Below, piece by piece: positions 1 to 64,000 of a stretch of 64,000 nucleotides of DNA (position 1 is the first letter of the stretch; the number at the start of each line of letters is the position of its first letter). Source of the stretch: Bythopirellula sp. (GTDB lineage Bacteria; Planctomycetota; Planctomycetia; Pirellulales; Lacipirellulaceae). The DNA lies in assembly GCA_965216565.1 (NCBI GenBank), contig OZ244170.1, positions 4,416,001-4,480,000 of the forward strand, in the 5' to 3' direction. The translations under genes were made by a program, and so were the position numbers. The notes below the pieces were generated by a model that saw nothing but the letters and a program-made list of their open reading frames with translations, did not search any database and was not told where the DNA came from.

Positions 1-204
1 AACTTCTTGCCAGAGGGTGCGCTTCACTCGTAGTCGTGCGTCACCGTAGTAAAGATTGACGAATTCCCCCTGCTCGCCCTCGCGTCGAAATACTCGCATG
101 CTGGGAATCATGTTCCGAGCTAGCTCAACATCTTCGGGGTGGAGCCACTCGTTGCCATCTTCGGGCCACCAGGGATAGTAGCCGTATCGCGGTTCAATTT
201 TCAT
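1..204 (-). CDS. Partial conserved hypothetical protein running off the window edge (DUF6960-like, tentative)
   Basis: Manual minus-strand translation from ATG 204: MKIEPRYGYYPWWPEDGNEWLHPEDVELARNMIPSMRVFRREG... stays open to base 1; not in the ORF track. Start may lie further upstream. Confidence 0.6.
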   Translation of the reverse strand, partial: MKIEPRYGYYPWWPEDGNEWLHPEDVELARNMIPSMRVFRREGEQGEFVNLYYGDARLRVKRTLWQEV

Positions 205-421
205 GGTGCCATCTGTTCCAGGTCCGCCCGACGTGTCCCCTGTTCCTACGGGCGGGAATTCACTCGTTGCCTCTCCCCTAAGAATACCGCAAAACGCTCA
301 CCAAGGCCAGTTTCTAACGGTTCTGCGGTTTGAGCAGGCTCTCAGTTAACACCCTGAAACGAAGGGGCAACCTATACTTGGAAAGCTCAGTCCTTAGTCC
401 CCTGCAACCAAGCCCTCTCCC

Positions 422-1924
422 ATGAATCTACACGATTTTCTCGAACATCACGGCATGTCGGCCAATCCGTTTGCCGATGAAGACGCTCAAACCGACCCGG
501 TCTTTCAGGGGCGTTGCCGGACGAGCACGTTTCATCCTAGTTGGGACAAGGTGTATGGCGACCCCTCGTCGCCAGCGACTTCGATTGTGTTCGGTGAAAA
601 GGGTGCTGGCAAAACAGCGATGCGGTTGCAAATCGCCGCCCAGATTGAAGAGCACAATCGTGAGTCCCCCGATAACAAACTATTTGTCATTGACTATGAC
701 GACTTCAACCCGTTTCTCGATCGATTCGCTGATCGGCTCAGTTCCCGTAAGCGTCGCAAGCCAACCAAGGTGCTTGCCGAGTGGAAAGTGTGGGATCATC
801 TGGATGCCATACTTTCGCTGGGAGTGACGGACACGGTTAGTAAGTTACTAAAAGTTCGTCAGGCAAGAAACGAATCCGCAAACGATCTGCCCGAAGATGC
901 TGTCAAGCGACTGGACCGCTTCCAGCGTCGCGACTTGCTCTTGTTGGCAGCCTGTTACGACAGCTCGTTGACCGAGTCCTTCGATACGCGGTGGTATCGG
1001 TTACGTAAGAAATTGAAGTACCGCCCCTGGCAAAGTTGGGCGATTCGAGGTCTCGGCATCGTGACCAAGGCGGCAGTGCTAGGCTTCATTGCCTACACCA
1101 AGAATTACGAGTTGCTTTGGACCAGTGTGTGGCCTTGGCTCATTATCGCTCTGGGCTGGGCGCCGTGGATGGCACAGGTGTGGCGATGGTGGATGCAGGC
1201 TTGGGGCGTTTCGCGAAATCTGCGTTGCGTCACCCGAGACGTCGGTCCATTGCGAAAAGTTCTCATGCAGTTTTCTGGCTCAGAGATCAACAATCAACCG
1301 CTTCCTAATCGCGCCCGCAGCGACGATCGTTACGAATTGCTGTACAAATTCCAGGGCTTGCTCAAGGCACTCGGATTCAATGGCATCGTGGTGTTAGTTG
1401 ACCGGGTCGACGAGCCGCACCTGATCGATGGTTCCCTGGAGAATATGCGCGGGCTGGTATGGTCGATGCTCGACAACAAGTTCCTAAAGCAACCTGGCCT
1501 GGGCTTGAAGATGTTGTTGCCCATCGAACTCTCTGATTTTGTCGAGCAGGAAGGACACGACTTTTTCCAAAGGGCTCGACTGGACAAGCAAAACATGATT
1601 CCTTCGTTAGAGTGGACGGGGCAATCGTTGTATGATTTGGCCAATGCTCGTCTGCAGGCATGTAGCGACAATGGCGAGGGCGTAGGGCTACAAGATTTGT
1701 TTGAGGATGAGATAGGGACCGCTCGCCTAGTCGATGCGTTCGCCTCGCTACGAGTTCCCCGGCATCTGTTCAAGTTCCTCTACCAACTCCTGATGACACA
1801 TTGCCAAGCCCATACCGACAGCGATCCGGCCTGGCAGATCGACTCTGGCACATTCGAAGCACAGCTAGCACTCTATCGGCGCGACCAAGAAGCTACAGAT
1901 CGTGGCCTGGTACATGGGGCTTAG
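422..1924 (+). CDS. P-loop NTPase-like protein with an internal membrane hairpin
   Basis: Walker A GEKGAGKT, Walker B-like VVLVDRVD, two Trp-rich hydrophobic segments between them; 500 aa. Confidence 0.75.
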   Translation: MNLHDFLEHHGMSANPFADEDAQTDPVFQGRCRTSTFHPSWDKVYGDPSSPATSIVFGEKGAGKTAMRLQIAAQIEEHNRESPDNKLFVIDYDDFNPFLDRFADRLSSRKRRKPTKVLAEWKVWDHLDAILSLGVTDTVSKLLKVRQARNESANDLPEDAVKRLDRFQRRDLLLLAACYDSSLTESFDTRWYRLRKKLKYRPWQSWAIRGLGIVTKAAVLGFIAYTKNYELLWTSVWPWLIIALGWAPWMAQVWRWWMQAWGVSRNLRCVTRDVGPLRKVLMQFSGSEINNQPLPNRARSDDRYELLYKFQGLLKALGFNGIVVLVDRVDEPHLIDGSLENMRGLVWSMLDNKFLKQPGLGLKMLLPIELSDFVEQEGHDFFQRARLDKQNMIPSLEWTGQSLYDLANARLQACSDNGEGVGLQDLFEDEIGTARLVDAFASLRVPRHLFKFLYQLLMTHCQAHTDSDPAWQIDSGTFEAQLALYRRDQEATDRGLVHGA

Positions 1925-2066
1925 TGGCTGAACCAGTGGCCCGCTGCCAGACGCACTTGACCTCGCTCGGGGGTTTTGGCAAACTTCCGCCGCGTTGTCT
2001 GGGAGCAGATTCTCCCGGGCTAGATTTCACTTTCAAAAGAGCTCCCACGGATGGGAAGTAGTAACC

Positions 2067-2684
2067 ATGAACAAGATGTTCCTGCTTTGTGCTGTTGCCA
2101 GTCTGAGTCTATTCACCCTGGGTTGTGGTGATACCGCGAGCGAGCCCGGCAGCTCGACGTTCGGTTTGCAACCGGCGGCCCCTCCCCAAGGAACGCAACC
2201 CGGCGATCCAGTTGGCCTAACCGTTCACGAGTTTCTCACTGCCATTCGCACCGGCGACACGCAAGCGTCCAGCTCTCGGCTGACGCCGCTAGCTCTACAG
2301 ATGATCAATCAAAACGACATGACCTTTGCGCCTCCGGCTAGCGAGAACGCCACGTTTCAGGTTGGCCAAGTGGAAATGTATGGACCCGACAAGGCCTCGG
2401 TCGATTCGATTTGGAGCGATCTCGATGCCGATGGTCAGCGCAACGAAGAGAAGATGACTTGGGCTCTGAAGCTCAACCAGGGTCAATGGAGAATCTCCGG
2501 CTTAATCGCCTATGTTGGCGAAAACCAATCCCCAGTGAAAATCAACTTCGAGAATCCCAGCGAGTTTATGGGAGGCAATTCGCAGCCTAAAACGGCGCAG
2601 CCCCCCCAACAACAGCAGCAACAACCTGGGTATCCGTCACCTCGCCAAGCGAGTCAGCCTACCCAGGACCCATTCCGGAAATAG
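2067..2684 (+). CDS. Putative lipoprotein
   Basis: MNKMFLLCAVASLSLFTLGC signal with lipobox-like LGC; Q/P-rich tail. Confidence 0.75.
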   Translation: MNKMFLLCAVASLSLFTLGCGDTASEPGSSTFGLQPAAPPQGTQPGDPVGLTVHEFLTAIRTGDTQASSSRLTPLALQMINQNDMTFAPPASENATFQVGQVEMYGPDKASVDSIWSDLDADGQRNEEKMTWALKLNQGQWRISGLIAYVGENQSPVKINFENPSEFMGGNSQPKTAQPPQQQQQQPGYPSPRQASQPTQDPFRK

Positions 2685-3009
2685 ACCTCGATATGTTCAG
2701 CTCCAGAGCAGTGCAAACTGGAATTAGCCCACTCCGGAACCAGCATCGCACTGAATGGTTCGATAATAGCCGCGATCCTACGGATCGCCGGAACCCCGGC
2801 GACTCCTAGAGTCGCGGCTATTGGCTCTTTTCGTGCTGCTTACCGAGTCCTAGCCAATCTCAATCTCCCCTACCTGTCTCCTAAGACTGCCTCCGGCCAG
2901 GATGTCGCGGAGCTGCATGCATTCTAGGTAATCTACGCAGCTTGGTAAACTGCTGCGTCGCTCCATGGTGGCTGATCTCGATCTTTCTTCGTCGACTCTT
3001 TTCAGCCTG

Positions 3010-3037
3010 TTGACACCCCTCCTGGGAATGTTATGGT
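3010..3037 (+). promoter_or_regulatory. Sigma70-like promoter upstream of the Cys-rich protein
   Basis: TTGACA (3010-3015), 16 nt spacer, TG-n-TATGGT (3029-3037). Confidence 0.45.
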
Positions 3038-3274
3038 ATCGCCCTGGGTTCGCTAATTGGCAAAGTTTACCCAGACCTCAAACGCGATGACTCAAGCTAG
3101 TTGATGGATGCTTGCACGCTTTTAGAAAGCAAAAACAGGCAATCTACCGACCCAAGCACAATGATATTCGTACATACGGTTTGCTACCTGCCGTCGTAGC
3201 ATATTCGGTTTTTGAAGACGGCGTGAATTGAACTGTTAACCTTATTTCCCGTGATTTCCCAGAGGAGAACACAC

Positions 3275-3853
3275 ATGACGCGTACTATGACATGGATGAC
3301 TGCCTTCATGGTAGTCGTGGCAGCGTTTGCCACATCGACCGACAGCGCCTCTGCTGGCCTGTTCAACCGCAACAAGTGCAAGCCTGCTAAGTGCAAGAAA
3401 TCGCGTAAGAGCAACTGCTGCGAGCCTACAAGCTGCTGCCAGACTGCTTCTTACTGTGAGCCAGTTTCCAGCTGTGGCTGCGAAGCTGCACCTGCTTGTG
3501 GTGGCTGCGAAACTTCCGCTTGCGGTTGTGCTGCACCTGCCGCTCCTTGCGGTTGCCAAGCCTCTAGCTGTGGCTGCGAAGCTCAGACTTGTGGTTGTGA
3601 AGTAGCTAGTTGCGGTTGCGAGTCTTCCTGCAATTCCTGCTGCTTGAGCAAGCGTCAAGCTCGCAAAGCCAAGCGTAAGGGTTGCTGCGTTCAACAGTGC
3701 AGCACCAGCTGCAGTGCCTGCAGTTCCTGTGGTAGCCAAGCCGTTAGCAGCCCTTGTGGTTGTGCTGCCGGTAGCGACTGCGGTTGCTCAGGTGCCACCG
3801 AGAGTGCTTCGCCTGAGAAGGCTCCGGACCTGCCAGAAGACGCCGAGACTTGA
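3275..3853 (+). CDS. Secreted cysteine-rich protein with CGC repeats
   Basis: AGGAGA RBS, signal peptide ending ASA-G, ~34 Cys and eight xCGC units; terminator follows. Confidence 0.8.
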   Translation: MTRTMTWMTAFMVVVAAFATSTDSASAGLFNRNKCKPAKCKKSRKSNCCEPTSCCQTASYCEPVSSCGCEAAPACGGCETSACGCAAPAAPCGCQASSCGCEAQTCGCEVASCGCESSCNSCCLSKRQARKAKRKGCCVQQCSTSCSACSSCGSQAVSSPCGCAAGSDCGCSGATESASPEKAPDLPEDAET

Positions 3854-3888
3854 ATCGGTCCTCGCTAACGCGAGACACTGACAATCAT

Positions 3889-3929
3889 AAAACCGGACTG
3901 TGTCTAAGTGGCACGGTCCGGTTTTTTCT
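3889..3929 (+). terminator. Rho-independent terminator, possibly bidirectional
   Basis: aaaaccggac...gtccggtttttt stem with A and T runs. Confidence 0.75.
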
Positions 3930-4120
3930 GTTTTAGAGATAAAAGCCAATAACGATGCCACTGCGTTAGCGGTGTCGGGCACGACCTAACACTGTACCCC
4001 AGCTACAACCAATCGCCGTGGGCGACCGGCTCTTGCAGTGTCGAGGGACTCTCACACGCTCAATATTGGTTTGAATAATTCGAATCGCTAGGCGATCCTA
4101 GAATATTTGCCCACAATAGT

Positions 4121-4837
4121 GTGATGGACGATAAGTGTAAAATCGCACACGCTAGGCTGCTGGCGGGCATCTGCCCTTGGTGTCGTCAGTATGTGTTGGC
4201 TGGCGAGGTCGAGGACGTCCGTGAAAAACGCAAATCTGTTTTTCATCAGAGGAATCTTGGGGGCAAGTCCATTCAACAATTTGTTGAGCAACGAGATCAC
4301 TTCTCTCTTCACTCCGTACTAACAATCTTAGAACAGATTGCCAGTAGAGTTTCTGACGTTCACAGTGATCGAGGAATGATTGGCTTATTATGTCCCAGCA
4401 CTATTCTTCTCTTGGGAAACAGCATAATCCTGATTGAAACTAGTGAGGTTGCTTCGTACTTAGACGATCCGTTTCAAGAAGATTCGTTTCAAGGAGATGT
4501 CGACCAGAACTCTCCCGTACTCGGAGTAGCTGATTATTTAGCTCCTGAGCAAGCTATAAGTAAGATCCGACCAGATGAGAGGGCCGACATCTATAGCCTG
4601 GGATGTATTTTCTTTTTTTTGCTAACTGGGCAGCCTCCCTTTTCTGGAAGCTCGATCTCGGAACGACTGTTGAAACATCAGACTGAAAAGCCTCCAAGTA
4701 TTCTACAGAGTTGTCCTGACGCCCCAGCTTGGGTTGAGCGAATGTGTGAGAAGATGCTGGAGAAGTTGCCCCAAGACCGATATCAATCGGCTGACGAATT
4801 AGTCGCAGAATTAAAGTCAAAACGAGAGGATAGCTAA
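4121..4837 (+). CDS. Degenerate Ser/Thr kinase-like protein (C-lobe only), AT-rich
   Basis: Keeps GVADYLAPEQ, ADIYSLGC, LLTGQPPF and DRYQSA; lacks the G-loop, VAIK, HRD and DFG motifs. Confidence 0.65.
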   Translation: MMDDKCKIAHARLLAGICPWCRQYVLAGEVEDVREKRKSVFHQRNLGGKSIQQFVEQRDHFSLHSVLTILEQIASRVSDVHSDRGMIGLLCPSTILLLGNSIILIETSEVASYLDDPFQEDSFQGDVDQNSPVLGVADYLAPEQAISKIRPDERADIYSLGCIFFFLLTGQPPFSGSSISERLLKHQTEKPPSILQSCPDAPAWVERMCEKMLEKLPQDRYQSADELVAELKSKREDS

Positions 4838-4882
4838 CTGACCAGTACCCTTCAGGTAATAAATTGAAGCCAAGATCCTTGA

Positions 4883-5620
4883 TCACGGCTCGCCGACGGC
4901 GGCCTCTTCTTCCTTACTCTCAGGCTTTATCACCGCATCGGTTCCTGCCACCTTTTGCGACTTGATCCCGTTGATCATTTGTTCAAAACTCTCGGCCTGC
5001 GAGTCAATCAATTCTCGCGGTCCGTAGAATTTAATAAACCACATGCCATGCTTATTGGTCGGCACTATGGCCGCCAGCATGCGGTAGTTGGGTTTTTCAA
5101 TCGAGGGCCCGAACGGGCCGCGGGGCTTGTCGAGGAAAGTCCCGGCCAGGTCGACAGTATGCACGGTAAACGGGCCGTGTTCCTGCTTTGTGAGCTTCGT
5201 GTCCTTTTCGTCTAAGGCCTTGCCGTCCTCGGTTCGAAACTGGCCGACCCAACGTGCAATGTTCGCCTTCACCCCGCCGCCGGCGTTCATGATTGTCATC
5301 CGCCCGAAATCACTAGCTTCTTTCTCCGTCTCTTTTTTCTCACTGCCCTGCTCTGCTGACTCGGTGTTGGTTTGCTTTTCGTCCTCATTCTTGGCAATTG
5401 GTACCTGGAACTCGTGCGCAATGATGCGGCTCCGCGGCTTCACCTGTTTCCAGTCACTTGGCACCGGCAGCACAATATTGCCATCCGCCAGTTCAATAGC
5501 CTGCGGCTGTTTCGGTTTGCTGCTCTCTTTCTTGCCGCTACCCTCCTTTTCTTCAGCACCGACAATTCCAGGTAGTATGAGGAGTAGCAATAAGAACGCG
5601 AGCGGCTTGCGAAGACGCAT
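4883..5620 (-). CDS. Secreted conserved hypothetical protein
   Basis: Signal MRLRKPLAFLLLLLILPGIVGA; GGGVKANIARWVGQF and WFIKFYGP segments. Confidence 0.7.
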   Translation of the reverse strand: MRLRKPLAFLLLLLILPGIVGAEEKEGSGKKESSKPKQPQAIELADGNIVLPVPSDWKQVKPRSRIIAHEFQVPIAKNEDEKQTNTESAEQGSEKKETEKEASDFGRMTIMNAGGGVKANIARWVGQFRTEDGKALDEKDTKLTKQEHGPFTVHTVDLAGTFLDKPRGPFGPSIEKPNYRMLAAIVPTNKHGMWFIKFYGPRELIDSQAESFEQMINGIKSQKVAGTDAVIKPESKEEEAAVGEP

Positions 5621-5728
5621 AACGAGATTCCATATAGAGTAGTTTGTTAGGTACGTACAAGTGCGTATCATGCTAGATCAACTCGAGTTACTTGGTGTTC
5701 AATCGTGGTTAACGTCACCCGAAGCTCT

Positions 5729-6460
5729 TCAATTCCTTATCAACACGACCACGAGAACCACCAGCAGCAAGAAAACCACCGCGGTTAGCAGCATTGTAAA
5801 GAGCTTAGCCCGTTCGCGACGTTTTCGTTGTTTAATGCGATAGTTCTCAGCAGGAAGTGGTTCCGCTGTTAGTTCTTCCTCGGCGGGAAGCGCTGTTTCT
5901 GGCGCCGGGGCGACATCTACTGTGGGCGCGGCAGGCAGGTTCAATTCAGTCAAGGCCTGCGTGCCGCTCTTCCACTCGGGCCAGCCGGTACGCCAGACCA
6001 GGCTGTCAGCGGGAACTCTGCCCGCTGCCGCCCAGCCATTGAAAGTCTCTGTGTTGGCCGGGCCAAATTGTTCACCGTTGGCTGCCCGCACATACCATAC
6101 GTCGGGCATGCTGCTGACCGTCGGGGGAAGTGGCGGAGGGGCGGGCGTCGCTTGGGTGGCTGGCGGTGCCAGGGGGGGCGGCGATGTGGGTGGCAAAGCA
6201 GCAGCCGGGGCAGACTCAGGTGCCTCGGACCGGGGGAGTGGTGAAGTTGACTCAGGTGTCGGCATTGCGGCGGTCGGAGCCGTCGCATTGGAGCGTGACT
6301 CGGCGGGAATCACGACAGACTCACCGGTCGACGAATTTTCATTGGTACTGGTGGGAATCGTGAACTTCGCCCGACATTCGGGGCAGATTCCCCGCTTGCC
6401 CGCCAAGTGCGATTTCACATTGAGTCGATGTCCATTCGGACACTCAAACCGAATTCCCAT
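5729..6460 (-). CDS. Zn-ribbon / Pro-rich linker / GYF_2 (DUF4339) membrane-anchored protein
   Basis: CPNGH...CPEC, WYV...QFGP...VWRTGWPEW, C-terminal TM helix. Confidence 0.8.
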   Translation of the reverse strand: MGIRFECPNGHRLNVKSHLAGKRGICPECRAKFTIPTSTNENSSTGESVVIPAESRSNATAPTAAMPTPESTSPLPRSEAPESAPAAALPPTSPPPLAPPATQATPAPPPLPPTVSSMPDVWYVRAANGEQFGPANTETFNGWAAAGRVPADSLVWRTGWPEWKSGTQALTELNLPAAPTVDVAPAPETALPAEEELTAEPLPAENYRIKQRKRRERAKLFTMLLTAVVFLLLVVLVVVLIRN

Positions 6461-6650
6461 GACTTGCCGATTACCTGCTGCAAGAGTTCTCTGTACCTAC
6501 GCCTAGTTTACAGGTGAAATCCTCATTCGAGAAGCCATCGAACTCTGCCGCAGACGCCGACAGTTTCGCTGAGTATAGTAGGCACTTCACCGGCGATTCG
6601 TAGGATCGCGGCTATCCAGACTGCCCACTGTCTTCTGACTACTTGAGTCC

Positions 6651-7469
6651 ATGTCGTTTCTAGAAATTATCCTGCTTGCCATCATTCAAGGGCTGACCGA
6701 ATTTTTGCCGGTTAGTTCCTCGGGCCACTTGGTCGTGGCTAATGCCATTTTCGAAGCATTGGGTAGCGAGCCGGTCGAAGACTTGGTGGAAGTGGAGATC
6801 GTACTGCATCTGGGTACGCTGCTGGCCGTGCTGGTGTATTATCGCAGAGAAATTGCGAGGCTGTTTACCGAAGATCGCCCCGTCATCCCACTGTTGATCG
6901 TTGGCACCATCCCCGCGGCGGTTATCGGCATCTTTGTGAAGAAAGTCCTAGACGATTCCACTGCCGAACGCGTGCAGGAACTAGTGTTTGAAAATCCGCT
7001 CGTCGCCGGCATCTGTTTTCCGATCACCGCGGCATTACTCTGGTGGGCTACGAAACGGACTGAAGGCGAGCAGGAGTACCAGGAACTCGGCTATGCAGAC
7101 ACCATTAAGATTGGCTTGTTGCAGGCGCTGGCACTGCTCCCCGGCATTTCGCGCAGCGGATCGACGATTGCCGGCGGATTAAGCGTCGGGCTTAAGCGAG
7201 AGTCGGCCGCCACATTCGCGTTTCTGCTCGCCATCCCTGCGATTGCTGGCGGTGGATTGCTAGAACTCATCGAAGCCGTGCAAGAAGGCGGTTCCGGCAC
7301 GCCGTTGCCGACGCTGGCCATTGGCTTTGTCGTAGCATTTGCAGTCGGCCTCGGCGCACTGGCCATTCTCATCCAGTGGATTCGCCGAGGCCGACTGGCA
7401 ATGTTTGTCTACTATCTGGTGCCGCTGGGTATAGCGGTAATAGCATGGCAGATTGGGTGGAAGCCTTGA
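6651..7469 (+). CDS. uppP: Undecaprenyl-diphosphate phosphatase
   Basis: QGLTEFLPVSSSGHL and PGISRSGST motifs. Confidence 0.95.
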   Translation: MSFLEIILLAIIQGLTEFLPVSSSGHLVVANAIFEALGSEPVEDLVEVEIVLHLGTLLAVLVYYRREIARLFTEDRPVIPLLIVGTIPAAVIGIFVKKVLDDSTAERVQELVFENPLVAGICFPITAALLWWATKRTEGEQEYQELGYADTIKIGLLQALALLPGISRSGSTIAGGLSVGLKRESAATFAFLLAIPAIAGGGLLELIEAVQEGGSGTPLPTLAIGFVVAFAVGLGALAILIQWIRRGRLAMFVYYLVPLGIAVIAWQIGWKP

Positions 7470-7560
7470 ACGTAGGCTTTGAGGCTTTGAGACTTCGAGG
7501 GGCTTGAGGTTTTCTTGAATACAGACTTCCCTCGAAGCCTCCAGTCTCGAAGTCTAACCT

Positions 7561-7785
7561 CTACCAATAATATCCGCCGCCGAAACCGACACCCACAGAC
7601 ACGCGCGGGCCATAGACTCGCGGGCCATAGTAGCCTCGATAAACAGGTCTGCGGATGATTGGCGGGCCGAGTACGGCACGGGCAATCGGTCGACGCACCC
7701 AGCGGCGATGCGCTTGGGCTTCTGAAGAATCAAACACTACAAAGCTCGCCGCAATGACGAGACACGCAATCAGACTTCTGAACAT
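7561..7785 (-). CDS. Small secreted Arg/Tyr/Gly-rich protein
   Basis: Signal ending AQA; YGPRV repeats. Confidence 0.6.
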   Translation of the reverse strand: MFRSLIACLVIAASFVVFDSSEAQAHRRWVRRPIARAVLGPPIIRRPVYRGYYGPRVYGPRVSVGVGFGGGYYW

Positions 7786-8084
7786 GGCAGAGGTCCCCCA
7801 GGTAGGCTGTAGGTAGGTAGGAATCAAGGCAGGAGGCCCTCAGCCAAGGAGCCGAGCCGGCCAAATCACAGTTACATTCTTACGCCCGTCGACGCATCTA
7901 GGAAAGGGTTGAATTCTCCAGCCTCGAAGCCTACAGCTCCCTGCCCCTCCCCCTGCCAAATTGGCAGCTGCTACCCCCTCTGGCTCTAGGATCAAAGCAC
8001 TCTCGACGAAAATGGCAGGAGGAGCCTCACTCCACTATTCGTACTAACTCGATACGCAGTGGTCACTTAGGGTTTTGATCTTCT

Positions 8085-8101
8085 TTGGCGCGCTGGTTGC
8101 T
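8085..8101 (+). promoter_or_regulatory. Sigma54-type -24/-12 promoter upstream of groES
   Basis: TTGGCGCGCTGGTTGCT matches TGGCAC-N5-TTGC(A/T) with exact GG-N10-GC spacing. Confidence 0.55.
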
Positions 8102-8140
8102 TTGCAGTAGGCCTTGGCACTGGGCTACCGGTGCATTTTC

Positions 8141-8217
8141 CAGCTGTCAGCGATCAGCTGTCAGCCAAGAGCTTTTTTTAGTTTTGGCTGACAGCTAATT
8201 GCTGACCGCTAACCGCT
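8141..8217. repeat. Heptamer-based inverted repeat in the groES leader
   Basis: agctgtcagcgatcagctgtcagccaa pairs with ttggctgacagctaattgctgaccgct. Confidence 0.7.
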
Positions 8218-8239
8218 ACATAACGGAGGACCTCCCCCC

Positions 8240-8557
8240 ATGGCCACTGCCACCAAGAAGAAGAGCAAGGTTTCGCTACAACCCCTCGGCGATCGCGTCG
8301 TTGTCTCCCGCGACGAATCAGAAGACATCACCGCCGGTGGCATCGTCCTGCCGGATTCCGCCAAGGACAAGCCTTCCCGCGGCACAATCGTCGCCGTTGG
8401 CACTGGCAAACTGCTCGACGACGGCAGCCGTGGTGAACTCCAAGTGAAGAAGGGCGACCGCGTCCTGTTCACCAGCTATGCCCCCGAATCGATCAGCATC
8501 GACGACGAAGAATTTCTGATGATGAGCGAGTCAGATATTCTGGCCGTGATCGAGTAG
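8240..8557 (+). CDS. groES: Co-chaperonin GroES
   Basis: LQPLGDRVVV, TAGGIVLPDSAK, MSESDILAVI. Confidence 0.97.
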   Translation: MATATKKKSKVSLQPLGDRVVVSRDESEDITAGGIVLPDSAKDKPSRGTIVAVGTGKLLDDGSRGELQVKKGDRVLFTSYAPESISIDDEEFLMMSESDILAVIE

Positions 8558-8562
8558 GAGGA

Positions 8563-8648
8563 TCTAGGAGCTAGAGACTAGAGACTAGAGAAGCCACGCG
8601 CAGCGCCCACTTCCCCTAGCCCCTAACACCTAGAACCTAGCCCCTAAC
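8563..8648. repeat. CTAG heptamer tandem repeats in inverted arrangement (groES-groEL spacer)
   Basis: ctaggag ctagaga ctagaga ctagaga ... ctagccc ctaacac ctagaac ctagccc; the left array recurs at 10347-10371. Confidence 0.75.
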
Positions 8649-8703
8649 TCAGCAACAACATACAAGCACAAATCAGAACACACTCTCCAAACCAACCAAG
8701 TAA

Positions 8704-10335
<1,632 letters not shown>

Positions 10336-10458
10336 TGCGGTAGGGGCTAGGAGCTAGAGACTAGAGACTAGGGTTAGCCGCGTTGCCACAGCAACGCAAG
10401 GCACCCCCGAAACCCAAACAACTAAGACCCAGCCCCAAATAAGATTTGATAACTTACC

Positions 10459-10498
10459 AATCCCCGGGCGAAGCGCAAGCTTCGCACCGGGGATTTTT
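10459..10498 (+). terminator. Terminator after groEL
   Basis: aatccccgggcgaagc-gcaa-gcttcgcaccggggattttt. Confidence 0.75.
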
Positions 10499-10870
10499 CG
10501 TGCGGTCTCAGTGCTAGATGTCAGTAGTCAGTTGTTAGTACTCAGTATTTAGCCGCGATCTGGTAGATCGCCGGTGCCCCACCAACCCCCATCGCCACCA
10601 CGCACGGAAGAAATAAACCACGGAGCCACGGAGAGCACAGAGAAGATCGAACCCAGGGTAGCCCAGGTTGGCGTCCAGCCTACCTGGGTCGCGCAGCGAC
10701 GGGAGGTGGTGCATCGTAACGAAATAACCATTTGTAGCAAAGTCACGCCGTTACGTCTTCTGACGAATGCCGGCACGATTGAGATACCATTTAGGACGAA
10801 AACGAACGTGGCACTCAGATATACTTCAATAGTAGTGGATATATTCTAGTAGATTGGAAAATGGCTTGGC

Positions 10871-11653
10871 ATGAAAAACAAAAGAGAAATTGAAAGAGAG
10901 ACAGTGGCACTAAATGAGATGCAGTTAATGGCTTGGTTAAGCACAACTGGAAACGAGATTCTTAAAAAGATTAACGAAACCAAAAAGAACGGAGATACCT
11001 CATCAGCTTGTGACGCACTGTACCATCGCATTGTTCTCTCTGGGAATACACTAATGTTGTTACGAGAACAGGGTACTCAATATGATTGGACCTATGATGG
11101 CTCCTCGATAATACGTATAGTTTATGAAGCTTCTCTCCAGATTCTCTACATCCTAAATGACGAATCCTCCGGTGAGGAGATTGCGCGTCGATACCTTGAC
11201 TTTGCGATTATTGAGCGGGTGAAAATGATAAGACTATTTGATAAAAGAGCTACTGATTTTTCTTCAAGATTATCCCAGAGCAGTAAGCGTGCAGAAGTCG
11301 AAAATGTCATTTACCAGGAGTTTCGTCGCGTCTGCAAGAAGTATAACTACGACAGTAGAAAGCCGCCGCAGTATTGGCATCAAGGCACAACGAGAAATCT
11401 CGCAATTGAGGTAGGTGTGGAAGGTGAGTTTGAGCTATTGCAGAAACAACTCTCTTCAATAATTCACTGCTCGTTCACAGGGATACGAGAAATGCCTCGA
11501 TATGATGGCAATCATCTGCTAATGCTATACTGGAAATTTGCATTTCGTGCACTTGGGAAAATCGCAGAGCATGTCGACGTGCAGTTGACGAACGAACAGG
11601 AAAAGGTCATTCTTGATTCATACAATAGTATTTTCGATGATGCCAACGGTTGA
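10871..11653 (+). CDS. AT-rich hypothetical protein (DUF5677-like, tentative)
   Basis: 260 aa ORF; RxxxE (RIVYE) and late LSSIIH motifs; composition differs from flanks. Confidence 0.6.
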   Translation: MKNKREIERETVALNEMQLMAWLSTTGNEILKKINETKKNGDTSSACDALYHRIVLSGNTLMLLREQGTQYDWTYDGSSIIRIVYEASLQILYILNDESSGEEIARRYLDFAIIERVKMIRLFDKRATDFSSRLSQSSKRAEVENVIYQEFRRVCKKYNYDSRKPPQYWHQGTTRNLAIEVGVEGEFELLQKQLSSIIHCSFTGIREMPRYDGNHLLMLYWKFAFRALGKIAEHVDVQLTNEQEKVILDSYNSIFDDANG

Positions 11654-11849
11654 CACCGCAAGTAATCTGCAAGAGACAACCGATTGGTAGACGCGAAGGG
11701 AATAGCCCGTAGTGTGCGTGAAGCGATATCGAAACGCACCACTCACCCCGCCGCCAAGGTGCGTTCCGTTACCACTCCACGTACCCTACAGAATCTGCCC
11801 ACTAACGCACTCTTCGTGCCCTTCGTGTCTTTGTGGTTCCTCCCTCACA

Positions 11850-11938
11850 CTGCCGCCTTTTTAGGGCTATAGTGTTTTCAACATCTCTGTCCAGGGGCTG
11901 ACGCCCCTGGCTATTTTCTGCCGCCCCTGGCGGGGCTT
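11850..11938. repeat. REP-like double hairpin (family A)
   Basis: ccaggggctgacgcccctggctattttctgccgcccctggcggggct is the near reverse complement of 24002-24048; a partial copy lies at 45308-45328. Confidence 0.75.
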
Positions 11939-12169
11939 TTGGGCTGCCGGTCACTTCTCCATGCCGTTTGTGTCTTTGTGGTTCTCTCCCTAACCCTGGC
12001 CACTGCTTGCATTCCGGGACCCGTCTTGAAAATTGCCTTTGCCGATCGTTGATTAATTGTCGCTTGCGTTGGCATGGCACTGGGCATTCGCAAACGCGTC
12101 AGGTGATTCTCGGCAAGCGTGGCATTGCGGCAAACTGTACGTGCCTAGCCATTGATCTTGCCTTGCGAA

Positions 12170-12178
12170 TGTTATAAT
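12170..12178 (+). promoter_or_regulatory. Extended -10 promoter element
   Basis: TGTTATAAT ~65 nt upstream of ATG 12243. Confidence 0.45.
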
Positions 12179-12242
12179 CGATGCCTTGTTTCGGGAGGGA
12201 ACCCCGCTTATTTCCCACTCGGTTTTTTGGAAGGAGAATGCG

Positions 12243-12770
12243 ATGAAACGCGTAGCACTGTTGGCAATGGTTGGCGTGGCACTGGCCGCGGGTTCGTTAG
12301 TTTGGGCAGAGCATCATGGCGAGGGGCATGACCACGAGGCTGGTTGGTTCGATATGGAACATTGCCAAATTTGTAGCCCCATGGCCAAGCATCCTGAGAT
12401 GATGCAGGAGATGGAATGGGAAACGCACAAGATCGACAGCGGCATGTTGATGGTGGCACAAATTCCTGAGAAGCACCGTAAGACGTTCGAAGGCATGTGC
12501 GAAAAATCGCATGCCTTGGCAGCCGAGCTTGCTGAGAAGAATCAGACTGAAAACTTGTGCGGCTTTTGCCAAGGATTTCAGGAATTGACCAAGGCGGGTG
12601 CCAAAGAGCAAATCATCAAGACGGGCTTCGGCAATATTACGCTAGTGACTTCTCCCGACAGCAAAGTCGTAGAAGATATCCACAAGCACGCCGAGCGTTC
12701 GCAAGTGGAAGCGAAGAAGATGGAAGAAAAGATGAAAGAGATGATGGCCAAAATGAAAGACGCCGGCTAA
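12243..12770 (+). CDS. Secreted His-rich protein with two CxxC motifs
   Basis: AAGGAG RBS, signal peptide, EHHGEGHDH, CQIC, CGFC. Confidence 0.75.
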   Translation: MKRVALLAMVGVALAAGSLVWAEHHGEGHDHEAGWFDMEHCQICSPMAKHPEMMQEMEWETHKIDSGMLMVAQIPEKHRKTFEGMCEKSHALAAELAEKNQTENLCGFCQGFQELTKAGAKEQIIKTGFGNITLVTSPDSKVVEDIHKHAERSQVEAKKMEEKMKEMMAKMKDAG

Positions 12771-12870
12771 TCGTTGAATCACGGTTCACCCTCTCCTCGC
12801 ACGCGGGGAGAGGGTTTCAAGTTTAACAAGATCACCTACTCTGGTCTCTGGACTCTCAACTCTTGCCTCT

Positions 12871-13341
12871 CTAAGGCAACGACCAAATCACCAAGCCCGT
12901 CCGGCGATCCTCTCTCGCCTCCAGCAGCAACGGCCAATAGCGCTCGACCGCGTTGGCGGGACGTTCGAGATTTACAAACGGCTTGGCGACGATTCCGGTC
13001 TGACGCGTGGTTACTCCCAGGGCAGGTGCCGTTACCGGGGCAACGGGGGCAATGGTGGCTGCCACGCCGCGACGTCGGGTGATGGCATAGTAAGGCGCGG
13101 AGTACAGCGTTCGATTCTGTAAGGCAATGGGGACACCGGTGCCTTGCTGGCGATTGGGGTAGCCCACATTCCGCACGCGATAAAAGGCCAGAGCAGCATT
13201 GGAACTCATGCCTTGCGAGGTTTGCCGCCAGGTGTGTAGCGTCGTAGCGGGCGAGGAAATTTGTGCCTCTGCAGTCGACGCACTCGAGAGAATGCCGACG
13301 GCAAAACCAAGAGCCAGCAACGTGGTACGCTCGATATTCAT
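12871..13341 (-). CDS. Secreted hypothetical protein
   Basis: GGAGGAG RBS; signal ending AEA-Q. Confidence 0.6.
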   Translation of the reverse strand: MNIERTTLLALGFAVGILSSASTAEAQISSPATTLHTWRQTSQGMSSNAALAFYRVRNVGYPNRQQGTGVPIALQNRTLYSAPYYAITRRRGVAATIAPVAPVTAPALGVTTRQTGIVAKPFVNLERPANAVERYWPLLLEAREDRRTGLVIWSLP

Positions 13342-13570
13342 GATAGCTCCTCCGCCAGGTAGGCATCGGACAAACCGCAGGCAACGGTTACCAGCATTTA
13401 GTATAGCCGAGTTCTCGGTGAAATGTTGCCAACAAATAACAGGGCAATTCTTATTCGCTTCGAGCTGATAGTACTTGGCGAAAAAATTGGCCCCCATCTT
13501 CAATTCGCGGCAAGAATGAGGTATTTATAGTGCCTAAGTCGAATGGCCTTCCACCCATAAGAGAGTCGCC

Positions 13571-13975
13571 ATGCAACTCGTCTGCCCCCACTGTAACGCA
13601 AAACTAGAAATCGCCTCGGAACATGCCGGCGCGAATATCAACTGCCCCGAGTGTGGCGGCAAATCGCAGGCACCGATTCCCACGGCCATGCCGGAGGGGA
13701 TGGAATCGGTCGACTCAGTCGAAGTACGGGCATTCGCTTCTAAAAAAATTGCTGCAGGCGTGTGCGGGATTTTGATCGGCGCATTGGGAATTCACAAGTT
13801 TGTGCTCGGTCTCAACACAGCGGGTGTGATCATGCTGCTGGGAAGCGTACTGAGCTGCGGAATCCTAGCGGCACCACTGGGCATTGTGGGCTTGGTCGAA
13901 GGTATTATCTACATCTCCAAGAGCGACGCAGAATTCTACCGTGACTACGCGGTTGACCAAAAGGGATGGTTCTAG
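13571..13975 (+). CDS. Zn-ribbon + TM2 domain membrane protein
   Basis: CPHC...CPEC; KKIAAGVCGILIGALGIHKFVLG TM2 signature. Confidence 0.85.
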   Translation: MQLVCPHCNAKLEIASEHAGANINCPECGGKSQAPIPTAMPEGMESVDSVEVRAFASKKIAAGVCGILIGALGIHKFVLGLNTAGVIMLLGSVLSCGILAAPLGIVGLVEGIIYISKSDAEFYRDYAVDQKGWF

Positions 13976-14033
13976 ACAAAACCGCAATTGAATGGGCTTT
14001 CGACCCTAGCCGCGATCTGACAGATCGCCGGGA

Positions 14034-14687
14034 CTACTCAGCGTCTTTCTCGCGGCAATAGGCGATCATCTCTTCGACGCTCATCGAAGACTTGTCGACT
14101 TTCACCACTCCACCGTCCGACTCCGCTGCGGAGGTTTCCTCGGCGGCTTCTTCAGCAGGTGCTGGTTCCTCGGCTACGGGTTCGGGGGTTTCTTCCGGCT
14201 CCGGCGGCGCTTTTTCTGCTGCTGGTTTGGCACCGCCGCTAGTTTCAGCACGTGCCGCGGCCATCATCTCGGCAACGGACATCTTTTTCTTCGCCGCGGG
14301 CTTGGCTGCCGGTGCGTCTTTCTTGGCCCCAGCATCGTCTTTCTTGCCTAAATCCTGAGCACGAGCCATTTCCAAGGGTGAAAGTTTTTTCTCACCTGTT
14401 GGGGCTGCCTTCTTCGCAGCGGGCTTAGCGGCCGGTTTCTTCGCCGCAGGTTTTTTCTCTTGCGGCGCTGGTTTGTCGACTACCTTCAGATAGTCCAGAT
14501 CAATGTCATGCCAACCGATATTCAGGTGGAACTCCATGAACTCGACTAGGGCCCGACCGCTCATGTTGACGGTTTTCACTTGCCCTACGTGATCGCGAAA
14601 ACGGGCCAACTCGGGCCGGTTGGCATCCACCACGACATACTTGTCTGTGTATTCTTCTTTAATCTTTTCGATGTTGGCCGAGATCAT
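14034..14687 (-). CDS. Conserved hypothetical protein: small SH3-like N-domain plus Ala/Lys/Pro-rich tail
   Basis: YTDKYVVVDANRPELARF...GQVKTVNMSGRALVEF, then PAAKK repeats and repeated MSVxEM motifs. Confidence 0.7.
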   Translation of the reverse strand: MISANIEKIKEEYTDKYVVVDANRPELARFRDHVGQVKTVNMSGRALVEFMEFHLNIGWHDIDLDYLKVVDKPAPQEKKPAAKKPAAKPAAKKAAPTGEKKLSPLEMARAQDLGKKDDAGAKKDAPAAKPAAKKKMSVAEMMAAARAETSGGAKPAAEKAPPEPEETPEPVAEEPAPAEEAAEETSAAESDGGVVKVDKSSMSVEEMIAYCREKDAE

Positions 14688-14867
14688 CGCAGTCAGCAAG
14701 CTCCCAATTTGGGGTGAACAGAGCCTCTGTGGCAAACCGAGAATTGTCCCGCAATTTGGGCTGTTTGGCAATGACTCCTCAGCGGTTTCAGCCTTGTTTT
14801 TCCTTGCGACTGAAGGCTCGACGCTCCATAATCACTACCTCAGAAGTTTGTTGCTCCACGTCCTCGA

Positions 14868-15701
14868 TTGAAACCCCCATTGGGAGTCACACCGTTGAAT
14901 AGCCGCATACTCGTGATTTTAATCGCTTCCACGACACTGACGGGATGCCCCGCTGCCAGTTGCTGGGCACAACACACCGAGTATCTGCCTGGAATCCAAT
15001 GGCCCGAACCGCCGGTTGTCGAACCCGCCAAAGAGCCAGGGGGCCCACCCTCAGACGCCATCATTCTATTCGATGGCACAGACCTCTCGGCATGGAACGG
15101 AGCGGACAATTGGAAGGTCGAGGATGGAGTGGCCATCGTCGGCGAGGGGGGAATAACGTCCAAGCAGGCATTCGGCGATTGCCAATTACATGCCGAATGG
15201 TCGTCGCCCGTACCCGCCCAAGGCGAGGGGCAGGGCCGCGGCAACAGTGGCATCTATCTGATGGGCAACTACGAAGTGCAGGTGCTCGATTCCTACAAAA
15301 GCAAAACCTACTTTGATGGCCAGGCCGGAGCGATCTACAAGCAGTCGCCGCCGATGGTCAATGCTATGCGTCCGCCAGGGGAGTGGAACGTGTACGATAT
15401 TGTGTTCACCGCCCCCAAGTTTACCGAGGATGGCAAGCTGGAGTCTCCCGCCTATATGACGGTCATCCACAATGGCGTGCTTTTACACAATCACTACGAG
15501 TTGAAGGGCCGTACCCTGTGGGAACGTCCCTCTGTGTATGAACCCCATGAGGCCAAGATGCCAATCTTTTTGCAGGATCATGGCAACCCGGTCCGTTACC
15601 GCAACATCTGGGTGCGAGAGTTCAAGCAGATCGAGGGCCGGCAAACGGAAAAGCCGCAATATCTAGATCACAGCACGGGTGAGAAAAAGTTGGCGGGATA
15701 G
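14868..15701 (+). CDS. DUF1080 (3-keto-disaccharide hydrolase family) protein
   Basis: PSDAIILFDG, GNSGIY, YEVQVLDS, LQDHGNPVRYRNIW. Confidence 0.9.
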   Translation: MKPPLGVTPLNSRILVILIASTTLTGCPAASCWAQHTEYLPGIQWPEPPVVEPAKEPGGPPSDAIILFDGTDLSAWNGADNWKVEDGVAIVGEGGITSKQAFGDCQLHAEWSSPVPAQGEGQGRGNSGIYLMGNYEVQVLDSYKSKTYFDGQAGAIYKQSPPMVNAMRPPGEWNVYDIVFTAPKFTEDGKLESPAYMTVIHNGVLLHNHYELKGRTLWERPSVYEPHEAKMPIFLQDHGNPVRYRNIWVREFKQIEGRQTEKPQYLDHSTGEKKLAG

Positions 15702-15722
15702 GCATTGGAGGCTGACGCTACT

Positions 15723-17306
15723 CTAGCCGCGGCGACGCTTACCCAAAGCCAAGCAAACGAAAGCCAGGGCCAGCGTGCAACTTGAGGGCTCAGGCACGGC
15801 GGCTGACGACGCAGTTTGAGAGGTCGTGCCATAGTTGGCTTCCCAATCGGCTAAGGAACCGCTGCCAGGGTCTGTTTGCCACGCGAGAAAATCTAGGCCG
15901 TCTACGTCATTGTCAGAGTCGAAGTCGCCCTCAAGTCCGTTGATGAACAGGCCGGCCGAATCGATCCAGACCGCGCCATTGTCGGTCCCAGGCTGGTTGA
16001 ACTGAAAAGTTAGCCGGGCTTCCACCGCGTTTGCTGGTGCGGTTGTTTCGAGTTCATGGTTGAGCCAGATATTCTCTGGCGAGGAGCCATCGTGGATCAA
16101 TTCAACCACTTCCCCTAGAAAGGCACTCGATCCATAAGCTGCACCAAAAGAGCTATAAAATTCGATCTTCATCGAAACATCGTTGCTCTTGCCAAATAGT
16201 GTGTCCACCGAAGGAGATTGCGTGCTTGCCACAGCTCGCAGAGATTCACCTCCAGTGATAGCCGTCCCTTGGGAGGCTCCCGAGGAATTGCTGGAGCCAT
16301 TGAACTGTCCGAAGATTTTCAGGGCGTGCGTACCGTCGTTCGACAAGAAAGAACTTGCAGAGACGTTGGGGATGACGTTTCCGAAGATGTCCCATTCGGC
16401 TAGCGAACCACCTGCGATGTCGAATCCCGGATTGAGCAGCAGGTTGGTTCCCGGTTCGGGTCCTGTATTCGGATCAGGCGCGGCTTCCCGCTGCCAATAG
16501 CGAACGTAATCTACATACATTGTCTGGGGCCAAACCGTCGATCCATCGGGGTCGCCGCCAAAGTCGCCGCCGACTGCCAGATTGAGAATGATGTTTTTTG
16601 CCGTCTCGAATATGGGCCGATTTGGGGTTTCGGTAACGGTGAAATGTAGATTGTCATCGACGTAGTAGCGAATGGTTGTTTCGTCCCATTCCGCGGCGTA
16701 AGTGTGGAAGCCATCGTGAAAGTTTACCGGTTGGCCGGGCGCCGTGTACTCATCGTAGACGAACTGATGTTGGTCGCAGCATGGGCCGGGATTTGTCTGC
16801 CAATGATAGGCACTAGAAACCAAGTCTGGTTGGCTGCCACGGTTTTCTAGAATATCAATCTCACCACCCTGCGGCCAAGATACTTGATTGGCATTTAGCC
16901 AGAAGGCAGGCCACATGCCCTGCGAGGTCGGCAAATCGATACGTGCTTCAAACCGGCCGGGGCCGAACAAATTGTTGGAAGTCACCAAGCCAGACTGATA
17001 TGCCTTACCACCGAATGGAACATTGATGGCTTCAAGTTCTAAGTTGCCATTTGCGATGGTGACCTGCTGGGGTCGATAGTACTGCTTTTCGTTGTTGAAA
17101 CTGTCCCTGCGATCGAGTGCGGTCCAGTTCGTAGTATTAAGTGAAGTTCCGTCGAACTCATCGTTCCAGATAAGATCCCAACCAGGTAAGTCAGGGACTT
17201 GAGCCGATGCAACACTCCCGTATGACAATGCCAACAGCAATAGGGAGGATGTACAGATAAGTCTGCGGAGCAGGCGCAAGCGGCCGTTTGAAAACGGTGC
17301 GGACAT
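15723..17306 (-). CDS. GH16 glycoside hydrolase with CBM-like domain, dockerin-like repeat and PEP-CTERM tail
   Basis: WPAFW and GEIDILE (EIDxxE) catalytic motif, GDFDSDNDVDGLDFLAWQ, VPEP + TM + KRRRG. Start uncertain. Confidence 0.9.
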   Translation of the reverse strand: MSAPFSNGRLRLLRRLICTSSLLLLALSYGSVASAQVPDLPGWDLIWNDEFDGTSLNTTNWTALDRRDSFNNEKQYYRPQQVTIANGNLELEAINVPFGGKAYQSGLVTSNNLFGPGRFEARIDLPTSQGMWPAFWLNANQVSWPQGGEIDILENRGSQPDLVSSAYHWQTNPGPCCDQHQFVYDEYTAPGQPVNFHDGFHTYAAEWDETTIRYYVDDNLHFTVTETPNRPIFETAKNIILNLAVGGDFGGDPDGSTVWPQTMYVDYVRYWQREAAPDPNTGPEPGTNLLLNPGFDIAGGSLAEWDIFGNVIPNVSASSFLSNDGTHALKIFGQFNGSSNSSGASQGTAITGGESLRAVASTQSPSVDTLFGKSNDVSMKIEFYSSFGAAYGSSAFLGEVVELIHDGSSPENIWLNHELETTAPANAVEARLTFQFNQPGTDNGAVWIDSAGLFINGLEGDFDSDNDVDGLDFLAWQTDPGSGSLADWEANYGTTSQTASSAAVPEPSSCTLALAFVCLALGKRRRG

Positions 17307-17616
17307 GAGGCTCTTTTCCATTCCAGAAATCAGCAAGCAGAGGCGAGAAACTGTTTCATGCACTGTTTCTTATTCTAGGCGATTGCTCCCATTTCGTCCA
17401 ATGAAATTAGGGGGCAAATTACCCAATTGGGAACCCAGATTCAGCAGCCTGTGGGTAATACTTAGGCTCCGAAGACTCCCTCGAAACCCGCCTCGGTTGT
17501 TGCCCTAGATTGGGGAGTAAGGCTTATTCCAGGTGAAGCTGATCAAGCCGCCGAGCGAGAATCTGTCATCATGGGAGCAGTTCGCAAGTAATTGTAGAGC
17601 AAAGCCTTGCGCCTGA

Positions 17617-18228
17617 TCACACCTTCCACAGGCCGTATCGCCACTGGATGGTAGCAGGGACCGGTGATTCCCAGGTGATCTCCGTAACCAGGCAAACTTC
17701 GGTCGCGGTGAGCTCAATCTGGCACGATGTAGACTCTGAATTCTTACTAAATGCCACGGGGCGAAGTTCGTAGCTTCCTATATGACATTCCAATAGAACT
17801 CCCACAGCGGTTTTGGTGCTTTTTACAGCTTCGCCAAGGCGGTACGTGCTTGTGAGCCGTGGCGGCAAACTCTTGACGCGGCAGGCTACGTCGAACACGA
17901 GCCCGCATTTGCTCTGGTCCCGATCGCGTTCGACCGTCATCGACCAATGGCCATCGCCAGCCATACCAATCAGCATTGCAGCGGGGGCATCTCCCGGATC
18001 GTATCGGCGTAGGTCGTCCATGTTGAGCCCTTGTGTTACGGGACTGCATGGCCAAGCGTGATGCAGTCGGTCTTCGACTGCTGTGAGTAATGGGCAAGAA
18101 CCACCGGCATTATCTTGCGCTACTAGTTGGTGTGTGTAGCGATCGCCGTGGCGAGCGAATTCAGCCCAAGCACCTGTTCCGTTAGCATCAATGGCGGCAA
18201 GTGCCGCAACTTGTTTCACGTCGCTCAA
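17617..18228 (-). CDS. Hypothetical protein downstream of prfB
   Basis: Open frame; likely TTG start overlapping the prfB TGA (or GTG 18219). Confidence 0.55.
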   Translation of the reverse strand: MSDVKQVAALAAIDANGTGAWAEFARHGDRYTHQLVAQDNAGGSCPLLTAVEDRLHHAWPCSPVTQGLNMDDLRRYDPGDAPAAMLIGMAGDGHWSMTVERDRDQSKCGLVFDVACRVKSLPPRLTSTYRLGEAVKSTKTAVGVLLECHIGSYELRPVAFSKNSESTSCQIELTATEVCLVTEITWESPVPATIQWRYGLWKV

Positions 18229-19347
18229 TCGGCCGATTCCTCTATAGGTTGACCAGCTCGCCACCGCAGCACAGCATCCAGAAAACCCTGGATATCGCCA
18301 TCCAGTACCGCGTGAAAATTTCCCATCTGATACTTCGTACGGGCGTCCTTCACCCGCTGGTCGGGGTGCAGAAAGTAGTTGCGAATTTGTGAGCCGAAGC
18401 CTGTTTTGGCTTGCTGCTGATATTTGGCTGCTTCCTCGGCTTCCCGTTGCTCTTCTTCTTGCCTTGCCAGCCGTGCCCGCAGCATCTTCCAAGCAGTCGC
18501 ACGATTCTTATGTTGGCTCCGCTCATTCTGGCACTGCACCACGATGCCGGTGGGCTCATGGGTGAGCCGAATGGCGCTGTCAGTCTTGTTCACGTGCTGG
18601 CCACCGGCACCACTTGCTCTATAGGTATCCACCCGAACGTCCGCCTCGTTGATTTCAATGTCGGTCGAGTCAGAAATCTCTGGCGACACATCCACGGCAG
18701 CAAAACTAGTTTGCCGCTTGCCTTCCGAGTTGAACGGACTAATTCGCACCAGACGATGCATGCCACTTTCTCCGCGTAGATAGCCGTATGCCATCGGACC
18801 GCGAACGGCAATCGTAGCGTTGTTGATGCCAGCTTCTTCGTTGTCCTGCCGATCGATCAACGACGTAGAAAAGTCGTTTTTCTGAGCCCACTGCAAATAC
18901 ATCCTGAGCAGCATCTCCGCCCAATCGTTGGCGTCGGTGCCCCCATCGCGAGCATTGATCGTGAGAATCGCCCCCAGCGAATCGTGTTTACCGCTTAAAA
19001 GAGCTTGTAGCTTCAACTGCTCGAGATCACGCTCCAGTCGCTCAACCTCACCAGGTACCTCCGCCGCGAAGGAGTCATCTTCCTCCGCCATTTCGATCAT
19101 TGCAGAGAGGTCGCCACTGGCGGAAAGTGCATCGGTAATCGGTTTGACGATTGCCAATAGTGACTTCCGCTCGCCGACTTTCTCCTGCGCAGCTTCTTGA
19201 TCGTTCCAGAAGTCAGGTGCTGCCATTTCCTGATCTATGGCCGCGATTTGCGACTCTTTAGTCGCACAGTCAAAGAGAGTCCCGCAACTGGACCAAAGCA
19301 GTGCGAATCGCCTCGGCGCGATCAAGCCATTCCTTTTCCAGTGCCAT
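18225..19347 (-). CDS. prfB: Peptide chain release factor 2 with programmed +1 frameshift
   Basis: SPF and GGQ motifs; ATG 19347 encodes MALEKEWLDRAEAIRTALVQLRDSL, then CTT-TGA-C (19275-19269) shifting into the DCATKE frame. Confidence 0.95.
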
Positions 19348-19533
19348 GTCGGGACTCCGATAGATAGATTCGTTGAATTACTAAAAAGCAATATAAGCAA
19401 CATCAGACTGAGTTGCGAGGCCCTGGAAAGGTAAATGACCAAGGACCGAATGACCAACGCCCGTTAACTAGACGCTTATGGCATTGGACATACTCGATTG
19501 GACATGGGTCATTAGTCGCCTTAGACTTTCCTT

Positions 19534-20640
19534 ATGGCACGTGTAGTTCTAGCAATGTCTGGAGGCGTTGATTCAAGCGTCGCGGCCCATCTCCTGTGCG
19601 AGGCGGGCCACGAAGTCGTCGGCGTATTTATGCGCCACGGTCAGCAGTCGCCTGTAGCTTGTGAAAGCGAAGGACAGGCTTCGCAGTTGCCAATTATTAA
19701 TCGGCTCGACCACAAGCAGGGTTGCTGTACGGCCGCAGATGCTGAGGATGCACGCCGGGTGGCCGACCGGCTGAGTATTCCGTTCTATGCCCTTAATTTG
19801 AACGAAGAATTCACTCGTATTATTGATTACTTTGTTGACGAATACACGGCTGGGCGGACTCCGAATCCCTGTGTGCAGTGCAACAACTGGATCAAGTTTG
19901 GCAAGCTGTTCGACTATGCCGACAGCATCGAAGCCGAGTTTGTTGCTACTGGTCATTATGCGAGACTCCAAGCCTCTGACGACGGATCCTCGGCCCTGCT
20001 CCGCGGCTGCGACGATGGCAAAGATCAGTCGTATGTGTTGTTCGGAATTCGTCGTGAATTGTTGCCAAGGATGCTGTTGCCTGTTGGCAGTTTTCAGAAA
20101 CCCGAGATTCGCCGCATTGCTGGGACCCTTGGTCTAAACGTCGCTGAAAAAAAGGATAGCCAGGAAATCTGCTTCGTCACCAGCGGTCGTTACGACGAGT
20201 TTATTCGCAGCCGCGTCGATGATTTGGATACGGGGGGTGAATTGGTGACGACTGATGGCACCGTCGTCGGACAGCACCAAGGCATCGAAGGTTTTACCGT
20301 CGGCCAGCGCAAGGGGTTGGGTGTTGCGCTTGGCGAACCGAAGTTCGTTGTGCGTATCGAACCAGATACGCGTCGTGTTGTATTGGGAGATCGTGAGGAA
20401 TTGGGCCAAACAGCTTTAACCGCAGCTAATTGCAATTGGCTCGTAAAGATAGAAGATGTTCCCACTCGCTGCCTGGCACAGATTCGATACAACTCGCCTC
20501 CGGCATCTGCCACCGTTGAAATCCTGTCTAATGCACGTCTCGCCGTAAACTTCGACGAACCTCAGTTCGGCGTCACTCCAGGTCAAGCGGTGGTTTGCTA
20601 CGATGGTCCGCGCACCCTGGGCGGTGGTTGGATTGAGTGA
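19534..20640 (+). CDS. mnmA: tRNA-specific 2-thiouridylase
   Basis: AMSGGVDSSV, TPNPCVQCN, ATGHYA, KDQSY, DSQEICF. Confidence 0.96.
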   Translation: MARVVLAMSGGVDSSVAAHLLCEAGHEVVGVFMRHGQQSPVACESEGQASQLPIINRLDHKQGCCTAADAEDARRVADRLSIPFYALNLNEEFTRIIDYFVDEYTAGRTPNPCVQCNNWIKFGKLFDYADSIEAEFVATGHYARLQASDDGSSALLRGCDDGKDQSYVLFGIRRELLPRMLLPVGSFQKPEIRRIAGTLGLNVAEKKDSQEICFVTSGRYDEFIRSRVDDLDTGGELVTTDGTVVGQHQGIEGFTVGQRKGLGVALGEPKFVVRIEPDTRRVVLGDREELGQTALTAANCNWLVKIEDVPTRCLAQIRYNSPPASATVEILSNARLAVNFDEPQFGVTPGQAVVCYDGPRTLGGGWIE

Positions 20641-20946
20641 GTATTTCTCGGCAGCACCTAAAGAGATTGAAAAAAGAGGGGCCCCTCTTCTACTAGCTCG
20701 AAGCTCCGATTTGTCGACGCACGACGTGTTGCGGGTGGGGCACTGCGATCTCGCGAGCGAAGAGACTTACCGCATTTGGGTGCCGGCCGGGCAGTATCCC
20801 ACACGGAAGTTCCTTGGCCATCGCAGTCTGTTATCAACCGATCCCCGCAAACATTGGCCGACGTGACAGGAGGAATTCTAACTGCCCGCGTGGCCAATTG
20901 CTAAAGCACTTTTTGGCCACTAGTACCACACCGCAGTGTTGGTAGT

Positions 20947-21068
20947 CAAAAAAGGGACTGGCTCGACGCACGAATTCGGTTGGGCCCCTTCGCGCACGTA
21001 GTGTCGTCGTGCCTGTCCCTTTTTTGACGGGCCATTGGTAGCCGCCGCTTGAAATGGGGACAGGCACG
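20947..21068. repeat. REP-like palindromic units (gtgcctgtccc / gggactggctc family)
   Basis: aaaaagggactggctc...gtgcctgtcccttttt...aaatggggacaggcac. Confidence 0.6.
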
Positions 21069-21212
21069 CGATTGCGGCCAGATGTGATCATCTACAAACA
21101 TGACTCTGCAATCACGAGCCAGTTCCCGTTTCAGGTTCACCCTGCGCTCTAATGCTTAGTGAGCCGTGGCGTCCCTGCCCGCAGTGCACCGACTTGGGGA
21201 CAAGTCGGCTCG

Positions 21213-21782
21213 CTACGCAGGCTTGGGTTTGATGATCGCTGCTGTGGCGAGGCCCATTACGAGGGCTGCTCCCAGCGTGTAGGCGGAGTTACCGAGACTG
21301 TACTGCAACGAATGGAACCACCAGACAGCGTCACCCCCATTGGCCCAGACGGCAGAGATTAGTCCCACCAGTAAAACAAATCCCACGCGCCCTGCATAGC
21401 TAGGGAAACGATCTACGACAAGCGACACCAAGATTGAAGTGAGCAATGCCACTACGAAATAGTGGCCGAGCCCTTTGCCCATTACGGCCGGCGACATCAC
21501 GGGCCCGCCTTCGGCTCGATAGGCCATCTGTAGAATCGGGCCTTCCTCGTGCTTGCGTTCCCACTCTGCGTGGGCATCTTCTTGGCTCGGGTCGACGGGC
21601 ATCGGATAGACGTACATGCCGGTCGGCGTTCGCTTGCTTCTTAAAACTGCGGTGACGTCCTCTTCCGCGGGCAAGGGCTCCATTAGTTTGGAGCCCATAT
21701 CTGCCAGGCCCCAAAAGAAGAAGCCCCACATGAACATCAGGACGGCAGAGAGTACAGACGCAGTAAGAATCCGGCCAACCAT
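21213..21782 (-). CDS. Membrane protein
   Basis: About four TM segments; GGAGG RBS. Confidence 0.75.
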   Translation of the reverse strand: MVGRILTASVLSAVLMFMWGFFFWGLADMGSKLMEPLPAEEDVTAVLRSKRTPTGMYVYPMPVDPSQEDAHAEWERKHEEGPILQMAYRAEGGPVMSPAVMGKGLGHYFVVALLTSILVSLVVDRFPSYAGRVGFVLLVGLISAVWANGGDAVWWFHSLQYSLGNSAYTLGAALVMGLATAAIIKPKPA

Positions 21783-21846
21783 AGCTAAGCCTCCCCTAAA
21801 AATACGCGTTTAACCAGCGAATTAGCTAATTGAGTTTGATGAACGG

Positions 21847-22728
21847 CTAGGACGTGGCAGTTTCGGACTTCACGCTCGAGATTTCCGACAAAAACTGCTT
21901 CATCGACTGCAATCGATTTTCTTGCTCAGAAATCAAACACCTGTGGATGGCGGCGCTGATTTTGGGGTTAATATCGGGACAACATTGGTCCAGCGGAGTC
22001 GGCTCGCTTTGCCCGTGGCTCATCGCGGCCAATCCATCTCCGCTGCCTTTCTGCCAGGGCAGATTGAACGAGAACATCTCGTACATCGAAACCCCGAAGG
22101 AAAAGATGTCGAGCCGTTGATCGGTTGTCTTGCGGCGAACGACTTCCGGAGCCATGTAGTTGGGCGTGCCAGTACGGATTCCCGGCTGCATGAACTCCTT
22201 GCGGGAAGGGACCGTGAGGCCAAAATCGATGAGTTTCATCGAGTCGGCTTCCGGGGCACAGACAAAATTGCGGGGGCACACGTCGCGGTGAATGTACCCA
22301 GCCTCGTGAACTGCCATCAGAGCCTCGGCACCTTGCCGCATGAGAGTGAGTCGATTTCCATCGAGTTTCTCGCTCCGACCGATAATTAGCGAGTTGAGCC
22401 CCGGGCCATCGAGAAACTCCATGACCACGAATTGCTCGCCCTTTGTGGTAATACCATGTCCAAGCGTACGGACGATATAGGGATGATCCATGGACATGGA
22501 GATTTGCCCTTCGGTGGGTTTCTCCAGTCCGCGAAATCGCATCTCGAGCTGATCGGTCTTATCCTTGTCGAGAATCTTGAGCCCAACGATTTGCTCGGTT
22601 TCCCGATCTCTGGCCATGTAGAACTTGCTCATGGTGCCGGAGACGGCTTCGCGGAGAATTTCGTAGCGTCGGCCGATGTCGACCTTGCCGCCTTCGAGAA
22701 TCGATTTAAAAAAAGAGGAAATTCCCAT
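21847..22728 (-). CDS. Ser/Thr protein kinase
   Basis: VGLK, IHRDVCPRN, LIDFG, GTPNYMAPE. Confidence 0.9.
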   Translation of the reverse strand: MGISSFFKSILEGGKVDIGRRYEILREAVSGTMSKFYMARDRETEQIVGLKILDKDKTDQLEMRFRGLEKPTEGQISMSMDHPYIVRTLGHGITTKGEQFVVMEFLDGPGLNSLIIGRSEKLDGNRLTLMRQGAEALMAVHEAGYIHRDVCPRNFVCAPEADSMKLIDFGLTVPSRKEFMQPGIRTGTPNYMAPEVVRRKTTDQRLDIFSFGVSMYEMFSFNLPWQKGSGDGLAAMSHGQSEPTPLDQCCPDINPKISAAIHRCLISEQENRLQSMKQFLSEISSVKSETATS

Positions 22729-22850
22729 GCGCGTGGCCAATTCTTAGAGAGGAAAGCGAGGCGAGCACATCTTGTATGATTGCTATCCCGTTACATCAGA
22801 TGTTGTGTTTTTCATGCAATGGGAAAACCGAAAACGGAAAATCCCGGTGG

Positions 22851-23702
22851 CTATTTACCGCAATAGTCAATCGCACGGGCAATTTCGCTCTTCAAATCAC
22901 TGCGGGGGACGATGCGATCGATGTATCCGTGCTCGAGCAAAAACTCGCTAGTCTGAAAACCTTCGGGCAATTCAATGCGGATGGTGGCTTTGATCGTACG
23001 TGGCCCGGCAAATCCGATAAGCGCTTTCGGCTCGGCAAAGGTCAGGTCACCGAGTGAAGCAAAACTGGCGGCGACGCCTCCCATGGTGGGATTGGTAAGG
23101 ACCGAAATGAATAGCCCGCCAGCTTCTCCGTATTTTGCCAGTGCCGCGGATATCTTTGCCATTTGCATCAGCGAGTAAATGCCTTCGTGCATGCGAGCCC
23201 CACCGCCCGAGCCGCTAATGATAATGAGAGCTAAGTTTTCGACGGTCGCTTTTTCGACGAGTCGCGTCAGTCGTTCGCCGACGACCGAGCCCATGCTGCC
23301 CATGATGAATGCCGAATCGGTAACGCCAACCGCGACCCGACGTGCTCGAATCATTCCGGAACCGGTCAATACGGCGTCGCGTAGTCCCGTTCGTTTTTGC
23401 TCAGCGACGAGTCGGTCTTTGTATTTCTTTTTGTCTTCAAACTCCAAAGGATCGATGGGCGTCAGGTTGCCGTCCCATTCCTCAAACGTGCCTTCGTCGA
23501 GTACGCCATTGATGCGGTCCTTGGCGGAGAGATACATGTGGTACCCGCATTCGGGGCACACGTTCATGAGCCGCTCGGCTTCCTTGCGGAAGATCATCGC
23601 CCCGCAATCCTTGCATCTCAGCCAGAGGCCGCCAGGCACGCCACGCTTTTCGCGTGCGGGTTTAAGCGTGTCGCCAGATTTTTCCGATTCACCGATAGCC
23701 AT
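22851..23702 (-). CDS. accD: Acetyl-CoA carboxylase carboxyltransferase beta subunit
   Basis: Zn finger CKDC...[34 protein letters not shown]. Confidence 0.95.
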
Positions 23703-23931
23703 GGTCTCGTTATGTAAAGCCACCTGCAGGACGCTTTTTTAAGGTTCAGTCGACTGAATTCGCTAGATAGATAGTATATCAGGCGCGACGACCGAATTGT
23801 AAGGGGAAAGAGGGGGGTGGAAAGTGAAGGGAGAAAAGGGAATGCGGAGGGGAAATAGCAAGCCCAGAACGCCAGCGACGGGATGGGTACAGGGAGGCAA
23901 AGTCCAGGGTATTGTGACTGCCAGTTTTGAT

Positions 23932-24135
23932 TCACAGGAGGACACAGAGGACACGGAAAAGCATGGATCTTGAAGCAGGCATCTAGAAATAGATATCTGT
24001 CAGCCCCGATAGGGGCGGCAGAGAATAGCCCGAGGCGTCAGCCCGGGTTCAAAGATTCCAACCATCAACCAATAGCCCTGAAAGGGCGACAGACTCTGTT
24101 TGTCTACCGCGGAGGGCGCGGAGAATACAGAGGGA
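23932..24135. repeat. REP mosaic (family A hairpins flanked by 9-mer cacagagga-type repeats)
   Basis: cacaggaggacacagaggacacggaa; agccccgataggggcggcagagaatagcc; accgcggagggcgcggagaatacagagg. Confidence 0.65.
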
Positions 24136-24176
24136 ACGAAATGTGGGGTGGGCCATCGATTGGCCCTGCAGAGCGA

Positions 24177-24935
24177 CTATTCCTCTTCTAGGCCTTCTAG
24201 CAACGCTTGGATCTGTTCCAGAGATTCTCGGTTTGCAAACGTCAGGGCATTGATCGAAGCTTTTGAGAGAATCTGCCCCTGCACCAGGTTTGATGTCTCC
24301 TGGGCAAAGTCGGCATCTTCGATCTGGCTCAATGCTTCCGTGCTGATAGCAATTTGATCCTTGCGCATTTGTTCGAAGAGTGTTTGCGTTTTTTGATAGG
24401 CTCCTGCTGCAGCTCGGGAATGGCTTAGCCCGCCAAGCTGACCTTCCACCAATTCGGTTGCCGCCGAGATGTCCCCATTGATAACGTTTGCCGAGCCAGT
24501 TTCGCGCAATTCCTTGAGACTTGTGGAATCGGCGACGCCTTCAACTCGATCTGCGATCTGACCAATGGCATCGAGCGAGGCATCAATTTCTTGTTGGAGG
24601 GCACGACTTTCGGTTGCCGAATTCAAGGGACTGGCTGCGGAGACGAGATTGCCGCGAATCCCATGGAGCGTCGCTTGAACTTCGGAAAGGGCCGACTCGC
24701 GTATGCGAACTTCAAACCGTCCCCCAGCGGCGGCGCGGGATTGCGCGTGCAGGTCGACAATGTCGCCGCGTAACTGCTCTGCCGCTACAAAGCCGGCGGG
24801 ATCGTCACCGGGGCGATTGATCCTCTTGCCGGTGCTCAGACGTTCGAGCGATTTGGCAACGCGATCGTTGTTGCGATTGAATTGCTTGAGCAACTGTCCG
24901 CTACGACCGGCTGTATTGGGAGTGATTGCGTTCAA
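24177..24935 (-). CDS. Short flagellin-like protein
   Basis: SLERLSTGKRINRPGDDPAG (flagellin N-terminal) and SQIEDADFAQETSNL (flagellin C-terminal). Confidence 0.8.
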   Translation of the reverse strand: MNAITPNTAGRSGQLLKQFNRNNDRVAKSLERLSTGKRINRPGDDPAGFVAAEQLRGDIVDLHAQSRAAAGGRFEVRIRESALSEVQATLHGIRGNLVSAASPLNSATESRALQQEIDASLDAIGQIADRVEGVADSTSLKELRETGSANVINGDISAATELVEGQLGGLSHSRAAAGAYQKTQTLFEQMRKDQIAISTEALSQIEDADFAQETSNLVQGQILSKASINALTFANRESLEQIQALLEGLEEE

Positions 24936-25217
24936 TGAATGCAGTTTCTGTCGCAGGCTAAATAGCGGGTCATGTTGAGGGCAAGAACGTTGCTAGAGTT
25001 CCGCTGCACCGCATTGATTTTGCGGTGTCTTGGCAGACACCGCCAACCCAAGCCGGAACGGGTATTGAGTCAATGCTCTAGTTGTAACTCTCGACACTCG
25101 ATAGTGCGTAGTTCGGCGGAACCGAGCAAATTTTCAGGCCACACGAATCGACTGCCGCGTTGCGTGCCGCATGTGCGTATTAGAGCAACTTTGCGGCCTA
25201 CGCTTTGGCGCTTTCCG

Positions 25218-25247
25218 CTAGCCGGAGGCACACTTGCCTCCGGCTAG
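25218..25247. repeat. Hairpin of repeat family B
   Basis: ctagccggaggca-cact-tgcctccggctag, a 13 bp perfect stem shared with 26989-27056 and 31084-31151. Confidence 0.75.
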
Positions 25248-25320
25248 GAAGCGTGAATGCTCGATCAAACCGAGAGGCAGACACGATGTTATTGCATGCG
25301 CTGAAGCAGGCTCGCCTGGG

Positions 25321-25899
25321 TTACGACGCGGCCACTTCGGCGGGCATTTCTAGGAGTTCCCACTGAGGGCTGTCTTGATTGTCGCTGCCCCATAAGTCGG
25401 CAACCGCTTCTTGGGCGAGCATGCTGTGCATGACGGACATCAAGGGCTCGGCTACTAAGATACCGATTGTGGCGTCCTTGTGCTTTTTGGCCAGCTTCGT
25501 GAGTGCTGTTTGCACCCGCTCGCGGACTTGCTTCACGGTTTCGCCGTCGGGTGGGCAAACCGATTCGGGTCGCTCCTGCCACTGCTTATAGACCTTGGGC
25601 TGCTTGGTCTTCACATCGTCAATCAACATCCCTTGCCATAGGCCATGGTCCAGGTTTTGGAAGGCGTCGAGCTTTTTCGTTTTGAGATCCAATTTTTGAT
25701 TAACTATTTCGGTGGATTGCTGCACGCACCGGCAGGGGCCGTAGTACAGGATATCGATCTGCTGCTCGCGGAGGGCATCGGCCAGGTCTTCGACTTGTTT
25801 GCGACCATCTTCGCTCAGCGGCACATCCAGCGTGCCTTGAATGCGGCCTTGGCATTCGTATTCGGTGTTGCCGGATCGTATGAGTAGAACCTTCAGCAT
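25321..25899 (-). CDS. Histidine phosphatase / phosphoglycerate mutase family protein lacking the catalytic His
   Basis: LIRSGNT instead of RHG; QGTLDVPLSEDG, GLWQG, PDGET. Confidence 0.8.
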   Translation of the reverse strand: MLKVLLIRSGNTEYECQGRIQGTLDVPLSEDGRKQVEDLADALREQQIDILYYGPCRCVQQSTEIVNQKLDLKTKKLDAFQNLDHGLWQGMLIDDVKTKQPKVYKQWQERPESVCPPDGETVKQVRERVQTALTKLAKKHKDATIGILVAEPLMSVMHSMLAQEAVADLWGSDNQDSPQWELLEMPAEVAAS

Positions 25900-25926
25900 C
25901 TTCGCATCTTTCTATAGTGTTCGGGT

Positions 25927-26634
25927 TTAGGCGGCCGCCTGGGCCAAGTCGGTAAGTTGTTGGAAACTAGCCTTGTAGTCGTCGCCGCCTGTAATGGCCG
26001 AACCGGCGACCAGTAAGTCGGTGCCGGCACGGACGCAATTCTGAATGGTTTCGTCGTTCACGCCGCCGTCGACTTCGATGAGTAGGGAGTCGTTGGCCGA
26101 GGAGCGGATCGTTTGTATTTTTTCGAGTGCGACAGGGTCGAATTTCTGTCCGCCGAAGCCAGGCATCACGCTCATCACGAGAGCGAAGTCGCAGTGTTCC
26201 AACACAGGAAGCACTTGCTCGACGGGTGTGGGTGGGTTGAGGACAATCCCGGCCGCAGCACCGGAAGTGCGGATTTGCTCGAGTAGTTTTGGAGCCTCGT
26301 CGGTTACTTCAATATGGAACGACACCATGTTGGCGCCCGCCTCGACGTAGCGAGTGACGTAGTCCGCGGGATTGGCGATCATCAAATGAACGTCCAATGG
26401 CAAGTTAGTGATGCTGCGAATGGATTCGACCAGCGGCAATCCGAAGGACAGATTGGGCACGAAGTGGCCATCCATCACATCCAGGTGGAGGGCACTGGCG
26501 CCGGCATCTTCCAGGCGACGAATCTCGCGCTCCAAGTGGCCGAAGTCGCACATCAACAGCGATGGCAATACGGCAGGAACTGCCGACCGTAGTGCTGCGA
26601 GTTGAGGAGATTCAGATTTCACTGCATCGACCAT
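25927..26634 (-). CDS. rpe: Ribulose-phosphate 3-epimerase
   Basis: HLDVMDGHFVPN, DVHLM, MSVMPGFGGQ, EVDGG. Confidence 0.96.
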   Translation of the reverse strand: MVDAVKSESPQLAALRSAVPAVLPSLLMCDFGHLEREIRRLEDAGASALHLDVMDGHFVPNLSFGLPLVESIRSITNLPLDVHLMIANPADYVTRYVEAGANMVSFHIEVTDEAPKLLEQIRTSGAAAGIVLNPPTPVEQVLPVLEHCDFALVMSVMPGFGGQKFDPVALEKIQTIRSSANDSLLIEVDGGVNDETIQNCVRAGTDLLVAGSAITGGDDYKASFQQLTDLAQAAA

Positions 26635-26988
26635 TTGCCAACCTTGAGAATAAGATGCTACGCACCGTGGTAGTTTGCTCTGAAATTTGCCATGGGGTGA
26701 AGCGAGTCAATCGACCAGCGAGGGATGGGCACAGTCATCGGGCGGGAATTCCGCTGACAGGTTTGGGAGAGGTAATACTGTGCGTAGCGATGAAAGCCCT
26801 CGGGCAGGTATCTGGCAGCTATTTAATTATCCAATGGGGAAGCGGGAGATTCTAGCAGCCTGCTTGCTTGGAGTCAGGGCGAAAAACGACCCAAAATGCG
26901 TAAGTTCAGAGCTAGTAGGCACTTACTCTAGATAGAGGGCGGACGACTCGCTGTCCAGTTTGGCTTGTTGAAGGGGTGAAGATTAGCT

Positions 26989-27056
26989 GGACCGCCATAG
27001 TCTACCCGCCGTGGTGGGCGGTCCGCGGGGCGCCGGAGGCAGGTGTGCCTCCGGCT
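26989..27056. repeat. 68 bp dispersed repeat (family B)
   Basis: Near reverse complement of 31084-31151. Confidence 0.8.
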
Positions 27057-27093
27057 AGGTAGTAGGCTCTCGCGCTGCGTCGACACTCTGCAA

Positions 27094-27822
27094 CTACTGG
27101 TCGTCTAGATCTTCGCTGCTCGGCAGATCCTTGGGGCTGGCGATGCCGAAGAGTTGGTTGAATCTGTCTGTGGTGAGATAGCTTGGCTTTTTCACACTCT
27201 CTTCTGCCCTTTCCAGCCGAAGTAGTTGCCGACGGACAAGATGGTTGAGCAAGGTGTTGCTACGCGAACCGCGCAGCTTGTTGACCCGTTCCGCGGTGAT
27301 CGGCTGGCGATAGGCCACGATGGAAAGCACTTCGATCGATTGCGGAGTGAGTTTAACTTCCCGCACCGGCCTCTGGAATCTTCTCCGGACTGTCTTGAAC
27401 TCCTCAGCAATCTGCATTTGGTAGCCCGGGCCATTGCTAATGATGCGGTAGGCAGTGCCCGCCTGTTCGTACTCGTCGTTGAGTTCCTCAACGAGTGCGT
27501 CAACTTCGGTAGGCGAAACATCGCGGATGTACGTTGCTAGTTGGCGACTGGTGATCGGACGGCTGTCTTCGGAACCGACAAACAGCATGCCTTCGACAAT
27601 CATTCGCGGAGAAACCACCTCGCCCACTTCATCGTAGTCCGAGAGCGAGTCGACTTTGTCCAGACGATCGGCAACTTCGTCGGTCGAAGCCGGCTGAGGT
27701 TCGTTGCTAGTAAGGCGAGCGAAGGCAGCCGAGAGACGATGCAGGGAGAATCGACCGCCCGAATCGTTTTCCGATTCGTCCTTGTCGTGGGCAGCGCCGG
27801 TGCTGGTGTCTTTCTTCGCCAT
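27094..27822 (-). CDS. scpB: SMC-Scp complex subunit ScpB
   Basis: VEGMLF, EVLSIVAYRQPIT, LRG, YLTTDRF...FGI...LP. Confidence 0.85.
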   Translation of the reverse strand: MAKKDTSTGAAHDKDESENDSGGRFSLHRLSAAFARLTSNEPQPASTDEVADRLDKVDSLSDYDEVGEVVSPRMIVEGMLFVGSEDSRPITSRQLATYIRDVSPTEVDALVEELNDEYEQAGTAYRIISNGPGYQMQIAEEFKTVRRRFQRPVREVKLTPQSIEVLSIVAYRQPITAERVNKLRGSRSNTLLNHLVRRQLLRLERAEESVKKPSYLTTDRFNQLFGIASPKDLPSSEDLDDQ

Positions 27823-28048
27823 GGGGGGATCATAGTTGCAAGCAATTTCCGCGGGCAAGATCAAGCTGCTATGGGAGAAGTTTTGACAACCCCAATGCAC
27901 AGGCACAGCCAGTACCGCCCCTCCTGCATCAAGAAGAACTTCGATCACTGCTAGCAGGGCAAGCTGATCTCGACAGGGGGTTGGGGTCTCGGTACACAAC
28001 GCTCGATGTGATCCCCTAGTTTGTCTGTATGTCTATAGAGAACGAGAA

Positions 28049-29008
28049 ATGAACACTGTCTTGCTAGTTCAAGCTGCAGAGAAATCAGCCGCTGCCGGTG
28101 CCCAGGTGGCCGGCCAAGTGAATCCCACCAACTCCGATGCCGTACGTGCGGCGGCGTTAGAGAATATTCGTCAATTGCATTTCACCGATCTATCGACGAC
28201 GGATTGGATTTACGTAGCAGAGTATTACGGCTTGCGAGTAGCGTTCGTATTGGTGCTGATGATTCTGGCTTGGACCATCTCTGGCTGGGCGTCCGCATTG
28301 GTGCGTCGGGGCCTGGCGCGGATACGATTTGACGAGACACTGAGCAAATTTCTGGCGAAGCTCGTGCGATGGCTGATTCTGCTGCTCGTGGGGCTAACGT
28401 GCGTTAGCTATTTTGGGATCGATACTACCAGTTTCGCCGCCGTGCTGGGTGCCGCAGGTTTGGCGATTGGCTTGGCGTTTCAAGGCACGCTGTCGAATTT
28501 TGCGGCCGGCGGTATGTTGCTCATCTTCCGCCCGTTTAAGGTGGGTGACGTAGTAAAGATTGCGGACATCCTAGGCACCGTGAACGAGATCGCGCTGTTC
28601 ACAACGGAGATCGATACGTTCGATGGACGGCGGATGATTATTCCCAATAGTGAGATCTATGGTTCGGTAATCGAAAACATTACCTACCACCCAAGGCGGC
28701 GTGTCGATGTGCCGGTGGGTGCTTCTTACGAAGCGGACATTGATGAAACTCGTCAAGCGCTAGAACGTGCGATTGCGGCTGTGGCCGAAGTGGTCGACGA
28801 CCCAGAGCCCGCGGCTGTAATCACCGGCCTAGGGGGATCGAGCGTCGATTGGGAGGTTCGGGCTTGGGCCCGGCAGAAGGACTTCGGCATTGCCAAACAG
28901 GCACTGATTCGCTCGGTGAAAGTGGAGTTGGATCGGACTGGCATTGGCATCCCGTATCCACAGATGGACGTCCATCTCGATTCGCCTCCAGCGTCGGACG
29001 CAGCATAA
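28049..29008 (+). CDS. mscS: Small-conductance mechanosensitive channel
   Basis: GAAGLAIGLAFQGTLSNFAAG, RPFKVGD, IPYPQ. Confidence 0.92.
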   Translation: MNTVLLVQAAEKSAAAGAQVAGQVNPTNSDAVRAAALENIRQLHFTDLSTTDWIYVAEYYGLRVAFVLVLMILAWTISGWASALVRRGLARIRFDETLSKFLAKLVRWLILLLVGLTCVSYFGIDTTSFAAVLGAAGLAIGLAFQGTLSNFAAGGMLLIFRPFKVGDVVKIADILGTVNEIALFTTEIDTFDGRRMIIPNSEIYGSVIENITYHPRRRVDVPVGASYEADIDETRQALERAIAAVAEVVDDPEPAAVITGLGGSSVDWEVRAWARQKDFGIAKQALIRSVKVELDRTGIGIPYPQMDVHLDSPPASDAA

Positions 29009-29132
29009 GTGGTTGGCGAAAATCTTTGGGTTTGATTCTCTTGGAATCGAGTCGGCCATTGTCCTGGATGGCCGCTGGCGGTAGGTTGGGCGCTTATTGG
29101 ATGCCTCGCCTTCGCTCCCACAAAGTGCCGCC

Positions 29133-29507
29133 ATGGATATCAAGAACTTGGCCGAAGTTCCGGCGTCTACAACCAAAGATGGCTCGGAGATCCGCGAACT
29201 GCTGGCCCATCGCAATTCGGTAATTGTTAATCAAAGCCTGGCCGAGGCGCGATTACCGATCGGTGCCAGCACGGCCCCGCACTACCACCCCAAGTGCGAA
29301 GAGATCTACTACCTGACCGATGGCCGCGGACGTGTGCAGGTAGAGGATGACACCCAAGAAGTAGGCCCAGGCGATGCGATCGCGATCCCACCCGGGGCAC
29401 GACATCAAATCACAAATATCGGCGCCGAGACACTGAGGTTCCTTTGTTGCTGCGCACCTACCTACGAAGACGACGACACTGTGATGGTCGATGATTGGCC
29501 GAGTTGA
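29133..29507 (+). CDS. Cupin domain protein
   Basis: PHYHPKCEEIYY, PGDAIAIPPGARH. Confidence 0.85.
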   Translation: MDIKNLAEVPASTTKDGSEIRELLAHRNSVIVNQSLAEARLPIGASTAPHYHPKCEEIYYLTDGRGRVQVEDDTQEVGPGDAIAIPPGARHQITNIGAETLRFLCCCAPTYEDDDTVMVDDWPS

Positions 29508-29563
29508 GTGGCGAAGCTAGAAGAGTGAAACAAGAGAGTTGAATCAACTTTGGATTTAGAATG

Positions 29564-29611
29564 CCCCCTCCCCTCGCCCCTCCCCTGCAGACGGGGGAGG
29601 GGAAATAGGTG
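29564..29611. repeat. cccctcccc...ggggaggg hairpin repeat (family C)
   Basis: Near identical to 48894-48941; related units at 12786-12815 and 47054-47089. Confidence 0.75.
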
Positions 29612-29633
29612 GCAGAATAAGGATGACTGAGCT

Positions 29634-31046
29634 ATGAGTGAATTTCGCACCGAACGCGACACGATGGGCGAGATGCAAGTGCCTGCCGATGCGTTGTATG
29701 GAGCTTCGACCGCGCGGGCAGTGGATAATTTTCCTGTTGCCCATGAGCCGGTTCCAGCGGCAGTGATTCATGCCTTCGGGTATCTCAAGGCTGCGTGCGC
29801 GGAAGCGAATCGCGATTTGGATAAGCTCGACGCGAAACGGGCCCAGGCAATTGTGGCTGCGGCCGAGGAAGTGGCCGCAGGCAAGCACGATTCGCAATTC
29901 CCTGTGGATATCTATCAGACGGGGTCGGGCACGTCGACCAACATGAATGCCAATGAGGTGATTGCCAATCTGGCGAATGAAAAGCTCGGCTTTGGCATTG
30001 GTGCGAAGGGTGACGAGGGTGCTGTGCATCCCAACGATCATGTGAACATGGGGCAGAGCAGCAACGACACGTTCCCTACCGCCATGCACATTGCGGCTGT
30101 GTTGAGTTTGAAAAACGAGTTGATCCCTGCCATTGAAAAGTTGCATGCGGCGCTCGATGCAAAAGCTGCCGAGTGGGATAGTATCGTCAAAATTGGCCGC
30201 ACCCATCTGATGGACGCCACACCGATCCGTGTGGGTCAGGTTTTTGGCGGCTACGCGGCGCAAGCAAAATATGCTGTTGCCCGCGCAGAATTGGCATTGG
30301 GGCTGCGGGGGAATCTGCCCATCGGTGGAACAGCCGTGGGCACGGGGATTAATACGCATCCGGAGTTCGCACGTCGTGTCTGCGAATCGCTGGCAAATCG
30401 AGTTGGCGAGAAGTTTGAGGAAGCAGAAAACCATCCAGAGGCACAAGCAGCGAAAGATGCCTTTGTTGGTGCGCACGGCGAACTGCGGACGATCGCGGTC
30501 TCGCTTTCCAAGATCGCCAACGATATCCGCCATCTTGGTAGTGGTCCTCGCTGCAGCATCTTCGAACTCTCCCTCCCTGCCACCCAACCGGGAAGTTCCA
30601 TCATGCCGGGGAAGGTCAACCCGGTGATCTGCGAGTCGGTGATGCAGGTTTGCTGCCGCGTAATTGGCAACGACACGACGGTCACCACCGCCGGGCTAGG
30701 CGGCGTCGGTTCCGTGTTTGAGCTGAACGTGGCGATGCCGGTGATGATCGACGCGTTCTTGGAATCGGTAAAATTGCTGGCGAATGTCTCGAGCATCTTC
30801 GTCGACAAGTTGCTGGACGGCTTAGAAGTGAACGAAGAGCGTTGCCGCGAGCTGATCGACCAGTCGCTGATGATGGTGACGTCGCTAGCACCGAAGGTGG
30901 GATACGAGAAGTCGGCAGCGCTAGCCAAGGAAGCATTCAAAACAGGCCAAACGATTCGGCAGCTTTGCTTGGATCAAGATATTTTGCCCGAAGACGAACT
31001 AGACGGGCTGCTCGATCCCGATTCGATGACGCGACCGAGTGCTTGA
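29634..31046 (+). CDS. fumC: Class II fumarate hydratase
   Basis: QTGSGTSTNMN, GRTHLMDATP, GSSIMPGKVNP. Confidence 0.93.
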   Translation: MSEFRTERDTMGEMQVPADALYGASTARAVDNFPVAHEPVPAAVIHAFGYLKAACAEANRDLDKLDAKRAQAIVAAAEEVAAGKHDSQFPVDIYQTGSGTSTNMNANEVIANLANEKLGFGIGAKGDEGAVHPNDHVNMGQSSNDTFPTAMHIAAVLSLKNELIPAIEKLHAALDAKAAEWDSIVKIGRTHLMDATPIRVGQVFGGYAAQAKYAVARAELALGLRGNLPIGGTAVGTGINTHPEFARRVCESLANRVGEKFEEAENHPEAQAAKDAFVGAHGELRTIAVSLSKIANDIRHLGSGPRCSIFELSLPATQPGSSIMPGKVNPVICESVMQVCCRVIGNDTTVTTAGLGGVGSVFELNVAMPVMIDAFLESVKLLANVSSIFVDKLLDGLEVNEERCRELIDQSLMMVTSLAPKVGYEKSAALAKEAFKTGQTIRQLCLDQDILPEDELDGLLDPDSMTRPSA

Positions 31047-31083
31047 CGTAGTCTGGCTTATCTAAACTCTGAGTTCACAAAGC

Positions 31084-31151
31084 AGCCGGAGGCACACTTG
31101 CCTCCGGAGAACGACGGACCGCCCACAACGGCGGGTAGACTATGGCGTTCC
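31084..31151. repeat. 68 bp dispersed repeat (family B)
   Basis: Inverted copy of 26989-27056. Confidence 0.8.
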
Positions 31152-31434
31152 GTCTGCGGTGCAGTCTGCGAAGGCATAAGAACCAACGGCACCGAGTCAT
31201 TCACCTCGTCGAGCATCACGAACTGCCCCTGCGGTACTGCTAGCAGTCGAGGGGCGCGGCCCAAGGACCGCGGCTAGGTGGGGGGAATAGATAATTTCTT
31301 CTGATTAATCTGAGTTTTTTGATTGCAGAGGCTTTGCGGGCGTGGTCGATACCTATGGCCGAGGCGTCTGGTTTCCGGGCGTTCTCCGCTACAGGTTTTA
31401 ACCCCCTCAATTCCGCATAGCGAATACCAGAAGC

Positions 31435-33327
31435 ATGTCCGCGATTGAAAACTCCCGATCATTTCGAATTTCGTCCCTCTTCCTGCTGAGCCTGTCGGCA
31501 TTGGTGTACAGCGCCCATGCTGCTGAGCCTACAACCGTGGTCGTGTCAGACGGGCAGGCAAAAGCTAAGGTGACTGCGTCAAAGGCCTCCGCACCTAAGG
31601 CAAAAAAAACAAAGACGGGATCCGCGGCAGGCACGTTGGTATTCGTGGATCAAACGACTTCCAAGAAACAATCCACATCGAGAGCAAAGTCCACACGGCC
31701 AGCTCAACGTACCAGGCTAAACAGGACTGCTAGCAGACCTGCAAGCAAGGCGAACTCGCAAAGATCAACTAACCAAACGGTTCAAAGAACTACCAAGCCC
31801 GCGGCAACCGAGCAAGCCGCACGCGTCGCGCCCGCCAGAGTTGCGTCCAACAGAATTGATCGGCGTGTGCAACCGGCCTCCAGCGAGCAGCCCGTTGCCA
31901 AGGCAACTGAGCAGCCGCGGAAGGTGGCCAAAGTTCGTAAGCAGCAACCCAAGCCGGTTGATTCCGATCCGGTTGCGAAGATGTTAGTGCATGCTCATCA
32001 GCTATCGCAGACGGCCGCCACGGAAAAGCAGTTCAACGAAATCGCCGTCATCTGCAACACGGCTGAGGGGTTGGGCGCGAAGGGTGACCAGCTGATGTTT
32101 GCTTTGCAGCTACACAGTTGGGCGATCAAAGAACGCGATCAGATCCGAGTCAAGCAGCTCGAGTCTCAGCTAATCGCCGAGAAAAACGAGCAACAGCAGC
32201 GTGCTTTGGAAGCAGAGCAACAGTTGCGTGCGGAGATGGCCAAGCAGAAACTTCGCGTACAACAAGCCGAGCAGAAAATCGAAGCCGAAGCACTTGCTAA
32301 GAAACTGCGGTCTGAGCGAATTTCCCAACAGCGTCAAACCACCTTGGTGCAACAGCGACTCCGCAACGAGATCGCGGAGCAAAAATTGCGTGCCGAGCGT
32401 GCCGAGCAAAAACTTGCCCAGCAACGTCTCGAACCAATCGAGCCCGAGCCAGAAGTGATTGACGTCTTCGAGATGCCGATGAACGACACGTTTGCTGAGG
32501 CACCGGTAGCACTGGCCCCTGTGGCCGTGGCCGCCAATTCGCAACGGCAAGTCGTCACTCCTACCGAGCCCCGTGGTGGCAACGATTGGCAAGCTTTGCA
32601 CGATCGGGCCGTCACTTTTGCCGAGCAAGGCAAATTGGCTGAGGCACTGCGTAGCTTCAATCATGTGATCGAGCTCAATCCGATGTTTGCCAAGGCCTAT
32701 AGCAATCGGGCTACGTTGCACGTTCAAGCGGGCAATCTCGATTTAGCTATTCACGATTACAAGAAGGCATGCTCCTTAGACAATCAAATGCTGCATGCTC
32801 ATCTTGGTTTGGGTCGAGCCTATCATCAGCTAGGAAAACGCGAAGCGGCACTTAAGAGTTTGAACCAGGCGATCGAACTCGATCCTGAGAATCCTGAACT
32901 GTACTGCAGTCGTGGCGATTTGCTGGCCGACATGGGCAGCTATCGCAGTGCCCTCTCGGACTACGCTCAGACGATCGATCTCGACACGGAATTCGCCCAC
33001 GCCTATCGCAACGGTGCCTGGCTATTGGCAACATGCCCCGATCCACGTTTTCGCGATCCGACCAATGCCATTCGGGGTGCCCAACAGGCGCTGGAGTTTG
33101 GTTACGGCCAGCGACACATTGCTCTCGACACTCTGGCAGCGGCATTGGCTAGCGATGGCCAGTACGAAGAGGCAGCCAAGACCATGCGTGAGGTGATTGA
33201 AATTGCACCAAGCGATGCTCGCGCCATGTACGAGTCGCGATTGGCAGGCTACGAGGTCGAAGCTCCGTTCTTCGAGCAAATGCCCGAGGATATCGCCCAA
33301 GCGGCATATGAGGTTTCGGATCAGTAG
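31435..33327 (+). CDS. Secreted TPR protein with low-complexity and coiled-coil regions
   Basis: Signal peptide, Q/E/R coiled coil, TPRs, AWLLATCPD...LDTLAAA motif. Confidence 0.85.
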   Translation: MSAIENSRSFRISSLFLLSLSALVYSAHAAEPTTVVVSDGQAKAKVTASKASAPKAKKTKTGSAAGTLVFVDQTTSKKQSTSRAKSTRPAQRTRLNRTASRPASKANSQRSTNQTVQRTTKPAATEQAARVAPARVASNRIDRRVQPASSEQPVAKATEQPRKVAKVRKQQPKPVDSDPVAKMLVHAHQLSQTAATEKQFNEIAVICNTAEGLGAKGDQLMFALQLHSWAIKERDQIRVKQLESQLIAEKNEQQQRALEAEQQLRAEMAKQKLRVQQAEQKIEAEALAKKLRSERISQQRQTTLVQQRLRNEIAEQKLRAERAEQKLAQQRLEPIEPEPEVIDVFEMPMNDTFAEAPVALAPVAVAANSQRQVVTPTEPRGGNDWQALHDRAVTFAEQGKLAEALRSFNHVIELNPMFAKAYSNRATLHVQAGNLDLAIHDYKKACSLDNQMLHAHLGLGRAYHQLGKREAALKSLNQAIELDPENPELYCSRGDLLADMGSYRSALSDYAQTIDLDTEFAHAYRNGAWLLATCPDPRFRDPTNAIRGAQQALEFGYGQRHIALDTLAAALASDGQYEEAAKTMREVIEIAPSDARAMYESRLAGYEVEAPFFEQMPEDIAQAAYEVSDQ

Positions 33328-33657
33328 AAGTGATCTCGAATTCGCTTAGGTTCTTCCACAGTTCTCAAGAGTAGACAAAAAAATGTCTACCACAGAGAAA
33401 ACGGTAGGGTGGCGCTGCTAGGCCCACCGATTGGGCAGGCTCTCAATAGGAGAGGATCGATCAGCCGCCGCTCCGCTTTGGCTCACTATGGCATTCATCT
33501 CTCTCTTCGCCTTCCATTCCCGAAGCGACTAACAAGACTTCTTTTCACACTGCAATCCTATCGCTTCCGACTGCCTCTTCGATCGTCGGAGTTGAGAAAA
33601 CCCGGGGTTTGCAACTCGCCTAGGACCATGAAGCCTGAGGTAGTTAGGTCACTGAGA

Positions 33658-33865
33658 TACGCCGAAGGCGTTACATACAGTAGCCCAGGGTTGATCGCGG
33701 AGCGATCTACCCTGGGTCCCAATCGACATCATCTCTACCCTCTACCCTGAAGGGGTTGTACATCTTGTGAAACCCTTTCAGGGTATATTTCTTCGCCTTC
33801 ACATACCCAGGGTAGCGGCTGCGCCGCAACCCTGGGCTACGGTATGTATCCCCTTCGGGGAATGC
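33658..33865. repeat. Large REP doublet (REPIN-like) palindrome
   Basis: gtagcccagggttg...ccctggg / taccctgaagggg...ccctttcagggta / cccagggtagc...caaccctgggctac form nested inverted arms. Confidence 0.7.
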
Positions 33866-33999
33866 CCAAGGCGTGAGACACTCAGCACAGTTCACGTAAA
33901 TAAAACCAGAAGAGGCACGCAGCGATTCTTCGAGCGAATCGAATCCTGGCCATTGAGGGGTAACCGCTCTATGCAATCGCGCCATAGCGTTCAAACGCA

Positions 34000-34947
34000 T
34001 TACATCAACTGCCAGTTGCCTGTCGCTACCACGTAGATGCCTAGTAGCAGATTCGTCACGGCGTGGGCGATGACGCAGTCCCAGATGTTGCGGGTGCGGA
34101 CCATCAGCCAGGTGACCATGCTGAACCACACAAAGGCGGCTAGCAGCTCGCCGGGATGCATCAGCATAGGGATCGCCGTGCCGAGGATCACCGCCATGCG
34201 GTTCACTTCGCCGAAAGGGACCTTCCACCATTGTGGTTCTACAACGTAACGCATAATGAATCCGCGCAGGAAGAACTCTTCGATCACCGGCACGATCAGT
34301 GCCAACCCAGTGAAGCGAATAGCTAGAAACAGATAAGCCCAAACGGGCGTGGCTGCTAAGTGCTCGAGCGGATTAAAGGCGGGACGTTCGCCGGCGCCGA
34401 TGAGGTTCATGAGTCCGATGCCGGGAGTTTCGTCTTCTTCGAACGTCAGCAACAAGTTGCCAAGAAAGCGGTCCACCGGCCCCAGAATTTTTACTTCGAG
34501 TTGCAGTTGGCACAGCCAAATCCACAATACGACTCCCACAACGCCCACTACGATACTTAGCCATCTAAACTTCCAGGGAAATGCCAGATAACCGCTGCTA
34601 ACGGCCAACATCGCGATCAGTGTGAGCGCGATCTTTGCCGTGTAGACCCAGGGGTAATATTCGTAGGGTATCTCCGGCAGGAATCCTGAGGGCTCCGGCG
34701 GGAAATAGGGCTGCGTAGTTTCCGAGGTTTCAGATTGGGACGCCGCAACGGGCGGGGCGTCCTCTTCCGGAGGCGTTGGTTCGAAACTGCCGACGACCAT
34801 ATAAACGAGCATCGGCAAAAGAAAAGTTGTCCATGGCCAACGCGAAGGGAGGCTTTTCGACTGAGAGGCGGTGGCAGCCGGTGGTTCCCCTGGCAGATTG
34901 GCGATCTCAGGTCTATCTGCTGGGTTGTCTTGAGCGGACTCAGGCAT
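34000..34947 (-). CDS. CAAX prenyl protease-related membrane protein (PEP-CTERM/exosortase-associated type)
   Basis: PVIEEFFLRGF, late H, AHAVTNLLLG. Confidence 0.85.
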   Translation of the reverse strand: MPESAQDNPADRPEIANLPGEPPAATASQSKSLPSRWPWTTFLLPMLVYMVVGSFEPTPPEEDAPPVAASQSETSETTQPYFPPEPSGFLPEIPYEYYPWVYTAKIALTLIAMLAVSSGYLAFPWKFRWLSIVVGVVGVVLWIWLCQLQLEVKILGPVDRFLGNLLLTFEEDETPGIGLMNLIGAGERPAFNPLEHLAATPVWAYLFLAIRFTGLALIVPVIEEFFLRGFIMRYVVEPQWWKVPFGEVNRMAVILGTAIPMLMHPGELLAAFVWFSMVTWLMVRTRNIWDCVIAHAVTNLLLGIYVVATGNWQLM

Positions 34948-35402
34948 AGAATTGCCTATCTGATTTTCTGGTAAGCAGTTAACGCGATTCTGAATGGCTC
35001 TCACAAGGCACGATAGCACCGCGCCGACGACCGCCTTCATCCTATATTAGCTCGTCGTGAGTACAATTCAGTAGTGAAATCGCTCTTTGCACTATTGCGG
35101 GCGATCCCTAATCTACTGAAACCCCTAAGACTAGCTACCGTGATATAGGCACTAGATTAGCGTGAAATTGACCATTTGCACTAGAAATCTGATAGTGTAC
35201 AGGAGACAATACAGGGCTGTCCCACCTATGAGGCAGGGCGTGAGGAACCGCCCTTTTTCTTAGTAAAGCGCTTGGAGCATTTCCGCTTCGAAGTGCCCCC
35301 TGAAGAAATTTTTAGCACATCTGCATTGGTGCGATGTGCGATTTATTAATTTTTGAACCACTAGACGTTTATTAGTTGTTCGTTTGAGGTTGAAGAAACG
35401 AC

Positions 35403-37499
35403 ATGGACCTTCGCAAAGTTCGCAACATTGGTATTTCGGCTCACATCGATTCAGGGAAAACGACCCTCAGTGAGCGCATCCTGTATTACGCTGGCCGCAT
35501 CCACAAAATTGAGGATGTGCGCGGAGGTGGCGATGGTGCAACGATGGACCACATGGAACTGGAGAAGGAGCGTGGCATTACCATCACCAGTGCCGCCACC
35601 AGTTTGGAATGGAACGACCACTCGATCAACTTGATCGATACCCCGGGCCACGTTGACTTTACGGTTGAGGTGGAGCGCAGCCTGCGCGTTCTCGACGGAG
35701 CCGTGCTCGTACTATGCTCGGTTGGTGGTGTGCAATCGCAGTCGATGACGGTCGACCGCCAAATGAAGCGATACAACGTTCCGCGATTGGCGTTCATCAA
35801 TAAGATGGACCGCACAGGTGCCGATCCTGTTTCGGTGACAAATCAAGTCCGCGACAAGCTGCATGCCGATGCCGTGATGATGCAGCTTCCGATTGGTGCC
35901 GAAGAAGACTTTGAAGGCGTGATCGACTTGCTAACCATGAAGGCAATTTACTTTGATGGCGCTAAGGGTGAGACCATCCGCGAAGAAGAGATTCCTGCCG
36001 ATCAACTCGAAGAAGCCAAAGAAGGCCGGCATCACATGCTCGAAGCCTTGTCGATGTACAGCGACGAACTGATGGAGCTACTTCTGAGTGAGGAAGAAGT
36101 GCCGCTGGAGTTGGCCCACAAGATTATCCGCGATGCGGTGATTAACCAAGGTTTTACCCCTGTTTATCTGGGCTCTGCCTATAAGAACAAAGGCGTGCAG
36201 CCGTTGATGGACGCCATCAATCGCTATCTGCCCTGTCCTCTCGACCGAGTCGTGAAAGCCAGCAAGCATGGCAATCCCGAAGAGAAGATCGAGCTGGAGA
36301 ATGTCGCAGACAAGCCGTTCGTTGGTATGGCGTTCAAGATCGTCGACGACGAATTTGGCCAGCTGACGTTTACCCGTATCTATCAGGGAACCGTGAAGAA
36401 GGGCGAAACGTATTACAATCAACGCACCGGCAAGAAAGATCGCTTTAGCCGCGTGATGAAGATGCACAGTGATAAGCGAGAAGAAATCGACGAAGCCACT
36501 GCGGGCGATATTGTGGCGATCATGGGCATCGATTGTGCTAGTGGTGATACTTACAGTTCCGAACACAAATATTGCAACCTAGAGAACATCTTCGTCGCCG
36601 AGCCGGTGATTAAGATGTCGATCAACCCGCTGACCCGCGACGGCACCGACCGTCTGGGGAAAGCCTTGCAACGTTTCCGCAAGGAAGATCCTACGTTCCA
36701 CGTCTTTACCGACGAAGAGACGGGCGAAACCGTGATCGCCGGTATGGGCGAGTTGCATCTGGAAATTTACGTCGAGCGTATTCGTCGCGAGTATCGCGTG
36801 GATGTCGAGGTGGGTGCTCCGAAGGTGAGTTACCGCGAGTCGGCAACCGTCACCTGCAATTTCGATCATAAACGAAAAAAGCAGACGGGTGGTTCTGGTC
36901 AGTATGGTCACATCGTAGGTTCCATGGGCCCGATGGACGACGAAGATCGCGAAGAGGCCGAGGGCGAATTGCTATTCGTCGATAATGTCACCGGCGGTCG
37001 CATTCCTAAGCAGTACATTCCTGCTGTAAAGAAGGGCGTCGAGAAAATGATGGAGAAAGGCCCCGTGGCTGGTTTCCCGGTGGTCGATCTTAAGTTTGTG
37101 CTCGACGATGGTACCTATCACGACGTGGATAGTTCCGACATGGCATTCATGTTGACGGCTCAAGAGCTGATTCGCGAGCAGTTCTCCAAGATGAAACCAG
37201 CACTGCTGGAACCCATCATGCTGGCGGAGATCGAGTGTCCTGAAGAGTTCCAAGGTAGCGTCGTGGGCAACTTGGCCAGCCGACGTGGCATGGTTACCAG
37301 CACGGACGTTTTTGATGGCGTCTGCCGAATCCTTGCTGATCTGCCTCTTGCCGAGACGTTTGGCTACTCGACTGACCTGCGAAGTATGACACAAGGTCAA
37401 GGCACATTCACGATGGAGCTTTCCAAATACAAGCCTGTGCCAAGTAACATTCAGGAAGAGATTGTTGCCGAACGAAAAGCAGAGCTTCAACCTGCGTAG
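35403..37499 (+). CDS. fusA: Elongation factor G (stand-alone paralog)
   Basis: [40 protein letters not shown]. Confidence 0.95.
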
Positions 37500-37730
37500 G
37501 GGATGTGTGAAGTTTGATTGTTGAAGTTTGAAGTTTCAGCTTGAGACTTCTCAACAATTTGTTTTCACATATCTAACTTCTCACACCACTGGCGCAGCCG
37601 TGTTGCCATGCAACACAGGGCTCACGCCAGCTACCCGCGCATTCTCGACGACGCATCAGATTTCCCGGTGCGGCCGGAATGACAGACAGGGTGTTCAGCT
37701 TCCACACTTCAACAATCAAACATCAAACTT

Positions 37731-38012
37731 CTACCAGCGTCCTCCCCCACCACCACCGCGAGGTCGTTCGGCTTTGGGGCGGGCTTCGTTGACGGTGATC
37801 GTCCGGCCGTCCACCTCTCGACCGTTCAGACTCTCGATAGCAGAGCGGCCATCATCGGGATTCGACATCGTGACGAATGCGAATCCACGTGGTCGGCCCG
37901 TTTCGCGGTCGGTGATTACGGCGACTTCATCCACCGGACCATGGGCACCAAACTCGGATTGCAAGGTGTCTTGGGTAGTGGAGTACGACAAATTTCCTAC
38001 ATACAACCTCAT
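37731..38012 (-). CDS. RRM RNA-binding protein with Gly-rich tail
   Basis: RNP2 LYVGNL and RNP1 RGFAFVTM. Confidence 0.92.
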   Translation of the reverse strand: MRLYVGNLSYSTTQDTLQSEFGAHGPVDEVAVITDRETGRPRGFAFVTMSNPDDGRSAIESLNGREVDGRTITVNEARPKAERPRGGGGGGRW

Positions 38013-38615
38013 CGATCCTAAACTCCAATCATCTGGCACCATCGCTTCCGCGACCGCAAAGCCCACGAGGGCAATGGACGCAACGAAAGCAACGTGTCTA
38101 GTCGGCCAACTCAAACCCGTGTGATGAGCCCCAACAACTCATCGGGGAGTTTCTGGTCTGAGTGCCCATTTGGATAATGCTCTCCCCAGCAATGCGACGC
38201 GATCCCCACTGCAGCATTCTTATTGATAGAGCGTCACAAACTTATCGTCGGCTAAGTTTAGCAATTCATGTGCATATTCCAACGCGTTTTTTTGCGTGTG
38301 CTAGAAATATGTTTTTCACAAGAGAGAGGGCGAAAATTCGATTCCCTTGACTTTATAGGAGAAAAGCTTCCTTGGAGGTGGCAATTAACCTGCGGATTTT
38401 ATTTCGATGTTTTTTTCCAAGCCTGGGAGCTTCCCTGCAACAAATCGGTATACCGCTAGCACATCACGACTTTGGCCGAGGGCGTAGATTCTCGTCTTTA
38501 CTCAAATTCCCAAATCGTTTTACACTCTTCGTCCTGCTGAGGAGCCGTTTTAAAAGCGATGCGACCCTCGGCAGTTTGGTAATGGATAGGCCTCTAAGCT
38601 TGAAGGAGCTTTCTG

Positions 38616-39626
38616 ATGATGCGGTTTTCGAAACTGTTGTTGTTAAGCGTGATGAGTATTTGCCTGGTTGTGCCGCCTGTTTCAGGAGCTGGGATTGATA
38701 AATCGGTTCGGCTCGATCCGAATCTTCCTATCTATCATCCGTTGGCCATCGATCAAGTGGCAGGACAACTGAAGCTGGGTGGTTCAAACACCCTCTCGCA
38801 CGTCGCGGCGGTTTGGATTGCAAGCTTCCAGAAGATCTATCCTCAAGCAAAGATCAGCGTCGAGGTGAACGGTTCGCGATCCGCCGTGAAGGATGTAAAA
38901 AGCGGTGACACTCACATCGGACTACTGAGCCGACGTGTTCGTCCCGAGGAGATTGAAGATTTTCACAAGACCTTAGGTCACCCGCCCACCGTGCTCACGC
39001 CTTGCTTAGAACGCACCGCGATCTACGTAAATAAGGACAACCCCATCGAGGGTCTGACGCTGGCACAACTCGACTCGATCTTTTCTAACGAATGCAAACG
39101 TGGTTCCGAGAAATCGTGCGGCTACTGGGGTGGGTTAGGCTTGGAAGGTGAATGGCGCGGCCGCAAGATTGTGGCTAATGGACGCACCAAAGACACCGGC
39201 TCGCAAGTGTTTATGCAAGAAGCTGTGATGCTGGGAGCCACGATGCGTGAAGACTTGGTAACGCACGAATCGAACATCGAGCTGATTCGAGAGATCGCCA
39301 AGAACCCTGGTGCCATTGGTTTCGCTGGGTTGGCGTATGCCACGCCGGAAGTTCGCGCAGTGCCACTTGCAATTCATGACGGCCAGCCCTTTGTAGCGAT
39401 CGATTCGCCTGAAGCAGATCGAGGCGCCTACCCACTCGTGCGTCGTTTGCAATTGGTGGTGAAGCATGATCCCAAGAAAGAGCTACCGCTGATTGAAAAA
39501 GAATTTATCAAATACGTTTTCAGTACTCAGGGTCAGGAAGATGTGGTGAAGGCTGGGTTCCAAGCGATTCCTTCGCGTCCGGCACGCGTCGCTCTCGATG
39601 CGGTTGGTTTGGGACTCTCTCGATAG
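38616..39626 (+). CDS. PstS-family phosphate-binding protein
   Basis: GSNTL, GSRSA, DTGS, IGFAGL, YPLVRRL, GQEDV. Confidence 0.8.
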   Translation: MMRFSKLLLLSVMSICLVVPPVSGAGIDKSVRLDPNLPIYHPLAIDQVAGQLKLGGSNTLSHVAAVWIASFQKIYPQAKISVEVNGSRSAVKDVKSGDTHIGLLSRRVRPEEIEDFHKTLGHPPTVLTPCLERTAIYVNKDNPIEGLTLAQLDSIFSNECKRGSEKSCGYWGGLGLEGEWRGRKIVANGRTKDTGSQVFMQEAVMLGATMREDLVTHESNIELIREIAKNPGAIGFAGLAYATPEVRAVPLAIHDGQPFVAIDSPEADRGAYPLVRRLQLVVKHDPKKELPLIEKEFIKYVFSTQGQEDVVKAGFQAIPSRPARVALDAVGLGLSR

Positions 39627-39705
39627 CATTCAGTCATCAATCACCTTCCAGCGACGATGCGTTTCATATTGCGACGTCGGGATCAACTGATTAGGAATCA
39701 ATCAC

Positions 39706-41001
39706 ATGAAAATCTTTTCCTCACGAATTCTACCAGCTCTGTTGGCAGTCGTGCTGCTACCCTTCGACACCTCCGCGGTGGAGCCGAACCGCGCGAATAC
39801 CCAAGCGAAGCTGTCGCCCAACGGCGGGTTTAGCTCGGGCAATGCACGTAACAATACCGGATTCAACAATGGCACCTCGTTCACGGCACCAGCTGTGCGC
39901 GATCGGACTAGCCCCGCGCCGAGCCTGTTTCCTTCCAACGGAAACTCTGGTGCAACAGCAGGACTTGATCCTTCGTTGTCTGAGTATTGGGCTCCAATCC
40001 CTGAACAAGTGGCGCAGACCACCGAACGTCAGAAGTGGCGTTTGGGCATCTACCCAGAGAATACTGACACCGGCGTCCGCGTTGGCGAAGTTGTGCGAGG
40101 CTCGGCTGCCGAGCGAGGCGGATTGGAAGTGAACGATCGCATCGTCGGCATCGGAGGGTACCAGGTGGGCTACGTCAACGGCACGCTGTACGACATTGGT
40201 GCGGAGTTCGAGCGACACGCCGATCAAAACGGCTGGGTCCGCGTGTTGGTCCAGAACAATCGTGATGGCAATTTGATTAACATGCCTTTGCAGCTTGATC
40301 CGCGTAACGAAGCGATCACCGGCAGCATTGCCTACCGAGACCGATCGGCACTGCCGCGCGATGCTGTGGCCACGGTGGAATTGCGGGAAGTGCTGCGTTC
40401 CGATCTGCGACCTGTGACCATTGCCCGCCAGACCATTTCTCCGGCAAATCGCATCCCCATTACTTTCGCCATGGAATACGACCCCGCCGAGATCGATTCG
40501 CGTCGGACCTATGTGATCGACGCCAATATTACCTCCGGCGGTCGGCAAATATATGCCATGCGTCAGTCGGCACCGATTTTCAATGGCCGGCCTAGCAAAG
40601 ATGTGCAACTCATCGTCGAGTCGACGTCACGCGGCGGAAACCCGGCGTTTGACCGAAATAGTCAGTTGGAACAAATTGCCAGCTGGTTCCGCGAATATCT
40701 GCGTCGCGAACCACGCTCGCAGGAGCTCTATGTGTGGGAATCACACTTGGCTCGTGGTGGTTCGCTTGAGGACGTGCAACTACAAATCCTCAGCACGCCG
40801 GAATTCTACTATCAGGCGGATGCCAATGATGAAGTGTATATCCGTCGGATGTTCCAGCTAGTGGTGGGCCGTCAGCCCTCGCAACAGGAAGTGTTCGACT
40901 GGAACCGCCGCTTGCAGGATTACAATCGTTTGCGGCCGGAGCTAGCGCGGGAATTCCTGGAAATGGCAGGCGCCCAAGCGGCGAACCCGGTGCGGCGATA
41001 G
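39706..41001 (+). CDS. Secreted PDZ + YbaY-like + helical repeat protein
   Basis: LGI...GSAAERGGLEVNDRI (PDZ); ITGSIAYRDRSALP...YDP (YbaY-like); YLRREP/VVGRQP repeats. Confidence 0.7.
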   Translation: MKIFSSRILPALLAVVLLPFDTSAVEPNRANTQAKLSPNGGFSSGNARNNTGFNNGTSFTAPAVRDRTSPAPSLFPSNGNSGATAGLDPSLSEYWAPIPEQVAQTTERQKWRLGIYPENTDTGVRVGEVVRGSAAERGGLEVNDRIVGIGGYQVGYVNGTLYDIGAEFERHADQNGWVRVLVQNNRDGNLINMPLQLDPRNEAITGSIAYRDRSALPRDAVATVELREVLRSDLRPVTIARQTISPANRIPITFAMEYDPAEIDSRRTYVIDANITSGGRQIYAMRQSAPIFNGRPSKDVQLIVESTSRGGNPAFDRNSQLEQIASWFREYLRREPRSQELYVWESHLARGGSLEDVQLQILSTPEFYYQADANDEVYIRRMFQLVVGRQPSQQEVFDWNRRLQDYNRLRPELAREFLEMAGAQAANPVRR

Positions 41002-41206
41002 CACATTGTCGCTTGAAATCTCGTGCCTTGGACGTACACGATTCGATCGCTAGTTCCTGATATAGCCGAATCTTAATAGCATTTTTCCGTATGTTTTCGG
41101 CTATATATAGCAAACGAGAACTATTTCATGAAGACTTTCTGGCAACAGGTGGACCGCGCTCTTATATAGTGTACATTAGTTTACATCCCTTGGTTAGATT
41201 ACTATC

Positions 41207-41923
41207 ATGGCAACTACTTCATCAATTGAATGGACGGAAGCTACCTGGAACCCTGTTACAGGTTGTTCCAAGATTAGTTCGGGTTGCGTCAATTGCTATG
41301 CTGAACGAATGGCTAAGCGGCTGGAAGCTATGGGCCAGGATAGATATGCAAATGGCTTTAAGGTCACATTGCAAAGAGACATAGTCGATCTTCCCTTGCG
41401 ATGGAAAAAGCCTAGGCTCGTTTTTGTCAATTCTATGAGCGACCTGTTCCATAAGGATGTTCCTGATGACTATATTTTCGACTGTTTTGAGGTAATGAAC
41501 TCAGCGAGCCAACATACGTTTCAGATTTTGACCAAGCGTCCGGACAGAGTTGTAGAACTAAAAAACCGTTTGTCTTGGGGTCCAAACATATGGATTGGTA
41601 CGAGCATAGAAAACTCTGAGTTTACATGGCGCTCAAGGCTAATCGCAAGAATACCTGCAGCAATTCGATTTCTTTCTGTGGAACCATTATTGGGGCCGAT
41701 ACCTCGGTTGCCATTGAAAAATATAAACTGGGTAATTGTTGGAGGTGAATCTGGACCTGGTGCCAGGCCACTACAAGCTGAGTGGGTCAGAAGTATACGC
41801 GATAGATGTATTTCTTTTTCCGTACCTTTCTTTTTTAAGCAATGGGGAGGTACTAATAAGAAGCGAACTGGCCGAGAATTGGATGGTCGTTTTTGGGATG
41901 AAATGCCAGTAGCCAAAGGTTAA
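41207..41923 (+). CDS. DUF5131 (phage Gp37/Gp68) three-Cys-motif protein
   Basis: [59 protein letters not shown]. Confidence 0.9.
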
Positions 41924-41928
41924 TTCCC

Positions 41929-42795
41929 GTGGGCAAGAAAACCGACAAGTGGGATGAGTTATGTAAGCTTGTAGGACGAAAAGATGGTTTGCCTGTCCGC
42001 GAGTCTGGTGCTTGGGCGATAGAGAAACTCCACTATTGGAATCGTTACATTGAAATTGTAACTATGGCCATGGTAGGAAATCCAGCCTGGAGAGCGGGTG
42101 TATGCTACGTCGATTTGTTTTCAGGCCCTGGCGTCTGCGAAATTCGAGGGACTGAAGAAAGAATCCCCGGTTCACCACTACTTGCAGCGTATGCTTCAAA
42201 ACCTTTCACAAAAATTCTTCTTTGTGAAAAAGAAGAAAAACTCTTCGATGCATGTGGCCAGCGACTCTCTCTTAGCCCAGCATCAGATTGTTGTGAGCTG
42301 TTTCTAGGTGATTGCAACGTGGAAATCAATAACATTGTTAGATCACTCCCGGGTCGTGCACTTACAGTAGCATTTCTTGATCCTACGGGATTGCATTTAC
42401 ATTTTGAGACGGTGAAAAAGCTTTCGGCTGATCGGCCGGTTGATCTACTAATCTTGTTTCCTGATGCAGTTGATATTTTGCGAAATGCAGATCATCTATA
42501 TTTCGATCAGCCAGAATCGAAGCTAGACCAGGTGTTAGGCCCCAATTCTGATTGGAGAAAACTTAAAGCTGATTCCAACACTACCGATGGCTCAAGCATG
42601 CGCCGCTTGTACTCAGATATATACAAAAGCCAACTAAGTAAGCTAGCAGGATATAGTCACTTTAGGGATGAAGTTATATCCGGGCCATCTGGGCCCCTAT
42701 ATCGGCTGGTCTATGCCACAAAGCATGAGCGCGGGGTCGATTTTTGGGACAAGAGCGTGGCCAAAGATTCGGGGGGCCAAAAGCGTATGTTCTGA
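41929..42795 (+). CDS. tcmP: Three-Cys-motif partner protein (methyltransferase fold)
   Basis: EKLHY, YVDLFSGPG, GDCN, FLDPTG, LYRLVYATKH; starts 5 bp after DUF5131. Confidence 0.8.
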   Translation: MGKKTDKWDELCKLVGRKDGLPVRESGAWAIEKLHYWNRYIEIVTMAMVGNPAWRAGVCYVDLFSGPGVCEIRGTEERIPGSPLLAAYASKPFTKILLCEKEEKLFDACGQRLSLSPASDCCELFLGDCNVEINNIVRSLPGRALTVAFLDPTGLHLHFETVKKLSADRPVDLLILFPDAVDILRNADHLYFDQPESKLDQVLGPNSDWRKLKADSNTTDGSSMRRLYSDIYKSQLSKLAGYSHFRDEVISGPSGPLYRLVYATKHERGVDFWDKSVAKDSGGQKRMF

Positions 42796-42839
42796 ATTCG
42801 AGGAATACGAGCGACATGTTAGCTTGAATCTAGCTTCTT

Positions 42840-45086
42840 CTATGGGGTTTCTTTGGCTTTCGCCTTCTCCTCCGCGGCTGCTTTCAGCATCTCCGGGGAG
42901 ATGCCGCCGGCGGCTTGGATGCTTTGTAGGATTCCGCGAATGGCGGGGTCTTGGGGGCGTCGTGCGTACATTTCGTCGAGCGCCTCCAGTGCCCGGGGCC
43001 AATCTTCCTGACGTTGGCAGATCAGCGCGAGTGCCACCCAGTTGTCGTAAACATTTGGCTCCACGCGGCAGGCTTCTTCAAAGGCTTCTCGGGCTTGCGA
43101 AGTTTGGTCCAACAGAACGTGCAGCATGCCCATTTTGTAGTACGGCACCGAATTGCCAGCGAGGAGTTTAGCGTCGCGCTCGAGCAGCTCGATTTCTTCC
43201 TTTCTCAAGGTGCGTACTTCGTTGGGATCGCCGCCGCTGGTCTCCAAAATGCGTGCCAGCTCCAGCCGGACTCCCGAGAGGTACGGTTCGAGGCGAATAG
43301 CGGTGCGAAGCGAATCGCTGGCTTTATCGTTATCACCCAAGTCCTCAGCCAGTTTGCCAAGGTTAATGTGAGCCGCTGCCCGGTCGAGCACTAACTCTTG
43401 CGCCTGGCGATACTCGACGATGGCGTCCTGCAGCGGTTCTTCGAAGCGTGAGTCCATTAGCTCGGATGCTTCGCGGACGAGACGCTGCGCTGCCGCGAAG
43501 CGAACGATGCGAACCGGGTCATGCAACTTTTGGGAAATCTCGGCGACGTAGCGCTTTACGCCACCGCTAGACATCGCTCCCAATGCTGCTGCGCGAACCA
43601 GTGGACTATTGTCGTCGAAGTATTGCAGCGTGGTTTTATCCACGTCCACCGCTCCGTAGTTATCCATGAGTTCAACCGCCGTCGCTCGGGCGATTGCCGG
43701 CGATTCGCGTCGGCGGAGCACTTTTTCTAATTCCTTGAGTCCCGAGGGAACGGAGCGTTCCGCGGCTGCTAGAGCCGTTGCGTAGTGCGGATCGTTGGGA
43801 CGTTTGTCGCCATACCAATCGCGAACAATCTGCGCTGCCCAAGCGGCGTCTTCGCCAGGTTTATTGTGGCAATCGTTGCAGACATTGGGGACGCCCAGTT
43901 TTTCAGTCAGGTCGGGTCGGGGCACACGCATGCTATGGTCCCGCCGATCGTCAATCACCATGTACAGGGACGACGGCATGTGACACGTCACGCATTGCGT
44001 GGCCACCTCGTCCTGGTGACGATGATGGGCAAAGCCATCGTACTTACCCGGCTGATGGCACTGGGTGCAGAGGCGATTGTCCTCGAACTTAAGTTTGAGC
44101 GAATGCGGATCGTGGCAGTCGCTGCAGCGGACGCCTTCGCGATACATGCGACTTTGTAGGAACGAGCCGTACACATACACTTCGTCATGAATCTGCCCGT
44201 CAGCATGATAGAGCCCAGAGCGTAACAAGGCAGGTTCGTAGTAGTCGAGAAAATTTTCGCCCCCATGAAAATCGGCATGGAGCACCGTCCGACGCGAATG
44301 GCACGGGGCACAAGAGTCGATCTGCGGATCGTTCGAAACGCTTTTTAGCTTTGCCAAACCGTAGCCGTGGTTGCGGTCCCAAAACAGCGACTTGCTCTCG
44401 GCCATTTCCACGTGCATGCTCGCCGGACCGTGACACGTTTCGCAACTGACGTCGATTTCTGAATAGGTGGTGTGATAGGAGTTTGTCGCCAGGTCGTAGT
44501 TTTTCTGCAGGTTGGTGGAATGGCACTCGGCGCACATCGTGTTCCAGTTCTGGCCGATGCCAGTCCAGTGGAGCGGGTCGCCCGGTTCGATGCGTTCGTC
44601 AACCACGTCGGTGGGATACACGTAGAACCATTCGCTGTTGCGCGTGTCCCAGGAAATGCGGAGCACCTGCACTCGCCCATCGGGAAACTCCACCATGTAC
44701 TGTTGCATCGGTTCGATGCCGAAGGTGTACTTGATGTGGAAGTCTTGCATCTCTCCGTCAGGACCTTCGGTATGCACAAAGTATTTGCCGTCGCGAGTGA
44801 AAAAACGGCTCTCGACACCGAATCGTTCGAAGGTTGCGTCGTCGAAGTCTCCGACCACGTTCTCCTCGTTTGCCAATTCCATGGCGCGATCGTGGTGCGA
44901 GCCTTGCCAACGGGCTAGCTCAGTTTGATGGCAGCTGGCACACGACTTTCGGCCCACATAGGTGGACACCGCGTCCTTGGGATAGGCGACATACCAATCA
45001 GCCGCGCACCAGGCGGCGACCACGACGAGAATCGCGAGAGGAACGATCAGACGAGTCCCGGAGAACAGTCCTGGGGATTGCTTCAT
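42840..45086 (-). CDS. Multiheme (8 x CxxCH) cytochrome c with HEAT/TPR repeats
   Basis: CASCH, CAECH, CETCH, CAPCH, CSDCH, CTQCH, CVTCH, CNDCH; N-terminal anchor. Confidence 0.9.
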   Translation of the reverse strand: MKQSPGLFSGTRLIVPLAILVVVAAWCAADWYVAYPKDAVSTYVGRKSCASCHQTELARWQGSHHDRAMELANEENVVGDFDDATFERFGVESRFFTRDGKYFVHTEGPDGEMQDFHIKYTFGIEPMQQYMVEFPDGRVQVLRISWDTRNSEWFYVYPTDVVDERIEPGDPLHWTGIGQNWNTMCAECHSTNLQKNYDLATNSYHTTYSEIDVSCETCHGPASMHVEMAESKSLFWDRNHGYGLAKLKSVSNDPQIDSCAPCHSRRTVLHADFHGGENFLDYYEPALLRSGLYHADGQIHDEVYVYGSFLQSRMYREGVRCSDCHDPHSLKLKFEDNRLCTQCHQPGKYDGFAHHRHQDEVATQCVTCHMPSSLYMVIDDRRDHSMRVPRPDLTEKLGVPNVCNDCHNKPGEDAAWAAQIVRDWYGDKRPNDPHYATALAAAERSVPSGLKELEKVLRRRESPAIARATAVELMDNYGAVDVDKTTLQYFDDNSPLVRAAALGAMSSGGVKRYVAEISQKLHDPVRIVRFAAAQRLVREASELMDSRFEEPLQDAIVEYRQAQELVLDRAAAHINLGKLAEDLGDNDKASDSLRTAIRLEPYLSGVRLELARILETSGGDPNEVRTLRKEEIELLERDAKLLAGNSVPYYKMGMLHVLLDQTSQAREAFEEACRVEPNVYDNWVALALICQRQEDWPRALEALDEMYARRPQDPAIRGILQSIQAAGGISPEMLKAAAEEKAKAKETP

Positions 45087-45332
45087 GCTTGGTTAGGAGG
45101 AAAGTGAGTTTCGGTGCCGTGGAACGCGATTAATACCATTGTACTCGCTCCGAAGAGAAACGGCACCTGGGTAGTCGCGACAACACTAAAGGTGGATGAA
45201 CCACGAAGACACAAAGGGCACGAAGAGCTAACAGGTGTATTACACGAACGAATTAACATTCGTTTACGGTTGTTGCTGTCGAAATCGATTGAGTCGAGCT
45301 GAGAAGATAGCCCCGATAGGGCGACAGACGAT

Positions 45333-46979
45333 CTACCCCACCATCACACCTTCTCGCTCATCTTTCGAGCTGAACTCTGTCTTCGTGCTATCGAATATCT
45401 GTTGGAAGGCATCTGGGCGGACAGCCTTTTGGGAATGCCGGCGGAAAGGGTGTTCGGTTTCTAGTCCCGATTGCTCGACGATTTCGCATGCCAGGGTTTC
45501 GAGCTGGGCGACGTTGGCTGCGAATTGGCGGAAGTATTCGCCGCGGGTTCGTTCCTCTAAGAGCCGCGTGTTCATTTCGCGGATGATCGGCATCTCTGAG
45601 ATGTTGACCGTGCCTGTGGCGGGGAGATCAGCGGTGTCGGCGTGCCACTCGCGGAAGAATTCTTGCATGAATTCGTTGAGCTTGCCCAGTTTGGAGAGTC
45701 GCGACAGGTTCCGCAGGTACATGGTCTGTTCGCACATGCGTCCCTGCATGAAAATGAACGCGGTGATCGACCAGTAGACGAGATAGTCCCAAAGAATTTT
45801 CACTGGCATGACGTTGGGATTGCCGAACATGCAGTATTGGTCCTGATAGGCCTTGGCCGTGCCGTAGTAGAAGCGTTTGAAAATTCGATCGTACGAAAAA
45901 GCACGAATGCGGAACTCTTTGCCGGTGAGGTCGCGGCGAATGAGATCGGTGAGGAACGTGTTGGAGAAGGCGATGAAATCGCTACCGGGGGAGTAGAAGG
46001 GATCGTGAAAAAATCCCGCCTCGCCGGTGATGCCCCAGCGATGCCCGGAGAATACCTGTTTGCATTCGACCGAGTAGTGCTTGATGGCACGGAAGTCTTG
46101 GACGTCGTCAATATGGGCTCGGGCGGCGGCGGCGCATTGGGGTTCGTGCTTGTCGAGCCAGGCGAGCGATTTTTCTAGCGAATTGATATCCGAGAGGTCG
46201 TGGTACTCTTCGGCAGCGACAATGCCCATGCTGGTGGAACCCGAGGCAAGTGGAATCAACCACACCCAATAGCCCTGGCCCATGAGGTGATTGGTGCTGA
46301 AGAAGCGAGCCGTTTTGTCGGCGTGCCCCTCGCTCCACTGGGGATCGTTGCACCAGTCGTCGATCTTGATGTGTTTTTTGAACCGGAACCAGGCGGAGTT
46401 GGCAACGTGGGGCGAGTCCTTCGCCAGATCGAGTTCCCTTTTCAAAAAGCAACGTCGGCCACTGGCATCGACTACCCAGCGGGACTCGACCGATTGCGCG
46501 CCCGCGTTGGTGTGAAAATCGACGCGATGCGACGAGCCGAGACGGCCCATATCGATATTTTTGATGTCGGCCTCGTCAATAAAGCGAATGCCACGTGCCA
46601 GGCACTCGTCGGCCAGGTAGTTTTCGAATCGGCCCCGATCGAGTTGGTAGCTGGGACACGGCGCGTAACGTTTGCCGCCGAGTTCTAAGCGATTCTCGAT
46701 TTGAGAGTTATCACCCGAGGGGAAGAAGAACCGTAGACCGAGTTTGGGTAGCTGATCTTTCAAGATGTGATCGCGGAGGCCCAAGATGCGGCCAAAGTAG
46801 TGCGCTGCGACTTCCACGGTCGACTCGCCAACTTTATGGGCCGCCTCGGGCACGGGATGCTCACGCTTCTCCAATACAGTGATGGACGCTTCCCGCAGCG
46901 ACTGTCGTACTTGCAGCGCCAGCGACAGCCCCGCGAGTCCGCCGCCAAGGATGGTGAGATCTTGTTTTTGTTGGTCCAT
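45333..46979 (-). CDS. Flavin-dependent halogenase-like oxidoreductase 2
   Basis: [39 protein letters not shown]. Confidence 0.8.
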
Positions 46980-47016
46980 CACTGGTTTGTCCTAGTTATG
47001 GTTATTCTTGCGCTGT

Positions 47017-47118
47017 GGAATCGAGAAAAAATAACTTCCGTTTTTTATTAGTTCCCCTCACCCTACCCTCTCCCCAAAGGGGCGAGGGACAGGGGAGAAG
47101 TTATTTTTTCTCGATTCC
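47017..47118. repeat. 102 bp element with perfect 22 bp terminal inverted repeats
   Basis: ggaatcgagaaaaaataacttc (47017-47038) / gaagttattttttctcgattcc (47097-47118) enclosing a family C hairpin. Confidence 0.8.
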
Positions 47119-47216
47119 CAGGTTGTTGTTGTAGGGTGCGTGGAGCAAAGCGCAACGCACCTGGGTTAAGTTTCCACTTCGTGCGTTTCGTTATCACTTC
47201 ACGCACACTACGATTC

Positions 47217-48839
47217 TCATATATTCAAAACCTCAAACACGCCATCCAAACGGTTCTCGCTTGCGTGCGAGTTGGGGAGTTCGATTTTCAATTCTGGCTG
47301 AGTTTTTTGGATTCGTTCGGTGATTTCCACCATCAAATCGCGGATGATCTGTACGTTGGCTTCAAAGCGTTGCTTCAAGGTGGCGTCGTCCACCGCTTCG
47401 CGCAGTTCGGCATTGAGCCGGGTCATTAATTCGATTTCGCTTTGGTCGACGAATCCCGCATCGGCACTATCAACGGGGTCGGCCTCGTGCCAATTGCGGA
47501 AAAACTCCTGCATGTTTTTGTTCATCTCGCGGATGTCTTCGATGCCTCCCGAGAGCGAGCGAATGAAGCTGATGTCGGTGAGTTTGTCGTTGAAGTACAG
47601 CAATGCTGGAAAGCCCCAGTAAACGGCGTAGTCCCACACAAACTTAAGCGCCATGATCCGCGGATTGCCAAACAGTGGGTATTGGTCCCGATAGGTAAGC
47701 AGGTTGTTGTGGAACAGTGTGAGGAAAATGCTCTGCAGAGTGGGTGCTGAATGCTCGATGGAATGGCCAGCGAGATCGTCATCGATGAGCTTGGTGATCA
47801 TCGTGTTGCCGATGGCAATGAAGTCGCTGCCAGGGGAATAGAACGGATCGAGCAATGCAGCAGCTTCGCCGGTGAGGGCCCAGCGGTCGGCCGAGAAGAC
47901 CTGTCGGGCGCCGCGGGCGATTTTTTTGATTGCAAGAAAGTCTTGCATCTTGTCGCGATGAGCTTCGACTTGCTCAGCACATTCTGGCTCGTGATGGTGC
48001 AGCCACTCGATGGCCTTCTCGAAGCTGTTCATTTCGGAAAGTGGATGAATCCGCGGGTCGGCGACGATGCCGATGCTGGTGGAGCCAGTCGCCAGGGGAA
48101 TAAGCCACACCCAATAGCCGGCGCCCATGAGGTGATTGGTGCTAAGCCAGCGACGAGGCACCTTGCCGGTGAGAGTTTGCCAATCAGGATCGTCACACCA
48201 CTGATCGATCTGGACTTCCGCGTCGAGCCGAAACCAGACGGCATTGATGTCGTGGCCCAGGTCTTCTTCCAGCTCGAGTTTTCGCTTGAGCAAACTGGCT
48301 CGACCGCTGGCGTCGACCAACCAACGAGCGTTGATCCTGTTTTCGTTACCGTCCTGCTCGAACCGCACTTGATGTGCGGAGTGTTCGCCCGGTTCGCTGT
48401 CCGAGTGAATCCCAATTTCTTTCACCTGGGAACCAGAGTAAATGGTGGCTCCCTGTTCCTGCACCGCATTGGCAAGGTAATTCTCCAGCCGGCCCCGATC
48501 GACCTGATAGCTGGGGGCGGAGAAAAATTCGCTGCCGCCCACTTCGGTGCCTTCAGCGAGCGTTTGGTGCGTGTCTTTAAAAAAGAACCGTAGGCCAAAT
48601 TTTGGCAGTTGATGGTCGGTTAGGTGTTTCTTGAGTTGTAGTTGTTCCCCAAAGTAGTGTGCGCCGATTTCCACCGTCGACTCGCCAACTTTGTGAGCCG
48701 CTTCAGGGACGGGGAACGTTTGTTTTTCGATCACCGCGATCCGCGTTTCGGGACGCTTCATCAGTAGTTGCTTGGTCAGCGTCAAACCGGCCAGGCCTCC
48801 ACCGAGGATGGCCACGTCGTATTGAGAGTCTTCCGTCAT
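47217..48839 (-). CDS. Flavin-dependent halogenase-like oxidoreductase 1
   Basis: GGGLAG, KVGEST, QLPKFGLRF, STNHL, WVWLIP, DPFYSPG. Confidence 0.8.
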   Translation of the reverse strand: MTEDSQYDVAILGGGLAGLTLTKQLLMKRPETRIAVIEKQTFPVPEAAHKVGESTVEIGAHYFGEQLQLKKHLTDHQLPKFGLRFFFKDTHQTLAEGTEVGGSEFFSAPSYQVDRGRLENYLANAVQEQGATIYSGSQVKEIGIHSDSEPGEHSAHQVRFEQDGNENRINARWLVDASGRASLLKRKLELEEDLGHDINAVWFRLDAEVQIDQWCDDPDWQTLTGKVPRRWLSTNHLMGAGYWVWLIPLATGSTSIGIVADPRIHPLSEMNSFEKAIEWLHHHEPECAEQVEAHRDKMQDFLAIKKIARGARQVFSADRWALTGEAAALLDPFYSPGSDFIAIGNTMITKLIDDDLAGHSIEHSAPTLQSIFLTLFHNNLLTYRDQYPLFGNPRIMALKFVWDYAVYWGFPALLYFNDKLTDISFIRSLSGGIEDIREMNKNMQEFFRNWHEADPVDSADAGFVDQSEIELMTRLNAELREAVDDATLKQRFEANVQIIRDLMVEITERIQKTQPELKIELPNSHASENRLDGVFEVLNI

Positions 48840-49024
48840 GTTGTTTCTGCTTGTGTTAGACACAGTGAGTTTTTAGCCGCAAAACGCGAGAAACCCCTCC
48901 CCTAGCCCCTTCCCCGCAGACGGGGGAGAGGGATTTAGGTGATCACCCTAAAGTTAAGGCTTCGTCAGTCTTTTTGTGCTTTTCGTGGCAATAATAGCCC
49001 CGGGTGTTGTGGAATCTTTCTTCA

Positions 49025-52000
49025 CTAACTTGGAACCGACTCGGCAACTTCCTGCACGTGGTCGGCGATTTCGGTGATCCAATATCTTTGTTTTTGGAAG
49101 GGATAGTTGGGTAAGGCAATTCGCTGGCGTGCCCAGGGCTTGTCGAGGGCTGGGAAATCGGGGTTGAAGCCTGACTGATACAATTGTCCCAATGCCGCTA
49201 GTAAGGAACTGCTAGCGTGTGTGTCGCTCGACAGGCTGGGGATGAACCGCGAGGCACTGGCAGCGGTTAACTGTTTCGAGAATTCGTTCATCGAATCCTC
49301 GGGCCCGACTCCCAGTACATATTGGGGATTCGTTGAGTGGAGCACTTCAAGTGCGGCATCACTTGGCGATTCAATGCAGTGGCGACGCCAGTAGCTGCCG
49401 CCCAACGACCGATGGACCGGAATCAACTGGGCATCCAAGCTGCACACTAGCGGCAAGTTCGGCGGATAGTAATTGAACGTATCGGCTAATGCCTCGAATC
49501 GATCGAGGGCAGCACGCTGGTCGTCATTCAAATCGGATTCGTCACTGGAAGGTGGAATATCGAATTCGCTTTGCAATCGTAAACGTTCTGCGATTAACAC
49601 CAGCGCGTCGAAGTAGCAAAGCCCCCCGGCAGCACAAGTCGCTGTGTATTGCCCGATTCCCGTGCCGAACACGGCGTCGGGTTCAATTCCCCACGATTGC
49701 CAAAGCTTGGCGATGCCTGCTTGTAAGGCGTAGAGATGCAGGTCGTTGGTTTCTGGGGGTTCGTGGTGATCAGCGGAGAACCAATCTTGTAGTTGCGAAG
49801 GTAATAGATCGCCCCCAGCGAAGTGGTCTGCCAGCCGCTTATCGAATTCGGTGATGAGACTGCGGAACTCAGGTTCTGCACTGTAGAGCTGGCGGCCGGC
49901 GGTGAGGTCGTCCGAAGCAGTGCCCGCGAAGACGCAGGCGACTTTTGCCGTGGAGGAAGCGGTGGGCGTGCCAGATTTCTTGCCATTGCCATTCACACTG
50001 TAGGCACCGTTGACTTCGGCTTGATTGGCCTTTGCTGCCAGGCGTTCGGACTCCTCGGTGAGCAAACGGTCGAGCCCGTTCAGGAGTTGTTCGCGCGACT
50101 CCGCCAGCAGGGCCACGCGGTGCTCGTGATGGCGGCGACCGACCCCGGCGGTATGGCAGATATCGGCGAGATCCGATTCTGGGTTGGTATCAATGAACTG
50201 GCGATAACGCTGGGCTAACTCGATGAGCGCTGCCGGACTGCGGGCACTGAGTGGGAGTAGATTGGCTGGCCGCTGCACTTCGGGGGCAGGCTCTTCGGCT
50301 GCAGTTTCGTCCGACTGCTCTGCAGAACTCAAGATCACATGAGCGTTGGTGCCGACTAGTCCCAAAGCAGTTACCCCGGCAACCCGTTGTTCTGCCTCGG
50401 GCCAAGCGGTTTGGTCGTTAACTACCTGAACGGGCAGACGCGACCACGGAATATGGGTGCTTGGTTTTTCGAAGTGCACCTGCCGTGGGATTACGCCGCT
50501 ATCGAGTGCGAGCACCGTCTTGATCAAACCAGAGATGCCGCCGGCCGCTTCCAGATGGCTGATATTCGCTTTGACCGAACCGACCAATAGCGGCTGGTCG
50601 CGCTTCCGGCCTTTGCCATAGACAGTTGCTGCGGCACCAAGTTCCATGGCATCGCCAAACTCGGTGCCTGTGCCGTGTGCTTCCAAATATTGCACTTCAC
50701 CTGGTGCGACGCCAGCGTCTTTGATTGCCTCACCAATCATACGGGATTGAGAGCGTCCGCTGGGCGAAGTGATACCGCCACTGAAACCATTGTGTACGAT
50801 CGCCCCGCCGCGGATCACGGCAAGCACACGATCGCCTTGGCGCTGGGCGTCGCTGAGTCGCTTGAGCACCACTACGCCGCAACCTTCGCCACGACCAAAA
50901 CCATTGGCCTCGGCTGAGAAAGATTTGCAGCGGCCATCGGGCGCCAGCAGTCCCGCTTTGCTCATCAACAGTGAATTCACCGGAGCGAGAATCGCGTTCA
51001 CCCCACCAGCCAGTGCCATGTTGCAATTGCCATCTTGCAAGCTGCGGACCGCTTGCAGCACAGCCACCAGGGAACTGCTGCTAGCCGTATCGACGGCGAT
51101 ACTGGGACCTTCGAAACCAAAGATGTAACTAATCCGACCGACACCGGCACTATGCGAGAGCCCCGCCCCTTGGAAGGCCTTGATGATTTCCTCGTCGCCA
51201 AGCCGCGGCAGGAACGCATAGTCCTGTCCCATGATGCCCATGAAGACGCCCACATTGGCGTCGGCCAGTGGTTGTGTGGCGATGCCGGCATGTTCCAGGG
51301 CGTGGTAGCTGTTTTCCAAGAGCAACCGATGTTGTGGGTCAATCCAGCAGGCTTCTTGTGCAGAGATATTGAAAAACTCAGGATCGAATTGGCCTATATC
51401 TTCGAGAAACCCTCCTTCGCGGGTTGGCATTTTGCCCGGGGCGCCCTCAGCATCGTAGAAGTGTTCGATATCCCATCGGTCTGCGGGTATCTCATTTACA
51501 GAATCAACGCCCTGCAGCAGGTTGTCCCAAAACTCGTCGAGATTGTGAGCCCCAGGGAAGCGACAACTCATGCCTACGATGGCGATGTCTTCGCGAGCTT
51601 GCGGCGCGATGTGCGGAGCGTCTGTTGCGGATGCCGCGATGGCAGATGGTTCGGCAGATTCTTCTTCTCCCTGCCCGACGATCATTTCCAGTAGATAATC
51701 GGTGATGGCATCGATGGTTGGATGCTCGAAGAACATGGTCGGACCGATGGCAATGTCATCGCCTAGCAAGCGCGCCAGTTCCGTGCCGAACTCAACGGCC
51801 ATCAGCGAGTCGAGGCCCATTTCGATGAGTGGACGATCGGTTTCCGGCGCTTCGCTGCTAGAGAGGATCTCTCCGATGGTGCCCTGGATGGTCGCCAGCA
51901 GGAGTTCGCGCTGGTCTGGACCGCGTAGTTTCTTGAGCTTTGTGACCAGCTCCGAGTCGCCACTTTGACGGCGACGCGTGGCAGGCATCAGTTCTGCGAG

Positions 52001-55000
52001 CACGGGCGGTGCTTGTCCTCCCATGCTGCTGCGCATCCGTTGCCAATCGACATCAATGGCCAAAGATTGAGTGATCTTCGCCTGCTGCACTTTGCCCAAT
52101 GCTTCGTGTGCTTCGCCTGCGGTCATCGGGGTGATTCCCTGCAGGGCCATTCGCTTGAGGATCCGCTCGTCGTCGGCCATGCCTTCGGTCCACGGTCCCC
52201 AATTGACGCTCGTTGCCGGTAGGCCTTGGGCTCGACGGTGCCAGGCGAGGCCGTCGAGGTACGCGTTGGCTGTGGCGTAGTTACTCTGTCCCGGCGAACC
52301 CAATATCGAAGCGGCCGACGAATAGAGTACGAAGAAATCGAGGTCGAGCGACTTGGTGTGTTCGTGGAGTAGCGTGCTGCCGATGATCTTGGGACCGAGG
52401 ACTTTTTGAAAACGATCCCAAGTTTGATTGGCGAGCAAGGCATCGTCCAACACACCTGCAGCATGAATCACACCCGCTAGCGGCTGGAGATCTTTGCCGA
52501 AGCGAGCGAACAACTTCTCGACGTCCGCCTGATTGCTCAGATTGGCGGAGTGGACAACGACCCGACACCCGGAATGCTCGATTTCATCGAGAATTTGTTG
52601 TGTCGATTCGTCGGGAGCACGACGCGACACGAGCACCACTTCCCCCGCACTCTCGTCGGCAAGCCATTTGGCAGCCAGTCGGCCAAGTTTTCCCAGGCCA
52701 CCGGTGATGAGATAACTGGCGTCTGCTTTGATCTCCAAGTTCCCTGCGGAACGATTGGGTCGCGCTTGCTTCATCCGGGGTACGAGCAACTGCGAATCGC
52801 GAATCGCAAACTGGCTGTCGGTGGTCTCAGCCAGCAAGATTTCTACCAGCGAATTCGCCGGGGCCGCTTGCTCGCTCGCCTCGGGTTCAAGATCGACGAG
52901 TCGACAACGTAGTTCGGGTTGCTCAGCCCCAATCACTCGACCCAAGCCCCAGAATTGGGTCTGGTGCGGATCGACTGTGAGATTCGCTGCGGTTCCATGA
53001 ACCGCGGCCTCGACTGCCCCAACGGTAACTAGCTGTAGTCCGCATTCCAAACCGCGGATTTCTTTTTCTTCCAACGTAGCAATTAAGTGCAGTAGGCCGG
53101 CGCAGTCTGATTGGGTTCCGTTCGGTATTTCATCCAGGGCGTCTGAAGTTTTGTCCTGACGGTTCACAAACCAGCAGATGCCCGCCGGGGCCGATTGAGC
53201 GGCTGACTGTTCGAAGAACTCTTTCCAGTTTTCGTGTTGCATTCCGCAGAATGTATAGTGCGATTCGCCTTGCTCAGAAAAAGCGGTATTTGGCGAAAGG
53301 CTGATTCTCGTTACGGAATGCCCTTCTGCTGTTAACTTCTCAATAGTGTTGCGAGCCAGATCCTTAGGATCGTCCTCATGCTCTATTACCCACCATTGTT
53401 TGGAATCTGTGGTGGCAGGCGGCAGACGCGACGGCTCCCAGCGGAGCTCGTATAGCAGACGCTCGGCGCCCGAGCCACTGAGTTTGCGGAACGCAGCGCG
53501 ATCGAACTGTTGGACTTTGAGCCCTTCGATTTCGACCAACACGTTGCCGGAGTTGTCGAATAGGTGCAGGTCGGCGGTGCGAAGGTTGCCTTCGTTTTGC
53601 GTCCAATGGGCGTGGCACCAAACCTCGCCTTCAATAGGTTGCAGGCAACGAACACGACCAATTCCAACGGGCAGAAACAGGTTGCCGTCGTCGTTTTGCA
53701 GCAGTCCCACGGCTAGGCTGTGCAAAGCCCCGTCGAGCAGCATCGGCGGCAGGGTAAAGCCACGTACATCGCTGTTGGTTGTCAGTTGGGCCAGGACATC
53801 GGTCTGGGAATATCGAAGTGACTGAATCGTTTGGAATTCTGGGCCGTACTGCAGTCCCAATTCGAGCATCTTGGCGTAAAAGTCCTCGGGATTGGCGGAA
53901 TGCTCGCAAGCGGCTTCCACTTGGCTGCGATCAATGACTGCCGGCGCGGGGCGGTCTGTTTTGGCAATTTTCGCGGAGAAGTTGCACTGCCAGTTGGCAC
54001 TGCCGGTAGGCTGCGAGTGAGTTTCGATCGTACGGGTTTTGTCCTCAGCGGTACGAACAATGGTCTGGAGTGTCGTCCGCGCGCTTGGTCGCAGGGGCTG
54101 CTGAAAAGCGATGTCTGTTAACTCACCACCCTCGGCGGCAGCCAAGGCAAGTTCCACGAACGCTGCGCCGGGTACTACAACGTGTTCCATCACCTGATGA
54201 TCGGGCAGCCAGGAGGGGCTGTCGGGTTCTAGGAAACTCTCGAAACGCGATTCGTTTGCGGTCCCCGCGAGAGAGACTTTGCTTCCCAACAGCGGATGGG
54301 CGGTATGGTAGTCGGAGTGAAATGCCCCCGGTTTGTCGGGGCCCCAAAAGCGACGGCGCTGAAAGGGATAAGTCGGGAGCAAAATGCGCTGGCAGGACTT
54401 GCCGGCAAACAGTTCGTCGAAGTTGGGCGTGACGCCGTGAACATAAAGCTGGCCGACGGCTTGGAGAATTGACTCGTTGTCGGAGCTCTCTTTTTGGAGG
54501 CAGCTAATGAGGCTGCTGGGGTCTTGTTTCCAATTAGCGGCCGCCATCCGGGAAAGAACTGCCTGTGGTCCGAGCTCAAGAATCGCATCGCAGCCCATAT
54601 CGTTAAGTGTTTCGATTGCCGTCGAGAATCGAACGGGCTGACGAATGTGTTGCGACCAATAACTTGCGTCTAAAACTGTGTCGGCTGCCACGACTTGGCC
54701 GGTCACATTGCACACCAACGGAATTTGGGTGGGCTGAAAATCGATCTGTGCGGCGAACTGCTGGAACGGTTCCAGCACAGGATCCATCAATGCCGAGTGG
54801 AATGCGTGTGAAGTGGTAAGGGACTTCGTGCGGATGTTGAGCTCTGCAAAACGGTTCTCTGCCTGGGCGACTTTTTCTTCTGCGCCGCTGATAACCAAAT
54901 GGGTGCCATTGAGGGCCGCGAGCGAGAGCCCGCTGCTTTCGATTTCATCTTGGACCGCGTCAAGCGGAGTAAATACGGCAAGCATGCGTCCGCCGGCGGG

Positions 55001-57085
55001 CAAGTCGCCGATGAGCCGGCCGCGCTCGCTAATTAAGCGCAAACCTTCGTCCCACGTCATGACCCCAGCGACGCATGCCGCGGCGTATTGGCCAACGCTG
55101 TGCCCCAGCACGACGTCGGGCTTGAGGCCCCAACTTTCCAGCAACTTGGCCAAGCCCATTTGGACGGCAAAGATTGCCGGCTGGGTCCAACTGGTATGGT
55201 CGATGCGGTCGGGGTGTTCCAGCAGAACTTCTAAGAGCGATCCATCGCGCCACTGGCCGAGCAGTTTCTCGCATGCGTCGATGCTGTCGCGGAACACAGC
55301 TTGCGACTCGTACAGTTCCCGAGCCATGCCGACATACTGCGAACCCTGCCCCGTGAATTGCCAGGCCACCTGCGGCGACTTGCGACGTTGGCTTTGGTAA
55401 AGGGAGTCTGCGCTGCCAGCCCGAGCCAGGGTGTTGAGTAGTTCGACCGCCTGGTTGCTATCGCGAGCCACCAGTGCCGCTCGATGTTCGAAGTGGCTGC
55501 GACCTGTGCAACTGGTGTAAGCAGCATTAGCTAGATCGATCGATTTGTTGCGGGCGATTTCCCGGGCGAATTGCTCCGCCTGTTCGAATAATGCTGTCTC
55601 GCTTTTGCCACTGACAACCATCAGCTGAGGTTCTGTCTGATCAGTATCTGGCAAACCGACTGAGCCGAGCGATTTCTGGGAGGTTTTCGATTCCTGTTGA
55701 GGGCTGTCGAGGGCTTCGATCACCACATGGGCGTTCGTGCCGCTCATGCCAAAAGCGCTAACGCCCGCGATGCGGCGGTCGCTGCCATTGGGCCAAGCCG
55801 TTGCTTCGGTCACCACTTTGACAGGGAGCTGGTCCCAGGGAATATGGGGGTTGGGAGTTTCGAAGTTGAGCTGTGCGGGAATCTTGTTGTGCTCGAGGGC
55901 CAGCAACACCTTGATAAGCCCCGCCATGCCGGCGGCCGCTTCGAGGTGACCGATATTGGTTTTCACGGAACCGACCAACAGCGGATTGTCGACAGTCCGT
56001 TCGCTGGCCAGCGCTGCCGCAGCTGCTTGAAGTTCAATCGGATCTCCAAGCTCGGTCCCAGTTCCATGGGCTTCGAGGTAGTCGACCTCGTTGGCATCGA
56101 CCCCTGCCCTTCCTAGTGCCTGGCGAATCACCTTCTGTTGTGCGCGGGGATTGGGGGCGGTTAGCCCGCTGCTGAATCCATTGTGGCCGACGGCCGAACC
56201 TCGGATCACTCCCAGGATCGGATCACCGTCGCGCTGCGCATCACTCAATCGGCGAATTGTCACCACACCGCAACCTTCACCCCGCAGATAACCGTCGGCA
56301 TCAGCATCGAAGGCGCGCGAATGGCCCTGGGGCGACAAGGCCTTAAGTTTGCAGGTGAGGATGTTGGTAGTTGGCGAGACGATAGCATTCACGCCACCCA
56401 CCAGGGCATGATCGCAATCGCGACGCTGGAGACTTTGAATTGCCAGATGCAAAGCCACGAGCGAAGACGAGCAAGCTGTATCGACCGCGACACTAGGTCC
56501 CTCGAGCCCCAGGAAGTAGGCCAACCGCCCGCAGAGAAAGCTGCCCGCGGCACCGGTGGCAATGTAGGGATTGAGATTCAGAAACGAATCGCTGGCTTCG
56601 TTCTGGTAATCGTTGTGCATCCAGCCGACGAAGATGCCAGTATTTGCACCAATCTGTTCCGGCTGCCAACCGGCCCGTTCTAAGGCTTCCCACCCGACTT
56701 CCATTAGCAGGCGTTGCTGTGGGTCGACCCAGGTCGCTTCGCGTGGCGAGATGCCAAAAAACTCCGGGTCCATTTGATCCAGATCGTCCAGGAACACGCC
56801 ATGACGGGCGTACATTTTGCCGGGGACTTCGGGATCCTCGTTGTAGAACGCGGGCAAGTCCCAACGGTCGTCCGGAATTTCGCTGACTTCATCCGTCTGG
56901 TCAACCAGGCATTGCCAAAACTGCTCGGGCGTGCGCGCCCGGCGAGGAAAGCGACAGGCCATCGAGACGATTGCAATCGGCTCGCCTCCGACCTGCTGGG
57001 CATCGGCGAGCTGTTGTTTCAATTCGCGTATGGCAAGCAGTGCCTGCTTGTTAGGCGAAAGTGGGTTGGAGGGTGAGTCGCTCAT
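49025..57085 (-). CDS. Type I PKS: KS-AT-DH-KR-ACP-KS(Cys->Ser)-degenerate AT
   Basis: KS1 DTACSSS/HGTGT/NIGH; AT1 GHSVG + HAFH; DH HPLLG...DHQV...P; KR TGGLGKLG, LDD, YATAN; ACP GLDSL; KS2 DTASSSS/HGTGT/NISH; AT2 GTGIG. Confidence 0.93.
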   Translation of the reverse strand: MSDSPSNPLSPNKQALLAIRELKQQLADAQQVGGEPIAIVSMACRFPRRARTPEQFWQCLVDQTDEVSEIPDDRWDLPAFYNEDPEVPGKMYARHGVFLDDLDQMDPEFFGISPREATWVDPQQRLLMEVGWEALERAGWQPEQIGANTGIFVGWMHNDYQNEASDSFLNLNPYIATGAAGSFLCGRLAYFLGLEGPSVAVDTACSSSLVALHLAIQSLQRRDCDHALVGGVNAIVSPTTNILTCKLKALSPQGHSRAFDADADGYLRGEGCGVVTIRRLSDAQRDGDPILGVIRGSAVGHNGFSSGLTAPNPRAQQKVIRQALGRAGVDANEVDYLEAHGTGTELGDPIELQAAAAALASERTVDNPLLVGSVKTNIGHLEAAAGMAGLIKVLLALEHNKIPAQLNFETPNPHIPWDQLPVKVVTEATAWPNGSDRRIAGVSAFGMSGTNAHVVIEALDSPQQESKTSQKSLGSVGLPDTDQTEPQLMVVSGKSETALFEQAEQFAREIARNKSIDLANAAYTSCTGRSHFEHRAALVARDSNQAVELLNTLARAGSADSLYQSQRRKSPQVAWQFTGQGSQYVGMARELYESQAVFRDSIDACEKLLGQWRDGSLLEVLLEHPDRIDHTSWTQPAIFAVQMGLAKLLESWGLKPDVVLGHSVGQYAAACVAGVMTWDEGLRLISERGRLIGDLPAGGRMLAVFTPLDAVQDEIESSGLSLAALNGTHLVISGAEEKVAQAENRFAELNIRTKSLTTSHAFHSALMDPVLEPFQQFAAQIDFQPTQIPLVCNVTGQVVAADTVLDASYWSQHIRQPVRFSTAIETLNDMGCDAILELGPQAVLSRMAAANWKQDPSSLISCLQKESSDNESILQAVGQLYVHGVTPNFDELFAGKSCQRILLPTYPFQRRRFWGPDKPGAFHSDYHTAHPLLGSKVSLAGTANESRFESFLEPDSPSWLPDHQVMEHVVVPGAAFVELALAAAEGGELTDIAFQQPLRPSARTTLQTIVRTAEDKTRTIETHSQPTGSANWQCNFSAKIAKTDRPAPAVIDRSQVEAACEHSANPEDFYAKMLELGLQYGPEFQTIQSLRYSQTDVLAQLTTNSDVRGFTLPPMLLDGALHSLAVGLLQNDDGNLFLPVGIGRVRCLQPIEGEVWCHAHWTQNEGNLRTADLHLFDNSGNVLVEIEGLKVQQFDRAAFRKLSGSGAERLLYELRWEPSRLPPATTDSKQWWVIEHEDDPKDLARNTIEKLTAEGHSVTRISLSPNTAFSEQGESHYTFCGMQHENWKEFFEQSAAQSAPAGICWFVNRQDKTSDALDEIPNGTQSDCAGLLHLIATLEEKEIRGLECGLQLVTVGAVEAAVHGTAANLTVDPHQTQFWGLGRVIGAEQPELRCRLVDLEPEASEQAAPANSLVEILLAETTDSQFAIRDSQLLVPRMKQARPNRSAGNLEIKADASYLITGGLGKLGRLAAKWLADESAGEVVLVSRRAPDESTQQILDEIEHSGCRVVVHSANLSNQADVEKLFARFGKDLQPLAGVIHAAGVLDDALLANQTWDRFQKVLGPKIIGSTLLHEHTKSLDLDFFVLYSSAASILGSPGQSNYATANAYLDGLAWHRRAQGLPATSVNWGPWTEGMADDERILKRMALQGITPMTAGEAHEALGKVQQAKITQSLAIDVDWQRMRSSMGGQAPPVLAELMPATRRRQSGDSELVTKLKKLRGPDQRELLLATIQGTIGEILSSSEAPETDRPLIEMGLDSLMAVEFGTELARLLGDDIAIGPTMFFEHPTIDAITDYLLEMIVGQGEEESAEPSAIAASATDAPHIAPQAREDIAIVGMSCRFPGAHNLDEFWDNLLQGVDSVNEIPADRWDIEHFYDAEGAPGKMPTREGGFLEDIGQFDPEFFNISAQEACWIDPQHRLLLENSYHALEHAGIATQPLADANVGVFMGIMGQDYAFLPRLGDEEIIKAFQGAGLSHSAGVGRISYIFGFEGPSIAVDTASSSSLVAVLQAVRSLQDGNCNMALAGGVNAILAPVNSLLMSKAGLLAPDGRCKSFSAEANGFGRGEGCGVVVLKRLSDAQRQGDRVLAVIRGGAIVHNGFSGGITSPSGRSQSRMIGEAIKDAGVAPGEVQYLEAHGTGTEFGDAMELGAAATVYGKGRKRDQPLLVGSVKANISHLEAAGGISGLIKTVLALDSGVIPRQVHFEKPSTHIPWSRLPVQVVNDQTAWPEAEQRVAGVTALGLVGTNAHVILSSAEQSDETAAEEPAPEVQRPANLLPLSARSPAALIELAQRYRQFIDTNPESDLADICHTAGVGRRHHEHRVALLAESREQLLNGLDRLLTEESERLAAKANQAEVNGAYSVNGNGKKSGTPTASSTAKVACVFAGTASDDLTAGRQLYSAEPEFRSLITEFDKRLADHFAGGDLLPSQLQDWFSADHHEPPETNDLHLYALQAGIAKLWQSWGIEPDAVFGTGIGQYTATCAAGGLCYFDALVLIAERLRLQSEFDIPPSSDESDLNDDQRAALDRFEALADTFNYYPPNLPLVCSLDAQLIPVHRSLGGSYWRRHCIESPSDAALEVLHSTNPQYVLGVGPEDSMNEFSKQLTAASASRFIPSLSSDTHASSSLLAALGQLYQSGFNPDFPALDKPWARQRIALPNYPFQKQRYWITEIADHVQEVAESVPS

Positions 57086-57266
57086 GTTTCTCGGTGGTAT
57101 CGTCTGGATCCTTTTGGAATTCACATCTTTTTCTTAACAGGAGGAAACGGAGGAAGCAGAGGAATAGATTGGAACTTTTTCTGTTTTCGCTGTTTCCTGC
57201 TGTTTGAATCAATTCACTGTCGAATTGAGTTTCTGTTGTTGAGTCTCGTTCTATTGAAACGTGAAT

Positions 57267-59282
57267 TTATGCGTTTCCCAACTCGCGCATTAATTCTTGA
57301 TAGGCTTCGTCTTCGGACATGGACTCGACGTCCGCTTGCAGCTGGTTGCCCGGCGGATTGGCATCGCTTGAGGCGGGCACTACGGCTGCGGGGCTGTCGA
57401 CCTTGGGTGCAGGTTCCTTGGTTTGCTTATCTGCTGACAAGGTTTCCACTAGGAACTCCGCCAGATCGACGATGCGGGGATAATCGAAAACCAGGGTGGC
57501 CGGGAGGGGATGGTCGCTCCCCACTTCTGCTTGCAGTTGGTTGCTGACCTCCACGATCATTAGCGAATCGAGCCCAACGTCCAGGAAGCGTGCCTCCGGC
57601 GGAGGCAGTTCTTGCTCGGGAGTGAGCGTCTGGACCATGGTTTGAATGAATGTCGTCGCCTCGCGTTTCCAATTGGCTTTGTGGGTGTGGGCGAGCAGTG
57701 GAGCCAACTGGGGTGCGGGCAGTTGCGACTTGCTCGGCAAAGCATCGCCAGTCATTGCAGTTTCTGCGGATGGACTCGCACTGTGCTGTTCCCTCAGAAC
57801 TTTCTTGAGGACTTTGCCGGAGGGGTTCCGGGGCAGCTTCTCGAGCAGGAACACTCGTCGCGGTGCTTTATAATTTGCCAAATGGTCTTGGCCGAATTGC
57901 TTGATCTCCGAAATAAATTCTTCCTCGTCATTCGCAGTGCCCTCGGCAGGCGCGACGAAAGCAACAACCTGTTCGCCAAAGACTTCATCGGGAAGCCCCA
58001 CTACCGCCACTTCTGCGATACTAGGGTGATCGAGTAGCACACGCTCTACTTCCGCGGGGTAAACTTTCAGCCCTCCCACCGCGATCATGTCTTTCAGTCG
58101 ATCGACGATGTAGAAGAAGCCATCTATGTCTTGTTTGCCGATATCACCCGAGTGGAACCAGCCATCACGAAGCACCTCGGCTGTTTCATCTGGTCGATTC
58201 CAATAACCGAGCATCACGTTAGGGCCGCGAATGGCGATCTCGCCAAGTTCGTCAGCAGGGCAAGGTTCGCCCGTTTCGGAATCGACAATTCGCATTTGCA
58301 CGTTGTCGATCGGCGTTCCAATCGAACCGGCTAAGTACTTGAGGTGATGGTTGTAGCTGGCAAAAGGAGACGTTTCTGTTAAACCATAACCTTCGTTGAT
58401 CGGCATGCCAAATTTATCCAGCCAGCGCTCACTAATCTGGAGCGGTAGCGGGGCGGCAGCGGAGAAACAGTACCGCACGCTCGCTAGATCGCTGGGCACG
58501 CAGCTCTCGTGAAAGAGCTGAAACATAGTGGGCACGCCGTAGAGTTGGGTGACCTGTTCGGTGGCGATCAGTTGCTTGGACTCTAAGAGATCAAAGCTTC
58601 GCTGCAGCACCAACTTCGCACCGACGTTTAACGCGGAATTGAGCAATGCGTTTTGGCCAAAACAGTGAAACAATGGCACGGCTAACAGGATACGATCCTC
58701 CGCACGCATGTCGCAAAGATGATTGAAGGCATGCACATTGCTGCGGACGTTGCTGTGCGACAGGGTCGCGCCTTTGGGGACCCCGGTTGTGCCGGAGGTG
58801 TAGAGTATCAAGGCAGGGTCGTCCGGTTTCGCATCTACCCAAGCTGAGCTGCCAGGTAGATCGGTCGGCAGTGGCTTGCCATCGCATTGGCTGGCATCTT
58901 CGGTTACTTCGAGTACAGCGATGTCGGAAGACTCTAAAGCGGTGGAAACCGCAGCGAGTGCCGTGGAATCGGTAACCAAGGCTCGAGCCCCCGAGTCGGA
59001 GATCACAAAGCTAACTTCGTCGGCTACCGATCGTGTGCTAATCGATAACGCCACACCACCGATGCGTAATGCCGCGTAGTACCAAACCACAAACGAAGGC
59101 ACATTCGGCAGCATGATGGCCACGCGATCGCCGGGCGCGACACCTGCACGACGCAGGAGTTCAGCCGCTTGTATCGTGAGCGCGTCGAGCTGAGCGTAGC
59201 TGTAGCGACGGCTCTCGAAAACGAGTGCTTCCCGATCGGGAACCAGGCGCGCCGGGACGGTCAAATGTTCGCAAATATTCAT
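57267..59282 (-). CDS. Acyl-AMP/CoA ligase fused to ACP (loading protein)
   Basis: YTSGTTGVPKG, EGYGLTE, FHSGD, LPRNPSGKV; C-terminal ACP GLDSLM and acidic docking helix. Confidence 0.9.
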   Translation of the reverse strand: MNICEHLTVPARLVPDREALVFESRRYSYAQLDALTIQAAELLRRAGVAPGDRVAIMLPNVPSFVVWYYAALRIGGVALSISTRSVADEVSFVISDSGARALVTDSTALAAVSTALESSDIAVLEVTEDASQCDGKPLPTDLPGSSAWVDAKPDDPALILYTSGTTGVPKGATLSHSNVRSNVHAFNHLCDMRAEDRILLAVPLFHCFGQNALLNSALNVGAKLVLQRSFDLLESKQLIATEQVTQLYGVPTMFQLFHESCVPSDLASVRYCFSAAAPLPLQISERWLDKFGMPINEGYGLTETSPFASYNHHLKYLAGSIGTPIDNVQMRIVDSETGEPCPADELGEIAIRGPNVMLGYWNRPDETAEVLRDGWFHSGDIGKQDIDGFFYIVDRLKDMIAVGGLKVYPAEVERVLLDHPSIAEVAVVGLPDEVFGEQVVAFVAPAEGTANDEEEFISEIKQFGQDHLANYKAPRRVFLLEKLPRNPSGKVLKKVLREQHSASPSAETAMTGDALPSKSQLPAPQLAPLLAHTHKANWKREATTFIQTMVQTLTPEQELPPPEARFLDVGLDSLMIVEVSNQLQAEVGSDHPLPATLVFDYPRIVDLAEFLVETLSADKQTKEPAPKVDSPAAVVPASSDANPPGNQLQADVESMSEDEAYQELMRELGNA

Positions 59283-59327
59283 GGTGTTCGGAGGCTGCTA
59301 CGTTTCGCGTAGCCAGAGTAATTGCAG

Positions 59328-61034
59328 CTAACTGTCGCCAAGAAATTGATGGTAAGATTCCAGCACAGGGGAGATCGAATTGACAATTGCTCCGTCACTG
59401 CCAATTTGATCGACCAAGGCTGCAAGATCTTGCTCCAGCCAACGATCCGAGTCATCCATGAGAAAAGGTTGTTTGCCAGTCGGCTCGCAACCCACCGCAA
59501 GCGTTGCCGCCGTATAAAGGGGTTCTAGTGTTTCGCCCAACAGGGCCCGCCCATCGTAATGCCCGCAAAGCATCTTGGCACGTAAGTCGAGTGCCTGGAT
59601 AGAAAACACCAAGGCAACTGCGGAGTAGTGTTGAAATAGTTCGACCGAACGCCAGGCCATGTTTGCCGATCCCCAGCTCAGACCGTTGATATTTTGGTTA
59701 AATTGCTCGGCATGGGTGGGGAAGTGCTCGACGATTGGGTTGCCCAGGTAGGTGAGCATCGGCATGATCGAATTGCCGGTAATCTGCAATCCCTTCAAAC
59801 CCATGTTGTAGGGCAGTCGATCGTTGCCTCGTAGCGAACTTGGCAAGCCGTTGTTAAAAGATGGCGCGACCAGCGACGCGATCTGCACATCGAGATGCTT
59901 GGCAAGTAAGCCGAGAAAGCGACGCAAATCGTCCATCGCCATACCAACATACTGACCCAGGAAATTGCCACTTTGGTAGAACTGCTCCGACTTGGAATCG
60001 ATCAGCGGATTATCGGAGACCGCGTTCATTTCGGTCTCAACCGTCTCAGTGATTCGAGCCATTCCCTCGATGATGGGGCCCATGTATTGAGGCAAGCAGC
60101 GGAGTGAGTAGCGGTCTTGGATGCCCCCCGGCTGGATCTCAGAATTCGCGGCACCGTTGAGCGCGGCCCGATCTTCTTTGAAGAGCCGATGCATCATATT
60201 AGCCGTCCAGACCTGACCAGGATGGGGCTTGCGGGCGTGGACGAAACCCTCAAAGGGTTCGATTTGCACTTGGAGTGCTTCAAGCATCATGGCTTGCGTG
60301 CAGAGCGCAAGTGCCATGAGCCCGGTCGATTCAGCTATGCAGTTCGCGGCAATCGCCGATGAAAACGACGTGCCATTGACGATGGCTAGACCTTCCTTGG
60401 GACGAAGTTCTAATGGCTCCAAGTTTAATGCTTCCAGCGCAGCCGGGCCGGGTATCTCTTTGTCGCCGAACTCAACGTTGACAGAGTTGCTGTGCCCGGT
60501 GATGGCTCGCGCAATAGCGGAAAGTGGGACGAGATCGCCGCTAGCGCCGATCGACCCCAGTTCACGCACCACGGGAGTAGCACCCGAGTTCAAAAAGTGA
60601 ACGAGCCGTTGGATAATTTCTAGACGTGTGCCAGAGTAACCACGGAACAGGACATTGGCTCGTAGAGCCATCGCGGCCCGGACGTGGCGTTTGTCGACTG
60701 GCTGCCCTGCACCAGTGGCTAGGAACGAGAGCAGATTGTTCTGCGATGCGGCCGCAAGATCGCAGGGCACCGGCACGTCGGCCATTCCACCGAAGCCGGT
60801 GGTAACTCCATAGATCGCCCAGCCTTCGTCAACCGCCCGTTCGACCAAGCCAGCAGCAGTGGCGATGCGCTCAATTCTTGTTGGGTCGTCACTGAGAGAA
60901 AGTTGGCAGGTCGCTTTGCCGATCTCGCAGACTTGCCCAATCTCTAGAGGGGAACCGTCGATCACAAGTTGTGGCGATGAGGAGACCCGCTGATCTTCGG
61001 CTATCAACATATTTTCTTCGCTGCTCGAGAGCAT
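59328..61034 (-). CDS. Aromatic amino acid ammonia-lyase, Phe-type (PAL)
   Basis: YGVTTGFG, MIO-forming GASGD, QDRYSLRC; specificity segment NLLSFLATGAG (FL) as in cyanobacterial PALs. Confidence 0.85.
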   Translation of the reverse strand: MLSSSEENMLIAEDQRVSSSPQLVIDGSPLEIGQVCEIGKATCQLSLSDDPTRIERIATAAGLVERAVDEGWAIYGVTTGFGGMADVPVPCDLAAASQNNLLSFLATGAGQPVDKRHVRAAMALRANVLFRGYSGTRLEIIQRLVHFLNSGATPVVRELGSIGASGDLVPLSAIARAITGHSNSVNVEFGDKEIPGPAALEALNLEPLELRPKEGLAIVNGTSFSSAIAANCIAESTGLMALALCTQAMMLEALQVQIEPFEGFVHARKPHPGQVWTANMMHRLFKEDRAALNGAANSEIQPGGIQDRYSLRCLPQYMGPIIEGMARITETVETEMNAVSDNPLIDSKSEQFYQSGNFLGQYVGMAMDDLRRFLGLLAKHLDVQIASLVAPSFNNGLPSSLRGNDRLPYNMGLKGLQITGNSIMPMLTYLGNPIVEHFPTHAEQFNQNINGLSWGSANMAWRSVELFQHYSAVALVFSIQALDLRAKMLCGHYDGRALLGETLEPLYTAATLAVGCEPTGKQPFLMDDSDRWLEQDLAALVDQIGSDGAIVNSISPVLESYHQFLGDS

Positions 61035-61354
61035 CTTGCCCTTTAATGTGCCTACGCTTTTGCGGTCGGTGCGGTAATCTTTGGGGAACGTCGGGACACG
61101 TTTAGGTAATTTGCGTTAACTGTCGAATTGGCCGGTTATTCTAATAGAATTTCTAGGCGTGAAACAGTTGCTGGAAACCGAACGATCGTCTGCTTCCCTG
61201 AGAATACGACAGATTGGCTTGATTCGTTCAGGGTGGTCGGCACCGAGGATTGGCGCCGACACGGGCTGCTGGGAGTGGGTTTCAGAGATAAGTCCCGGTT
61301 GACTAGGCACTTAAGTCAGATTGCCATTCGCCCCCAGAGCGAGTGGCACCTTGT

Positions 61355-64000
61355 CTAGGCAGAAGATGCACGATCCGAGGGCCAGCTAGAAGGTCCGTGC
61401 AGAATTCGGGATAAGCAGGGCACAAAATAGAGGGCGAGAATCGTAGCCCCGCCAACTCCCCCAGCAACGGTAATGGCCAGCGGAGGCCAAAAACGTCCAC
61501 CGCCCAGAATCAGTGGCGTGAAGCCAACCATGGTTGTGATCGTCGTGGCAATAATGTGACGGGTGCTGCCAACAACCACTTCGACCAGTTCCGACACATT
61601 TCCCCGCCGAGCCTCTGGATTCTCTCGAATCGCCGCGAGGACAACGATCGAATCATTAATGGCAACGCCCACCAAGCCCATCGTGCCGACAATCGCCATG
61701 AAGCCGAAGGGGTAATCGAACAGCCACAAAGCTAATGGCCCCAAAGCCGCGGCAAGTGCGCCGACGACAATTACAATCAATGCGTAGCGAAACGATCGGA
61801 ATGATATCACTAGGGTGAGGATCATCATTGCGAATAGCACCACGGCATTGGCAATGAGACTTTCGACCGCGGCAGTGCGCTCGGCATTCTCCCCTTTGAA
61901 CGTCATTTCATATCCGGGGGGAAGAGAAAAATCTGATTCTGCCAAGCGACGTTTGAAATCCGCCACCACGGTCGAGGGCAGCACGCCTGCGGTAATGTAA
62001 GCCTTCACTTCGTTAGTACGTTGGCCATTGATGCGGACAATCGCGGCGACGTTGGAACCGAGTTCCAAGCTAGCCAAGGCGGCAAGGGGAACGGTTCGCG
62101 GCGGAGGGGGGCCTGTGTTGGGAGATGCCGACGTGGGGGGATTGGTCATTGGGGGACCACCTGGCAGGTTTTGCGTGGCAATAGGTAGTTGGAGTGCGGC
62201 GAGCCGATCGATTTGGTTGGAACCGGTTTCCGCCATCTTGATCCGCACCGGGAGTTCCTCGTCGCCGTCCAAAATCTTGCCAGCAGGAGCTCCGTCGAGC
62301 ATCGTGTATAGCTGCTGGGCGACTTCCATTTCACTCAATCCGGCGCGAGCGAGCTTCTCGGAGTCGACCTGCACCACGAGCTTAGGAATCGTCTCTTCGG
62401 AGTCGCTGCGGGTGTGAATAACGCTCGAGGTTTGACTTAGCAACACGCGTAGCTCGCCTCCCAACTGCTGCAGTCGCGACAAATCGGGGCCGGCAAGGCG
62501 GATTTCAATCGGCGCATCAAAGGGGGGACCCTGCTCTAGTTGCCTGACGATAACACGGCATTGAGCGAACTCTTGGTCGAGCTGCGCCTGCATGCGCAGC
62601 ACGGTATCGCCAAAATCGGCGTCCGCGGCCAAGTCTAATATGGCTTGGGCATAGAAAGGCGTGCCACGCCGTCGGGGTACCACGTTGTAATAGAACGTTG
62701 GTGCGCTGCGGCCGACGAACCAGTGCGACCTCTCCACTTCGCTAAAGGTATCGACAGTCTGCTCAATCGATCGGACCGTTGCTAACGTTTGCTCGATCGG
62801 CTCGCGGGCAGGTAGTTCCACTTCGATTTGGATTTGGTTCCGATCCGAAGCGGGGAAAAACTGCTCGGGCAAATCTCGGGCGACGTAGAATCCCAAGGCA
62901 GGTAGCGCCATGCCTAAGAGAATTCCCAACACCGGGAAGCGAAACACAATCTGCAACGTCCAGCGGTAGATGCCTGTGAGCAGTCGGCTCGAAAAACCAT
63001 AATCCACCAAGCTACGACTTCCAGAATCAATACGTAACAAGGCCAGCAGCGCTGGCACTACCGTCATGGCGAGTAGAAAGGACGAAGCGATGGCCAGGAT
63101 GACACTCATGGCAATCGTGCCCACAAACTCGCCAGGCGGACCGGGCAGTGTGGCGATTGGCATGAAGGCGAGCGCTGTGGTCATCGAAGAACCAAACAAC
63201 GGCATCGCCAGATGACGAATGCCTAGCGAGATGGCGCGGGCTGGCGACTTACCTGCGATAATGCGGCTGCGAACGTCTTCGACCATGACAATCGCGTTAT
63301 CAATGAGCAGACCCAGAGCGACGATCAATCCGGTGATCGACATCTGGTGCAAGGGGATCTCGAGAATTCGCATACCAGCCAATACCATCAGCGAAGCTAA
63401 CGGTAACGTCACCCCCACGACCAACATGCTCCGCCAGCCCATGAGGAGCAGCACCACCGCAGTGACAGCCCCGGCCCCAAGGAGCAGATTTTTTAGCAAC
63501 AGATGGAGACGCGACTCGATGTAATCGCTTTGAGAAAAAATGATTTCCACGACGAGATCGGCACTGTATTTGTCTTGAAATCTCGAGATCGCCGAGTCTA
63601 ACGACTTAGCCCAGCGGTCGACCCGCATTTGGTTGTCGACTAGCGCCCCTAGCACGATTGCGGGCTGTCCATCGACAAGAGCCCATTCACCGGGCGGTTG
63701 CGTCAACCGCTTCTTGACTGTAGCCAGGTCCGATAGCTTCCGCGGCGCGCTGCCAGCGCCGATTTGGACAAGGGTATCTGCCAATTGCTGGCGGGTGGAA
63801 ACGTTATTCTCCACGTCGACCGACATTCCGGAACCAACTCCCTGCATTGAGCCAGCAGGCTGAGTCACATTGCTGTCAGCAACCTGACGGGCGATCGCAC
63901 CGATGGGAACTCCCAAACCGGCAAAAACGGTTGGTTCGATTTCTGCAACGAATTCTTCGCCCGGATCGCCAAAGATTGCTACCGATTCGGTGCCACGAAT
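61355..64000 (-). CDS. RND efflux permease (AcrB-like), 5' end outside the window
   Basis: GLLIDNAIV, FFP...RNQ, GVAINDSIV, GFTPL...FWPPLA; frame open to base 64000. Confidence 0.92.
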   Translation of the reverse strand: MRGTESVAIFGDPGEEFVAEIEPTVFAGLGVPIGAIARQVADSNVTQPAGSMQGVGSGMSVDVENNVSTRQQLADTLVQIGAGSAPRKLSDLATVKKRLTQPPGEWALVDGQPAIVLGALVDNQMRVDRWAKSLDSAISRFQDKYSADLVVEIIFSQSDYIESRLHLLLKNLLLGAGAVTAVVLLLMGWRSMLVVGVTLPLASLMVLAGMRILEIPLHQMSITGLIVALGLLIDNAIVMVEDVRSRIIAGKSPARAISLGIRHLAMPLFGSSMTTALAFMPIATLPGPPGEFVGTIAMSVILAIASSFLLAMTVVPALLALLRIDSGSRSLVDYGFSSRLLTGIYRWTLQIVFRFPVLGILLGMALPALGFYVARDLPEQFFPASDRNQIQIEVELPAREPIEQTLATVRSIEQTVDTFSEVERSHWFVGRSAPTFYYNVVPRRRGTPFYAQAILDLAADADFGDTVLRMQAQLDQEFAQCRVIVRQLEQGPPFDAPIEIRLAGPDLSRLQQLGGELRVLLSQTSSVIHTRSDSEETIPKLVVQVDSEKLARAGLSEMEVAQQLYTMLDGAPAGKILDGDEELPVRIKMAETGSNQIDRLAALQLPIATQNLPGGPPMTNPPTSASPNTGPPPPRTVPLAALASLELGSNVAAIVRINGQRTNEVKAYITAGVLPSTVVADFKRRLAESDFSLPPGYEMTFKGENAERTAAVESLIANAVVLFAMMILTLVISFRSFRYALIVIVVGALAAALGPLALWLFDYPFGFMAIVGTMGLVGVAINDSIVVLAAIRENPEARRGNVSELVEVVVGSTRHIIATTITTMVGFTPLILGGGRFWPPLAITVAGGVGGATILALYFVPCLSRILHGPSSWPSDRASSA

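Follow-up and report, generated by a model that had tools for sequence, protein, structure and literature searches.

Closest described systems

The flavin-dependent halogenases PltA, CndH, Mpy16, Bmp2 and ChlB4 act on carrier-bound substrates, share the GxGxxG and WxWxIP motifs and a catalytic Lys, and have no tryptophan-binding module. To our knowledge, flavin halogenases use electron-rich substrates: phenols, pyrroles, indoles and enolisable carbons. Aryl-polyene, xanthomonadin and flexirubin clusters start from a ligase-activated aryl acid, hydroxybenzoate, and show discrete type II enzymes (KS, KR and DH) for chain building, a Cys-less KS partner, a membrane exporter and a flavin halogenase belonging to the family of the two described here. 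According to the accessible part of PMC3691225, aryl-polyene type II systems pair a KS with an inactive partner, and xanthomonadins, whose clusters include a halogenase gene, carry 0-2 Br. The KSQ of loading modules and the KS0 of HMG-synthase beta-branching cassettes have the active Cys replaced, by Gln in KSQ, and two His kept; the documented role of such condensation-inactive KS domains is the conversion of malonyl-ACP to acetyl-ACP (PMC11350588 and PMC10006238, accessible parts).

Among MIO-dependent ammonia-lyases with the ASG triad and the FL selectivity pair, PbPAL of Planctomyces/Rubinisphaera brasiliensis (PDB 9EQ5, named as PbPAL in PMC12535398) and the cyanobacterial AvPAL and NpPAL have been studied as isolated biocatalysts. 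PbPAL is an assayed PAL, tested on L-Phe; the accessible part of the same source (PMC5651878) places the PAL candidates found there in fatty-acid/polyketide operons, with no detail in the main text. The accessible literature found on PbPAL ties no pathway or product to it. An adjoining lyase and CoA ligase (CybB and CybC), homologous at 45-50% identity to those of the present locus, belong to the furanolide clusters of cyanobacterin (cyb), nostoclide (ncl) and maculalactone (mac), in which CybB uses Tyr.

Gene content and distribution of the cluster

The 64,000-nucleotide stretch of Bythopirellula sp. DNA analysed here (the window) contains six ORFs of the cluster, all in the minus strand. An ORF check found each where the first-pass annotation had placed six co-oriented genes, Pfam and NCBIfam assign each to the expected family, and the motifs quoted there (ASG, FL, GHSVG with HAFH, and LDD) are all present in the translations. 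A seventh gene is located just past the window end.

45333..46982, minus strand: Hal2, paralogous flavin-dependent halogenase, 549 aa, same motifs as Hal1
47217..48863, minus strand: Hal1, flavin-dependent halogenase, 548 aa, with GGGLAG, WVWLIP and the Lys of LPKFG
49025..57124, minus strand: type I PKS, 2699 aa from a GTG start, KS-AT-DH-KR-ACP-KS(Ser)-AT0 by Pfam, translation and motifs
57267..59282, minus strand: aryl-acid adenylating ligase fused to a carrier protein (ligase-ACP), 671 aa, Pfam AMP-binding, AMP-binding_C and PP-binding
59328..61034, minus strand: MIO-dependent phenylalanine ammonia-lyase (PAL), 568 aa, Pfam Lyase_aromatic (E 2.6e-131), ASG triad and FL pair
61355..64000, minus strand, cut by the window end: RND (AcrB-type) permease, Pfam ACR_tran (E 5e-108)
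64501-65616, window-equivalent positions outside the window: HlyD-type membrane-fusion gene (MFP), overlapping the RND start

The full RND gene reaches window-equivalent position 64504 in the genome, and its start overlaps the MFP stop by 4 nt. The six members first proposed are all present, but the MFP gene belongs to the set as well, which comprises MFP, RND, PAL, ligase-ACP, PKS, Hal1 and Hal2. The genes are separated by gaps of 45-320 nt, a spacing that does not prove a single transcript. Since the downstream cytochrome/TPR gene is absent from the loci of the relatives, the cluster boundary is placed at 45333; the flanks beyond Hal2 are unrelated in the five genomes checked.

Conserved synteny, on which the earlier reading had been made to depend, is found: the cassette recurs in all seven other genomes examined in full (five Pirellulaceae MAGs, one Verrucomicrobiales MAG and one complete planctomycete genome), with protein identities per part of 29-79%. 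Homologues of MFP and RND adjoin it, in varying position and orientation, in L003, L005, L006, L007, L009, L010, L011 and G100, and none adjoin it at L004. The gene arrangement is far from chance, and the cassette is real and common in its phylum. Literature searches gave no product and no characterised homologue of the cluster, in line with the earlier claim that it matches no characterised pathway. Two functions expected in trans have matches elsewhere in the genome, two for PPTase and one for flavin reductase. No thioesterase gene is present in the cluster, the only PF00975 match of the genome being about 1.7 Mb away.

The reading that we prefer, and consider probable as a whole, is that the seven genes form a self-contained biosynthetic cluster. 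It would turn Phe into a phenyl-dienoyl or polyenoyl chain that is primed with cinnamate, extended with malonyl, given two halogens and exported.

The polyketide synthase

From the ATG at 57085 the PKS has 2686 aa, as in the database copy P0006. Its domains are the following, and the Pfam domain table contains no thioesterase domain.

55715..56983, minus strand: KS1, condensing ketosynthase, with Cys215, HGTGT and NIGH
54425..55372, minus strand: AT1, malonyl-type acyltransferase, GHSVG at 674 and HAFH at 773
53435..54298, minus strand: DH, catalytic His in LPDHQVMEHVVVP, YGPEF and DGALH motifs
52184..52720, minus strand: KR, B-type, LDD at 1559, with Ser, Tyr and Asn present
51692..51892, minus strand: ACP, GLDSL at 1770
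50315..51592, minus strand: KS2, non-condensing ketosynthase, Ser for the active Cys at residue 2015, both catalytic His kept
49028..50047, minus strand: AT0, degenerate acyltransferase fold, second Pfam Acyl_transf_1 stretch

An AT with HAFH is specific for malonyl, and a B-type KR with a DH gives an E-alkene; the motifs are intact, which supports the malonyl extension with both reactions put forward earlier. The PKS is not a single module, the C-terminal KS(Ser)-AT0 didomain having been overlooked at first. KS2 shows DTASSSS at the active site, with Ser in the eight full clusters (8/8) and in all 107 database relatives that have a PKS of the same architecture. It also shows five further family-specific substitutions, and six columns of the alignment are invariant in eight KS2 domains and different from 13 condensing KS domains. 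With 62-79% identity across relatives, KS2 is among the best-kept parts of the cluster, whereas AT0 reaches merely 29-44%. AT0 reads GTGIGQ where GHSxG is expected, without the active Ser, and the motif check found no HAFH-type motif in it; Gly occupies the position of the nucleophile in 100 of the 107 relatives, and in the remaining seven the search pattern matched no motif. Judged by these residues, the didomain should be incapable of condensation. It occupies the position of a downstream module and would most probably receive or hold the finished chain for termination, by off-loading or chain-length control; this role is a guess, and a malonyl-ACP decarboxylase would be compatible with the intact pair of His as well.

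A homologous unit of lyase, ligase-ACP and KS-AT-DH-KR-ACP heads ordinary assembly lines in Nostoc (L012), where a normal second module follows, and in Acidobacteriaceae (L032), where two halogenases and an NRPS C domain follow. These arrangements resemble an ordinary, non-iterative module and weigh against a possible, though rather doubtful, reading of the cluster as a type I-PKS version of the aryl-polyene pigment pathway. In that case the module would act iteratively on cinnamoyl with KS(Ser) as a chain-length-factor-like partner of KS1, the long phenyl-polyene acid would be halogenated on the ring and/or the chain, as in the xanthomonadins with 0-2 Br, and MFP-RND would move the product to the envelope. 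The lack of a downstream module and the strong conservation of the Cys-less KS agree with it, as do the inactive KS partner and the halogenase gene of the described pathways (PMC3691225, accessible part). So does a classic aryl-polyene cluster (L117) that holds more distant members of the halogenase family, 33-35% identical and the nearest outgroup among those examined, together with genes for a KS, a KS-like partner, an O-methyltransferase, an acyltransferase, an ACP, a glycosyltransferase, a LolA-like protein and an MMPL protein. However, KS(Ser) retains both His, five domains stand between it and KS1, and iteration leaves no sequence signature. Moreover, the present cluster shows a multidomain type I PKS, a Phe-derived cinnamate starter and two halogenases, and Pfam analysis of the window and adjoining genes found none of the typical LolA, glycosyltransferase and acyltransferase genes in it.

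In an unlikely reading, KS(Ser) is a malonyl-ACP decarboxylase, and Hal1 and Hal2 halogenate malonyl- or beta-ketoacyl-ACP at its active methylene by CmlS-like chemistry; the resulting alpha-halo- or dihalo-acyl units would be attached to the portion that comes from cinnamate. Replacement of the Cys with both decarboxylation His invariant is what such an enzyme would show, and some condensation-inactive, decarboxylating KS domains carry Ser. Among NCBIfam models, CmlS ranks first or second for Hal2 and Hal1, with scores far under the cut-off. The formation of acetyl-ACP from malonyl-ACP by such KS domains is documented (see above), and the planctomycete metabolite alichondrichlorin has an alpha-chloro-beta-hydroxy acid end (PMC11848864, accessible part). 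Nevertheless, unlike KSQ and KS0, KS2 is C-terminal, behind an ACP rather than ahead of a loading ACP, and fused to an AT that is without its Ser and unable to load malonate. Each of the eight KS2 domains has Ala at the Thr position of the VKTN motif, and the cluster contains no HMG-synthase or ECH genes, as judged from Pfam of the window and adjoining genes. The intact KR and DH argue for full beta-processing, and a natural fusion of ligase-ACP to the PKS (below) points to cinnamoyl as the KS1 primer, as in the preferred reading.

The halogenases

Hal1 and Hal2 are 42% identical. All the solved sequence matches of Hal1 (16/16) and Hal2 (12/12) are halogenases or the uncharacterised 3nix, with CndH (3e1t) as the best match of Hal2, and the Lys of LPKLG in Hal2 aligns to the Lys of FPIKRG in CndH. 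The alignment shows GxGxxG, WxWxIP and the Lys in 20/20 family members, its invariant positions including K80 (model numbering), W243, W245, I247 and P248. For the AlphaFold model of Hal1 (pLDDT 88.7), the listed Foldseek matches down to rank 42 are all flavin halogenases or 3nix. PltA, CndH, Mpy16, Bmp2 and ChlB4 are the best sequence and fold matches and have in common with Hal1 and Hal2 that a tryptophan-binding module is lacking. Differences are that identity is just about 15-21%, that the Hal1 model shows a helical C-terminal part of about 190 residues of its own, and that neither a pyrrole nor a phenol is expected in the substrate. Both flavoproteins thus carry every hallmark of halogenases, and the predicted fold of Hal1 is that of a halogenase, which supports the function first proposed for the two.

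The tree separates Hal1 and Hal2 in two clades with 100/100 support each, and every full cluster keeps one of each. Hal1 orthologues are 61-73% identical; those of Hal2 (51-74%) adjoin Hal1 in G001-G005, with a tail-to-tail arrangement in G005, and G100 also shows a 61% Hal2 orthologue beside Hal1. By sequence, the two paralogues diverged long ago and have been retained together.

Cinnamoyl and phenyl-dienoyl thioesters are electron-poor and, because of this, the halogenation step as written has no precedent. In Acidobacteriaceae L032 the lyase shows SH instead of FL, therefore the substrate there may be an activated ring; the two halogenases of this locus are outside the Hal1 and Hal2 clades. 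The order first proposed, extension and then halogenation, is not supported: Verrucomicrobiales L010 pairs a Hal2-clade gene with the lyase and ligase-ACP, without a PKS, and therefore halogenation may precede extension. A sulfotransferase gene adjoins the L010 variant; together with the poor substrate for halogenase chemistry, it would suit hydroxylases or other oxidoreductases, forming for example a phenol from the cinnamoyl ring. The fold is common to flavin monooxygenases, with kynurenine monooxygenase appearing from rank 47 of the fold search, and there are weak matches to geranylgeranyl reductase and QhpG/LodB models; against the invariant halogenase motifs, the solved matches and the listed fold matches to rank 42, this reading of the flavoproteins is very improbable.

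The ammonia-lyase and the ligase

The lyase, with FL within LLSFLATG, has PbPAL (9EQ5) as its best solved relative (E 2.5e-192), followed by the Anabaena and Nostoc PALs (AvPAL and NpPAL, E 1e-155 to 1e-161). FL is present in the nine readable lyases (9/9) of Planctomycetota and Verrucomicrobiota loci, that of the window included. The Phe selectivity proposed earlier is well supported by this match with FL kept, and close homology to an assayed enzyme supports the predicted conversion of L-Phe to trans-cinnamate. A catabolic lyase for His or Tyr that is a mere neighbour of an unrelated PKS, for which it could be said that the gene is the only PF00221 gene of the genome and that the NCBIfam PAL and HAL models both score under the cut-off, is hardly credible given FL instead of SH or HL, assayed PALs as best matches, linkage to ligase-ACP and PKS in the relatives examined, and no hut genes nearby by Pfam of the window and adjoining genes.

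The nearest solved relatives of the ligase are the feruloyl-CoA synthetase 8wev (E 1.7e-91), its near-twin 8weu (E 1.3e-91), which is deposited as a fatty-acyl-CoA synthase, FadD13 and 4-coumarate-CoA ligases; the top NCBIfam model, which scores below the cut-off, describes a generic subfamily of long-chain fatty-acid CoA ligases. Its carrier shows the serine in GLDSL. Ligase and lyase are side by side across phyla: among loci with a ligase of at least 43% identity, 33 of 41 show a lyase nearby, and in six of the eight lyase-less loci the ligase is 360 bases or less from a contig end. In the relative P0026 the ligase-ACP is naturally fused in front of the PKS. Gene linkage and this fusion support the ligase-ACP as the probable loading module of the PKS, as first suggested.

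Cyanobacterial loci such as L015 contain lyase, ligase, a ThDP enzyme, a KAS III-like enzyme, a DAHP synthase and a P450, and match the furanolide CybBCEF core (PMC13288894, accessible part). In contrast to the furanolide clusters, the present ligase has its own ACP and would feed a type I PKS, no ThDP (CybE) or furanolide-synthase (CybF) genes are present, and the lyase shows FL, whereas many cyanobacterial lyase homologues show YH at the selectivity switch.

Proposed pathway

In the preferred reading, PAL would deaminate L-Phe to trans-cinnamate, which the ligase would adenylate and load on its own fused carrier protein for hand-over to KS1. AT1 would supply malonate, and KS1, the B-type KR and DH would build (2E,4E)-5-phenylpenta-2,4-dienoyl-ACP; more rounds of the same module, their number not being readable from sequence, may give a longer phenyl-polyenoyl chain. 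Hal1 and Hal2, with reduced flavin from a reductase encoded elsewhere, would each transfer a single halogen to an intermediate bound to a carrier. As the ring lacks activation, halogenation is most likely at an enol or vinyl position in the chain, such as C2 at the beta-keto stage, or else at the ring itself, for which there would be no precedent. The product would be exported by the MFP-RND pair. If this reading is true, the product of the cluster would be a Phe-derived halogenated phenyl-diene or phenyl-polyene acid, made via an unusual PKS.

Gene Organization and Boundaries of the Cassette

Six long open reading frames follow one another head to tail along the minus strand, from position 45333 to the end of the window. 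ORF calling, Pfam and NCBIfam confirmed the six genes and their places as reported by the first-pass annotation, which had described a candidate cinnamate-primed, halogenating polyketide synthase (PKS) cluster.

Genes of the cassette in the window (families by Pfam and NCBIfam)
61355-64000, minus strand: RND permease of the AcrB type, cut by the window end
59328-61034, minus strand: aromatic amino-acid lyase
57267-59282, minus strand: AMP-binding enzyme fused to a carrier protein (ligase-ACP)
49025-57124, minus strand: type I PKS, 2699 aa
47217-48863, minus strand: flavoprotein Hal1, about 548 aa, best models halogenases
45333-46982, minus strand: flavoprotein Hal2, about 548 aa, best models halogenases

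The window covers positions 4416001-4480000 of its contig. When read on into the genome, the RND gene reaches window-equivalent position 64504, and there is a 4-nt overlap between its start and the stop of a gene encoding a HlyD-type membrane-fusion protein (MFP). Further upstream are genes of the typical planctomycete families PSCyt1/2, PSD1 and DUF1501. A 501-aa ORF upstream of the MFP gene was considered as an outer-membrane factor and rejected, since it shows only a sub-threshold PEP-CTERM match and no tblastn match in 80 related loci. The 320 nt that separate the RND and lyase genes contain no convincing small ORF. At the other end, the genes after Hal2 in five related genomes (G001-G005) encode an alginate lyase, a PLP enzyme, a BNR-cyclophilin protein, an unknown protein and a P-type ATPase, so the cluster boundary is placed at Hal2; in a sixth genome, G100, the MFP-RND pair follows Hal2. 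A gene at 42840-45086 of the minus strand, directly downstream of Hal2, was rejected as a cluster member because the genes in this place differ among relatives, and it is not kept beside the cassette in them. It encodes a protein of 748 aa with multihaem cytochrome c motifs (Cytochrome_C7, C554, paired CXXCH), HEAT repeats and C-terminal TPR repeats. Between 44500 and 64000, neither promoter-like sites (5 versus 7.3 expected) nor terminator-like sites (25 versus 22.4 expected) show a signal above shuffled sequences; one weak hairpin of 5 pairs lies 11 nt past the Hal2 stop. Two plus-strand genes lie beyond, encoding a PDZ/YscW-like/DUF4214 protein (39706-41001) and a phage-type DUF5131 protein (41207-41923), followed by a 288-aa ORF with no family match.

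Distribution and Conservation of the Cassette

A scan with the ligase-ACP, using one genome per species, gave 80 loci, on which the proteins of the window were placed by tblastn. Five loci from Pirellulaceae metagenome-assembled genomes (MAGs), L003-L007, contain the lyase, the ligase-ACP, a full KS-AT-DH-KR-ACP-KS-AT protein and Hal1 in an order identical to that of the window, and this recurrence supplies the conserved synteny whose absence would have spoken against the first-pass reading. Identities in L003 are 62% for the lyase, 57% for the ligase, 77% and 79% for the first and second ketosynthases (KS1 and KS2), 42% for the second acyltransferase (AT2) and 73% for Hal1. A Hal2 orthologue (69-74%) directly follows Hal1 in four of five genomes examined, and in the fifth, the Verrucomicrobiales MAG with locus L011, a 51% Hal2 orthologue is beside Hal1 on the other strand. 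L011 shows the lyase, ligase-ACP and PKS ordered as in the window, with the halogenase pair upstream of the MFP-RND genes. Matches to the Hal1 family (E <= 1e-60) are present in 21 of 401 sampled genomes of the phylum, the genome of the window being among the 401. Adjacent Hal1/Hal2 pairs, with 61% and 43% identity to Hal1, were found in two complete genomes from the same genus, G075, in which the halogenase pair alone was checked, and G100, in which the whole region was checked. The region of G100 contains on one strand the lyase, the ligase-ACP, a PKS with KS2 (72%) and AT2 (29%), Hal1, Hal2, MFP and RND. The MFP-RND pair accompanies the cassette in L003, L005, L006, L007, L009, L010, L011 and G100, in varying place and strand. 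L004 has no MFP-RND pair beside the cassette, and a sulfatase gene precedes its lyase. In the Pirellulaceae MAG locus L019 (9121-21000), the cassette is matched in fragments (lyase of 234 aa, PKS frame that stops after about 1060 aa, Hal1 of 367 aa), so that decay or poor assembly may be at work in this copy. Overall, the cluster is genuine and widespread, an uncharacterised variant of pathway types already known.

The Ammonia-Lyase

The lyase translation contains both the MIO triad ASG (SIGASGDL) and the selectivity switch FL (LLSFLATG) that the first-pass annotation had reported. ASG is kept in 34 of the 35 aligned homologues readable at that site. The alignment contained 37 lyases, the window's and 36 from the loci, two of them unreadable at the switch; the remaining pairs are FL in 20, YH in 12, SH in two and AH in one. 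FL is found in all nine lyases readable there from the Planctomycetota and Verrucomicrobiota loci, including the window's. YH is found in many cyanobacteria and in Herpetosiphon, and SH in the Acidobacteriaceae locus L032 and the Bryobacteraceae locus L041; His at the second switch position marks TAL or HAL. The His-specific lyase that would have undermined the earlier reading is thus not predicted here, where the switch reads FL and not SH. Among solved structures, 9EQ5 is the best match (E 2.5e-192 over 540 aligned residues) and outranks the Anabaena and Nostoc PALs. According to PMC12535398, 9EQ5 is PbPAL, a planctomycete enzyme that, as described in PMC5651878, matches 19 of 19 PAL active-site positions and deaminates L-Phe at about 500 mU/mg. 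The same source gives the switch rule, by which FL indicates PALs and His at the second position TALs, and one sentence of its main text associates its PAL candidates with fatty-acid and polyketide operons. For the window's lyase, deamination of L-Phe to cinnamate is predicted by homology to PbPAL, which has been assayed. No other PF00221 gene is present in the genome.

The Ligase-ACP and Its Partners

The closest solved relatives of the ligase are 8wev, a feruloyl-CoA synthetase, and its near-twin 8weu, for which the deposited name is fatty-acyl-CoA synthase, followed by FadD13 and plant 4-coumarate-CoA ligases; NCBIfam gives only a generic fatty-acid ligase subfamily, below the cut-off. The linkage between lyase and ligase is strong. 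Where ligase identity is at least 43%, 33 of 41 loci have a lyase within the fetched flank, and in six of the eight lyase-less loci the ligase is within 360 bases of a contig end; below 43% a lyase is present in three of 39 loci. In one database relative, P0026 (3354 aa), a natural fusion joins the ligase and the ACP to the whole PKS, including the second ketosynthase with its active-site Ser, KS(Ser), which puts the ligase-ACP immediately before KS1.

The lyase and ligase-ACP are found in varied contexts, which shows that this aryl-acid loader is a mobile cassette. Loci of Thermoanaerobaculia contain the lyase, the ligase-ACP and a PKS of about 1550 aa. L009, L010, L013 and L016 contain the lyase and ligase-ACP without a PKS. 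L010, from a Verrucomicrobiales MAG (2182-13044), shows MFP-RND genes, an FL-type lyase, the ligase-ACP, one halogenase of the Hal2 clade and a sulfotransferase. L013 and L016 add a PLP decarboxylase, and the same trio is thus shared by a Chitinophaga locus (L013) and a Pirellulaceae MAG (L016). Just after the trio, L016 shows a gene (13936-17145) encoding a 1069-aa fusion of two cyclic-nucleotide-binding domains, a BFD-like [2Fe-2S] domain and a nitric-oxide-synthase oxygenase domain.

In at least two further assembly lines, the module responsible for the single extension of the loader serves as an ordinary first module. The Nostoc locus L012 contains the lyase, the ligase-ACP, a KS-AT-DH-KR-ACP protein and then a separate protein whose first domains, a KS (Cys) and an AT (GHSVG), are ordinary and which continues beyond them. 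L032 contains the lyase, the ligase-ACP, a KS, an AT-DH-KR-ACP protein, two halogenase paralogues and an NRPS condensation domain, and looks like a route to a halogenated aryl-dienoyl cap for a peptide. This locus, in an Acidobacteriaceae MAG (8274-21752), also has a SnoaL-like cyclase gene upstream and the lyase switch SH. The cyanobacterial loci show the origin of the lyase-ligase pair; another Nostoc locus, L015, contains genes for a DAHP synthase, lyase, P450, ligase, ThDP enzyme and KAS III-like enzyme.

The Polyketide Synthase and Its Terminal Didomain

Pfam places two KS and two AT stretches in the PKS, in the order KS-AT-DH-KR-ACP-KS-AT; the database copy starts at an ATG 13 codons in and has 2686 aa. 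Module 1 is catalytically complete, with Cys215, both His, GHSVG, the DH His, Ser/Tyr/Asn of the KR and the ACP Ser. The AT and KR motifs quoted in the first-pass annotation are in the translation (HAFH beside GHSVG in the first AT, LDD in the KR), but the second KS-AT didomain had been overlooked. KS2 reads DTASSSS, with Ser2015 at the site of the nucleophilic Cys and with HGTGT and NISH kept. In the second AT, GTGIGQ replaces GHSxG and no HAFH-type motif is present; this domain, without an active Ser, is here called AT0. Neither an ACP nor a thioesterase follows it, and the only PF00975 match of the genome is about 1.7 Mb from the cluster. A second giant ORF of this genome (3057 aa) also has two KS domains, with a PPTase-like gene about 7 kb away (contig positions 2353222-2355531 and 2345936-2346142).

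KS1 and KS2 of eight full clusters were aligned with five ordinary KS from L012, L014, L017 and L041; the broken or short copies of L008, L019, L020, L021, L032 and L033 were excluded. At six columns, the 13 condensing KS all share one residue and the eight KS2 all share another: T1958V, L2002F, C2015S, L2024Q, D2070S and F2254L. All eight KS2 keep both His motifs, and the Thr of VKTN is Ala. A large protein collection was searched with PKS residues 1835-2699, and the best 120 of 7950 matches were considered. These include 106 proteins of 2550-2800 aa, or 107 relatives with the P0026 fusion. Among the matches listed, the second KS site is Ser in all 107 relatives (DTAS in 100, DSAS in seven); the AT nucleophile position is Gly in 100 of them, and a pattern search found no motif in the other seven. 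The names of the 107 are generic only, such as 'SDR family oxidoreductase' or 'acyl transferase domain-containing protein'. At least 107 protein clusters (90% identity) have the KS-AT-DH-KR-ACP-KS(Ser)-AT0 layout, several of them from contigs of 4.5 to 7.8 Mb, a whole-chromosome scale, and among the PKS architectures of Planctomycetota the cassette ranks with the commoner ones. KS2, with 62-79% identity, is among the best-conserved parts of the cassette, and AT0, with 29-44%, is the worst; the conservation of KS2 is unlike that of a relic.

The favoured role of KS(Ser)-AT0 is that of a terminating or chain-holding didomain, because it stands where the KS of the next module would take the chain and no thioesterase is present. 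Alternatively, it may act as a chain-length factor in an iterative aryl-polyene synthase. It may also be a malonyl-ACP decarboxylase: as in the decarboxylating ketosynthases of the KSQ/KS0 type, the Cys is replaced and both His are retained (8/8 clusters; Ser in 107/107), but that type has a working AT/ACP partner or an HMGS/ECH cassette, whereas here AT0 lacks its Ser and no HMGS/ECH genes lie within the cluster or beside it. The closest solved KS-AT structures, the bimodule core 7zma followed by CurL and DEBS, are ordinary and uninformative on function.

The Predicted Halogenase Paralogues

Hal1 and Hal2 both contain GGGLAG and WVWLIP. Searched with phmmer against solved structures, Hal1 gives 16 matches and Hal2 gives 12, all of them to flavin halogenases or to 3nix, an uncharacterised protein of Cytophaga. 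The Lys of the LPK(F/L)G motif of Hal1 and Hal2 aligns with that of QKFG in 3nix and of FPIKRG in CndH, which we take to be the catalytic K76, as our own count along the chain also gives. The family alignment contained 20 of 23 sequences (one truncated sequence, one lacking a start and one whose N-terminus was long and spurious were dropped), and G13, G14, G15, G18, the WxWxIP residues and Lys K80 are invariant in all 20. An AlphaFold model of Hal1 built from this alignment (mean pLDDT 88.7, pTM 0.90) has the predicted fold of a flavin halogenase: every Foldseek match listed to rank 42 is CtcP, PltA, PltM, RadH, MalA', ChlB4, FasV, Bmp2, CmlS, Mpy16, CndH or 3nix, and kynurenine monooxygenase appears only from rank 47. 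The description of both flavoproteins as halogenase-like is thereby upheld at the level of motifs, Lys, structural relatives and, for Hal1, the model.

A maximum-likelihood tree was built from 24 sequences after removal of duplicates and two truncated rows. In it, the Hal1 (seven rows) and Hal2 (eight rows) orthologues form separate clades, each with 100/100 support, which join at 87/82. These two supported clades indicate a duplication older than the spread of the cassette, with both copies kept. The sole halogenase of the PKS-less L010 falls in the Hal2 clade. The outgroups include three planctomycete sequences, one of them from L117 (1-13975, genome G132), a complete aryl-polyene-type cluster with genes for a KS, a KS-like partner, an O-methyltransferase, an acyltransferase, an ACP, a glycosyltransferase, LolA-like, MMPL and DUF3261 proteins and a halogenase of the same family.

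Proposed Pathway and Comparison with Known Clusters

Homology and linkage support a route in which the lyase would convert Phe to cinnamate and the ligase would adenylate it and load it onto the fused ACP. The cinnamoyl group would pass to KS1 for a malonyl extension, and B-type reduction and dehydration would give an E,E-dienoyl thioester. Hal1 and Hal2 might act on carrier-bound intermediates, adding one halogen each, and the L010 variant hints that Hal2 may act already on cinnamoyl-ACP. Genes for a PPTase and a flavin reductase (one match) are elsewhere in the genome. The earlier interpretation is largely right, although incomplete in leaving out KS(Ser)-AT0. To our knowledge, members of this halogenase family need an activated ring, which the substrate here would lack, and for this reason a vinyl carbon, or the enolisable C2 of the beta-keto intermediate, is a more conservative guess for the halogen site. 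We know of no family member that halogenates a non-activated thioester of cinnamate origin, whether on a bare ring or at an enol or vinyl carbon. It is a tentative and rather doubtful proposal that the twin halogenases work on such a thioester at these carbons or on the bare phenyl ring, that KS(Ser) and the dead AT form a new terminating or chain-length device, and that Planctomycetota and Verrucomicrobiota thus have a halogenated aryl-polyene route convergent with the type II xanthomonadin pathway.

Each enzyme of the cassette is a member of a known family. Aryl-polyene (APE/xanthomonadin) clusters share the halogenase family with the cassette, but they show a discrete type II KS with an inactive partner and LolA-like, MMPL, glycosyltransferase and acyltransferase genes, none of which are here and all of which are in L117. 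Xanthomonadins carry zero to two Br, and their clusters contain a halogenase gene, as described in PMC3691225. Furanolide clusters (cyb/ncl) share the lyase-ligase pair, but beside it they have the ThDP acyloin synthase CybE and the furanolide synthase CybF, both absent here. The furanolide core CybB/C/E/F, in which CybB makes coumarate and CybC its CoA ester according to PMC13288894, is matched by the lyase, ligase, ThDP and KAS III-like genes of L015. The cassette is distinguished by its fused loader, a single full module, a dead AT joined to an invariant Ser-KS, the lack of a thioesterase, twin halogenases and an RND exporter. No characterised counterpart of this gene combination was found in the literature searched, mostly outside subscription journals; nor was a described product or cluster, in agreement with the earlier statement that this is not a recognised characterised pathway. 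A link to alichondrichlorin was dropped, since this compound, in which a C26 chloro-hydroxy fatty acid is esterified with p-hydroxybenzoate, does not derive from Phe and had no gene cluster proposed for it, and a paper on chrysophaentin (PMC10366177) was set aside as not relevant. The available part of a 2025 review of the phylum (PMC12673574) gives only a handful of planctomycete metabolites, none of the type of the cassette.

Very few planctomycete metabolites are known and fewer are tied to genes. The cassette raises two questions of enzymology: what job a strictly conserved Ser-ketosynthase does at the end of a PKS without a thioesterase, and how a flavin halogenase handles a substrate without an activated ring. 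Both would be testable if a cassette-bearing strain grows, with the already assayed PAL homologue as the starting point.
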